From: Eledone cirrhosa
Lineage: Eukaryota
Direction: 5' to 3'
Assembly: GCA_964016885.1 (NCBI GenBank)
Contig: OZ024757.1
Location: 35,030,001-35,094,000, forward strand
Length of the DNA: 64,000 nucleotides
The translations under genes and the position numbers were made by a program. Under the pieces are notes generated by a model. That model was not told the DNA's origin. It was given only the letters and a program-made list of their open reading frames with translations, and did no database searches. Shown here piece by piece: positions 1 to 64,000 of the stretch (within the stretch, counting starts at the first letter, position 1; every line of letters starts with the position of its first letter).

Positions 1-1570
1 TCTCTCGTTTCATCTCTCTCTCCCTCTCGTTTCATCTCGCTCTCACTCTCTCATTTCATCTCGCTCTCTCTCTCTCTAGTTTGATCTCGCTCTCACTCTC
101 TTTTCCTCTCTCTCTCTTGTTTCAACACTCTAATCCCTCACTTGTTTCATCTCTCTCAGAATTATTAGCCACAGGGGCAGAGATGTCCATAACTTTACAT
201 GTCAGAATTATTAGCCACAGGGGCAGAGATGTCCATAACATTACATGACAGTTTTATTAGCCACAGGGGCAGAGATGTCCATAACATTACATGACGAATT
301 TATTAGCCACAGGGGCAGAGATGTCCATAACATTACATGACAGAATTATTAGCCACAGGGGCAGAGATGTCCATAACATTACATGACATAATTATTAGCC
401 ACAGGGGCAGAGATGTCCATAACATTACATGACAGAATTATTAGCCACAGGGGCAGATATGTCCATAACATTACATGACAATTATTAGCCCCAAGGGCAG
501 ATATGTCCATAACATTACATGACAGACTTACATCTCACGCTCTCTCTCTCTCTCGTTTCATCTCGCGCTCTCTCTCTTCCTCTCTCTCGTTTCATCTCGC
601 TCTCTCTCTCTCTCTTGTTTCATCTCGCGCTCTCTCTCTTCTTCTCTCTCGTTTCATCTCGCTCTCTCTGTCTCTCGTTTCAACTTTGTCTTCCTCTCTC
701 TCGTTCCATCTCTCTCTTCCTCTCTCTCTCGTTCCATCTCTCTCTCGTTTCATCTAGCTCTCACTCTCTCGTTTCATCTCGCTCTCTCTGTCTCGTTCCA
801 TCTCGCTCTCTCTCTCTCGTTTCATCTCTATCTCCCACGTTTCATCTGTCTCTCTCTCTGTCATTTCATCTCCCTCTATCTCTCTCTCGCTCTCCCGTTT
901 CATCTCTACCTCCCTCTCGTTTCATCTCGCTCTCTCACTCCTGTTTCATCTCGCTCTCTCTCTCCTGTTTAATCTCGCTCTCTACTCTCGTTCCATCTCT
1001 CTCTCGTTTCATCTAGCTCTCACTCTCTCGTTTCATCTCGCTCTCTCTGTCTCTCATTTCATCTCGATCTCTCTGTCTCGTTTCATCCCGCTCTCTCTCT
1101 CTCGTTTCATCTCACTCTCACTCTCTCATTTCATCTCGCTCTCTCTCTCTCGTTTCATCTCGCGCTCTCTCTCTTCCTCTCTCTCGTTTCATCTCGCTCT
1201 CTCTCTCTCGTTTCATCACGCGTTCTCTCTCTTCCTCTCTCTCGTTTCATCTCTCTCTCTCGTTTCATCTCTATCTCCCTCGTTTCATCTGTCTCTCTCT
1301 CTGTCGTTTCATCTCCCTCTATCTCTCTCTCGCTCTCTCGTTTCATCTCTCTCTCCCTCTCGTTTCAACTCGCTCTCTCTCTCCTGTTTCATCTCGCTCT
1401 CTCTCTCTCCTGTTTCATCTCGCTCTCTACTCTCGTTTCCTCTCTCTCGTTTCCTCTCTCTCGTTTCCTCTCTCTCTCGTTTCCTCTCTCTCTCGTTTCA
1501 TTTAGCTCTCACTCTCTCGTTTCATCTCGCTCTCTCTCTCTCATTTCATCTCGCTCTCTCTCTCTCGTTT
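1..1570 (+). repeat. CT-oriented satellite arm (end of preceding higher-order unit)
   Basis: tctcgtttcatctcgc(tc)n motifs plus one 46-mer array; near-identical to ~25820-27393 and ~47550-49123. Confidence 0.95.
157..522 (+). repeat. 46-bp minisatellite array (7x46 + terminal 44-bp variant)
   Basis: Tandem cagaattattagccacaggggcagagatgtccataacattacatga; last unit caattattagccccaagggcagatatg... Confidence 0.95.
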
Positions 1571-1658
1571 CCATAGAAAAGGTAAAGAAAAGAAGAATGC
1601 TCTATGTATTGTACAGAGCTATTTAATTACATAATAAACAACAGAATATAATTATTCC

Positions 1659-2425
1659 ATGCAAATAGACTTAGAATGGAAAACATTCAGACAGAGAAGA
1701 ATGGGTAATGAGCGTCGTAAGAGAAATTGGCCAACAATTAATATTAATGGAAATGTAGAAGAATTTCATATTAGTGATATGAATGTTTCGTGTGATCACT
1801 GTGGAGCTTTGAAATTTAGAAATGAAAATTGTAACTGTTGTAATAAAGGAAAGGTTGTGTTGCCACCATTGCAAATATACCCTGAGAGACTGAGAAATCT
1901 CTTTGAAAGAGGCCAGGAAGCAGTTGATTTCACAGAAACATCTGCAATTAAAACTACATTTATTTCACTTCATTTGGTGTTACCACCCGGCAGAGGCCCG
2001 TATAGCTTTCATATTCAGAGTCAAACATATCACTACACCCCCATCTCTGTAACCTGCAGAAAATACACCACAATATGGCCAGTTATATATTATTGATGGG
2101 AACGAAGGTATGTAGCACAGATTGGAAGTACAACCAAATAATTGTTTCTGGCACAAGGCCAGCAATTACTGGTACTTTATTCTATCGACCTCATAAGGAT
2201 GAAAACAAAGTCAACCTTGGAGGGATTTGAACCCAGAACGTAAATGGCCATAACCCTATGCTGTAAAGCATGGTGTCTGGCGCTCTACCGATACTGCCAA
2301 TCCACTGCCCTAGTACCAACAAATAATGACTGCTCACCACAAAAAATGGCTATGATAAGAGAAGTGTTGCATGAATGTAATCCATATGTCGAAGTGTACA
2401 ATACAATGCATGGCATCGCAAATGA
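1659..2425 (+). pseudogene. Decayed Helitron Rep/Helicase N-terminal fragment, copy 1
   Basis: Colinear motifs across frameshifts/stops: MNVSCDHCGALKFRNE..CCNKGKVVLPPL, RNICN*NYIYFTSFG (1934-1978), LPPGRGPYSFHIQSQTYH (1980-2033), PQYGQLYIID (2068-2097), EVLHECNPYV; resemble the cysteine-rich region preceding the Rep domain of animal Helitrons (recognised from memory). Confidence 0.85.
2143..2311 (-). mobile_element. tRNA-derived SINE (SINE-A), copy 1
   Basis: Minus strand has A-box-like TGGCAGTATCGG (2288-2299) and B-box GGGTTCAAATCCC (2222-2234); flanking direct repeats 2127-2142 / 2312-2327 match at 14 of 16 bases; paralog at 2981-3152. Confidence 0.85.
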
Positions 2426-2450
2426 ATATATATATATATATATATATATA
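2426..2450. repeat. (AT)n microsatellite
   Basis: About (AT)12; ends the recognisable Helitron similarity. Confidence 0.9.
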
Positions 2451-2980
2451 CTACTAAAGTGTATGTAAAATTTTAAAATAAATACTTAAATTCAATTTGT
2501 ATAATTACACATACAATATGTTTTGTTGTAAAACCCTAAATAATGATTTAAGAAATGATGTCAATCTCTTTGTACAGAGAAAAACAATTTATATATATGC
2601 ATTGTGTGCGCCTGTATACTCCATTTAAGACAGTGAAAAACCTAGTACCTCCTTCAAAGAATGCCAAATAGTTTATGCCTAAGGTGTAACACTAATTAAG
2701 TTACCGGTGTAGATATTTCAGTTGAACCCTGCTTCAAACATGCATATTATTATTATATATTTTCAAACACACTTACATACATTATATTTATACACATAGA
2801 AATAATAAGTTAAAACTAAAGTATAATGATATAACAACAGTATATAATAGTTTTCTTCACTTTATTGAGATGCAATCGTTTTAAAGAAAAAACATGACAG
2901 TATAAGAAATATTTAATATGAGAACATAATATTTCAGGTAGGATGGTGGTTTCTCTATGATGGTGGTTTCTCTTTGAACT

Positions 2981-3152
2981 AATAATTGTTTCTATTTTAG
3001 GCACAAGGTCAGTAATTAACCAGTACATTACTGGTACTTTATTTTATCGACCCCGTAAGGATGAAAGGCAAAGTTGACCTCGGATCGTAAAGGGACGTAA
3101 CTATGCTGGAAAGCATGGCGTCAGACCCTCTACCGATACTGCCAATTCACCA
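2981..3152 (-). mobile_element. Second, diverged SINE of same family (SINE-B) lacking the B-box, copy 1
   Basis: Aligns to SINE-A (ggcacaagg...ctggtactttatt.tatcgacc...aaggatgaaa...ctctaccgatactgccaat) but lacks the gggatttgaaccc segment. Confidence 0.8.
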
Positions 3153-3575
3153 TACAGTATAATTATACAAATATGCATATAGATAGCAATATATATACAC
3201 TAATATGTATGTACATATTTACACATATGTACATATATATAGGGAGAGAGAGAGACACATGTATGTATATATATATACACATGCGTGTATGCATGTGTGT
3301 TTATGTACATTCTTCGGTATATATATCGGTATACACATTGGAGACACAGAGAGAGAGAGTTGAAACGAGAGGTGAGAGAGAGAGTTGAAACGAGGAGAGA
3401 GTTGAAACGAGGAGAGAGTTTAAACAAGAGGGTGAGGGGAGAGAGGAAGAGAGAGAGAGAGAGGAAGAGAGAGAGATGGGATGAGAGAGAGGAAGAGAGA
3501 GAGGGAGAGAAGGGGATGAAACAAGAGGGTGAGGGATGAAACAACAGAGAGAGGGGAGAGAAAGAGAGAGGGGAT

Positions 3576-3616
<41 letters not shown>

Positions 3617-5069
3617 ATTGAAACAAGAGAGAGATGAAACAAGTGAGGGATTAGAGAGAGATGAAACAAGTGAGGGATTAGAGTGTTGAAACAAGAGAGA
3701 GAGAGCGAGATGAAATGAGAGAAAGAGAGTGAGATGAAATGAGAGAGTGAGAGCGAGATGAAACGAGACAGGGAGAGCGAGATGAAATGAGAGAGTGAGA
3801 GCGAGATGAAATGAGAGAGTGAGAGCGAGATGAAACGAGAGAGTGAGAGCGAGATGAAACGAGAGAGTGAGAGCGAGATGAAACGAGAGAGAGAGAGAAC
3901 GAGATGAAATGAGAGAGAGAGAGAGCGAGATGAAATGAGACATAGAGAGATGAAACGAGAGAGAGATGAAACGAGAAAGAGAGGAAACGAGAGAGTGGAA
4001 ACAAGAGTAGAGAGCGAGATGAAACAGGAGTGAGAGAGCGAGATGAAACAGGAGAGAGAGAGCGAGATGAAACGAGAGGGAGAGAGAGATGAAACGAGAG
4101 AGCGAGAGAGAGATAGAGGGAAATGAAACGACAGAGAGAGAGACAGATGAAACGAGGGATATAGAGATGAAACGAGAGAGAGAGATGAAACGAGAGAGAG
4201 GAAGAGAGAGATAGAACGAGAGAGAGGAAGAGAGAGATGAAACGAGAGAGAGGAAGACAGAGGTGAAACGAGAGAGAGAGAGAGCGAGATGAAACGAGAG
4301 AGAGGAAGAGAGAGAGCGCGCAAGATGAAACGAGAGAGAGAGAGCGAGATGAAACGAGAGAGAGGAAGAGAGAGAGCGCGAGATGAAACGAGAGAGAGAG
4401 AGCGAGATGAAATGAGAGAGTGAGAGTGAGATGAAACGAGAGAGAGAGAGAGAGCGAGATGAAATGAGAGAGAGAGAGCGAGATGAAATGAGAGAGAGAG
4501 AGCGAGATGAAACGAGACAGAGAGAGCGGGATGAAACGAGACAGAGAGATCGAGATGAAATGAGAGAGAGAGGACAAGATGAAATGAGAGAGAGAGAGCG
4601 AGATGAAACGAGAGAGTGAGATCGAGATGGAACGAGTCAGAGAGAGCGAGATGAAACGAGAGAGTGAGAGCTAGATGAAACGAGAGAGAGGAAACGAGAG
4701 AGAGAGGAAACGAGAGAGAGGAAACGAGAGAGAGGAAACGAGAGTAGAGAGCAAGATGAAACAGGAGAGAGAGAGAGCGAGATGAAACCGGAGAGAGAGA
4801 GCGAGATGAAACGAGAGGGAGGGAGAGATGAAACGAGAGAGCGAGAGAGAGATAGAGGGAGATGTGAACGAGAGAGTGACAGCTAGATGAAACGAGAGAG
4901 AGAGGAATAGAGAGATGGAACGAGAGAGAGGAAGACAGATATGAAACGAGAGAGAGAGAGAGCGAGATGAAACGAGAGAGAGGAAGAGAGAGAGCGCGAG
5001 ATGAAATGAGAGAGAGAGAGCGAGATGAAACGAGAGAGAGGAAGAGAGAGAGCGCGAGATGAAAGTCTG

Positions 5070-5435
5070 TCATGTAATGTTATGGACATATCTGCCCTTG
5101 GGGCTAATAATTGTCATGTAATGTTATGGATATCTCTGCCCCTGTGGCTAATAATTCTGTCATGTAATGTTATGGACATCTCTGCCCCTGTGGCTAATAA
5201 TTCTGTCATGTAATGTTATGGACATCTCTGCCCCTGTGGCTAATAATTCTGTCATGTAATGTTATGGACATCTCTGCCCCTGTGGCTAATAAATCTGACA
5301 TGTAATGTTATGGACATCTGTGCCCCTGTGGCTAATAAATCTGTCATGTAATGTTATGGACATCTCTGCCCCTGTGGCTAATAATTCTGACATGTAATGT
5401 TATGGACATCTCTGCCCCTGTGGCTATTAATTCTG
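5070..5435 (-). repeat. 46-bp minisatellite array (8 units)
   Basis: Reverse complement of the 46-mer; 44-bp variant first. Confidence 0.95.
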
Positions 5436-6464
5436 AGAGAGATGAAACAAGTGAGGGATTAGAGAGAGATGAAACAAGTGAGGGATTAGAGTGTTGAAAC
5501 AAGAGAGAGGAAGAGAGAGTGAGAGCGAGATCAAACGAGAGAGAGAGAGCGAGATGAAATGAGAGAGAGAGAGCGAGATGAAACAAGACAGAGAGAACGG
5601 GATGAAACGAGACAGAGAGAGCGAGAGCGAGATGAAACGAGACAGAGAGAGCGAGATGAAACGAGAGAGAGAGAGCGAGATGAAATGAGAGAGAGAGAGC
5701 GAGATGAAATGAGAGAGAGAGAGCGAGATGAAACGAGACAGAGAGAGCGGGATGAAACGAGACAGAGAGAGTGAGAGCGAGATGAAACGAGACAGAGAGA
5801 GCGAGATGAAACGAGAGAGAGAGAGCGGGATGAAATGAGAGAGAGAGAGCGAGATGAAATGAGAGAGAGAGAGCGAGATGAAATGAGAGAGAGAGAGCGA
5901 GATGAAACGAGACAGAGAGAGCGGGATGAAACGAGACAGAGAGATCGAGATGAAATGAGAGAGAGAGAGCAAGATGAAATGAGAGAGAGAGAGCGAGATG
6001 AAACGAGAGAGTGAGATCGAGATGGAACGAGTCAGAGAGAGCGAGATGAAACGAGAGAGTGAGAGCTAGATGAAACGAGAGAGAGGAAACGAGAGAGAGA
6101 GGAAACGAGAGAGAGGAAACGAGAGAGAGGAAACGAGAGTAGAGAGCAAGATGAAACAGGAGAGAGAGAGCGAGATGAAACCGGAGAGAGAGAGCGAGAT
6201 GAAACGAGAGGGAGGGAGAGATGAAACGAGAGAGCGAGAGAGAGATAGAGGGAGATGTGAACGAGAGAGTGACAGCTAGATGAAACGAGAGAGAGAGGAA
6301 TAGAGAGATGGAACGAGAGAGAGGAAGACAGATATGAAACGAGAGAGAGAGAGAGCGAGATGAAACGAGAGAGAGGAAGAGAGAGAGCGCGAGATGAAAT
6401 GAGAGAGAGAGCGAGCGAGATGAAACGAGAGAGAGGAAGAGAGAGAGCGCGAGATGAAAGTCTG

Positions 6465-6873
6465 TCATGTAATGTTATGGACATATCTGCCCTTGGGGCT
6501 AATAATTGTCATTTAATGTTATGGACATATTGCCCTTGGGGCTAATAATTGTCATGTAATGTTATGGATATCTCTGCCCCTGTGGCTAATAATTCTGTCA
6601 TGTAATGTTATGGACATCTCTGCCCCTGTGGCTAATAATTCTGTCATGTAATGTTATGGACATCTCTGCCCCTGTGGCTAATAATTCTGTCATGTAATGT
6701 TATGGACATCTCTGCCCCTGTGGCTAATAAATCTGACATGTAATGTTATGGACATCTGTGCCCCTGTGGCTAATAAATCTGTCATGTAATGTTATGGACA
6801 TCTCTGCCCCTGTGGCTAATAATTCTGACATGTAATGTTATGGACATCTCTGCCCCTGTGGCTATTAATTCTG
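6465..6873 (-). repeat. 46-bp minisatellite array (9 units)
   Basis: Two short terminal variants then seven 46-mers. Confidence 0.95.
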
Positions 6874-8952
6874 AGAGAGATGAAACAAGTGAGGGATTAG
6901 AGAGAGATGAAACAAGTGAGGGATTAGATTGTTGAAACAAGAGAGAGGAAGAGAGAGTGAGAGCGAGATCAAACGAGAGAGAGAGAGCGAGATGAAATGA
7001 GAGAGAGAGAGCGAGATGAAACAAGACAGAGAGAACGGGATGAAACGAGACAGAGAGAGCGAGAGCGAGATGAAACGAGACAGAGAGAGCGAGATGAAAC
7101 GAGAGAGAGAGAGCGAGATGAAATGAGAGAGAGAGAGCGAGATGAAATGAGAGAGAGAGAGCGAGATGAAACGAGACAGAGAGAGCGGGATGAAACGAGA
7201 CAGAGAGAGTGAGAGCGAGATGAAACGAGACAGAGAGAGCGAGATGAAACGAGAGAGAGAGAGCGGGATGAAATGAGAGAGAGAGAGCGAGATGAAATGA
7301 GAGAGAGAGAGCGAGATGAAACGAGAGAGTGAGAGCGAGATGGAACGAGACAGAGAGAGCGAGATGAAACGAGACAGAGAGAGCGAGATGAAACGAGACA
7401 GAGAGAGCGAGAGCGAGATGAAACGAGACAGAGAGAGCGAGATGAAACGAGAGAGAGAGAGCGAGATGAAATGAGAGAGTGAGAGCGAGATGAAACGAGA
7501 GAGAGAGAGAGAGAGCGAGATGAAATGAGAGAGAGAGAGCGAGATGAAATGAGAGAGAGAGAGCGAGATGAAACGAGACAGAGAGAGCGGGATGAAACGA
7601 GACAGAGAGAGCGAGAGCGAGATGAAATGCGACAGAGAGAGTGAGATGAAACGAGAGAGAGAGAGTGAGATGAAATGAGAGAGAGAGAGCGAGATGAAAC
7701 GAGAGAGTGAGAGCGAGATGAAACGAGAGAGAGAGGAAATGAGAGAGACGAAACGAGAGAGAGGAAACGAGAGTAGAGAGCGAGATGAAACAGGAGAGAG
7801 AGAGCGAGATGAAACAGGAGAGAGAGAGCGAGATGAAACGAGAGGGAGAGAGAGATGAAACGAGAGAGCGAGAGAGAGATCGAGGGAGATGAAACGACAG
7901 AGAGAGAGACAGATGAAACGAGGGAGATAGAGATGAAACGAGAGAGAGAGATGAAACGAGAGAGAGGAAGAGAGAGATGGAACGAGAGAGAGGAAGTCAG
8001 AGATGAAACGAGAGAGAGAGAGAGCAAGATGAAACGAGAGAGAGATGAAACGAGAGAGAGGAAGAGAGAGATGGAACGAGAGAGAGGAAGAGAGAGATGG
8101 AACGAGAGAGAGGAAGCCAGAGATGAAACGAGAGAGAGAGAGAGAGAGATGAAACGAGAGAGAGGAAGAGAGAGAGAGCGCAAGATGAAACGAGAGAGAG
8201 AGAGCGAGATGAAACGAGAGAGAGGAAGAGAGAGAGCGCGAGATGAAACGAGAGAGAGGAAGAGAGAGAGCGCGAGATGAAACGAGAGAGAGAGAGCGAG
8301 ATGAAATGAGAGAGTGAGAGTGAGATGAAACAAGAGAGAGAGAGAGAGCGAGATGAAATGAGAGAGAGAGAGCGAGATGAAATGAGAGAGAGAGAGCGGG
8401 ATGAAACGAGACAGAGAGATCGAGATGAAATGAGAGAGAGAGAGCAAGATGAAATGAGAGAGAGAGAGCGAGATGAAACGAGAGAGTGAGATCGAGATGG
8501 AACGAGTCAGAGAGAGCGAGATGAAACGAGAGAGTGAGAGCTAGATGAAACGAGAGAGAGGAAACGAGAGAGAGAGGAAACGAGAGAGAGGAAACGAGAG
8601 AGAGGAAACGAGAGAGAGGAAACGAGAGTAGAGAGCAAGATGAAACAGGAGAGAGAGAGAGCGAGATGAAACCGGAGAGAGAGAGCGAGATGAAACGAGA
8701 GGGAGGGAGAGATGAAACGAGAGAGCGAGAGAGAGATAGAGGGAGATGAAACGAGAGAGTGACAGCTAGATGAAACGAGAGAGAGAGGAATAGAGAGATG
8801 GAACGAGAGAGAGGAAGACAGATATGAAACGAGAGAGAGAGAGAGCGAGATGAAACGAGAGAGAGGAAGAGAGAGAGCGCGAGATGAAATGAGAGAGCGA
8901 GAGCGAGATGAAACGAGAGAGAGGAAGAGAGAGAGCGCGAGATGAAAGTCTG

Positions 8953-9316
8953 TCATGTAATGTTATGGACATATCTGCCCTTGGGGCTAATAGTTGTCAT
9001 TTAATGTTATGGACATATCTGCCCTTGGGGCTAATAATTGTCATGTAATGTTATGGATATCTCTGCCCCTGTGGCTAATAATTCTGTCATGTAATGTTAT
9101 GGACATCTCTGCCCCTGTGGCTAATAATTCTGTCATGTAATGTTATGGACATCTCTGCCCCTGTGGCTAATAATTCTGTCATGTAATGTTATGGACATCT
9201 CTGCCCCTGTGGCTAATAAATCTGACATGTAATGTTATGGACATCTGTGCCCCTGTGGCTAATAAATCTGTCATGTAATGTTATGGACATCTCTGCCCCT
9301 GTGGCTAATAATTCTG
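8953..9316 (-). repeat. 46-bp minisatellite array (8 units)
   Basis: Two 44-bp variants then six 46-mers. Confidence 0.95.
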
Positions 9317-11307
9317 AGAGAGATGAAACAAGTGAGGGATTAGAGAGAGATGAAACAAGTGAGGGATTAGAGTGTTGAAACAAGAGAGAGGAAGAGAGAG
9401 TGAGAGCGAGATCAAACGAGAGAGAGAGAGCGAGATGAAATGAGAGAGAGAGAGCGAGATGAAACAAGACAGAGAGAACGGGATGAAACGAGACAGAGAG
9501 AGCGAGAGCGAGATGAAACGAGACAGAGAGAGCGAGATGAAACGAGAGAGAGAGAGCGAGATGAAATGAGAGAGAGAGAGCGAGATGAAATGAGAGAGAG
9601 AGAGCGAGATGAAACGAGAGAGTGAGAGCGAGATGGAACGAGAGAGAGAGAGAGAGCGAGATGAAATGAGAGAGAGAGAGCGAGATGAAATGAGAGAGAG
9701 AGAGCGAGATGAAACGAGACAGAGAGAGCGGGATGAAACGAGACAGAGAGAGCGAGAGCGAGATGAAACGAGACAGAGAGAGCGAGATGAAACGAGAGAG
9801 AGAGAGCGGGATGAAATGAGAGAGAGAGAGCGAGATGAAATGAGAGAGAGAGAGCGAGATGAAACGAGAGAGTGAGAGCGAGATGGAACGAGACAGAGAG
9901 AGCGAGATGAAACGAGAGTGGGAGAGCTAGATGAAACGAGAGAGAGAGGAAACGAGAGAGAGAGGAAACGAGAGAGACGAAACGAGAGAGAGGAAACGAG
10001 AGTAGAGAGCGAGATGAAAGAGGAGAGAGAGAGCGAGATGAAACAGGAGAGAGATAGCGAGATGAAACGAGAGGGAGAGAGAGATGAAACGAGAGAGCGA
10101 GAGAGAGATAGAGGGAGATGAAACGACAGAGAGAGAGACAGATGAAACGAGGGAGATAGAGATGAAACGAGAGAGAGGAAGAGAGAGATGGAACGAGAGA
10201 GAGGAAGAGAGAGATGGAACGAGAGAGAGGAAGACAGAGATGAAACGAGAGAGAGAGAGAGAGCAAGATAAAACGAGAGAGAGAGATTAAACGAGAGAGA
10301 GGAAGAGAGAGATGGAACGAGAGAGAGGAAGAGAGAGATGGAACGAGAGAGAGGAAGACAGAGAGCGCAAGATGAAACGAGAGAGAGAGAGAGAGAGCGA
10401 GATGAAACGAGAGAGAGGAAGAGAGAGAGCGCGAGATGAAACGAGAGAGAGGAAGTGAGAGAGCGCGAGATGAAACGAGAGAGAGAGAGCGAGATGAAAT
10501 GAGAGAGTGAGAGTGAGATGAAACGAGAGAGAGAGAGAGAGAGCGTGATGAAATGAGAGAGAGAGAGCGAGATGAAATGAGAGAAAGAGAGTGAGATGAA
10601 ATGAGAGAGTGAGAGCGAGATGAAACGAGACAGGGAGAGCGAGATGAAATGAGAGAGTGAGAGCGAGATGAAACGAGAGAGTGAGAGCGAGATGAAACGA
10701 GAGAGAGAGAGAGCGAGATGACACGAGACAGAGAGAGCGAGATGAAATGAGAGAGAGAGAGAGAGAGAGAGAGCGAGATGAAACGAGAGAGAGAGTGCGA
10801 AATGAAACGAGAGTGAGAGAGCGAGATGAAACGAGAGAGTGAGAGCGAGATGAAATGAGAGAGAGAGAGAACGAGATGAAATGAGAGAGAGAGAGAGCGA
10901 GATGAAATGAGACATAGAGAGATGAAACGAGAGAGAGATGAAACGAGAAAGAGAGGAAACGAGAGAGTGGAAACAAGAGTAGAGAGCGAGATGAAACAGG
11001 AGTGAGAGAGCGAGATGAAACAGGAGAGAGAGAGCGCGATGAAACGAGAGGGAGCGAGAGAGAGATAGAGGGAAATGAAACGACAGAGAGAGAGACAGAT
11101 GAAACGAGGGATATAGAGATGAAACGAGAGAGAGATATGAAACGAGAGAGAGGAAGAGAGAGATAGAACGAGAGAGAGGAAGAGAGAGATGAAACGAGAG
11201 AAAGGAAGACAGAGGTGAAACGAGAGAGAGAGAGAGCGAGATGAAACGAGAGAGAGAGCGAGATGAAACGAGAGAGAGGAAGAGAGAGAGCGCGAGATGA
11301 AACTCTG

Positions 11308-11756
11308 TCATGGACATCTCTGCCCATGTGGCTAATAATTCTGTCATGTAATGTTATGGACAACTCTGCCCCTGTGGCTATTAATTCTGTCATGTAATGT
11401 TATGGACATCTCTGCCCCTGTGGCTAATAATTCTGACATGTAATGTTATGGAATCTCTGCCCCTGTGGCTAATAAATCTGTCATGTAATGTTACGGACAT
11501 CTCTGCCCCTGTGGCTAATAAATCTGTCATGTAATGTTATGGACATCTCTGCCCCTGTGGCTAATAATTCTGACATGTAATGTTATGGACATCTCTGTCC
11601 CTGTGGCTAATAATTCTGACATGTAATGTTATGGACATCTCTGCCCCTGTGGCTAATAATTCTGACATGTAATGTTATGGACATCTGTGCCCCTGTGGCT
11701 AATAATTCTGACATGTAATGTTATGGACATCTCTGCCCCTGTGGCTAATAATTCTG
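11308..11756 (-). repeat. 46-bp minisatellite array (~10 units)
   Basis: First unit carries a 10-bp deletion (tcatggacatc). Confidence 0.95.
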
Positions 11757-13457
11757 AGAGAGATGAAACAAGTGAGGGATTAGAGAGAGATGAAACAAGT
11801 GAGGGATTAGAGTGTTGAAACAAGAGAGAGGAAGAGAGAGTGAGAGCGAGATCAAACGAGAGAGAGAGAGCGAGATGAAATGAGAGAGAGAGAGCGAGAT
11901 GAAACAAGACAGAGAGAGCGGGATGAAACGAGACAGAGAGAGCGGGAGCGAGATGAAACGAGACAGAGAGAGCGAGATGAAACGAGAGAGAGAGAGCGAG
12001 ATGAAATGAGAGAGAGAGAGCGAGATGAAATGAGAGAGAGAGAGCGAGATGAAACGAGAGAGTGAGAGCGAGATGGAACGAGAGAGAGCGAGAGAGAGCG
12101 AGATGAAATGAGAGAGAGAGAGCGAGATGAAACGAGAGAGTGAGAGCGAGATGGAACGAGAGAGAGCGAGATGAAATGAGAGAGAGAGAGCGAGATGAAA
12201 TGAGAGAGAGAGAGCGAGATGAAACGAGACAGAGAGAGCGGGATAAAACGAGACAGAGAGAGCGAGAGCGAGATGAAACGAGACAGAGAGAGCGAGATGA
12301 AACGAGAGAGAGAGAGCGGGATGAAACGAGAGAGTGAGAGCGAGATGGAACGAGACAGAGAGAGCGAGATGAAACGAGAGTGGGAGAGCTAGATGAAACG
12401 AGAGAGAGAGGAAACGAGAGAGAGAGGAAACGAGAGAGACGAAACGAGAGAGAGGAAACGAGAGTAGAGAGCGAGATGAAACAGGAGAGAGAGAACGAGA
12501 TGAAACAGGAGAGAGATAGCGAGATGAAACGAGAGGGAGAGAGAGATGAAACGAGAGAGCGAGAGAGAGATAGAGGGAGATGAAACGACAGAGAGAGAGA
12601 CAGATGAAACGAGGGAGATAGAGATGAAACGAGAGAGAGGAAGAGAGAGATGGAACGAGAGAGAGGAAGAGAGAGATGGAACGAGAGAGAGGAAGACAGA
12701 GATGAAACGAGAGAGAGACAGAGCAAGATGAAACGAGAGAGAGAGATTAAACGAGAGAGAGGAAGAGAGAGATGGAACGAGAGAGAGGAAGAGAGAGATG
12801 GAACGAGAGAGAGGAAGACAGAGATGAAACGAGAGAGAGAGAGATCGAGATGAAACGAGAGAGAGGAAGAGAGAGAGCGCAAGATGAAACGAGAGAGAGA
12901 GAGAGCGAGATGAAACGAGAGAGAGGAAGAGAGAGAGCGCGAGATGAAACGAGAGAGAGTAAGAGAGAGAGCGCGAGATGAAACGAGAGAGTGAGAGCGA
13001 GATGAAATGAGAGAGAGAGAGAACGAGATGAAATGAGAGAGAGAGAGAGCGAGATGAAATGAGACATAGAGAGATGAAACGAGAGAGAGATGAAACGAGA
13101 AAGAGAGGAAACGAGAGAGTGGAAACAAGAGTAGAGAGCGAGATGAAACAGGAGTGAGAGAGCGAGATGAAACAGGAGAGAGAGAGCGAGATGAAACGAG
13201 AGGGAGCGAGAGATGAAACGAGAGAGCGAGAGAGACATAGAGGGAAATGAAACGACAGAGAGAGAGACAGATGAAACGAGGGATATAGAGATGAAACGAG
13301 AGAGAGATATGAAACGAGAGAGAGGAAGAAAGAGATAGAACGAGAGAGAGGAAGAGAGAGATGAAACGAGAGATAGGAAGACAGAGGTGAAACGAGAGAG
13401 AGAGAGAGCGAGATGAAACGAGAGAGAGGAAGAGAGAGAGTGCGAGATGAAACTCTG

Positions 13458-13768
13458 TCATGGACATCTCTGCCCCTGTGGCTAATAATTCTGTCATGTA
13501 ATGTTATGGACAACTCTGCCCCTGTGGCTAATAATTCTGTCATGTAATGTTATGGACATCTCTGCCCCTGTGGCTAATAATTCTGACAGGTAATGTTATG
13601 GAATCTCTGCCCCTGTGGCTAATAAATCTGTCATGTAATGTTACGGACATCTCTGCCCCTGTGGCTAATAAATCTGTCATGTAATGTTATGGACATCTCT
13701 GTCCCTGTGGCTAATAATTCTGACATGTAATGTTATGGACATCTCTGCCCCTGTGGCTAATAATTCTG
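13458..13768 (-). repeat. 46-bp minisatellite array (~7 units)
   Basis: Same deleted first unit as 11308. Confidence 0.95.
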
Positions 13769-15892
13769 AGAGAGATGAAACAAGTGAGGGATTAGAGAGA
13801 GATGAAACAAGTGAGGGATTAGAGTGTTGAAACAAGAGAGAGAGAGGAAGAGTGAGTTAGAGCGAAATCAAACGAGAGAGAGCGAGATGAAATGAGAGAG
13901 TGAGAGCGAGATGAAACGAGAGAGAGAGAGAGAGCGAGATGAAATGAGAGAGAGAGAGAGCGAGATGAAATGAGAGAGAGAGAGCGAGATGAAACGAGAC
14001 AGAGAGAGCGGGATGAAACGAGACAGAGAGAGCGAGAGCGAGATGAAACGAGACAGAGAGAGCGAGATGAAACGAGAGAGAGAGAGCGAGATGAAATGAG
14101 AGAGAGAGAGCGAGATGAAATGAGAGAGAGAGAGCGAGATGTAACGAGAGAGTGAGAGCGAGATGGAACGAGACAGAGAGAGCGAGAAGAAACGAGAGTG
14201 GGAGAGCTAGATGAAACGAGAGAGAGAGGAAACGAGAGAGAGAGGAAACGAGAGAGACGAAACGAGAGAGAGGAAACGAGAGTAGAGAGCGAGATGAAAC
14301 AGGAGAGAGAGAGCGAGATGAAACAGGAGAGAGAGAGCGAGATGAAACGAGAGGGAGAGAGAGATGAAACGAGAGAGCGAGAGAGAGATAGAGGGAGATG
14401 AAACGACAGAGAGAGAGACAGATGAAACGAGGGAGATAGAGATGAAACGAGAGAGAGAGATGAAACTAGAGAGAGGAAGAGAGATATGAAACGAGAGAGA
14501 GGAAGAGAGAGATGGAACGAGAGAGAGGAAGACAGAGATGAAACGAGAGAGAGAGAGAGCAAGATGAAACGAGAGAGAGAGATGAAACGAGAGAGAGGAA
14601 GAGAGAGATGGAACGAGAGAGAGGAAGACAGAGATGAAACGAGAGAGAGAGAGATTGAGATGAAACGAGAGAGTGAGAGCTAGATGAAACGAGAGAGAGA
14701 GGAAACGAGAGAGAGAGGAAACGAGAGAGAGAGGAAACGAGAGAGAGGAAACGAGAGTAGAGAGCAAGAGGAAACAGGAGAGAGAGAGAGCGAGGTGAAA
14801 CCGGAGAGAGAGAGCGAGATGAAACGAGAGGGAGGGAGAGATGAAACGAGAGAGCGAGAGAGAGATAGAGGGAGATGAAACGAGAGAGTGATAGCTAGAT
14901 GAAACGAGAGTGAGAGGAATAGAGAGATGGAACGAGAGAGAGGAAGACAGATATGAAACGAGAGAGAGAGAGAGCGAGATGAAACGAGAGAGAGGAAGAG
15001 AGAGAGCGCGAGATGAAATGAGAGAGAGAGAGAGCGAGATGAAACGAGAGAGAGGAAGAGAGAGAGCGCGAGATGAAAAGAGAGAGAGAGAAAGCGAGAT
15101 GAAAAGAGAGAGAGGAAGAGAGAGAGCGCGAGATGAAACGAGAGAGAGAGAGCGAGATGAAATGAGAGAGTGAGGGTGAGATGAAACGAGAGAGAGAGAG
15201 AGATAGCGAGATGAAATGAGAGAGAGAGAGCGAGATGAAATGAGAGAGAGAGAGAGCGAGATGAAACGAGACAGAGAAAGCGGGATGAAACGAGACAGAG
15301 AGATCGAGAGGAAATGAGAGACAGAGAGAGCGAGATGAAACGAGAGAGTGAGAGCGGGATGGAACGAGACAGAGAGAGCGAGATGAAACGAGAGAGTGAG
15401 GAAACGAGAGAGAGAGGAAACGAGACAGAGGAAACGAGAGAGAGGAAACGAGAGTAGAGAGCGAGATGAAACAGGAGAGAGAGAGACCGAGATAAAACAG
15501 GAGAGAGAGAGAGAGCGAGATGAAACGAGAGGGAGGGAGAGATGAAACGAGAGAGCGAGAGAGAGATAGAGGGAGATGAAACGACAGAGAGAGAGACAGA
15601 TGAAACGAGGGAGATAGATATGAAACGAGAGGGAGGGAGAGATGAAACGAGAGAGGGAGAGAGAGATAGAGGGAGATGAAACGACAGAGAGAGAGACAGA
15701 TGAAACGAGGGAGATAGAGATGAAACGAGAGAGGAAGAGAGAGATGGAACGAGAGAGAGGAAGAGAGAGATGAAACGAGAGAGAGGAAGACAGAGATGAA
15801 TAGAGAGAGAGAGAGAGCGAGATGAAACGAGAGAGAGGAAGAGAGAGAGCGCGAGATGAAACGAGAGAGAGAGAGCGCGAGATGAAACTCTG

Positions 15893-16257
15893 TCATGTAA
15901 TGTTATGGACATATCTGCCCTTGGGGCTAATAATTGTCATGTAATGTTATGGACGTCTCTGCCCCTGTGGCTAATAATTCTGTCATGTAATGTTATGGAC
16001 AACTCTGCCCCTGTGGCTAATAATTCTGTCATGTAATGTTATGGACATCTCTGCCCCTGTGGCTAATAATTCTGACAGGTAATGTTATGGAATCTCTGCC
16101 CCTGTGGCTAATAAATCTGTCATGTAATGTTACGGACATCTCTGCCCCTGTGGCTAATAAATCTGTCATGTAATGTTATGGACATCTCTGTCCCTGTGGC
16201 TAATAATTCTGACATGTAATGTTATGGACATCTCTGCCCCTGTGGCTAATAATTCTG
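15893..16257 (-). repeat. 46-bp minisatellite array (8 units)
   Basis: Tandem reverse 46-mers. Confidence 0.95.
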
Positions 16258-18351
16258 AGAGAGATGAAACAAGTGAGGGATTAGAGAGAGATGAAACAAG
16301 TGAGGGATTAGAGTGTTGAAACAAGAGAGAGAGAGGAAGAGTGAGTTAGAGCGAAATCAAACGAGAGAGAGCGAGATGAAATGAGAGAGTGAGAGCGAGA
16401 TGAAACGAGAGAGAGAGAGAGAGCGAGATGAAATGAGAGAGAGAGAGAGAGCGAGATGAAATGAGAGAGAGAGAGCGAGATGAAACGAGACAGAGAGAGC
16501 GGGATGAAACGAGACAGAGAGAGCGAGAGCGAGATGAAACGAGACAGAGAGAGCGAGATGAAACGAGAGAGAGAGAGCGAGATGAAATGAGAGAGAGAGA
16601 GCGAGATGAAATGAGAGAGAGAGAGCGAGATGTAACGAGAGAGTGAGAGCGAGATGGAACGAGACAGAGAGAGCGAGAAGAAACGAGAGTGGGAGAGCTA
16701 GATGAAACGAGAGAGAGAGGAAACGAGAGAGAGAGGAAACGAGAGAGACGAAACGAGAGAGAGGAAACGAGAGTAGAGAGCGAGATGAAACAGGAGAGAG
16801 AGAGCGAGATGAAACAGGAGAGAGAGAGCGAGATGAAACGAGAGGGAGAGAGAGATGAAACGAGAGAGCGAGAGAGAGATAGAGGGAGATGAAACGACAG
16901 AGAGAGAGACAGATGAAACGAGGGAGATAGAGATGAAACGAGAGAGAGAGATGAAACTAGAGAGAGGAAGAGAGATATGAAACGAGAGAGAGGAAGAGAG
17001 AGATGGAACGAGAGAGAGGAAGACAGAGATGAAACGAGAGAGAGAGAGAGCAAGATGAAACGAGAGAGAGAGATGAAACGAGAGAGAGGAAGAGAGAGAT
17101 GGAACGAGAGAGAGGAAGACAGAGATGAAACGAGAGAGAGAGAGATTGAGATGAAACGAGAGAGTGAGAGCTAGATGAAACGAGAGAGAGAGGAAACGAG
17201 AGAGAGAGGAAACGAGAGAGAGAGGAAACGAGAGAGAGGAAACGAGAGTAGAGAGCAAGAGGAAACAGGAGAGAGAGAGAGCGAGGTGAAACCGGAGAGA
17301 GAGAGCGAGATGAAACGAGAGGGAGGGAGAGATGAAACGAGAGAGCGAGAGAGAGATAGAGGGAGATGAAACGAGAGAGTGATAGCTAGATGAAACGAGA
17401 GTGAGAGGAATAGAGAGATGGAACGAGAGAGAGGAAGACAGATATGAAACGAGAGAGAGAGAGAGCGAGATGAAACGAGAGAGAGGAAGAGAGAGAGCGC
17501 GAGATGAAATGAGAGAGAGAGAGAGCGAGATGAAACGAGAGAGAGGAAGAGAGAGAGCGCGAGATGAAAAGAGAGAGAGGAAGAGAGAGAGCGCGAGATG
17601 AAACGAGAGAGAGAGAGCGAGATGAAATGAGAGAGTGAGGGTGAGATGAAACGAGAGAGAGAGAGAGATAGCGAGATGAAATGAGAGAGAGAGAGCGAGA
17701 TGAAATGAGAGAGAGAGAGAGCGAGATGAAACGAGACAGAGAAAGCGGGATGAAACGAGACAGAGAGATCGAGAGGAAATGAGAGACAGAGAGAGCGAGA
17801 TGAAACGAGAGAGTGAGAGCGGGATGGAACGAGACAGAGAGAGCGAGATGAAACGAGAGAGTGAGGAAACGAGAGAGAGAGGAAACGAGACAGAGGAAAC
17901 GAGAGAGAGGAAACGAGAGTAGAGAGCGAGATGAAACAGGAGAGAGAGAGACCGAGATAAAACAGGAGAGAGAGAGAGCGAGATGAAACGAGAGGGAGGG
18001 AGAGATGAAACGAGAGAGCGAGAGAGAGATAGAGGGAGATGAAACGACAGAGAGAGAGACAGATGAAACGAGGGAGATAGATATGAAACGAGAGGGAGGG
18101 AGAGATGAAACGAGAGAGGGAGAGAGAGATAGAGGGAGATGAAACGACAGAGAGAGAGACAGATGAAACGAGGGAGATAGAGATGAAACGAGAGAGGAAG
18201 AGAGAGATGGAACGAGAGAGAGGAAGAGAGAGATGAAACGAGAGAGAGGAAGACAGAGATGAATAGAGAGAGAGAGCGAGATGAAACGAGAGAGAGGAAG
18301 AGAGAGAGCGCGAGATGAAACGAGAGAGAGAGAGCGCGAGATGAAACTCTG

Positions 18352-19034
18352 TCATGTAATGTTATGGACATATCTGCCCTTGGGGCTAATAATTGTCATG
18401 TAATGTTATGGACGTCTCTGCCCCTGTGGCTAATAATTCTGTCATGTAATGTTATGGACATCTCTGCCCCTGTGGCTAATAATTATGTCATGTAATGTTA
18501 TGGACATCTCCGCCCCTGTGGCTAATAATTCTGACATGTAATGTTATGGACATCTCTGCCCCTCTGGCTAATAATTCTGACATGTAATGTTATGGACATC
18601 TCTGCCCCTGTGGCTAATAAATCAGAATTATTAGCCACAGGGGCAGAGATGTCCATAACATTACATGTCAGAATTATTAGCCACAGGGGCAGAGATGTCC
18701 ATAACATTACATGTCAGAATTATTAGCCACAGGGACAGAGATGTCCATAACATTACATGTCAGAATTATTAGCCAGAGGGGCAGAGATGTCCATAACATT
18801 ACATGTCAGAATTATTAGCCACAGGGGCAGAGATGTCCATAACATTACATGACAGATTTATTAGCCACAGGGGCAGAGATGTCCATAACACTACATGTCA
18901 GAATTATTAGCCACAGGGGCAGAGATGTCCATAACATTACATTACATAATTATTAGCCACAGGGGCAGAGATGTCCATAACATTACATGACAATTATTAG
19001 CCGCAAGGGCAGATATGTCCATAACATTACATGA
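18352..19034. repeat. Inverted 46-mer arrays forming palindrome centre 1 (spacer atcagaa 18621-18627)
   Basis: ...ctgcccctgtggctaataa-atcagaa-ttattagccacaggggcag... Confidence 0.95.
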
Positions 19035-19720
19035 CAGACTTTCATCTCGCGCTCTCTCTCTCTCGTTTCATCTCGCGCTCTCTCTCTTCCTCTCTCTCGT
19101 TTCATCTCGCGTTAACTCTCTTCCTCTCTCTCGTTTCATCTCGCTCTCTCTCTCTCGTTTCATCTCTGTCTTCCTCTCTCTCGTTCCATCTCTCTCTTCC
19201 TCTCTCTCGTTCCATCTCTCTCTTCCTCTCTCTCGTTTCATCTCTCTCTCTCTCTGTCGTTTCATCTCCCTCTAACTCTCTCTCGCTCTCTCATTTCATC
19301 TCTCTCTCCCTCTCGTTTCATCTCGCTCTCTCTCTCCTGTTTCATCTCGCTCTCTCTCTCCTGTTTCATCTCGCTCTCTCTCTCCTGTTTCATCTCGCTC
19401 TCTACTCTCGTTTCCTCTCTCATATCCTCTCTCTCGTTTCCTCTCTCTCTCGTTTCCTCTAGCTCTCACTCTCTCGTTTCATCTCGCTCTCTCTCTCTCA
19501 TTTCATCTCGCTCTCTCTCTCTCATTTCATCTCGCTCTCTCTGTCTCGTTTCATTTCGCTCTCTCTCTCTCTCATTTCATCTCGCTATCTCTATCTCGTT
19601 TCATCCCGCTCTCTCTGTCTCGTTTCATCTCGCTCTCTCTCTCTCATTTCATCTCGCTCTCACTCTCTCATTTCATGTCGCTCTCTCTCTCGTTTGATCT
19701 CGCTCTCACTCTCTCTTCCT

Positions 19721-19764
19721 CAATTATTAGCCCCTAGGGCAGATATGTCCATAACATTAATTGA
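19721..19764 (+). repeat. Solo 44-bp terminal variant of the minisatellite
   Basis: caattattagcccctagggcagatatgtccataacattaattga without adaptor or other units. Confidence 0.9.
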
Positions 19765-20576
19765 CAGACTTTCATCTGGCGCTCTCTCGTTTCATCTCTT
19801 CCTCTCTCTCGTTTCATCTCACTCTCTCTCTCTCTCGTTTCATCTCGCACTCTCTCTCTTCCTCTCTCTCGTTTTATCTTGCTCTCTCTCTCTCTCGTTT
19901 CATCTCTGTCTTCCTCTCTCTCGTTCCATCTCTCTCTTCCTCTCTCTCGTTTCATCTCTCTCTCTCGTTTCATCTCTATCTCCCTCGTTTCATCTGTCTC
20001 TCTCTCTCTGTCGTTTCCTCTCCCTCTATCTCTCTCTCGCTCTCTCGTTTCATCTCTCTCTCCCTCTCGTTTCATCTCGCTCTCTCTCTCCTGTTTCATC
20101 TCGCTCTCTCTCCTGTTTCATCTCGCTCTCTACTCTCGTTTCCTCTCTCTCGTATCCTCTCTCTCGTTTCCTCTCTCTCTCGTTTCCTCTAGCTCTCACT
20201 CTCTCGTTTCATCTCGCTCTCTCTCTCTCATTTCATCTCGCTCTCTCTCTCTTGTTTCATCTCGCTCTCTCTGTCTCGTTTCATTTCGCTCTCTCTCTCT
20301 CTCATTTCATCTCGCTCTCTCTGTCTCGTTTCATCCCGCTCTCTCTGTCTCGTTTCATCTCGCTCTCTCTCTCTCATTTCATCTCGCTCTCTCTCTCTCA
20401 TTTCATCTCGCTCTCTCTCTCTCGTTTCATCTCGCTCTCACTCTCTCATTTCATCTCGCTCTCTCTCTCTCGTTTGATCTCGCTCTCACTCTCTCTTCCT
20501 CTTTCTCTCTTGTTTCAACACTTTAATCCCTCACTTGTTTCATCTCTCTCTAATCCCTCACTTGTTTCATCTCTCT

Positions 20577-20942
20577 CAGAATTATTAGCCACAGGGGCAG
20601 AGATGTCCATAACTTTACATGTCAGAATTATTAGCCACAGGGGCAGAGATGTCCATAACATTACATGTCAGAATTATTAGCCACAGGGGCAGAGATGTCC
20701 ATAACATTACATGACAGATTTATTAGCCACAGGGGCAGAGATGCCCATAACATTACATGACGAATTTATTAGCCACAGGGGCAGAGATGTCCATAATATT
20801 ACATGACAGAATTATTAGCCACAGGGGCAGAGATGGCCATAACATTACATGACAGAATTATTAGCCACAGGGGCAGAGATGTCCATAACATTACATGACA
20901 ATTATTAGCCCCTAGGGCAGATATGTCCATAACATTACTTGA
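20577..20942 (+). repeat. 46-bp minisatellite array (8 units)
   Basis: Tandem 46-mers with terminal 44-mer. Confidence 0.95.
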
Positions 20943-21770
20943 CAAACTTTCATCTGGCGCTCTCTCGTTTCATCTCTTCCTCTCTCTCGTTTCATCTCAC
21001 TCTCTCTCTCTCTCGTTTCATCTCGCACTCTCTCTCTTCCTCTCTCTCGTTTTATCTTGCTCTCTCTCTCTCTCGTTTCATCTCTGTCTTCCTCTCTCTC
21101 GTTCCATCTCTCTCTTCCTCTCTCTCGTTTCATCTCTCTCTCTCGTTTCATCTCTATCTCCCTCGTATCATCTGTCTCTCTCTCTGTCGTTTCCTCTCCC
21201 TCTATCTCTCTCTCGCTCTCTCGTTTCATCTCTTTCTCCCTCTCGTTTCATCTCGCTCTCTCTCTCCTGTTTCATCTCGCTCTCTCTCTCTCCTGTTTCA
21301 TCTCGCTCTCTACTCTCGTTTCCTCTCTCTCGTATCCTCTCTCTCGTTTCCTCTCTCTCTCGTTTCCTCTCTCTCTCGTTTCCTCTAGCTCTCACTCTCT
21401 CGTTTCATCTCGCTCTCTCTCTCTCATTTCATCTCGCTCTCTCTCTCTCGTTTCATCTCGCTCTCTCTGTCTCGTTTCATTTCGCTCTCTCTCTCTCTCA
21501 TTTCATCTCGCTCTCTCTGTCTCGTTTCCTCCCGCTCTCTCTGTCTCGTTTCATCTCGCTCTCTCTCTCTCATTTCATCTCGCTCTCTCTCTCTCATTTC
21601 ATCTCGCTCTCTCTCTCTCGTTTCATCTCGCTCTCACTCTCTCATTTCATCTCGCTCTCTCTCTCGTTTGATCTCGCTCTCACTCTCTCTTCCTCTCTCT
21701 CTCTTGTTTCAACACTCTAATCCCTCACTTGTTTCATCTCTCTCTTATCCCTCACTTGTTTCATCTCTCT

Positions 21771-22044
21771 CAGAATTATTAGCCACAGGGGCAGAGATGT
21801 CCATAACATTACATGTCAGAATTATTAGCCACAGGGGCAGAGATGTCCATAACATTACATGACAGATTTATTAGCCACAGAGGCAGAGATGTCCATAACA
21901 TTACATGACGAATTTATTAGCCACAGGGGCAGAGATGTCCATAACATTACATGACAGAATTATTAGCCACAGGGGCAGAGATGTCCATAACATTACATGA
22001 CAATTATTAGCCCCAAGGGCAGATATGTCCATAACATTACATGA
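21771..22044 (+). repeat. 46-bp minisatellite array (6 units)
   Basis: 5x46 + 44. Confidence 0.95.
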
Positions 22045-23208
22045 CAGACTTACATCTCACGCTCTCTCTCTCTCGTTTCATCTCGCGTTCTCTCTCTTCC
22101 TCTCTCTCGTTTCATCTCGCTCTCTCTCTCTCGTTTCATCTCACGCTCTCTCTCTTCTTCTCTCTCGTTTCATCTCGCTCTCTCTCTCTCTCGTTTCAAC
22201 TTTGTCTTCCTCTCTCTCGTTTCATCTCTCTCTTCCTCTCTCTCTCGTTCCATCTCTCTCTCGTTTCATCTAGCTCTCACTCTCTCGTTTCATCTCGCTC
22301 TCTCTGTCTCGTTCCATCTCGCTCTCTCTCTCTCGTTTCATCTCTATCTCCCTCGTTTCATCTGTCTCTCTCTCTGTCGTTTCATCTCCCTCTATCTCTC
22401 TCTCGCTCTCTCGTTTCATCTCTACCTCCCTCTCGTTTCATCTCGCTCTCTCACTCCTGTTTCATCTCGCTCTCTCTCTCCTGTTTTATCTCGCTCTCTA
22501 CTCTCGTTCCATCTCTCTCTCGTTTCATCTAGCTCTCACTCTCTCGTTTCATCTCGATCTCTCTGTCTCGTTTCATCCCGCTCTCTCTCTCTCGTTTCAT
22601 CTCACTCTCACTCTCTCATTTCATCTCGCTCTCTCTCTCTCGTTTCATCTCGCGCTCTCTCTCTTCCTCTCTCTCGTTTCATCTCTCTCTCTCTCTCTCT
22701 CGTTTCATCTCTGTCTTCCTCTCTCTCGTTCCATCTCTCTCTTCCTGTCTCTCGTTCCATCTCTCTCTTCCTCTCTCTCGTTTCATCTCTATCTCCCTCG
22801 TTTCATCTGTCTCACTCTCTGTCGTTTCATCTCCCTCTATCTCTCTCTCGCTCTCTCGTTTCATCTCTCTCTCCCTCTCGTTTCATCTCGCTCTCTCTCT
22901 CCTGTTTCATCTCGCTCTCTACTCTCGTTTCCTCTCTCTCGTTTCCTCTCTCTCCTTTCCTCTCTCTCTCGTTTCCTCTCTCTCTCGTTTCATCTAGCTC
23001 TCACTCTCTCGTTTCATCTCGCTCTCTCTCTCTCATTTCATCTCGCTCTCTCTCTCTCATTTCATCTCGCTCTCTCTCTCTCGTTTCATCTCGCTCTCAC
23101 TCTCTCATTTCATCTCGCTCTCTCTCTCTCGTTTGATCTCGCTCTCACTCTCTCTTCCTCTCTCTATCTTGTTTCAACACTCTAATCCCTCACTTGTTTC
23201 ATCTCTCT

Positions 23209-23526
23209 CAGATTTATTAGCCACAGGGGCAGAGATGTCCATAACATTACATGACGAATTTATTAGCCACAGGGGCAGAGATGTCCATAACATTACATGA
23301 CAGAATTATTAGCCACAGGGGCAGAGATGTCCATAACATTACATGACATAATTATTAGCCACAGGGGCAGAGATCTCCATAACATTACATGACAGAATTA
23401 TTAGCCACAGGGGCAGAGATGTACATAACATTACATGACAATTATTAGCCCCAAGGGCAGATATGTCCATAACATTACATGACTATTATTAGCCCCAAGG
23501 GCAGATATGTCCATAACATTACATGA
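23209..23526 (+). repeat. 46-bp minisatellite array (7 units)
   Basis: 5x46 + two 44-mers. Confidence 0.95.
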
Positions 23527-24970
23527 CAGACTTTCATCTCGCGCTCTCTCTCTCTCGTTTCATCTCGCCCTCTCTCTCTTCCTCTCTCTCGTTTCATCTC
23601 GCTCTCTCTCTCTCTCGTTTCATCTCGCGCTCTCTCTTTTCCTCTCTCTCGTTTCATCTCGCTCTCTCTCTCTCTCTCGTTTCATCTTTGTCTTCCTCTC
23701 TCTCGTTCCATTTCTCTCTTCCTCTCTCTCTCGTTCCATCTCTCTCTCGTTTCATCTCGCCCTCTCGTTTCATCTCTATCTCCCTCGTTTCATCTGTCTC
23801 TCTCTCTGTCGTTTCATCTCCCTCTATCTCTCTCTCGCTCTCTCGTTTCATCTCTCCCTCCCTCTCGTTTCATCTCGCTCTCTCACTCCTGTTTCATCTC
23901 GCTCTCTCTCTCCTGTTTCATCTCGCTCTCTACTCTCGTTCCATCTCTCTCTCGTTTCATCTAGCTCACTACTCTCGTTTCATCTCGCTCTCCCTGTCTC
24001 TCATTTCATCTCGATCTCTCTGTCTCGTTTCATCCCGCTCTTTCTGTCTCTTTTCATCTCGCTCTCTCTCTCTCATTTCATCTCGCTCTCTCTCTCTCGT
24101 TTCATCTCTCTCTCACTCTCTCATTTCATCTCGCGCTCTCTCTCTCTTCCTCTCTCTCGTTTCATCTCGCTCTCTCTCTCTCTCTCGTTTCATCACGCGC
24201 TCTCTCTCTTCCTCTCTCTCGTTTCATCTCGATCTCTCTCTCTGTCGTTTCATCTCTGTCTTCCTCTCTCTCGTTCCATCTCTCTCTTCCTCTCTCTCGT
24301 TCCATCTCTCTCTTCCTCTCTCTCGTTTCATCTCTCTCTCTCGTTTCATCTCTATCTCCCTCGTTTCATCTGTCTCTCTCTCTGTCGTTTCATCTCCCTC
24401 TATGTCTCTCTCGCTCTCTCGTTTCATCTCTCTCTCCCTCTCGTTTCATCTCGCACTCTCTCTCCTGTTTCATCTCGCTCTCTCTCTCTCCTGTTTCATC
24501 TCGCTCTCTACTCTCGTTTCCTCTCTCTCGTTTCCTCTCTCTCATTTCCTCTCTCTCTCGTTTCCTCTCTCTCTCGTTTCATGTAGCTCTCACTCTCTCG
24601 TTTCATCTCGCTCTCTCTCTCTCATTTCATCTCGCTCTCTCTCTCTCATTTCATCTCGTTGTCTCTGTCTCGTTTCATCTCGCTCTCTCTGTCTCTCATT
24701 TCATCTCGCTCTCTCTGTCTCGTTTCATCCCGCTCTCTCTGTCTCGTTTCCTCTCGCTCTCTCTCTCTCATTTCATCTCACTCTCTCTCTCTCATTTCAT
24801 CTCGCTCTCTCTCTCTCGTTTCATCTCGCTCTCACTCTCTCATTTCATCTCGCTCTCTCTCTCTCGTTTGATCTCGCTCTCACTCTCTCTTCCTCTCTCT
24901 CTCTTGTTTCAACACTTTAATCCCTCACTTGTTTCATCTCTCTCTAATCCCTCACTTGTTTCATCTCTCT

Positions 24971-25292
24971 CAGAATTATTAGCCACAGGGGCAGAGATGT
25001 CCATAACGTTACATGTCAGAATTATTAGCCACAGGGGCAGAGATGTCCATAACATTACATGTCAGAATTATTAGCCACAGGGGCAGAGATGTCCATAACA
25101 CTACATGACAGATTTATTAGCCACAGGGGCAGAGATGTCCATAACATTACATGACGAATTTATTAGCCACAGGGGCAGAGATGTTCATAACATTACATGA
25201 CAGAATTATTAGCCACAGGGGCAGAGATGGCCATAACATTACATGACAGAATTATTAGCCACAGGGGCAGATATGTCCATAACATTACATGA
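24971..25292 (+). repeat. 46-bp minisatellite array (7 units)
   Basis: 7x46. Confidence 0.95.
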
Positions 25293-25977
25293 CAGACTTT
25301 CATCTCGCGCTCTCTCGTTTCATCTCGCTCTCTCTCTCTTCCTCTCTCTCGTTTCATCTCACTCTCTCTCTTTCTCGTTTCATCTCGCACTCTCTCTCTT
25401 CCTCTCTCTCGTTTTATCTTGCTCTCTCTCTCTCTCGTTTCATCTCTGTCTTCCTCTCTCTCGTTCCATCTCTCTCTTCCTCTCTCTCGTTTCATCTCTC
25501 TCTCTCGTTTCAACTCTATCTCCCTCGTTTCATCTGTCTCTCTCTCTGTCGTTTCATCTCCCTCTATCTCTCTCTCGCTCTCTCGTTTCATCTCTCTCTC
25601 CCTCTCGTTTCATCTCGCTCTCTCTCTCCTGTTTCATCTCGCTCTCTACTCTCGTTTCCTCTCTCTCGTATCCTCTCTCTCGTTTCCTCTCTCTCTCGTT
25701 TCCTCTCTCTCTCGTTTCCTCTCTCTCTCGTTTCCTCTAGCTCTCTCTGTCTCGTTTCATCCCGCTCTCTCTGTCTCGTTTCATCTCGCTCTCTCTCTCT
25801 CATTTCATCTCGCTCTCTCTCTCTCATTTCATCTCGCTCTCTCTCTCTCGTTTCATCTCGCTCTCACTCTCTCATTTCATCTCGCTCTCTCTCTCTCTCG
25901 TTTGATCTCGCTCTCACTCTCTTTTCCTCTCTCTCTCTTGTTTCAACACTCTAATCCCTCACTTGTTTCATCTCTCT

Positions 25978-26343
25978 CAGAATTATTAGCCACAGGGGCA
26001 GAGATGTCCATAACATTACATGTCAGAATTATTAGCCACAGGGGCAGAGATGTCCATAACATTACATGACAGTTTTATTAGCCACAGGGGCAGAGATGTC
26101 CATAACATTACATGACGAATTTATTAGCCACAGGGGCAGAGATGTCCATAACATTACATGACAGAATTATTAGCCACAGGGGCAGAGATGTCCATAACAT
26201 TACATGACATAATTATTAGCCACAGGGGCAGAGATGTCCATAACATTACATGACAGAATTATTAGCCACAGGGGCAGATATGTCCATAACATTACATGAC
26301 AATTATTAGCCCCAAGGGCAGATATGTCCATAACATTACATGA
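25978..26343 (+). repeat. 46-bp minisatellite array (8 units)
   Basis: Counterpart of 157-522. Confidence 0.95.
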
Positions 26344-27481
26344 CAGACTTACATCTCACGCTCTCTCTCTCTCGTTTCATCTCGCGCTCTCTCTCTTCCT
26401 CTCTCTCGTTTCATCTCGCTCTCTCTCTCTCTCTTGTTTCATCTCGCGCTCTCTCTCTTCTTCTCTCTCGTTTCATCTCGCTCTCTCTGTCTCTCGTTTC
26501 AACTTTGTCTTCCTCTCTCTCGTTCCATCTCTCTCTTCCTCTCTCTCTCGTTCCATCTCTCTCTCGTTTCATCTAGCTCTCACTCTCTCGTTTCATCTCG
26601 CTCTCTCTGTCTCGTTCCATCTCGCTCTCTCTCTCTCGTTTCATCTCTATCTCCCACGTTTCATCTGTCTCTCTCTCTGTCATTTCATCTCCCTCTATCT
26701 CTCTCTCGCTCTCCCGTTTCATCTCTACCTCCCTCTCGTTTCATCTCGCTCTCTCACTCCTGTTTCATCTCGCTCTCTCTCTCCTGTTTAATCTCGCTCT
26801 CTACTCTCGTTCCATCTCTCTCTCGTTTCATCTAGCTCTCACTCTCTCGTTTCATCTCGCTCTCTCTGTCTCTCATTTCATCTCGATCTCTCTGTCTCGT
26901 TTCATCCCGCTCTCTCTCTCTCGTTTCATCTCACTCTCACTCTCTCATTTCATCTCGCTCTCTCTCTCTCGTTTCATCTCGCGCTCTCTCTCTTCCTCTC
27001 TCTCGTTTCATCTCGCTCTCTCTCTCTCTCTCGTTTCATCACGCGTTCTCTCTCTTCCTCTCTCTCGTTTCATCTCTCTCTCTCGTTTCATCTCTATCTC
27101 CCTCGTTTCATCTGTCTCTCTCTCTGTCGTTTCATCTCCCTCTATCTCTCTCTCGCTCTCTCGTTTCATCTCTCTCTCCCTCTCGTTTCAACTCGCTCTC
27201 TCTCTCCTGTTTCATCTCGCTCTCTCTCTCTCCTGTTTCATCTCGCTCTCTACTCTCGTTTCCTCTCTCTCGTTTACTCTCTCTCGTTTCCTCTCTCTCT
27301 CGTTTCCTCTCTCTCTCGTTTCATTTAGCTCTCACTCTCTCGTTTTATCTCGCTCTCTCTCTCTCATTTCATCTCGCTCTCTCTCTCTCGTTTCCATAGA
27401 AAAGGTAAAGAAAAGAAGAATGCTCTATGTATTGTACAGAGCTATTTAATTACATAATAAACAACAGAATATAATTATTCC

Positions 27482-28245
27482 ATGCAAATAGACTTAGAAT
27501 GGAAAACATTCAGACAGAGAAGAATGGATAATGAGCGTCGTAAGAGAAATTGGCCAACAATTAATATTAATGGAAATGTAGAAGAATTTCATATTAGTGA
27601 TATGAATGTTTCGTGTGATCACTGTGGAGCTTTGAAATTTAGAAATGAAAATTGTAACTGTTGTAATAAAGGAAAGGTTGTGTTGCCACCATTGCAAATA
27701 TACCCCGAGAGACTGAGAAATCTCTTTGAAAGAGGCCAGGAAGCAGTTGATTTCACAGAAACATCTGCAATTAAAACTACATTTATTTCACTTCATTTGG
27801 TGTTACCACCCGGCAGATGCCCGTATAGCTTTCATATTCAGAGTCAAACATATCACTACACCCCCATCTCTGTAACCTGCAGAAAATACACAACAATATG
27901 GCCAGTTATATATTATTGATGGGAACGAAGGTATGTAGCACAGATTGGAAGTACAACCAAATAATTGTTTCTGGCACAAGGCCAGCAATTACTGGTACTT
28001 TATTCTATCGACCTCATAAGGATGAAAACAAAGTCAACCTTGGAGATATTTGAACCCAGAACGTAAATGGCCATAACCCTATGCTGTAAAGCATGGTGTC
28101 TGGCGCTCTACCGATACTGCCAATCCACTGCCCTAGTACCAACAAATAATGACTGCTCACCACAAAAAATGGCTATGATAAGAGAAGTGTTGCATGAATG
28201 TAATCCATATGTCGAAGTGTACAATACAATGCATGGCATCACAAA

Positions 28246-28248
<3 letters not shown>
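27482..28248 (+). pseudogene. Decayed Helitron Rep/Helicase N-terminal fragment, copy 2
   Basis: Same motifs and lesions as copy 1; GRGPY changed to GRCPY. Confidence 0.85.
27966..28134 (-). mobile_element. tRNA-derived SINE-A, copy 2 (B-box altered)
   Basis: As copy 1 but gagatatttgaaccc instead of gagggatttgaaccc. Confidence 0.85.
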
Positions 28249-28277
<29 letters not shown>

Positions 28278-28807
28278 CTACTAAAGTGTATGTAAAATTT
28301 TAAAATAAATACTTAAATTCAATTTGTATAATTACACATACAATATGTTTTGTTGTAAAACCCTAAATAATGATTTAAGAAATGATGTCAATCTCTTTGT
28401 ACAGAGAAAAACAATTTATATATATGCATTGTGTGCGCGTGTATACTCCATTTAAGACAGTGAAAAACCTAGTACCTCCTTCAAAGAATGCCAAATAGTT
28501 TATGCCTAAGGTGTAACACTAATTAAGTTACCGGTGTAGATATTTCAGTTGAACCCTGCTTCAAACATGCATATTATTATTATATATTTTCAAACACACT
28601 TACATACATTATATTTATACACATAGAAATAATAAGTTAAAACTAAAGTATAATGATATAACAACAGTATATAATAGTTTTCTTCACTTTATTGAGATGC
28701 AATCGTTTTAAAGAAAAAACATGACAGTATAAGAAATATTTAATATGAGAACATAATATTTCAGGTAGGATGGTGGTTTCTCTATGATGGTGGTTTCTCT
28801 TTGAACT

Positions 28808-28979
28808 AATAATTGTTTCTATTTTAGGCACAAGGTCAGTAATTAACCAGTACATTACTGGTACTTTATTTTATCGACCCCGTAAGGATGAAAGGCAAAG
28901 TTGACCTCGGATCGTAAAGGGACGTAACTATGCTGGAAAGCATGCCGTCAGACCCTCTACCGATACTGACAATTCACCA
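28808..28979 (-). mobile_element. SINE-B, copy 2
   Basis: Counterpart of 2981-3152. Confidence 0.8.
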
Positions 28980-29410
28980 TACAGTATAATTATACAAATA
29001 TGCATATAGATAGCAATATATATACACTAATATGTATGTACATATTTACACATATGTACATATATATAGGGAGAGAGAGAGACACATGTATGTATATATA
29101 TATACACATGCGTGTATGCATGTGTGTTTATGTACATTCTTCGGTATATATATCGGTATACACATTGGAGACACAGAGAGAGAGAGTTGAAACGAGAGGT
29201 GAGAGAGAGAGTTGAAACGAGGAGAGAGTTGAAACGAGGAGAGAGTTTAAACAAGAGGGTGAGGGGAGAGAGGAAGAGAGAGAGAGAGAGGAAGAGAGAG
29301 AGAGAGGAAGAGAGAGAGAGAGGGGAAGAGAGAGAGAGGGAGAGAAGGGGATGAAACAAGAGGGTGAGGGATGAAACAACAGAGAGAGGGGAGAGAAAGA
29401 GAGAGGGGAT

Positions 29411-29453
<43 letters not shown>

Positions 29454-30908
29454 ATTGAAACAAGAGAGAGATGAAACAAGTGAGGGATTAGAGAGAGATG
29501 AAACAAGTGAGGGATTAGAGTGTTGAAACAAGAGAGAGAGAGCGAGATGAAATGAGAGAAAGAGAGTGAGATGAAATGAGAGAGTGAGAGCGAGATGAAA
29601 CGAGACAGGGAGAGCGAGATGAAATGAGAGAGTGAGAGCGAGATGAAATGAGAGAGTGAGAGCGAGATGAAACGAGAGAGTGAGAGCGAGATGAAACGAG
29701 AGAGTGAGAGCGAGATGAAACGAGAGAGAGAGAGAACGAGATGAAATGAGAGAGAGAGAGAGCGAGATGAAATGAGACATAGAGAGATGAAACGAGAGAG
29801 AGATGAAACGAGAAAGAGAGGAAACGAGAGAGTGGAAACAAGAGTAGAGAGCGAGATGAAACAGGAGTGAGAGAGCGAGATGAAACAGGAGAGAGAGAGC
29901 GAGATGAAACGAGAGGGAGAGAGAGATGAAACGAGAGAGCGAGAGAGAGATAGAGGGAAATGAAACGACAGAGAGAGAGACAGATGAAACGAGGGATATA
30001 GAGATGAAACGAGAGAGAGAGATGAAACGAGAGAGAGGAAGAGAGAGATAGAACGAGAGAGAGGAAGAGAGAGATGAAACGAGAGAGAGGAAGACAGAGG
30101 TGAAACGAGAGAGAGAGAGAGTGAGATGAAACGAGAGAGAGGAAGAGAGAGAGAGCGCAAGATGAAACGAGAGAGAGAGAGCGAGATGAAACGAGAGAGA
30201 GGAAGAGAGAGAGCGCGAGATGAAACGAGAGAGAGAGAGCGAGATGAAATGAGAGAGTGAGAGTGAGATGAAACGAGAGAGAGAGAGAGAGCGAGATGAA
30301 ATGAGAGAGAGAGAGAGCGAGATGAAATGAGAGAGAGAGAGCGAGATGAAACGAGACAGAGAGAGCGGGATGAAACGAGACAGAGAGATCGAGATGAAAT
30401 GAGAGAGAGAGGACAAGATGAAATGAGAGAGAGAGAGCGAGATGAAACGAGAGAGTGAGATCGAGATGGAACGAGTCAGAGAGAGCGAGATGAAACGAGA
30501 GAGTGAGAGCTAGATGAAACGAGAGAGAGGAAACGAGAGAGAGAGGAAACGAGAGAGAGGAAACGAGAGAGAGGAAACGAGAGTAGAGAGCAAGATGAAA
30601 CAGGAGAGAGAGAGAGCGAGATGAAACCGGAGAGAGAGAGCGAGATGAAACGAGAGGGAGGGAGAGATGAAACGAGAGAGCGAGAGAGAGATAGAGGGAG
30701 ATGTGAACGAGAGAGTGACAGCTAGATGAAACGAGAGAGAGAGGAATAGAGAGATGGAACGAGAGAGAGGAAGACAGATATGAAACGAGAGAGAGAGAGA
30801 GCGAGATGAAACGAGAGAGAGGAAGAGAGAGAGCGCGAGATGAAATGAGAGAGAGAGAGCGAGATGAAACGAGAGAGAGGAAGAGAGAGAGCGCGAGATG
30901 AAAGTCTG

Positions 30909-31274
30909 TCATGTAATGTTATGGACATATCTGCCCTTGGGGCTAATAATTGTCATGTAATGTTATGGATATCTCTGCCCCTGTGGCTAATAATTCTGTC
31001 ATGTAATGTTATGGACATCTCTGCCCCTGTGGCTAATAATTCTGTCATGTAATGTTATGGACATCTCTGCCCCTGTGGCTAATAATTCTGTCATGTAATG
31101 TTATGGACATCTCTGCCCCTGTGGCTAATAAATCTGACATGTAATGTTATGGACATCTGTGCCCCTGTGGCTAATAAATCTGTCATGTAATGTTATGGAC
31201 ATCTCTGCCCCTGTGGCTAATAATTCTGACATGTAATGTTATAGACATCTCTGCCCCTGTGGCTATTAATTCTG
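30909..31274 (-). repeat. 46-bp minisatellite array (8 units)
   Basis: Counterpart of 5070-5435. Confidence 0.95.
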
Positions 31275-33379
31275 AGAGAGATGAAACAAGTGAGGGATTA
31301 GAGAGAGATGAAACAAGTGAGGGATTAGAGTGTTGAAACAAGAGAGAGGAAGAGAGAGTGAGAGCGAGATCAAACGAGAGAGAGAGAGCGAGATGAAATG
31401 AGAGAGAGAGAGCGAGATGAAACAAGACAGAGAGAACGGGATGAAACGAGACAGAGAGAGCGAGAGCGAGATGAAACGAGACAGAGAGAGCGAGATGAAA
31501 CGAGAGAGAGAGAGCGAGATGAAATGAGAGAGAGAGAGCGAGATGAAATGAGAGAGAGAGAGCGAGATGAAACGAGACAGAGAGAGCGGGATGAAACGAG
31601 ACAGAGAGAGTGAGAGCGAGATGAAACGAGACAGAGAGAGCGAGATGAAACGAGAGAGAGAGAGCGGGATGAAATGAGAGAGAGAGAGCGAGATGAAATG
31701 AGAGAGAGAGAGCGAGATGAAACGAGAGAGTGAGAGCGAGATGGAACGAGACAGACAGAGCGAGATGAAACGAGACAGAGAGAGCGAGATGAAACGAGAC
31801 AGAGAGAGCGAGAGCGAGATGAAACGAGACAGAGAGAGCGAGATGAAACGAGAGAGAGAGAGCGAGATGAAATGAGAGAGTGAGAGCGAGATGAAACGAG
31901 AGAGAGAGAGAGAGAGCGAGATGAAATGAGAGAGAGAGAGCGAGATGAAATGAGAGAGAGAGAGCGAGATGAAACGAGACAGAGAGAGCGGGATGAAACG
32001 AGACAGAGAGAGCGAGAGCGAGATGAAATGCGACAGAGAGAGTGAGATGAAACGAGAGAGAGAGAGTGAGATGAAATGAGAGAGAGAGAGAGCGAGATGA
32101 AACGAGAGAGTGAGAGCGAGATGAAACGAGAGAGAGAGGAAATGAGAGAGACGAAACGAGAGAGAGGAAACGAGAGTAGAGAGCGAGATGAAACAGGAGA
32201 GAGAGAGCGAGATGAAACAGGAGAGAGAGAGCGAGATGAAACGAGAGGGAGAGAGAGATGAAACGAGAGAGCGAGAGAGAGATCGAGGGAGATGAAACGA
32301 CAGAGAGAGAGACAGATGAAACGAGGGAGATAGAGATGAAACGAGAGAGAGAGATGAAACGAGAGAGAGGAAGAGAGAGATGGAACGAGAGAGAGGAAGT
32401 CAGAGATGAAACGAGAGAGAGAGAGAGCAAGATGAAACGAGAGAGAGATGAAACGAGAGAGAGGAAGAGAGAGATGGAACGAGAGAGAGGAAGAGAGAGA
32501 TGGAACGAGAGAGAGGAAGCCAGAGATGAAACGAGAGAGAGAGAGAGAGAGATGAAACGAGAGAGAGGAAGAGAGAGAGAGCGCAAGATGAAACGAGAGA
32601 GAGAGAGCGAGATGAAACGAGAGAGAGGAAGAGAGAGAGCGCGAGATGAAACGAGAGAGAGGAAGAGAGAGAGCGCGAGATGAAACGAGAGAGAGAGAGC
32701 GAGATGAAATGAGAGAGTGAGAGTGAGATGAAACAAGAGAGAGAGAGAGAGCGAGATGAAATGAGAGAGAGAGAGCGAGATGAAATGAGAGAGAGAGAGC
32801 GAGATGAAACGAGACAGAGAGAGCGGGATGAAACGAGACAGAGAGATCGAGATGAAATGAGAGAGAGAGAGCAAGATGAAATGAGAGAGAGAGAGCGAGA
32901 TGAAACGAGAGAGTGAGATCGAGATGGAACGAGTCAGAGAGAGCGAGATGAAACGAGAGAGTGAGAGCTAGATGAAACGAGAGAGAGGAAACGAGAGAGA
33001 GAGGAAACGAGAGAGAGGAAACGAGAGAGAGGAAACGAGAGAGAGGAAACGAGAGTAGAGAGCAAGATGAAACAGGAGAGAGAGAGAGCGAGATGAAACC
33101 GGAGAGAGAGAGCGAGATGAAACGAGAGGGAGGGAGAGATGAAACGAGAGAGCGAGAGAGAGATAGAGGGAGATGAAACGAGAGAGTGACAGCTAGATGA
33201 AACGAGAGAGAGAGGAATAGAGAGATGGAACGAGAGAGAGGAAGACAGATATGAAACGAGAGAGAGAGAGAGCGAGATGAAACGAGAGAGAGGAAGAGAG
33301 AGAGCGCGAGATGAAATGAGAGAGAGAGAGCGAGATGAAACGAGAGAGAGGAAGAGAGAGAGCGCGAGATGAAAGTCTG

Positions 33380-33743
33380 TCATGTAATGTTATGGACATA
33401 TCTGCCCTTGGGGCTAATAGTTGTCATTTAATGTTATGGACATATCTGCCCTTGGGGCTAATAATTGTCATGTAATGTTATGGATATCTCTGCCCCTGTG
33501 GCTAATAATTCTGTCATGTAATGTTATGGACATCTCTGCCCCTGTGGCTAATAATTCTGTCATGTAATGTTATGGACATCTCTGCCCCTGTGGCTAATAA
33601 TTCTGTCATGTAATGTTATGGACATCTCTGCCCCTGTGGCTAATAAATCTGACATGTAATGTTATGGACATCTGTGCCCCTGTGGCTAATAAATCTGTCA
33701 TGTAATGTTATGGACATCTCTGCCCCTGTGGCTAATAATTCTG
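33380..33743 (-). repeat. 46-bp minisatellite array (8 units)
   Basis: Counterpart of 8953-9316. Confidence 0.95.
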
Positions 33744-35722
33744 AGAGAGATGAAACAAGTGAGGGATTAGAGAGAGATGAAACAAGTGAGGGATTAGAGT
33801 GTTGAAACAAGAGAGAGGAAGAGAGAGTGAGAGCGAGATCAAACGAGAGAGAGAGAGCGAGATGAAATGAGAGAGAGAGAGCGAGATGAAACAAGACAGA
33901 GAGAACGGGATGAAACGAGACAGAGAGAGCGAGAGCGAGATGAAACGAGACAGAGAGAGCGAGATGAAACGAGAGAGAGAGAGCGAGATGAAATGAGAGA
34001 GAGAGAGCGAGATGAAATGAGAGAGAGAGAGCGAGATGAAACGAGAGAGTGAGAGCGAGATGGAACGAGAGAGAGAGAGAGAGCGAGATGAAATGAGAGA
34101 GAGAGAGCGAGATGAAATGAGAGAGAGAGAGCGAGATGAAACGAGACAGAGAGAGCGGGATGAAACGAGACAGAGAGAGCGAGAGCGAGATGAAACGAGA
34201 CAGAGAGAGCGAGATGAAACGAGAGAGAGAGAGCGGGATGAAATGAGAGAGAGAGAGCGAGATGAAATGAGAGAGAGAGAGCGAGATGAAACGAGAGAGT
34301 GAGAGCGAGATGGAACGAGACAGAGAGAGCGAGATGAAACGAGAGTGGGAGAGCTAGATGAAACGAGAGAGAGAGGAAACGAGAGAGAGAGGAAACGAGA
34401 GAGACGAAACGAGAGAGAGGAAACGAGAGTAGAGAGCGAGATGAAAGAGGAGAGAGAGAGCGAGATGAAACAGGAGAGAGATAGCGAGATGAAACGAGAG
34501 GGAGAGAGAGATGAAACGAGAGAGCGAGAGAGAGATAGAGGGAGATGAAACGACAGAGAGAGAGACAGATGAAACGAGGGAGATAGAGATGAAACGAGAG
34601 AGAGGAAGAGAGAGATGGAACGAGAGAGATGGAACGAGAGAGAGGAAGACAGAGATGAAACGAGAGAGAGAGAGAGAGCAAGATAAAACGAGAGAGAGAG
34701 ATTAAACGAGAGAGAGGAAGAGAGAGATGGAACGAGAGAGAGGAAGAGAGAGATGGAACGAGAGAGAGGAAGACAGAGAGCGCAAGATGAAACGAGAGAG
34801 AGAGAGAGAGAGCGAGATGAAACGAGAGAGAGGAAGAGAGAGAGCGCGAGATGAAACGAGAGAGAGGAAGTGAGAGAGCGCGAGATGAAACGAGAGAGAG
34901 AGAGCGAGATGAAATGAGAGAGTGAGAGTGAGATGAAACGAGAGAGAGAGAGAGAGAGCGTGATGAAATGAGAGAGAGAGAGCGAGATGAAATGAGAGAA
35001 AGAGAGTGAGATGAAATGAGAGAGTGAGAGCGAGATGAAACGAGACAGGGAGAGCGAGATGAAATGAGAGAGTGAGAGCGAGATGAAACGAGAGAGTGAG
35101 AGCGAGATGAAACGAGAGAGAGAGAGAGCGAGATGACACGAGACAGAGAGAGCGAGATGAAATGAGAGAGAGAGAGAGAGAGAGAGAGCGAGATGAAACG
35201 AGAGAGAGAGTGCGAAATGAAACGAGAGTGAGAGAGCGAGATGAAACGAGAGAGTGAGAGCGAGATGAAATGAGAGAGAGAGAGAACGAGATGAAATGAG
35301 AGAGAGAGAGAGCGAGATGAAATGAGACATAGAGAGATGAAACGAGAGAGAGATGAAACGAGAAAGAGAGGAAACGAGAGAGTGGAAACAAGAGTAGAGA
35401 GCGAGATGAAACAGGAGTGAGAGAGCGAGATGAAACAGGAGAGAGAGAGCGCGATGAAACGAGAGGGAGCGAGAGAGAGATAGAGGGAAATGAAACGACA
35501 GAGAGAGAGACAGATGAAACGAGGGATATAGAGATGAAACGAGAGAGAGATATGAAACGAGAGAGAGGAAGAGAGAGATAGAACGAGAGAGAGGAAGAGA
35601 GAGATGAAACGAGAGAAAGGAAGACAGAGGTGAAACGAGAGAGAGAGAGAGCGAGATGAAACGAGAGAGAGAGCGAGATGAAACGAGAGAGAGGAAGAGA
35701 GAGAGCGCGAGATGAAACTCTG

Positions 35723-36171
35723 TCATGGACATCTCTGCCCATGTGGCTAATAATTCTGTCATGTAATGTTATGGACAACTCTGCCCCTGTGGCTATTAAT
35801 TCTGTCATGTAATGTTATGGACATCTCTACCCCTGTGGCTAATAATTCTGACATGTAATGTTATGGAATCTCTGCCCCTGTGGCTAATAAATCTGTCATG
35901 TAATGTTACGGACATCTCTGCCCCTGTGGCTAATAAATCTGTCATGTAATGTTATGGACATCTCTGCCCCTGTGGCTAATAATTCTGACATGTAATGTTA
36001 TGGACATCTCTGTCCCTGTGGCTAATAATTCTGACATGTAATGTTATGGACATCTCTGCCCCTGTGGCTAATAATTCTGACATGTAATGTTATGGACATC
36101 TGTGCCCCTGTGGCTAATAATTCTGACATGTAATGTTATGGACATCTCTGCCCCTGTGGCTAATAATTCTG
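35723..36171 (-). repeat. 46-bp minisatellite array (~10 units)
   Basis: Counterpart of 11308-11756. Confidence 0.95.
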
Positions 36172-37890
36172 AGAGAGATGAAACAAGTGAGGGATTAGAG
36201 AGAGATGAAACAAGTGAGGGATTAGAGTGTTGAAACAAGAGAGAGGAAGAGAGAGTGAGAGCGAGATCAAACGAGAGAGAGAGAGCGAGATGAAATGAGA
36301 GAGAGAGAGCGAGATGAAACAAGACAGAGAGAGCGGGATGAAACGAGACAGAGAGAGCGGGAGCGAGATGAAACGAGACAGAGAGAGCGAGATGAAACGA
36401 GAGAGAGAGAGCGAGATGAAATGAGAGAGAGAGAGCGAGATGAAATGAGAGAGAGAGAGCGAGATGAAACGAGAGAGTGAGAGCGAGATGGAACGAGAGA
36501 GAGCGAGAGAGAGCGAGATGAAATGAGAGAGAGAGCGAGATGAAACGAGAGAGTGAGAGCGAGATGGAACGAGAGAGAGCGAGATGAAATGAGAGAGAGA
36601 GAGCGAGATGAAATGAGAGAGAGAGAGAGAGATGAAACGAGACAGAGAGAGCGGGATAAAACGAGACAGAGAGAGCGAGAGCGAGATGAAACGAGACAGA
36701 GAGAGCGAGATGAAACGAGAGAGAGAGAGCGGGATGAAACGAGAGAGTGAGAGCGAGATGGAACGAGACAGAGAGAGCGAGATGAAACGAGAGTGGGAGA
36801 GCTAGATGAAACGAGAGAGAGAGGAAACGAGAGAGAGAGGAAACGAGAGAGACGAAACGAGAGAGAGGAAACGAGAGTAGAGAGCGAGATGAAACAGGAG
36901 AGAGAGAACGAGATGAAACAGGAGAGAGATAGCGAGATGAAACGAGAGGGAGAGAGAGATGAAACGAGAGAGCGAGAGAGAGATAGAGGGAGATGAAACG
37001 ACAGAGAGAGAGACAGATGAAACGAGGGAGATAGAGATGAAACGAGAGAGAGGAAGAGAGAGATGGAACGAGAGAGAGGAAGAGAGAGATGGAACGAGAG
37101 AGAGGAAGACAGAGATGAAACGAGAGAGAGACAGAGCAAGATGAAACGAGAGAGAGAGATTAAACGAGAGAGAGGAAGAGAGAGATGGAACGAGAGAGAG
37201 GAAGAGAGAGATGGAACGAGAGAGAGGAAGACAGAGATGAAACGAGAGAGAGAGAGATCGAGATGAAACGAGAGAGAGGAAGAGAGAGAGCGCAAGATGA
37301 AACGAGAGAGAGAGAGAGCGAGATGAAACGAGAGAGAGGAAGAGAGAGAGCGCGAGATGAAACGAGAGAGAGTAAGAGAGAGAGCGCGAGATGAAACGAG
37401 AGAGTGAGAGCGAGATGAAATGAGAGAGAGAGAGAACGAGATGAAATGAGAGAGAGAGAGAGCGAGATGAAATGAGACATAGAGAGATGAAACGAGAGAG
37501 AGATGAAACGAGAAAGAGAGGAAACGAGAGAGTGGAAACAAGAGTAGAGAGCGAGATGAAACAGGAGTGAGAGAGCGAGATGAAACAGGAGAGAGAGAGC
37601 GAGATGAAACGAGAGGGAGCGAGAGATGAAACGAGAGAGCGAGAGAGACATAGAGGGAAATGAAACGACAGAGAGAGAGACAGATGAAACGAGGGATATA
37701 GAGATGAAACGAGAGAGAGATATGAAACGAGAGAGAGGAAGAAAGAGATAGAACGAGAGAGAGGAAGAGAGAGATGAAACGAGAGATAGGAAGACAGAGG
37801 TGAAACGAGAGAGAGAGAGCGAGATGAAACGAGAGAGAGAGCGAGATGAAACGAGAGAGAGGAAGAGAGAGAGTGCGAGATGAAACTCTG

Positions 37891-38201
37891 TCATGGACAT
37901 CTCTGCCCCTGTGGCTAATAATTCTGTCATGTAATGTTATGGACAACTCTGCCCCTGTGGCTAATAATTCTGTCATGTAATGTTATGGACATCTCTGCCC
38001 CTGTGGCTAATAATTCTGACAGGTAATGTTATGGAATCTCTGCCCCTGTGGCTAATAAATCTGTCATGTAATGTTACGGACATCTCTGCCCCTGTGGCTA
38101 ATAAATCTGTCATGTAATGTTATGGACATCTCTGTCCCTGTGGCTAATAATTCTGACATGTAATGTTATGGACATCTCTGCCCCTGTGGCTAATAATTCT
38201 G
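37891..38201 (-). repeat. 46-bp minisatellite array (~7 units)
   Basis: Counterpart of 13458-13768. Confidence 0.95.
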
Positions 38202-40293
38202 AGAGAGATGAAACAAGTGAGGGATTAGAGAGAGATGAAACAAGTGAGGGATTAGAGTGTTGAAACAAGAGAGAGAGAGGAAGAGTGAGTTAGAGCGAAA
38301 TCAAACGAGAGAGAGCGAGATGAAATGAGAGAGTGAGAGCGAGATGAAACGAGAGAGAGAGAGAGAGCGAGATGAAATGAGAGAGAGAGAGAGCGAGATG
38401 AAATGAGAGAGAGAGAGCGAGATGAAACGAGACAGAGAGAGCGGGATGAAACGAGACAGAGAGAGCGAGAGCGAGATGAAACGAGACAGAGAGAGCGAGA
38501 TGAAACGAGAGAGAGAGAGAGAGCGAGATGAAATGAGAGAGAGAGAGCGAGATGAAATGAGAGAGAGAGAGCGAGATGTAACGAGAGAGTGAGAGCGAGA
38601 TGGAACGAGACAGAGAGAGCGAGAAGAAACGAGAGTGGGAGAGCTAGATGAAACGAGAGAGAGAGGAAACGAGAGAGAGAGGAAACGAGAGAGACGAAAC
38701 GAGAGAGAGGAAACGAGAGTAGAGAGCGAGATGAAACAGGAGAGAGAGAGCGAGATGAAACAGGAGAGAGAGAGCGAGATGAAACGAGAGGGAGAGAGAG
38801 ATGAAACGAGAGAGCGAGAGAGAGATAGAGGGAGATGAAACGACAGAGAGAGAGACAGATGAAACGAGGGAGATAGAGATGAAACGAGAGAGAGAGATGA
38901 AACTAGAGAGAGGAAGAGAGATATGAAACGAGAGAGAGGAAGAGATTGATGGAACGAGAGAGAGGAAGACAGAGATGAAACGAGAGAGAGAGAGAGCAAG
39001 ATGAAACGAGAGAGAGAGATGAAACGAGAGAGAGGAAGAGAGAGATGGAACGAGAGAGAGGAAGACAGAGATGAAACGAGAGAGAGAGAGATTGAGATGA
39101 AACGAGAGAGTGAGAGCTAGATGAAACGAGAGAGAGAGGAAACGAGAGAGAGAGGAAACGAGAGAGAGAGGAAACGAGAGAGAGGAAACGAGAGTAGAGA
39201 GCAAGAGGAAACAGGAGAGAGAGAGAGCGAGGTGAAACCGGAGAGAGAGAGCGAGATGAAACGAGAGGGAGGGAGAGATGAAACGAGAGAGTGATAGCTA
39301 GATGAAACGAGAGTGAGAGGAATAGAGAGATGGAACGAGAGAGAGGAAGACAGATATGAAACGAGAGAGAGAGAGAGCGAGATGAAACGAGAGAGAGGAA
39401 GAGAGAGAGCGCGAGATGAAATGAGAGAGAGAGAGAGCGAGATGAAACGAGAGAGAGGAAGAGAGAGAGCGCGAGATGAAAAGAGAGAGAGAGAAAGCGA
39501 GATGAAAAGAGAGAGAGGAAGAGAGAGAGCGCGAGATGAAACGAGAGAGAGAGAGCGAGATGAAATGAGAGAGTGAGGGTGAGATGAAACGAGAGAGAGA
39601 GAGAGATAGCGAGATGAAATGAGAGAGAGAGAGCGAGATGAAATGAGAGAGAGAGAGAGCGAGATGAAACGAGACAGAGAAAGCGGGATGAAACGAGACA
39701 GAGAGATCGAGAGGAAATGAGAGACAGAGAGAGCGAGATGAAACGAGAGAGTGAGAGCGGGATGGAACGAGACAGAGAGAGCGAGATGAAACGAGAGAGT
39801 GAGGAAACGAGAGAGAGAGGAAACGAGACAGAGGAAACGAGAGAGAGGAAACGAGAGTAGAGAGCGAGATGAAACAGGAGAGAGAGAGACCGAGATAAAA
39901 CAGGAGAGAGAGAGAGCGAGATGAAACGAGAGGGAGGGAGAGATGAAACGAGAGAGCGAGAGAGAGATAGAGGGAGATGAAACGACAGAGAGAGAGACAG
40001 ATGAAAAGAGGGAGATAGATATGAAACGAGAGGGAGGGAGAGATGAAACGAGAGAGGGAGAGAGAGATAGAGGGAGATGAAACGACAGAGAGAGAGACAG
40101 ATGAAACGAGGGAGATAGAGATGAAACGAGAGAGGAAGAGAGAGATGGAACGAGAGAGAGGAAGAGAGAGATGAAACGAGAGAGAGGAAGACAGAGATGA
40201 ATAGAGAGAGAGAGAGAGCGAGATGAAACGAGAGAGAGGAAGAGAGAGAGCGCGAGATGAAACGAGAGAGAGAGAGCGCGAGATGAAACTCTG

Positions 40294-40792
40294 TCATGTA
40301 ATGTTATGGACATATCTGCCCTTGGGGCTAATAATTGTCATGTAATGTTATGGACGTCTCTGCCCCTGTGGCTAATAAATCAGAATTATTAGCCACAGGG
40401 GCAGAGATGTCCATAACATTACATGTCAGAATTATTAGCCACAGGGGCAGAGATGTCCATAACATTACATGTCAGAATTATTAGCCACAGGGACAGAGAT
40501 GTCCATAACATTACATGTCAGAATTATTAGCCAGAGGGGCAGAGATGTCCATAACATTACATGTCAGAATTATTAGCCACAGGGGCAGAGATGTCCATAA
40601 CATTACATGACAGATTTATTAGCCACAGGGGCAGAGATGTCCATAACACTACATGTCAGAATTATTAGCCACAGGGGCAGAGATGTCCATAACATTACAT
40701 TACATAATTATTAGCCACAGGGGCAGAGATGTCCATAACATTACATGACAATTATTAGCCGCAAGGGCAGATATGTCCATAACATTACATGA
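40294..40792. repeat. Inverted 46-mer arrays forming palindrome centre 2 (spacer 40379-40385)
   Basis: Same junction as centre 1; left side only 2 units. Confidence 0.95.
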
Positions 40793-41454
40793 CAGACTTT
40801 CATCTCGCGCTCTCTCTCTCTCGTTTCATCTCGCGCTCTCTCTCTTCCTCTCTCTCGTTTCATCTCGCGTTAACTCTCTTCCTCTCTCTCGTTTCATCTC
40901 GCTCTCTCTCTCTCGTTTCATCTCTGTCTTCCTCTCTCTCGTTCCATCTCTCTCTTCCTCTCTCTCGTTCCATCTCTCTCTTCCTCTCTCTCGTTTCATC
41001 TCTCTCTCTCTCTGTCGTTTCATCTCCCTCTAACTCTCTCTCGCTCTCTCATTTCATCTCTCTCTCCCTCTCGTTTCATCTCGCTCTCTCTCTCCTGTTT
41101 CATCTCGCTCTCTCTCTCCTGTTTCATCTCGCTCTCTACTCTCGTTTCCTCTCTCATATCCTCTCTCTCGTTTCCTCTCTCTCTCGTTTCCTCTAGCTCT
41201 CACTCTCTCGTTTCATCTCGCTCTCTCTCTCTCATTTCATCTCGCTCTCTCTCTCTCATTTCATCTCGCTCTCTCTGTCTCGTTTCATTTCGCTCTCTCT
41301 CTCTCTCATTTCATCTCGCTATCTCTATCTCGTTTCATCCCGCTCTCTCTGTCTCGTTTCATCTCGCTCTCTCTCTCTCATTTCATCTCGCTCTCACTCT
41401 CTCATTTCATGTCGCTCTCTCTCTCGTTTGATCTCGCTCTCACTCTCTCTTCCT

Positions 41455-41498
41455 CAACTATTAGCCCCTAGGGCAGATATGTCCATAACATTAATTGA
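41455..41498 (+). repeat. Solo 44-bp terminal variant
   Basis: Counterpart of 19721-19764. Confidence 0.9.
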
Positions 41499-42326
41499 CA
41501 GACTTTCATCTGGCGCTCTCTCGTTTCATCTCTTCCTCTCTCTCGTTTCATCTCACTCTCTCTCTCTCTCGTTTCATCTCGCACTCTCTCTCTTCCTCTC
41601 TCTCGTTTTATCTTGCTCTCTCTCTCTCTCGTTTCATCTCTGTCTTCCTCTCTCTCGTTCCATCTCTCTCTTCCTCTCTCTCGTTTCATCTCTCTCTCTC
41701 GTTTCATCTCTATCTCCCTCGTTTCATCTGTCTCTCTCTCTCTGTCGTTTCCTCTCCCTCTATCTCTCTCTCGCTCTCTCGTTTCATCTCTCTCTCCCTC
41801 TCGTTTCATCTCGCTCTCTCTCTCCTGTTTCATCTCGCTCTCTCTCCTGTTTCATCTCGCTCTCTACTCTCGTTTCCTCTCTCTCGTATCCTCTCTCTCG
41901 TTTCCTCTCTCTCTCGTTTCCTCTCTCTCTCGTTTCCTCTAGCTCTCACTCTCTCGTTTCATCTCGCTCTCTCTCTCTCATTTCATCTCGCTCTCTCTCT
42001 CTTGTTTCATCTCGCTCTCTCTGTCTCGTTTCATTTCGCTCTCTCTCTCTCTCATTTCATCTCGCTCTCTCTGTCTCGTTTCATCCCGCTCTCTCTGTCT
42101 CGTTTCATCTCGCTCTCTCTCTCTCATTTCATCTCGCTCTCTCTCTCTCATTTCATCTCGCTCTCTCTCTCTCGTTTCATCTCGCTCTCACTCTCTCATT
42201 TCATCTCGCTCTCTCTCTCTCGTTTGATCTCGCTCTCACTCTCTCTTCCTCTTTCTCTCTTGTTTCAACACTTTAATCCCTCACTTGTTTCATCTCTCTC
42301 TAATCCCTCACTTGTTTCATCTCTCT

Positions 42327-42692
42327 CAGAATTATTAGCCACAGGGGCAGAGATGTCCATAACTTTACATGTCACAATTATTAGCCACAGGGGCAGAGAT
42401 GTCCATAACATTACATGTCAGAATTATTAGCCACAGGGGCAGAGATGTCCATAACATTACATGACAGATTTATTAGCCACAGGGGCAGAGATGCCCATAA
42501 CATTACATGACGAATTTATTAGCCACAGGGGCAGAGATGTCCATAATATTACATGACAGAATTATTAGCCACAGGGGCAGAGATGGCCATAACATTACAT
42601 GACAGAATTATTAGCCACAGGGGCAGAGATGTCCATAACATTACATGACAATTATTAGCCCCTAGGGCAGATATGTCCATAACATTACTTGA
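42327..42692 (+). repeat. 46-bp minisatellite array (8 units)
   Basis: Counterpart of 20577-20942. Confidence 0.95.
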
Positions 42693-43520
42693 CAGACTTT
42701 CATCTGGCGCTCTCTCGTTTCATCTCTTCCTCTCTCTCGTTTCATCTCACTCTCTCTCTCTCTCGTTTCATCTCGCACTCTCTCTCTTCCTCTCTCTCGT
42801 TTTATCTTGCTCTCTCTCTCTCTCGTTTCATCTCTGTCTTCCTCTCTCTCGTTCCATCTCTCTCTTCCTCTCTCTCGTTTCATCTCTCTCTCTCGTTTCA
42901 TCTCTATCTCCCTCGTATCATCTGTCTCTCTCTCTGTCGTTTCCTCTCCCTCTATCTCTCTCTCGCTCTCTCGTTTCATCTCTTTCTCCCTCTCGTTTCA
43001 TCTCGCTCTCTCTCTCCTGTTTCATCTCGCTCTCTCTCTCTCCTGTTTCATCTCGCTCTCTACTCTCGTTTCCTCTCTCTCGTATCCTCTCTCTCGTTTC
43101 CTCTCTCTCTCGTTTCCTCTCTCTCTCGTTTCCTCTAGCTCTCACTCTCTCGTTTCATCTCGCTCTCTCTCTCTCATTTCATCTCGCTCTCTCTCTCTCG
43201 TTTCATCTCGCTCTCTCTGTCTCGTTTCATTTCGCTCTCTCTCTCTCTCATTTCATCTCGCTCTCTCTGTCTCGTTTCCTCCCGCTCTCTCTGTCTCGTT
43301 TCATCTCGCTCTCTCTCTCTCATTTCATCTCGCTCTCTCTCTCTCATTTCATCTCGCTCTCTCTCTCTCGTTTCATCTCGCTCTCACTCTCTCATTTCAT
43401 CTCGCTCTCTCTCTCGTTTGATCTCGCTCTCACTCTCTCTTCCTCTCTCTCTCTTGTTTCAACACTCTAATCCCTCACTTGTTTCATCTCTCTCTTATCC
43501 CTCACTTGTTTCATCTCTCT

Positions 43521-43794
43521 CAGAATTATTAGCCACAGGGGCAGAGATGTCCATAACATTACATGTCAGAATTATTAGCCACAGGGGCAGAGATGTCCAT
43601 AACATTACATGACAGATTTATTAGCCACAGAGGCAGAGATGTCCATAACATTACATGACGAATTTATTAGCCACAGGGGCAGAGATGTCCATAACATTAC
43701 ATGACAGAATTATTAGCCACAGGGGCAGAGATGTCCATAACATTACATGACAATTATTAGCCCCAAGGGCAGATATGTCCATAACATTACATGA
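43521..43794 (+). repeat. 46-bp minisatellite array (6 units)
   Basis: Counterpart of 21771-22044. Confidence 0.95.
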
Positions 43795-44958
43795 CAGACT
43801 TACATCTCACGCTCTCTCTCTCTCGTTTCATCTCGCGTTCTCTCTCTTCTTCTCTCTCGTTTCATCTCGCTCTCTCTCTCTCGTTTCATCTCACGCTCTC
43901 TCTCTTCTTCTCTCTCGTTTCATCTCGCTCTCTCTCTCTCTCGTTTCAACTTTGTCTTCCTCTCTCTCGTTTCATCTCTCTCTTCCTCTCTCTCTCGTTC
44001 CATCTCTCTCTCGTTTCATCTAGCTCTCACTCTCTCGTTTCATCTCGCTCTCTCTGTCTCGTTCCATCTCGCTCTCTCTCTCTCGTTTCATCTCTATCTC
44101 CCTCGTTTCATCTGTCTCTCTCTCTGTCGTTTCATCTCCCTCTATCTCTCTCTCGCTCTCTCGTTTCATCTCTACCTCCCTCTCGTTTCATCTCGCTCTC
44201 TCACTCCTGTTTCATCTCGCTCTCTCTCTCCTGTTTAATCTCGCTCTCTACTCTCGTTCCATCTCTCTCTCGTTTCATCTAGCTCTCACTCTCTCGTTTC
44301 ATCTCGATCTCTCTGTCTCGTTTCATCCCGCTCTCTCTCTCTCGTTTCATCTCACTCTCACTCTCTCATTTCATCTCGCTCTCTCTCTCTCGTTTCATCT
44401 CGCGCTCTCTCTCTTCCTCTCTCTCGTTTCATCTCTCTCTCTCTCTCTCTCGTTTCATCTCTGTCTTCCTCTCTCTCGTTCCATCTCTCTCTTCCTGTCT
44501 CTCGTTCCATCTCTCTCTTCCTCTCTCTCGTTTCATCTCTATCTCCCTCGTTTCATCTGTCTCTCTCTCTGTCGTTTCATCTCCCTCTATCTCTCTCTCG
44601 CTCTCTCGTTTCATCTCTCTCTCCCTCTCGTTTCATCTCGCTCTCTCTCTCCTGTTTCATCTCGCTCTCTACTCTCGTTTCCTCTCTCTCGTTTCCTCTC
44701 TCTCCTTTCCTCTCTCTCTCGTTTCCTCTCTCTCTCGTTTCATCTAGCTCTCACTCTCTCGTTTCATCTCGCTCTCTCTCTCTCATTTCATCTCGCTCTC
44801 TCTCTCTCATTTCATCTCGCTCTCTCTCTCTCGTTTCATCTCGCTCTCACTCTCTCATTTCATCTCGCTCTCTCTCTCTCGTTTGATCTCGCTCTCACTC
44901 TCTCTTCCTCTCTCTCTCTTGTTTCAACACTCTAATCCCTCACTTGTTTCATCTCTCT

Positions 44959-45276
44959 CAGATTTATTAGCCACAGGGGCAGAGATGTCCATAACATTAC
45001 ATGACGAATTTATTAGCCACAGGGGCAGAGATGTCCATAACATTACATGACAGAATTATTAGCCACAGGGGCAGAGATGTCCATAACATTACATGACATA
45101 ATTATTAGCCACAGGGGCAGAGATCTCCATAACATTACATGACAGAATTATTAGCCACAGGGGCAGAGATGTACATAACATTACATGACAATTATTAGCC
45201 CCAAGGGCAGATATGTCCATAACATTACATGACAATTATTAGCCCCAAGGGCAGATATGTCCATAACATTACATGA
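44959..45276 (+). repeat. 46-bp minisatellite array (7 units)
   Basis: Counterpart of 23209-23526. Confidence 0.95.
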
Positions 45277-46716
45277 CAGACTTTCATCTCGCGCTCTCTC
45301 TCTCTCGTTTCATCTCGCCCTCTCTCTCTTCCTCTCTCTCGTTTCATCTCGCTCTCTCTCTCTCTCGTTTCATCTCGCGCTCTCTCTTTTCCTCTCTCTC
45401 GTTTCATCTCGCTCTCTCTCTCTCGTTTCATCTTTGTCTTCCTCTCTCTCGTTCCATTTCTCTCTTCCTCTCTCTCTCGTTCCATCTCTCTCTCGTTTCA
45501 TCTCGCCCTCTCGTTTCATCTCTATCTCCCTCGTTTCATCTGTCTCTCTCTCTGTCGTTTCATCTCCCTCTATCTCTCTCTCGCTCTCTCGTTTCATCTC
45601 TCCCTCCCTCTCGTTTCATCTCGCTCTCTCACTCCTGTTTCATCTCGCTCTCTCTCTCCTGTTTCATCTCGCTCTCTACTCTCGTTCCATCTCTCTCTCG
45701 TTTCATCTAGCTCACTACTCTCGTTTCATCTCGCTCTCCCTGTCTCTCATTTCATCTCGATCTCTCTGTCTCGTTTCATCCCGCTCTTTCTGTCTCTTTT
45801 CATCTCGCTCTCTCTCTCTCATTTCATCTCGCTCTCTCTCTCTCGTTTCATCTCTCTCTCACTCTCTCATTTCATCTCGCGCTCTCTCTCTCTTCCTCTC
45901 TCTCGTTTCATCTCGCTCTCTCTCTCTCTCTCGTTTCATCACGCGCTCTCTCTCTTCCTCTCTCTCGTTTCATCTCGATCTCTCTCTCTGTCGTTTCATC
46001 TCTGTCTTCCTCTCTCTCGTTCCATCTCTCTCTTCCTCTCTCTCGTTCCATCTCTCTCTTCCTCTCTCTCGTTTCATCTCTCTCTCTCGTTTCATCTCTA
46101 TCTCCCTCGTTTCATCTGTCTCTCTCTATGTCGTTTCATCTCCCTCTATGTCTCTCTCGCTCTCTCGTTTCATCTCTCTCTCCCTCTCGTTTCATCTCGC
46201 ACTCTCTCTCCTGTTTCATCTCGCTCTCTCTCTCTCCTGTTTCATCTCGCTCTCTACTCTCGTTTCCTCTCTCTCGTTTCCTCTCTCTCATTTCCTCTCT
46301 CTCTCGTTTCCTCTCTCTCTCGTTTCATGTAGCTCTCACTCTCTCGTTTCATCTCGCTCTCTCTCTCTCATTTCATCTCGCTCTCTCTCTCTCATTTCAT
46401 CTCGCTGTCTCTGTCTCGTTTCATCTCGCTCTCTCTGTCTCTCATTTCATCTCGCTCTCTCTGTCTCGTTTCATCCCGCTCTCTCTGTCTCGTTTCCTCT
46501 CGCTCTCTCTCTCTCATTTCATCTCACTCTCTCTCTCTCATTTCATCTCGCTCTCTCTCTCTCGTTTCATCTCGCTCTCACTCTCTCATTTCATCTCGCT
46601 CTCTCTCTCTCGTTTGATCTCGCTCTCACTCTCTCTTCCTCTCTCTCTCTTGTTTCAACACTTTAATCCCTCACTTGTTTCATCTCTCTCTAATCCCTCA
46701 CTTGTTTCATCTCTCT

Positions 46717-47038
46717 CAGAATTATTAGCCACAGGGGCAGAGATGTCCATAACGTTACATGTCAGAATTATTAGCCACAGGGGCAGAGATGTCCATAACA
46801 TTACATGTCAGAATTATTAGCCACAGGGGCAGAGATGTCCATAACACTACATGACAGATTTATTAGCCACAGGGGCAGAGATGTCCATAACATTACATGA
46901 CGAATTTATTAGCCACAGGGGCAGAGATGTCCATAACATTACATGACAGAATTATTAGCCACAGGGGCAGAGATGGCCATAACATTACATGACAGAATTA
47001 TTAGCCACAGGGGCAGATATGTCCATAACATTACATGA
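46717..47038 (+). repeat. 46-bp minisatellite array (7 units)
   Basis: Counterpart of 24971-25292. Confidence 0.95.
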
Positions 47039-47707
47039 CAGACTTTCATCTCGCGCTCTCTCGTTTCATCTCGCTCTCTCTCTCTTCCTCTCTCTCGTTT
47101 CATCTCACTCTCTCTCTTTCTCGTTTCATCTCGCACTCTCTCTCTTCCTCTCTCTCGTTTTATCTTGCTCTCTCTCTCTCTCGTTTCATCTCTGTCTTCC
47201 TCTCTCTCGTTCCATCTCTCTCTTCCTCTCTCTCGTTTCATCTCTCTCTCTCGTTTCAACTCTATCTCCCTCGTTTCATCTGTCTCTCTCTCTGTCGTTT
47301 CATCTCCCTCTATCTCTCTCTCGCTCTCTCGTTTCATCTCTCTCTCCCTCTCGTTTCATCTCGCTCTCTCTCTCCTGTTTCATCTCGCTCTCTACTCTCG
47401 TTTCCTCTCTCTCGTATCCTCTCTCTCGTTTCCTCTCTCTCTCGTTTCCTCTCTCTCTCGTTTCCTCTAGCTCTCTCTGTCTCGTTTCATCCCGCTCTCT
47501 CTGTCTCGTTTCATCTCGCTCTCTCTCTCTCATTTCATCTCGCTCTCTCTCTCTCATTTCATCTCGCTCTCTCTCTCTCGTTTCATCTCGCTCTCACTCT
47601 CTCATTTCATCTCGCTCTCTCTCTCTCTCGTTTGATCTCGCTCTCACTCTCTTTTCCTCTCTCTCTCTTGTTTCAACACTCTAATCCCTCACTTGTTTCA
47701 TCTCTCT

Positions 47708-48073
47708 CAGAATTATTAGCCACAGGGGCAGAGATGTCCATAACATTACATGTCAGAATTATTAGCCACAGGGGCAGAGATGTCCATAACATTACTTGAC
47801 AGTTTTATTAGCCACAGGGGCAGAGATGTCCATAACATTACATGACGAATTTATTAGCCACAGGGGCAGAGATGTCCATAACATTACATGACAGAATTAT
47901 TAGCCACAGGGGCAGAGATGTCCATAACATTACATGACATAATTATTAGCCACAGGGGCAGAGATGTCCATAACATTACATGACAGAATTATTAGCCACA
48001 GGGGCAGATATGTCCATAACATTACATGACAATTATTAGCCCCAAGGGCAGATATGTCCATAACATTACATGA
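47708..48073 (+). repeat. 46-bp minisatellite array (8 units)
   Basis: Counterpart of 25978-26343. Confidence 0.95.
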
Positions 48074-49211
48074 CAGACTTACATCTCAAGCTCTCTCTCT
48101 CTCGTTTCATCTCGCGCTCTCTCTCTTCCTCTCTCTCGTTTCATCTCGCTCTCTCTCTCTCTCTTGTTTCATCTCGCGCTCTCTCTCTTCTTCTCTCTCG
48201 TTTCATCTCGCTCTCTCTGTCTCTCGTTTCAACTTTGTCTTCCTCTCTCTCGTTCCATCTCTCTCTTCCTCTCTCTCTCGTTCCATCTCTCTCTCGTTTC
48301 ATCTAGCTCTCACTCTCTCGTTTCATCTCGCTCTCTCTGTCTCGTTCCATCTCGCTCTCTCTCTCTCGTTTCATCTCTATCTCCCACGTTTCATCTGTCT
48401 CTCTCTCTGTCATTTCATCTCCCTCTATCTCTCTCTCGCTCTCCCGTTTCATCTCTACCTCCCTCTCGTTTCATCTCGCTCTCTCACTCCTGTTTCATCT
48501 CGCTCTCTCTCTCCTGTTTAATCTCGCTCTCTACTCTCGTTCCATCTCTCTCTCGTTTCATCTAGCTCTCACTCTCTCGTTTCATCTCGCTCTCTCTGTC
48601 TCTCATTTCATCTCGATCTCTCTGTCTCGTTTCATCCCGCTCTCTCTCTCTCGTTTCATCTCACTCTCACTCTCTCATTTCATCTCGCTCTCTCTCTCTC
48701 GTTTCATCTCGCGCTCTCTCTCTTCCTCTCTCTCGTTTCATCTCGCTCTCTCTCTCTCTCTCGTTTCATCACGCGTTCTCTCTCTTCCTCTCTCTCGTTT
48801 CATCTCTCTCTCTCGTTTCATCTCTATCTCCCTCGTTTCATCTGTCTCTCTCTCTGTCGTTTCATCTCCCTCTATCTCTCTCTCGCTCTCTCGTTTCATC
48901 TCTCTCTCCCTCTCGTTTCAACTCGCTCTCTCTCTCCTGTTTCATCTCGCTCTCTCTCTCTCCTGTTTCATCTCGCTCTCTACTCTCGTTTCCTCTCTCT
49001 CGTTTACTCTCTCTCGTTTCCTCTCTCTCTCGTTTCCTCTCTCTCTCGTTTCATTTAGCTCTCACTCTCTCGTTTTATCTCGCTCTCTCTCTCTCATTTC
49101 ATCTCGCTCTCTCTCTCTCGTTTCCATAGAAAAGGTAAAGAAAAGAAGAATGCTCTATGTATTGTACAGAGCTATTTAATTACATAATAAACAACAGAAT
49201 ATAATTATTCC

Positions 49212-49978
49212 ATGCAAATAGACTTAGAATGGAAAACATTCAGACAGAGAAGAATGGATAATGAGCGTCGTAAGAGAAATTGGCCAACAATTAATATTAA
49301 TGGAAATGTAGAAGAATTTCATATTAGTGATATGAATGTTTCGTGTGATCACTGTGGAGCTTTGAAATTTAGAAATGAAAATTGTAACTGTTGTAATAAA
49401 GGAAAGGTTGTGTTGCCACCATTGCAAATATACCCCGAGAGACTGAGAAATCTCTTTGAAAGAGGCCAGGAAGCAGTTGATTTCACAGAAACATCTGCAA
49501 TTAAAACTACATTTATTTCACTTCATTTGGTGTTACCACCCGGCAGATGCCCGTATAGCTTTCATATTCAGAGTCAAACATATCACTACACCCCCATCTC
49601 TGTAACCTGCAGAAAATACACCACAATATGGCCAGTTATATATTATTGATGGGAACGAAGGTATGTAGCACAGATTGGAAGTACAACCAAATAATTGTTT
49701 CTGGCACAAGGCCAGCAATTACTGGTACTTTATTCTATCGACCTCATAAGGATGAAAACAAAGTCAACCTTGGAGGGATTTGAACCCAGAACGTAAATGG
49801 CCATAACCCTATGCTGTAAAGCATGGTGTCTGGCGCTCTACCGATACTGCCAATCCACTGCCCTAGTACCAACAAATAATGACTGCTCACCACAAAAAAT
49901 GGCTATGATAAGAGAAGTGTTGCATGAATGTAATCCATATGTCGAAGTGTACAATACAATGCATGGCATCACAAATGA
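49212..49978 (+). pseudogene. Decayed Helitron Rep/Helicase N-terminal fragment, copy 3
   Basis: Same motifs and lesions as copies 1 and 2. Confidence 0.85.
49696..49864 (-). mobile_element. tRNA-derived SINE-A, copy 3
   Basis: A- and B-box-like motifs intact as in copy 1. Confidence 0.85.
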
Positions 49979-50521
49979 ATATATATATATACTACTAAAG
50001 TGTATGTAAAATTTTAAAATAAATACTTAAATTCAATTTGTATAATTACACATACAATATGTTTTGTTGTAAAACCCTAAATAATGATTTAAGAAATGAT
50101 GTCAATCTCTTTGTACAGAGAAAAACAATTTATATATATGCATTGTGTGCGCGTGTATACTCCATTTAAGACAGTGAAAAACCTAGTACCTCCTTCAAAG
50201 AATGCCAAATAGTTTATGCCTAAGGTGTAACACTAATTAAGTTACCGGTGTAGATATTTCAGTTGAACCCTGCTTCAAACATGCATATTATTATTATATA
50301 TTTTCAAACACACTTACATACATTATATTTATACACATAGAAATAATAAGTTAAAACTAAAGTATAATGATATAACAACAGTATATAATAGTTTTCTTCA
50401 CTTTATTGAGATGCAATCGTTTTAAAGAAAAAACATGACAGTATAAGAAATATTTAATATGATAACATAATATTTCAGGTAGGATGGTGGTTTCTCTATG
50501 ATGGTGGTTTCTCTTTGAACT

Positions 50522-50693
50522 AATAATTGTTTCTATTTTAGGCACAAGGTCAGTAATTAACCAGTACATTACTGGTACTTTATTTTATCGACCCCGTAAG
50601 GATGAAAGGCAAAGTTGACCTCGGATCGTAAAGGGACGTAACTATGCTGGAAAGCATGCCGTCAGACCCTCTACCGATACTGACAATTCACCA
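50522..50693 (-). mobile_element. SINE-B, copy 3
   Basis: Counterpart of 2981-3152. Confidence 0.8.
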
Positions 50694-51124
50694 TACAGTA
50701 TAATTATACAAATATGCATATAGATAGCAATATATATACACTAATATGTATGTACATATTTACACATATGTACATATATATAGGGAGAGAGAGAGACACA
50801 TGTATGTATATATATATACACATGCGTGTATGCATGTGTGTTTATGTACATTCTTCGGTATATATATCGGTATACACATTGGAGACACAGAGAGAGAGAG
50901 TTGAAACGAGAGGTGAGAGAGAGAGTTGAAACGAGGAGAGAGTTGAAACAAGGAGAGAGTTTAAACAAGAGGGTGAGGGGAGAGAGGAAGAGAGAGAGAG
51001 AGAGGAAGAGAGAGAGAGAGGAAGAGAGAGAGAGAGGGGAAGAGAGAGAGAGGGAGAGAAGGGGATGAAACAAGAGGGTGAGGGATGAAACAACAGAGAG
51101 AGGGGAGAGAAAGAGAGAGGGGAT

Positions 51125-51159
<35 letters not shown>

Positions 51160-51876
51160 ATTGAAACAAGAGAGAGATGAAACAAGTGAGGGATTAGAGA
51201 GAGATGAAACAAGTGAGGGATTAGAGTGTTGAAACAAGAGAGAGAGAGCGAGATGAAATGAGAGAAAGAGAGTGAGATGAAATGAGAGAGTGAGAGCGAG
51301 ATGAAACGAGACAGGGAGAGCGAGATGAAATGAGAGAGTGAGAGCGAGATGAAACGAGAGAGAGAGAGAGCGAGATGACACGAGACAGAGAGAGCGAGAT
51401 GAAATGAGAGAGAGAGAGAACGAGATGAAATGAGAGAGAGAGAGAGCGAGATGAAATGAGACATAGAGAGATGAAACGAGAGAGAGATGAAACGAGAAAG
51501 AGAGGAAACGAGAGAGTGGAAACAAGAGTAGAGAGCGAGATGAAACAGGAGTGAGAGAGCGAGATGAAACAGGAGAGAGAGAGCGAGATGAAACGAGAGG
51601 GAGAGAGAGATGAAACGAGAGAGCGAGAGAGAGATAGAGGGAAATGAAACGACAGAGAGAGAGACAGATGAAACGAGGGATATAGAGATGAAACGAGAGA
51701 GAGAGATGAAACGAGAGAGAGGAAGAGAGAGATAGAACGAGAGAGAGGAAGAGAGAGATGAAACGAGAGAGAGGAAGACAGAGGTGAAACGAGAGAGAGA
51801 GAGAGCGAGATGAAACGAGAGAGAGAGCGAGATGAAACGAGAGAGAGGAAGAGAGAGAGCGCGAGATGAAACTCTG

Positions 51877-52277
51877 TCATGGACATATCTGCCCCTGGGG
51901 CTAATAATTGTCATGTAATGTTATGGACATCTCTGCCCCTGTGGCTAATAATTCTGTCATGTAATGTTATGGACAACTCTGCCCCTGTGGCTGATAATTC
52001 TGTCATGTAATGTTATGGACATCTCTGCCCCTGTGGCTAATAATTCTGACATGTAATGTTATGGAATCTCTGCCCCTGTGGCTAATAAATCTGTCATGTA
52101 ATGTTACGGATATCTCTGCCCCTGTGGCTAATAAATCTGTCATGTAATGTTATGGACATCTCTGCCCCTGTGGCTAATAATTCTGACATGTAATGTTATG
52201 GACATCTCTGCCCCTGTGGCTAATAATTCTGACATGTAATGTTATGGACATCTCTGCCCCTGTGGCTAATAATTCTG
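51877..52277 (-). repeat. 46-bp minisatellite array (~9 units)
   Basis: Reverse 46-mers; first unit is a 44-type carrying the 10-bp deletion. Confidence 0.95.
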
Positions 52278-53890
52278 AGAGAGATGAAACAAGTGAGGGA
52301 TTAGAGAGAGATGAAACAAGTGAGGGATTAGAGTGTTGAAACAAGAGAGAGAGAGGAAGAGAGACTGAGAGCGAAATCAAACGAGAGAGAGCGAAATGAA
52401 ATGAGAGAGTGAGAGCGAGATGAAACGAGAGAGAGAGAGAGAGCGAGATGAAATGAGAGAGAGAGAGCGAGATGAAATGAGAGAGAGAGAGCGAGATGAA
52501 ACGAGACAGAGAGAGCGGGATGAAACGAGACAGAGAGAGCGAGAGCGAGATGAAACGAGACAGAGAGAGTGAGATGAAACGAGAGAGAGAGAGCGAGATG
52601 AAATGAGAGAGAGAGAGCGAGATGAAATGAGAGAGAGAGAGCGAGATGAAACGAGAGAGTGAGAGCGAGATGGAACGAGACAGAGAGAGCGAGATGAAAC
52701 GAGAGTGGGAGAGCTAGATGAAACGAGAGAGAGAGGAAACGAGAGAGACGAAACGAGAGAGAGGAAACGAGAGTAGAGAGCGAGATGAAACAGGAGAGAG
52801 AGAGCGAGATGAAACAGGAGAGAGAGAGCGAGATGAAACGAGAGGGAGAGAGAGATGAAACGAGAGAGCGAGAGAGAGATCGAGGGAGATGAAACGACAG
52901 AGAGAGAGACAGATGAAACGAGGGAGATAGAGATGAAACGAGAGAGAGATGAAACGAGAGAGAGGAAGAGAGAGATGGAACGAGAGAGAGGAAGTCAGAG
53001 ATGAAACGAGAGAGAGAGAGAGCAAGATGAAACGAGAGAGAGAGATGAAACGAGAGAGAGGAAGAGAGAGATGGAACGAGAGAGAGGAAGAGAGAGATGG
53101 AACGAGAGAGAGGAAGACAGAGATGAAACGAGAGAGAGAGAGATCGAGATGAAACGAGAGAGAGGAAGAGAGAGAGCGCAAGATGAAACGAGAGAGAGAG
53201 AGCGAGATGAAACGAGAGAGAGGAAGAGAGAGAGCGCGAGATGAAACGAGAGAGAGGAAGAGAGAGAGCGCGTGATGAAACGAGAGAGAGAGAGCGAGAT
53301 GAAATGAGAGAGTGAGAGTGAGATGAAACGAGAGAGAGAGAGAGAGCGAGATGAAATGAGAGAGAGAGAGCGAGATGAAATGAGAGAGAGAGAGCGAGAT
53401 GAAACGAGACAGAGAGAGCGGGATGAAACGAGACAGAGAGATCGAGATGAAATGAGAGAGAGAGAGCAAGATGAAATGAGAGAGCGAGATGAAACGAGAG
53501 AGTGAGATCGAGATGGAACGAGTCAGAGAGAGCGAGATGAAACGAGAGAGTGAGAGCTAGATGAAACGAGAGAGAGGAAACGAGAGAGAGAGGAAACGAG
53601 AGAGAGGAAACGAGAGTAGAGAGCAAGATGAAACAGGAGAGAGAGAGAGCGAGATGAAACCGGAGAGAGAGAGCGAGATGAAACGAGAGGGAGGGAGAGA
53701 TGAAACGAGAGAGCGAGAGAGAGATAGAGGGAGATGAAACGAGAGAGTGACAGCTAGATGAAACGAGAGAGAGAGGAATAGAGAGATGGAACGAGAGAGA
53801 GGAAGAGAGAGAGCGCGAGATGAAATGAGAGAGAGAGAGAGCGACATGAAACGAGAGAGAGGAAGAGAGAGAGCACGAGATGAAAGTCTG

Positions 53891-54254
53891 TCATGTAATG
53901 TTATGGACATATCTGCCCTTGGGGCTAATAATTGTCATTTAATGTTATGGACATATCTGCCCTTGGGGCTAATAATTGTCATGTAACGTTATGGATATCT
54001 CTGCCCCTGTGGCTAATAATTCTGTCATGTAATGTTATGGACATCTCTGCCCCTGTGGCTAATAATTCTGTCATGTAATGTTATGGACATCTCTGCCCCT
54101 GTGGCTAATAATTCTGTCATGTAATGTTATGGACATCTCTGCCCCTGTGGCTAATAATTCTGACATGTAATGTTATGGACATCTGTGCCCCTGTGGCTAA
54201 TAATTCTGACATGTAATGTTATGGACATCTCTGCCCCTGTGGCTAATAATTCTG
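53891..54254 (-). repeat. 46-bp minisatellite array (8 units)
   Basis: Two 44-mers then six 46-mers. Confidence 0.95.
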
Positions 54255-55841
54255 AGAGAGATGAAACAAGTGAGGGATTAGAGAGAGATGAAACAAGTGA
54301 GGGATTAGAGTGTTGAAACAAGAGAGAGGAAGAGAGAGTGAGAGCGAGATCAAACGAGAGAGAGAGAGCGAGATGAAATGAGAGAGAGAGAGCGAGATGA
54401 AACAAGACAGAGAGAGCGGGATGAAACGAGACAGAGAGAGCGAGAGCGAGATGAAACGAGACAGAGAGAGCGAGATGAAATGAGAGAGAGAGAGCGAGAT
54501 GAAATGAGAGAGAGAGAGCGAGATGAAATGAGAGAGAGAGAGCGAGATGAAACAAGAGAGTGAGAGCGAGATGGAACGAGAGAGAGAGAGAGAGCGAGAT
54601 GAAATGAGAGAGAGAGAGCGAGATGAAATGAGAGAGAGAGAGCGAGATGAAACGAGACAGAGAGAGCGGGATGAAACGAGACAGAGAGAGCGAGATGAAA
54701 TGAGAGAGAGAGAGCGAGATGAAACGAGAGAGTGAGAGCGAGATGGAACGAGACAGAGAGAGCGAGATGAAACGAGAGTGGGAGAGCTAGATGAAACGAG
54801 AGAGAGAGGAAACGAGAGAGACGAAACGAGAGAGAGGAAACGAGAGTAGAGAGCGAGATGAAACAGGAGAGAGAGAGCGAGATGAAACAGGAGAGAGATA
54901 GCGAGATGAAACGAGAGGGAGAGAGAGATGAAACGAGAGAGCGAGAGAGGGATAGAGGGAGATGAAACGACAGAGAGAGAGACAGATGAAACGAGGGAGA
55001 TAGAGATGAAACGAGAGAGAGGAAGAGAGAGATGGATCGAGAGAGAGGAAGAGAGAGATGGAACGAGAGAGAGGAAGACAGAGATGAAACGAGAGAGAGA
55101 CAGAGCAAGATGAAACGAGAGAGAGAGATTAAACGAGAGAGAGGAAGAGAGAGATGGAACGAGAGAGAGGAAGAGAGAGATGGAACGAGAGAGAGGAAGA
55201 CAGAGATGAAACGAGAGAGAGAGAGAGAGAGATGAAACGAGAGAGAGGAAGAGAGAGAGCGCAAGATCAAACGAGAGAGAGAGAGAGAGAGAGCGAGATG
55301 AAACGAGAGAGAGGAAGAGAGAGAGCGCGAGATGAAACGAGAGACAGGAAGAGAGAGAGCGCGAGATGAAACGAGAGAGTGAGAGCGAGATGAAATGAGA
55401 GAGAGAGAGAACGAGATGAAATGAGAGAGAGAGAGAGCGAGATGAAATGAGACATAGAGAGATGAAACGAGAGAGAGATGAAACGAGAAAGAGAGGAAAC
55501 GAGAGAGTGGAAACAAGAGTAGAGAGCGAGATGAAACAGGAGTGAGAGAGCGAGAAGAAACAGGAGAGAGAGAGCGAGATGAAACGAGAGGGAGCGAGAG
55601 ATGAAACGAGAGAGCGAGAGAGAGATAGAGGGAAATGAAACGACAGAGAGAGAGACAGATGAAACGAGGGATATAGAGATGAAACGAGAGAGAGATATGA
55701 AACGAGAGAGAGGAAGAGAGAGATAGAACGAGAGAGAGGAAGACAGAGGTGAAACGAGAGAGAGAGAGAGCGAGATGAAACGAGAGAGAGAGCGAGATGA
55801 AACGAGAGAGAGGAAGAGAGAGAGCGCGAGATGAAACTCTG

Positions 55842-56060
55842 TCATGGACATCTCTGCCCCTGTGGCTAATAATTCTGTCATGTAATGTTATGGACAACTC
55901 TGCCCCTGTGGCTAATAATTCTGTCATGTAATGTTATGGACATCTCTGCCCCTGTGGCTAATAATTCTGACATGTAATGTTATGGAATCTCTGCCCCTGT
56001 GGCTAATAAATCTGTCATGTAATGTTACGGACATCTCTGCCCCTGTGGCTAATAATTCTG
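55842..56060 (-). repeat. 46-bp minisatellite array (~5 units)
   Basis: Reverse 46-mers. Confidence 0.95.
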
Positions 56061-57200
56061 AGAGAGATGAAACAAGTGAGGGATTAGAGAGAGATGAAAC
56101 AAGTGAGGGATTAGAGTGTTGAAACAAGAGAGAGAGAGGAAGAGTGAGTGAGAGCGAAATCAAACGAGAGAGAGCGAGATGAAATGAGAGAGTGAGAGCG
56201 AGATGAAACGAGAGAGAGAGAGAGAGCGAGATGAAATGAGAGAGAGAGAGCGAGATGAAATGAGAGAGAGTGAGCGAGATGAAACGAGACAGAGAGAGCG
56301 GGATGAAACGAGACAGAGAGAGCGAGAGCGAGATGAAACGAGACAGAGAGAGCGAGATGAAACGAGAGAGAGAGAGCGAGATGAAATGAGAGAGAGAGAG
56401 CGAGATGAAATGAGAGAGAGAGAGCGAGATGAAACGAGAGAGTGAGAGCGAGATAGAACGAGACAGAGAGAGCGAGATGAAACGAGAGTGGGAGAGCTAG
56501 ATGAAACGAGAGAGAGAGGAAACGAGAGAGAGGAAGAGAGAGAGCGCAAGATGAAACGAGAGAGAGAGAGCGAGATGAAACGAGAGAGAGGAAGAGAGAG
56601 AGCGCGAGATGAAACGAGAGAGAGGAAGAGAGAGAGCGCGTGATGAAACGAGAGAGAGAGAGCGAGATGAAATGAGAGAGTGAGAGTGAGATGAAACGAG
56701 AGAGAGAGAGAGAGCGAGATGAAATGAGAGAGAGAGAGCGAGATGAAATGAGAGAGAGAGAGCGAGATGAAACGAGACAGAGAGAGCGGGATGAAACGAG
56801 ACAGAGAGATCGAGATGAAATGAGAGAGAGAGAGCAAGATGAAATGAGAGAGAGAGAGCGAGATGAAACGAGAGAGTGAGATCGAGATGGAACGAGTCAG
56901 AGAGAGCGAGATGAAACGAGAGAGTGAGAGCTAGATGAAACGAGAGAGAGGAAACGAGAGAGGAAACGAGAGAGAGGAAACGAGAGTAGAGAGCAAGATG
57001 AAACAGGAGAGAGAGAGAGCGAGATGAAACCGGAGAGAGAGAGTGAGATGAAACGAGAGGGAGGGAGAGATGAAACGAGAGAGCGAGAGAGAGATAGAGG
57101 GAGATGAAACGAGGGAGTGACAGCTAGATGAAACGAGAGAGAGAGGAATAGAGAGATGGAACGAGAGAGAGGAAGAGAGAGAGCGCGAGATGAAAGTCTG

Positions 57201-57564
57201 TCATGTAATGTTATGGACATATCTGCCCTTGGGGCTAATAATTGTCATTTAATGTTATGGACATATCTGCCCTTGGGGCTAATAATTGTCATGTAATGTT
57301 ATGGATATCTCTGCCCATGTGGCTAATAATTCTGTCATGTAATGTTATGGACATCTCTGCCCCTGTGGCTAATAATTCTGTCATGTAATGTTATGGACAT
57401 CTCTGCCCCTGTGGCTAATAATTCTGTCATGTAATGTTATGGACATCTCTGCCCCTGCGGCGAATAATTCTGACATGTAATGTTATGGCCATCTGTGCCC
57501 CTGTGGCTAATAATTCTGACATGTAATGTTATGGACATCTCTGCCCCTGTGGCTAATAATTCTG
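57201..57564 (-). repeat. 46-bp minisatellite array (8 units)
   Basis: Two 44-mers then six 46-mers. Confidence 0.95.
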
Positions 57565-59195
57565 AGAGAGATGAAACAAGTGAGGGATTAGAGAGAGATG
57601 AAACAAGTGAGGGATTAGAGTGTTGAAACAAGAGAGAGGAAGAGAGAGTGAGAGCGAGATCAAACGAGAGAGAGAGAGCGAGATGAAATGAGAGAGAGAG
57701 AGCGAGATGAAACAAGACAGAGAGAGCGGGATGAAACGAGACAGAGAGAGCGAGAGCGAGATGAAACGAGACAGAGAGAGCGAGATGAAACGAGAGAGAG
57801 AGAGCGAGATGAAATGAGAGAGAGAGAGCGAGATGAAATGAGAGAGAGAGAGCGAGATGAAACAAGAGAGTGAGAGCGAGATGGAACGAGAGAGAGAGAG
57901 AGAGCGAGATGAAATGAGAGAGAGAGAGCGAGATGAAATGAGAGAGAGAGAGCGAGATGAAACGAGACAGAGAGAGCGGGATGAAACGAGACAGAGAGAG
58001 CGAGAGCGAGATGAAACGAGACAGAGAGAGCGAGATGAAACGAGACAGAGAGAGCGAGATGAAATGAGAGAGAGAGAGCGAGATGAAACGAGAGAGTGAG
58101 AGCGAGATGGAACGAGACAGAGAGAGCGAGATGAAACGAGAGTGGGAGAGCTAGATGAAACGAGAGAGAGAGGAAACGAGAGAGAGAGGAAACGAGAGTA
58201 GAGAGCGAGATGAAACAGGAGAGAGAGAGCGAGATGAAACAGGAGAGAGATAGCGAGATGAAACGAGAGGGAGAGAGAGATGAAACGAGAGAGCGAGAGA
58301 GAGATAGAGGGAGATGAAACGACAGAGAGAGAGACAGATGAAACGAGGGAGATAGAGATGAAACGAGAGAGAGGAAGAGAGAGATGGAACGAGAGAGAGG
58401 AAGAGAGAGATGGAACGAGAGAGAGGAAGACAGAGATGAAACGAGAGAGAGACAGAGCAAGATTAAACGAGAGAGAGGAAGAGAGAGATGGAACGAGAGA
58501 GAGGAAGAGAGAGATGGAACGAGAGAGAGGAAGACAGAGATGAAACGAGAGAGAGAGAGAGAGAGATGAAACGAGAGAGAGGAAGAGAGAGAGCGCAAGA
58601 TGAAACGAGAGAGAGAGAGAGCGAGATGAAACGAGAGAGAGGAAGAGAGAGAGCACGAGATGAAACGAGAGACAGGAAGAGAGAGAGCGCGAGATGAAAC
58701 GAGAGAGTGAGAGCGAGATGAAATGAGAGAGAGAGAGAACGAGATGAAATGAGAGAGAGAGAGAGCGAGATGAAATGAGACATAGAGAGATGAAACGAGA
58801 GAGAGATGAAACGAGAAAGAGAGGAAACGAGAGAGTGGAAACAAGAGCAGAGAGCGAGATGAAACAGGAGTGAGAGAGCGAGATGAAACAGGAGAGAGAG
58901 AGCGAGATGAAACGAGAGGGAGCGAGAGATGAAACGAGAGAGCGAGAGAGAGATAGAGGGAAATGAAACGACAGAGAGAGAGACAGATGAAACGAGGGAT
59001 ATAGAGATGAAACGAGAGAGAGATATGAAACGAGAGAGAGGAAGAGAGAGATAGAACGAGAGAGAGGAAGAGAGAGATGAAACGAGAGAGAGGAAGACAG
59101 AGGTGAAACGAGAGAGAGAGAGAGCGAGATGAAACGAGAGAGAGAGCGAGATGAAACGAGAGAGAGGAAGAGAGAGAGCGCGAGATGAAACTCTG

Positions 59196-59506
59196 TCATG
59201 GACATCTCTGCCCCTGTGGCTAATAATTCTGTCATGTAATGTTATGGACAACTCTGCCCCTGTGGCTAATAATTCTGTCATGTAATGTTATGGACATCTC
59301 TGTCCCTGTGGCTAATAATTCTGACATGTAATGTTATGGAATCTCTGCCCCTGTGGCTAATAAATCTGTCATGTAATGTTACGGACATCTCTGCCCCTGT
59401 GGCTAATAAATCTGTCATGTAATGTTATGGACATCTCTGTCCCTGTGGCTAATAATTCTGACATGTAATGTTATGGACATCTCTGCCCCTGTGGCTAATA
59501 TTTCTG
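59196..59506 (-). repeat. 46-bp minisatellite array (~7 units)
   Basis: Reverse 46-mers. Confidence 0.95.
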
Positions 59507-62213
59507 AGAGAGATGAAACAAGTGAGGGATTAGAGAGAGATGAAACAAGTGAGGGATTAGAGTGTTGAAACAAGAGAGAGAGAGGAAGAGTGAGTGAGAG
59601 CGAAATCAAACGAGAGAGAGCGAGATGAAATGAGAGAGTGAGAGCGAGATGAAACGAGAGAGAGAGAGAGGGCGAGATGAAATGAGAGAGAGAGAGCGAG
59701 ATGAAATGAGAGAGAGTGAGCGAGATGAAACGAGACAGAGAGAGCGGGATGAAACGAGACAGAGAGAGCGAGAGCGAGATGAAACGAGACAGAGAGAGCG
59801 AGATGAAACGAGAGAGAGAGAGCGAGATGAAATGAGAGAGAGAGAGCGAGATGAAATGAGAGAGAGAGAGCGAGATGAAACGAGAGAGTGAGAGCGAGAT
59901 AGAACGAGACAGAGAGAGCGAGATGAAACGAGAGTGGGAGAGCTAGATGAAACGAGAGAGAGAGGAAACGAGAGAGAGAGGAAACGTGAGAGACGAAACG
60001 AGAGAGAGGAAACGAGAGTAGAGTGCGATATGAAACAGGAGAGAGAGAGCGAGATGAAACAGGAGAGAGAGAGCGAGATGAAACGAGAGGGAGAGAGAGA
60101 TGAAACGAGAGAGCGAGAGAGAGATAGAGGGAGATGAAACGACAGAGAGAGAGACAGATGAAACGAGGGAGATAGAGATGAAACGAGAGAGAGAGATGAA
60201 ACGAGAGAGAGGAAGAGAGAGATGGAACGAGAGAGAGGAAGAGAGAGATGGAACGAGAGAGAGGAAGACAGAGATGAAACGAGAGAGAGAGAGAGCAAGA
60301 TGAAACGAGAGAGAGAGATGAAACGAGAGAGAGGAAGAGAGATATGGAACGAGAGAGAGGAAGACAGAGATGAAACGAGAGAGAGAGAGATTGAGATGAA
60401 ACGAGAGAGAGGAAGAGAGAGAGCGCAAGATGAAACGAGAGAGAGAGAGAGAGCGAGATGAAACGAGAGAGAGGAAGAGAGAGAGCGCGAGATGAAACGA
60501 GAGAGAGGAAGAGAGAGAGCGCAAGATGAAACGAGAGAGAGAGAGAGCGAGATGAAACGAGAGAGAGGAAGAGAGAGAGCGCGAGATGAAACGAGAGAGA
60601 GGAAGAGAGAGAGCGCGAGATGAAACGAGAGAGAGAGAGCGAGATGAAATGAGAGAGTGAGAGTGAGATGAAACGAGAGAGAGAGAGAGAGCGAGATGAA
60701 ATGAGAGAGAGAGAGCGAGATGAAATGAGAGAGAGAGAGCGAGATGAAACGAGACAGAGAGATCGAGATGAAATGAGAGAGAGAGAGCAAGATGAAATGA
60801 GAGAGAGAGAGAGCGAGATGAAACGAGAGAGAGAGAGCGAGATGAAATGAGAGAGAGAGAGCAAGATGAAATGAGAGAGAGTGAGAGCTAGATGAAACGA
60901 GAGAGAGAGGAAACGAGAGAGAGAGGAAACGAGAGAGAGAGGAGACGAGAGAGAGGAAACGAGAGAGAGGAAACGAGAGTAGAGAGCAAGATGAAACAGG
61001 AGAGAGAGAGAGCGAGATGAAACCGGAGAGAGAGAGCGAGATGAAACGAGAGGGAGGGAGAGATGAAACAAAGAGCGAGAGAGAGATAGAGGGAGATGAA
61101 ACGAGAGAGTGATAGCTAGATGAAACGAGAGTGAGAGGAATAGAGAGATGGAACGAGAGAGAGGAAGACAGATATGAAACGAGAGAGAGAGAGAGCGAGA
61201 TGAAACGAGAGAGAGGAAGAGAGAGAGCGCGAGATGAAATGAGAGAGAGAGAGAGCGAGATGAAACGAGAGAGAAAAGAGAGAGAGCGCGAGATGAAAAG
61301 AGAGAGAGAGAGAGAGAGCGAGATGAAAAGAGAGAGAGGAAGAGAGAGAGCGCGAGATGAAACGAGAGAGAGAGAGCGAGATGAAATGAGAGAGTGAGGG
61401 TGAGATGAAACGAGAGAGAGAGAGATAGCGAGATGAAATGAGAGAGAGCGAGATGAAATGAGAGAGAGAGATAGCGAGATGAAACGAGACAGAGAAAGCG
61501 GGATGAAACGAGACAGAGAGATCGAGAGGAAATGAGAGACAGAGAGAGCGAGATGAAACGAGAGAGTGAGGAAACGAGAGAGAGAGGAAACGAGAGTAGA
61601 GAGCGAGATGAAACAGGAGAGAGAGAGAGCGAGATAAAACAGGAGAGAGAGAGCGAGATGAAACGAGAGGGAGGGAGAGATGAAACGAGAGAGCGAGAGA
61701 GAGATAGAGGGAGATAGATATGAAACGAGAGAGCGAGATGAAACGAGAGACTGAGATAGAGATGGAACGAGACAGAGAGAGCGAGATGAAACGAGACAGA
61801 GAGAGCGAGATGTAATGAGAGAGAGAGAGAGTGGGATGGAACGAGACAGAGAGGAAACGAGAAAGAGAGGAAACGAGAGAGAGAGGAAACGAGAGAGAGG
61901 AAACGAGAGTAGAGAGCGAGATGAAACAGGAGAGAGAGAGCGAGATGAAACGAGAGGGAGGGAGAGATGAAACGAGAGAGGGAGAGAGAGATAGAGGGAG
62001 ATGAAACGACAGAGAGAGAGACAGATGAAACGAGGGAGATAGAGATGAAACGAGAGAGGAAGAGAGAGATGGAACGAGAGAGAGGAAGAGAGAGATGAAA
62101 CGAGAGAGAGGAAGACAGAGATGAATAGAGAGAGAGAGAGCGAGATGAAACGAGAGAGAGGAAGAGAGAGCGCGAGATGAAACGAGAGAGAGAGAGCGCG
62201 AGATGAAACTCTG

Positions 62214-62804
62214 TCATGTAATGTTATGGACATATCTGCCCTTGGGGCTAATAATTGTCATGTAATGTTATGGACGTCTCTGCACCTGTGGCTAATAATT
62301 CTGTCATGTAACGTTATGGACAACTCTGCCCCTGTGGCTAATAATTATGTCATGTAATGTTATGGACATCTCCGCCCCTGTGGCTAATAATTCTGACATG
62401 TAATGTTATGGACATCTCTGCCCCTCTGGCTAATAATTCTGACATGTAATGTTATGGACATCTCTGCCCCTGTGGCTAATAAATCAGAATTATTAGCCAC
62501 AGGGGCAGAGATGTCCATAACATTACATGTCAGAATTATTAGCCACAGGGGCAGAGATGTCCATAACATTACATGACAGATTTATTAGCCACAGGGGCAG
62601 AGATGTTCATAACACTACATGTCAGAATTATTAGCCACAGGGGCAGAGATGTCCATAACATTACATTACATAATTATTAGCCACAGGGGCAGAGATGTCC
62701 ATAACATTACATGACAGAATTATTAGCCACAGGGGCAGAGATGTCCATAACATTACATGACAATTATTAGCCCCAAGGGCAGATATGTCCATAACATTAC
62801 TTGA
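62214..62804. repeat. Inverted 46-mer arrays forming palindrome centre 3 (spacer 62483-62489)
   Basis: Same ggctaataa-atcagaa-ttattagcc junction. Confidence 0.95.
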
Positions 62805-64000
62805 CAGACTTTCATCTCGCGCTCTCTCTCTCGTTTCATCTCGCACTCTCTCTCTTCCTCTCTCTCGTTTCATCTCGCTCTCTCTCTCTGGTTTCATCTC
62901 GCGTTAACTCTCTTCCTCTCTCTCGTTTCATCTCTCTCTCTCGTTTCATCTCTATCTCCCTCGTTTCATCTGTCTCTCTCTCTGTCGTTTCATCTCCCTC
63001 TAACTCTCTCTCGCTCTCTCGTTTCATCTCTCTCTCCCTCTCGTTTCATCTCGCTCTCTCTCTCCTGTTTCATCTCGCTCTCTCTCTCCTGTTTCATCTC
63101 GCTCTCTCTCTCCTGTTTCATCTCGCTCTCTACTCTCGTTTCCTCTCTCTCATATCCTCTCTCTCGTTTCCTCTCTCTCTCGTTTCCTCTCTCTCTCGTT
63201 TCCTCTAGCTCTCACTCTCTCGTTTCATCTCGCTCTCTCTCTCTCATTTCATCTCGCTCTCTCTCTCTCGTTTCATCTCGCTCTCTCTGTCTCGTTTCAT
63301 TTCGCTCTCTCTCTCTCTCATTTCATCTCGCTATCTCTATCTCGTTTCATCCCGCTCTCTCTGTCTCGTTTCATCTCGCTCTCTCTCTCTCATTTCATCT
63401 CGCTCTCTCTCTCTCATTTCATCTCGCTCTCTCTCTCTCTCGTTTCATCTCGCTCTCACTCTCTCATTTCATCTCGCTCTCTCTCTCTCGTTTGATCTCG
63501 CTCTCACTCTATCTTCCTCTCTCTCTCTTGTTTCAACACTCTAATCCCTCACTTGTTTCATCTCTCTCAGATTTATTAGCCACAGGGGCAGAGATGTCCA
63601 TAACATTACTTGACGAATTTATTAGCCACAGGGGCAGAGATGTCCATAACATTACATGACAGAATTATTAGCCACAGGGGCAGAGATGTCCATAACATTA
63701 CATGACATAATTATTAGCCACAGGGGCAGAGATGTCCATAACATTACATGACAGAATTATTAGCCACAGGGGCAGAGATGTACATAACATTACATGACAA
63801 TTATTAGCCCCAAGGGCAGATATGTCCATAACATTACATGACAATCATTAGTCCCAAGGGCAGATATGTCCATAACATTACATGACAGACTTTAATCTCG
63901 CGCTCTCTCTCTCTCGTTTCATCTCGCCCTCTCTCTCTTCCTCTCTCTCGTTTCATCTCGCTCTCTCTCTCTCTCGTTTCATCTCGCGCTCTCTCTCTTC
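62490..64000 (+). repeat. CT-oriented satellite arm 3 (start, truncated by window)
   Basis: CT block followed by + strand array. Confidence 0.95.
63568..63885 (+). repeat. 46-bp minisatellite array (7 units)
   Basis: Variant order matches 23209-23526 and 44959-45276. Confidence 0.95.

What the first reader, a model, noticed from the sequence alone, without database searches (positions are those of the whole stretch)
1..64000. Four-level macrosatellite whose arms alternate in orientation, with a Helitron relic at every second inversion point
Seen: the pattern CT arm / AT-rich block / GA arm / palindrome centre repeats about three times (block starts 1571, 27394, 49124; centres 18621, 40379, 62483). 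Only two junction types flip the orientation and each is conserved between copies. Known: most satellites are head-to-tail; alternating inverted copies with two fixed junction types are what fold-back, breakage-fusion-bridge or origin-dependent inverted-repeat amplification produce. Inference: an old inverted duplication created a ~22-kb palindromic unit that was later amplified in tandem, possibly a heterochromatic, centromeric or subtelomeric macrosatellite. I cannot tell from sequence alone whether it has been described.
Basis: partly seen in the sequence, partly recalled or inferred. Interest (0 to 1): 0.75.

Follow-up and report, generated by a model that had tools for sequence, protein, structure and literature searches.

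The report
Fold-back macrosatellite grown from dead Helitron
A large repeat array in an animal genome (likely an octopus) flips direction every 9 to 17 kb because one mirror-image junction, likely made by a single DNA copying error inside a small repeat sitting in a dead jumping gene, has been multiplied more than sixty times on three chromosomes; no function is shown.

Summary
The pattern is real: blocks at 1571/27394/49124, centres at 18621/40379/62483, units of 25.8 and 21.7 kb. The flanks and other chromosomes show where it came from. The parent is a head-to-tail composite repeat holding a decayed Helitron. One lineage gained an insert (scraps of another repeat, GA microsatellite, 46-mer array). 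One fold-back junction in the 46-mer is present at least 64 times on C18, C20, C25 and one small contig, and centres pair one-to-one with return junctions (C25: 35 = 21 + 14). There are at least three return types, so 'only two junction types, Helitron at every second flip' holds for this window and 10 C18 copies only. The Helitron is a passenger. Best reading: an inverted triplication by template switching, then deletions and unequal crossing-over. The closest known case is the Tribolium macro-dyad satellites; unlike those it is on few chromosomes, so a general centromere role is unlikely. Junctions were not confirmed in independent reads. The scan had not noted this sequence before; it noted other Helitron-derived and two-armed repeats in this genome.

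The parts
1..1570 (-). End of a CT arm (parent-type GA/46-mer subunits in reverse), cut by the window edge
1562..1580 (.). Return junction type i: CT arm joined to Helitron relic start with 4-bp microhomology (TTTC); 10 exact copies, all on C18
1571..2418 (+). Helitron relic (RepHel aa 148-340, broken by stops and frameshifts), with a SINE-like piece at about 2137-2312 (SINE label recalled, not from a call)
   Evidence: dispersed 75-85% hits to this piece
2419..3349 (+). AT-rich start of the insert: scrambled pieces of a 6.3-kb tandem repeat of C22/C24 (77-95% alike) plus a second SINE-like piece; boundaries approximate
3350..18620 (+). GA arm 1: seven subunits, each a degenerate GA-rich tract (24-bp motif) plus 6-10 copies of the 46-mer; mixes markers of both arm types
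18621..18627 (.). Fold-back centre 1 (7-nt loop, 56-bp perfect arm, 227-bp stem); same junction at >=64 places
18628..27393 (-). CT arm 1: six 46-mer arrays with their tracts
27394..29176 (+). Block 2 (return junction i, Helitron relic, AT-rich mosaic)
29177..40378 (+). GA arm 2: near-identical to arm 1 with internal deletions
40379..40385 (.). Fold-back centre 2 (left array cut to 2 monomers; 22-bp perfect arm)
40386..49123 (-). CT arm 2
49124..50891 (+). Block 3
50892..62482 (+). GA arm 3 (different subunit order)
62483..62489 (.). Fold-back centre 3
62490..64000 (-). Start of CT arm 3; beyond the window it runs into an intact parent unit on the minus strand (C18:35101308)

Best explanation
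This is a composite macrosatellite in which one mirror-image (fold-back) junction inside a 46-bp minisatellite is repeated at least 64 times on three chromosomes, likely made once by a replication template switch and then likely multiplied by unequal crossing-over, with the Helitron piece a likely passenger. Steps: (1, shown) a head-to-tail 8-13-kb repeat containing a decayed Helitron exists on C18, C20, C23, C24, C25. (2, shown structure; order inferred) one lineage carries a 2.6-kb insert in the Helitron: scraps of a C22/C24 repeat, a GA tract and a 46-mer array; the GA+46-mer subunit then multiplied, as in the non-inverted C1 copy. (3, inferred) two template switches inside 46-mer arrays gave an inverted triplication: centre plus return junction iii. 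(4, inferred) a deletion gave return ii; on C18 a further switch from the CT arm to the Helitron start gave return i, leaving the 1.8-kb block as an asymmetric spacer. (5, inferred) crossovers between homologous arms made the tandem 22-26-kb units of this window, and larger blocks moved between chromosomes. No function is needed.
For: Parent units flank the window in one orientation on both sides. Centre 33-mer at 58 places (C18 16, C20 5, C25 35, C644 2), plus 6 of 6 fetched C20 centres that are the same junction with one substitution. Centres pair with returns: C25 35 = 21 type ii + 14 type iii; C18 16 = 10 type i + 4 type ii + 1 type iii + 1 truncated variant. Type iii keeps the same 46-mer-to-parent join as the non-inverted C1 copy. 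Junction microhomologies are 2-4 bp. Tree of 57 copies + 5 distant Helitrons: insert-free copies basal, insert-bearing nested, 9 of 10 type-i copies in one shallow group. Arm markers: on C20/C25 38 of 38 scored inverted-arm arrays carry C (1 unscored) and 23 of 28 parent-arm arrays carry G; on C18 inverted-type arms hold 24 G arrays and 27 arrays with a signature that on C20/C25 occurs only in the parent arm, as a crossover predicts. Other, independent flips occur in the same family (30-bp hairpin fold-back in 24 fetched copies).
Against: Tree support for the nesting of insert-bearing copies is weak (84/77 and 91/81), two insert-free copies fall among them, one type-i copy falls outside its group, and gene conversion can blur such trees. 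The order iii before ii is argued from flanks only. The 7-nt loop is unchanged in all 24 same-type centres and all 9 (one shared), which selection could also explain. Microhomology is shorter than the 5-6 bp reported for yeast ODIRA (PMC10766186 passages). The monomer left of the centre carries the variant needed for an in-strand fold-back in C18 copies but not in several C20/C25 copies. No independent read evidence for either junction was obtained.
Confidence: 0.72

Rival explanations
1. The dyads are kept by selection as (peri)centromeric or other structural DNA (hairpin/cruciform sites), as proposed for Tribolium macro-dyads; same origin, but function explains their number.
For: Dozens of 100-250-bp stems with a 7-nt loop persist although such palindromes are described as unstable (PMC10766186 passages). 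On C25 two oppositely oriented blocks (about 26.46-28.01 and 28.63-29.09 Mb) frame an 80-bp satellite starting at 28.14 Mb.
Against: Centres on only 3 large contigs; C18 has two palindromic clusters and other family arrays at 14.96 and 25.0 Mb. The 80-bp satellite has no exact hit before C25 in a list ordered by contig (2240 hits, first 100 shown). No such core in the sampled C18 or C20 gaps (7 samples of 10 kb). A stem-breaking substitution is shared by 6 of 6 fetched C20 centres. Block orientation on C25 could be a scaffolding choice.
Confidence: 0.12
2. Helitron rolling-circle transposition made and spread the array (tandem truncated Helitrons), and the inversions are by-products of RepHel nicking.
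For: Every unit type holds Helitron sequence; Helitron-derived tandem arrays and variously oriented internal arrays are described (PMC12628747 passages). Family copies sit on at least 8 large contigs.
Against: The relic is broken and internally deleted (RepHel aa 148-512, 633-867, 1367-1498 only). About 7 kb of the 12.6-kb parent is non-Helitron. Centre and returns ii and iii lie in or beside the 46-mer, not at Helitron ends; unit boundaries differ between arrays. Helitron termini were not identified.
Confidence: 0.07
3. Breakage-fusion-bridge cycles produced the alternating copies.
For: Fold-back junctions with short microhomology are a BFB product (established knowledge).
Against: One centre sequence is reused >=64 times rather than a new fold-back per cycle; arrays are interstitial (C18 35 of 43.9 Mb, C20 27 of 37.3 Mb) and the parent resumes in the same orientation.
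Confidence: 0.03
4. A Penelope-type two-armed retro-insertion of a GA/46-mer RNA made the first dyad (lead from earlier scan notes).
For: Earlier notes report back-to-back arrays in this genome (unchecked).
Against: The inverted arm lies in cis between parent-derived flanks that match the non-inverted C1 layout; no Rfam match at gathering score in 40 kb of parent, 2.7-kb units and donor.
Confidence: 0.03
5. Assembly artefact: expansion of one unit or fold-back chimaeric reads.
For: Some neighbouring subunits are 99.9-100% alike; junctions were not seen in the listed contigs of other runs (32 pieces shown of >95,000).
Against: Units differ in length, subunit number and 0.2-0.6% of block bases; the same junction base recurs on 4 contigs in diverged contexts with chromosome-specific markers; no N in the window.
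Confidence: 0.03

Closest known systems
Tribolium satellite macro-dyad symmetries (T. madens TmSat1/TmSat2; PMC13081366: abstract, passages and second half of Discussion read)
   Same: Multi-kb subarrays in opposite orientation, tens-of-kb dyads, few and highly conserved inversion sites, cassette-like units; that paper also notes a satellite/microsatellite conjunction.
   Different: Here about 65 centres on 3 chromosomes against thousands on all chromosomes; the unit is a transposon-derived composite with non-inverted ancestors still present, so conservation of the inversion site can be traced to descent. The paper says such dyads were documented only in Tribolium.
DUP-TRP/INV-DUP inverted triplications and yeast ODIRA amplicons (PMC10766186 and PMC4689423 passages; Aspergillus TRP/INV preprint 10.1101/2025.01.14.632981, abstract only)
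   Same: Inverted middle segment between same-orientation flanks; one fold-back per return; short microhomology; secondary rearrangements that widen the spacer at one junction.
   Different: Fixed in a germ-line repeat and re-amplified to megabase scale; 2-4 bp microhomology; no origin or selected gene shown.
Helitron-derived satellites and tandem truncated Helitrons (review PMC12628747 passages; Xiong et al. 2016 known only through that review, not held)
   Same: Decayed Helitron pieces in tandem, with internal tandem repeats.
   Different: Unit is not bounded by shown Helitron ends, is more than half non-Helitron, and its flips lie in the minisatellite.
Cichlid centromeric 'centroids' (PMC13652916: abstract and first part of Discussion)
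   Same: Satellite blocks in alternating orientation with a transposon-derived spacer at inversion points; on C25 inverted blocks frame another satellite.
   Different: One inverted pair per chromosome about 200 kb apart on most chromosomes there; here dozens of flips per locus on few chromosomes and no methylation or CENP-A data.

Membership tests
Macro-dyad-symmetry satellite (Tribolium type) | Multi-kb subarrays of one satellite in opposite orientation | tested here: met
   Arms of 8.7-15.3 kb in the window
Macro-dyad-symmetry satellite (Tribolium type) | Few, conserved inversion sites | tested here: met
   24 of 26 tail-to-tail flips in fetched DNA are one junction (one spurious C1 row dropped); three main return types
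Macro-dyad-symmetry satellite (Tribolium type) | Dominant, on (peri)centromeres of all chromosomes | tested here: not met
   Centres on C18, C20, C25, C644 only; 4450 exact hits of a 27-mer of the monomer genome-wide
Macro-dyad-symmetry satellite (Tribolium type) | Confirmed on raw long reads | not testable with these tools
   Only short-read contigs and RAD runs were listed
Inverted triplication (DUP-TRP/INV-DUP, ODIRA-like) | Inverted segment between same-orientation flanks, one return per fold-back | tested here: met
   C25 35 = 21 + 14
Inverted triplication (DUP-TRP/INV-DUP, ODIRA-like) | Junctions at pre-existing 5-6-bp inverted repeats 40-80 bp apart | tested here: inconclusive
   Only 2-4 bp shared; spacing about one monomer if the neighbouring copy was the template, which cannot be fixed in a tandem array
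Inverted triplication (DUP-TRP/INV-DUP, ODIRA-like) | Replication origin inside the amplified segment | not testable with these tools
   none
Helitron (RepHel element) | RepHel homology | tested here: met
   55% to P0001, E 1.6e-30; PF21530 E 3.5e-12 in the parent, 1 of 7 pieces above cut-off; the window ORF alone had no Pfam hit
Helitron (RepHel element) | Intact RepHel reading frame | tested here: not met
   Stops, frameshifts, two large deletions
Helitron rolling-circle tandem array | Units bounded by Helitron 5' end, one 3' hairpin-CTRR end | not tested
   Termini were not searched for; unit boundaries differ between arrays
Centromeric satellite | One locus on each chromosome | tested here: not met
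   (lists show only the first 100 places)
Centromeric satellite | CENP-A binding / methylation dip | not testable with these tools
   none
Breakage-fusion-bridge amplicon | New fold-back per cycle and terminal loss | tested here: not met
   One centre reused; interstitial; flanks in one orientation

The most novel reading that the evidence does not exclude
A single replication error seeded a hairpin-rich macro-dyad domain that has been recruited as pericentromeric framing DNA in a cephalopod: on C25 two inverted megabase blocks of it enclose a chromosome-specific 80-bp satellite core, a fission-yeast-like or centroid-like centromere layout caught while spreading to C18 and C20.
Probability: 0.1. 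Interest if true: 0.8.

Novelty: new variant of a known kind. Interest (0 to 1): 0.5.

Why it matters
Conserved inversion sites in satellite dyads have been read as signs of centromere function in Tribolium, where the authors say such dyads have so far only been seen. Here the non-inverted ancestors, the donor of the insert and three generations of junction survive in one genome, so the same hallmark can be followed back to one likely copying error plus amplification. That gives a neutral null model and a locus where function versus descent can be tested directly. It also shows dozens of long near-perfect hairpin-capable sites persisting in an animal germ line, and supplies markers for cephalopod chromosomes, whose centromere DNA I found no paper on.

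Tried and rejected
Reads: 11 of 15 listed runs hold part of the block, 4 of them half or more of its words, under two organism labels; no RNA holder listed. Laying four contig sets on window 1490-3100 covered 29, 30, 30 and 11 of 30 bins; no listed piece bridged the junction at 1571 (32 of more than 95,000 pieces shown; one X1 contig stops fitting at 1568), and at five places (1705, 2019, 2110, 2363, 2612) the runs with cover showed only the other letter. Pfam on the window ORF alone: 0 families. Rfam on 40 kb: 0 matches. The C22/C24 repeat holds no 46-mer or GA arm, so it is not their source; the C7 three-monomer copy sits inside a SINE-like element and looks derived; the origin of the 46-mer stays open. 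My first idea that the insert-free Helitron is a deletion of the filled one was dropped: the donor match starts exactly at the boundary and insert-free copies are basal. BLAST identities of 76-81% between mirror arms are gap-ridden and were not used for dating. No telomere tract at the C25 end sample. Search by sequence in earlier findings: nothing. One pattern search was mistyped and found nothing (corrected). Supplements of the cited papers were not read.
Full report
OBSERVATION. The window is G000:C18:35030001-35094000 in a 3.0-Gb genome; C18 is 43.9 Mb. Blocks of 1768-1783 bp differ by 0.23-0.56% and units are 25,823 and 21,730 bp. The three centres share a 7-nt loop with perfect arms of 56, 22 and 56 bp; centre 1 folds as one long hairpin, -269.5 kcal/mol against -55 for shuffles (expected for any inverted repeat, not evidence of folding in vivo). 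The levels are a GA-rich 24-bp motif, 46-mer arrays, 1-2.7-kb subunits, the 22-26-kb unit, and probably blocks of about 150 and 200 kb (offset peaks). The animal is likely an octopus: this rests on SINE-like pieces I recall from octopus genomes and on earlier scan notes, not on a test.

THE PARENT. 444 kb around the window were read. On both sides lie head-to-tail units on the minus strand. A 12.6-kb example (C18:35103067-35115686) holds the same block, one GA tract with one 46-mer array, then more Helitron, then about 7 kb of other repeats. Against a full RepHel protein (P0001) the parent matches aa 148-512, 633-867 and 1367-1498; the window's blocks match aa 148-340 only. The GA tract and 46-mer are therefore part of a 2.6-kb insert inside the relic. 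Insert-free units form 8-kb arrays on C23 and occur on C18, C20, C24, C25, C26, C27; six distant Helitrons in the genome also lack it. The AT-rich start of the insert consists of out-of-order pieces of a separate 6.3-kb tandem repeat on C22/C24, the first starting exactly at the insert boundary. On C1 (212.6 Mb) the GA+46-mer subunit is multiplied up to six times with no inversion. A tree of 57 copies with 5 outgroups (copies covering under 700 of 758 columns were not taken) puts insert-free copies at the base, insert-bearing ones nested with weak support, and 9 of 10 window-type copies in one shallow group.

THE JUNCTIONS. The centre 33-mer occurs 58 times: C18 16, C20 5, C25 35, C644 2. Six further C20 units were fetched; 6 of 6 have the same junction with one substitution in the stem, so at least 64. 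In fetched DNA 24 of 26 tail-to-tail flips are this junction and 2 are independent (one C1 row made of two chance single matches dropped). Return junctions: type i (window; CT arm to Helitron start) 10 copies, all C18; type ii (inverted arm to parent sequence 70 bp before an insert-free Helitron) 36 copies, C18 4, C20 11, C25 21; type iii (a second flip inside the 46-mer) 16 copies, C25 14, C18 1, C20 1. On C25 35 = 21 + 14; on C18 16 = 10 + 4 + 1 + 1 truncated variant at 35206930. After type iii come five monomers and the same join to the parent as on C1, so centre + iii is an inverted triplication lying wholly inside the subunit array of a C1-like ancestor. Shared bases at the junctions are 2 (centre), 4 (i), 2 (ii) and 3 (iii), read. 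Rarer flips exist, and the 2.7-kb sub-units carry another fold-back with a 30-bp perfect arm in 24 fetched copies: this family folds back repeatedly, but one event was amplified most.

HOW THE WINDOW'S UNIT AROSE. A C/G marker at array starts separates the arms on C20 and C25: 38 of 38 scored inverted-arm arrays are C (1 unscored), 23 of 28 parent-arm arrays are G, and a diagnostic monomer occurs only in the parent arm next to the Helitron (5 arrays). On C18 the GA arms of window-type units hold 24 G arrays and 27 with that monomer but end in C arrays at the centre. They are chimaeras: an inverted copy of block + parent arm, joined to the old inverted arm. This is what a further template switch (junction i, leaving the block and about 0.3 kb as an asymmetric spacer, low-complexity alignment, approximate) followed by unequal crossover between same-orientation arms would give. 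Mirror subunits are mostly 92-98% alike and direct counterparts 99.7-100% (lenient gaps), so amplification is younger than the inversion. No rate was measured, so no age is given.

FUNCTION. Nothing shows one. Centres lie on 3 large contigs, at 80% (C18), 72% (C20) and 90-99% (C25) of their length. On C25 two blocks of opposite orientation enclose an unrelated 80-bp satellite seen at 28.14, 28.2, 28.3 and 28.4 Mb, which is the one hint of a centromere-like layout; it has no counterpart in the sampled C18 and C20 gaps, and orientation may be a scaffolding choice. The loop is unchanged in every same-type centre seen, but a stem substitution has spread on C20.

WHAT IS KNOWN. The nearest description is the macro-dyad symmetry of Tribolium satellites, with conserved inversion sites, said to be documented only in that genus and proposed to be functional (PMC13081366). 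The junction logic is that of inverted triplications (PMC10766186, PMC4689423). Helitron-derived arrays are reviewed in PMC12628747; cichlid centroids are a structural cousin (PMC13652916). Nine library searches (listings only, except the papers named) found no description of such an array in a cephalopod; a recent octopus repeat annotation does not contain the words satellite or centromer (PMC13282606, word counts and passages). The library lacks most subscription papers.

VERDICT. New as a traceable macro-dyad macrosatellite outside Tribolium with its ancestors preserved. Independent read support is lacking (inconclusive). Interest 0.5.

Noticed in passing
G000:C25:28140559 to beyond 28410000 (L168, L090, L169): 80-bp satellite, about 90% monomer match, one orientation (2239 of 2240 exact hits forward), first hit on C25; framed by oppositely oriented blocks of the macrosatellite. 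Candidate chromosome-specific centromere core.
   Followed up: partly
G000:C22:15.12-15.20, 16.39, 18.18-18.25, 18.87-18.92 Mb; C24:0.87, 13.98 Mb (L145-L156): A separate ~6.3-kb head-to-tail macrosatellite; three of its pieces, out of order, make the AT-rich part of the insert.
   Followed up: partly
L027 (C18:35115687-35118460) and neighbours: 2.7-kb sub-unit with a fold-back at a 13-bp natural hairpin (30-bp perfect arm, 1-nt loop) followed by a ~92-bp minisatellite made of two hairpins that itself flips orientation mid-array.
   Followed up: partly
L165 (C7:42172768-42172890): Three 46-mers sitting inside a SINE-like element far from any array, suggesting a templated patch copied from the array.
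   Followed up: partly
C18:35314035-35316642 (L143); C20:27237064-27238065 (L162); C20:27346428-27349237 (L164); C644:17252-19939: Small clusters of extra, independent flips at array edges; on C20 one type-iii junction has its spacer in the opposite polarity.
   Followed up: partly
Parent unit q8874-10520 and q9454-9751 (C18 ~35105200-35106800): Nested inverted repeats (558 bp at 87%; a 298-bp near-perfect palindrome) inside the parent; no Rfam match at gathering score.
   Followed up: partly
Parent unit q12028 (C18 ~35103660): A single copy of the core GA-arm motif lies in the parent's non-repetitive part and resembles, inverted, the right end of the insert; possible seed of the GA motif.
   Followed up: no
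L173, L174 (C20:27.28-27.31 Mb); L118, L167, L171 (C25): Other tandem repeats next to the arrays: a several-kb AT-rich unit at 99% identity on C20, and a 72-bp repeat at 26.43, 28.10 and (inverted) 29.20 Mb on C25.
   Followed up: no
/: The block is held at 0.69 of its words by a run labelled organism A and 0.43-0.61 by runs labelled organism B, so the family may be shared by two labels.
   Followed up: partly
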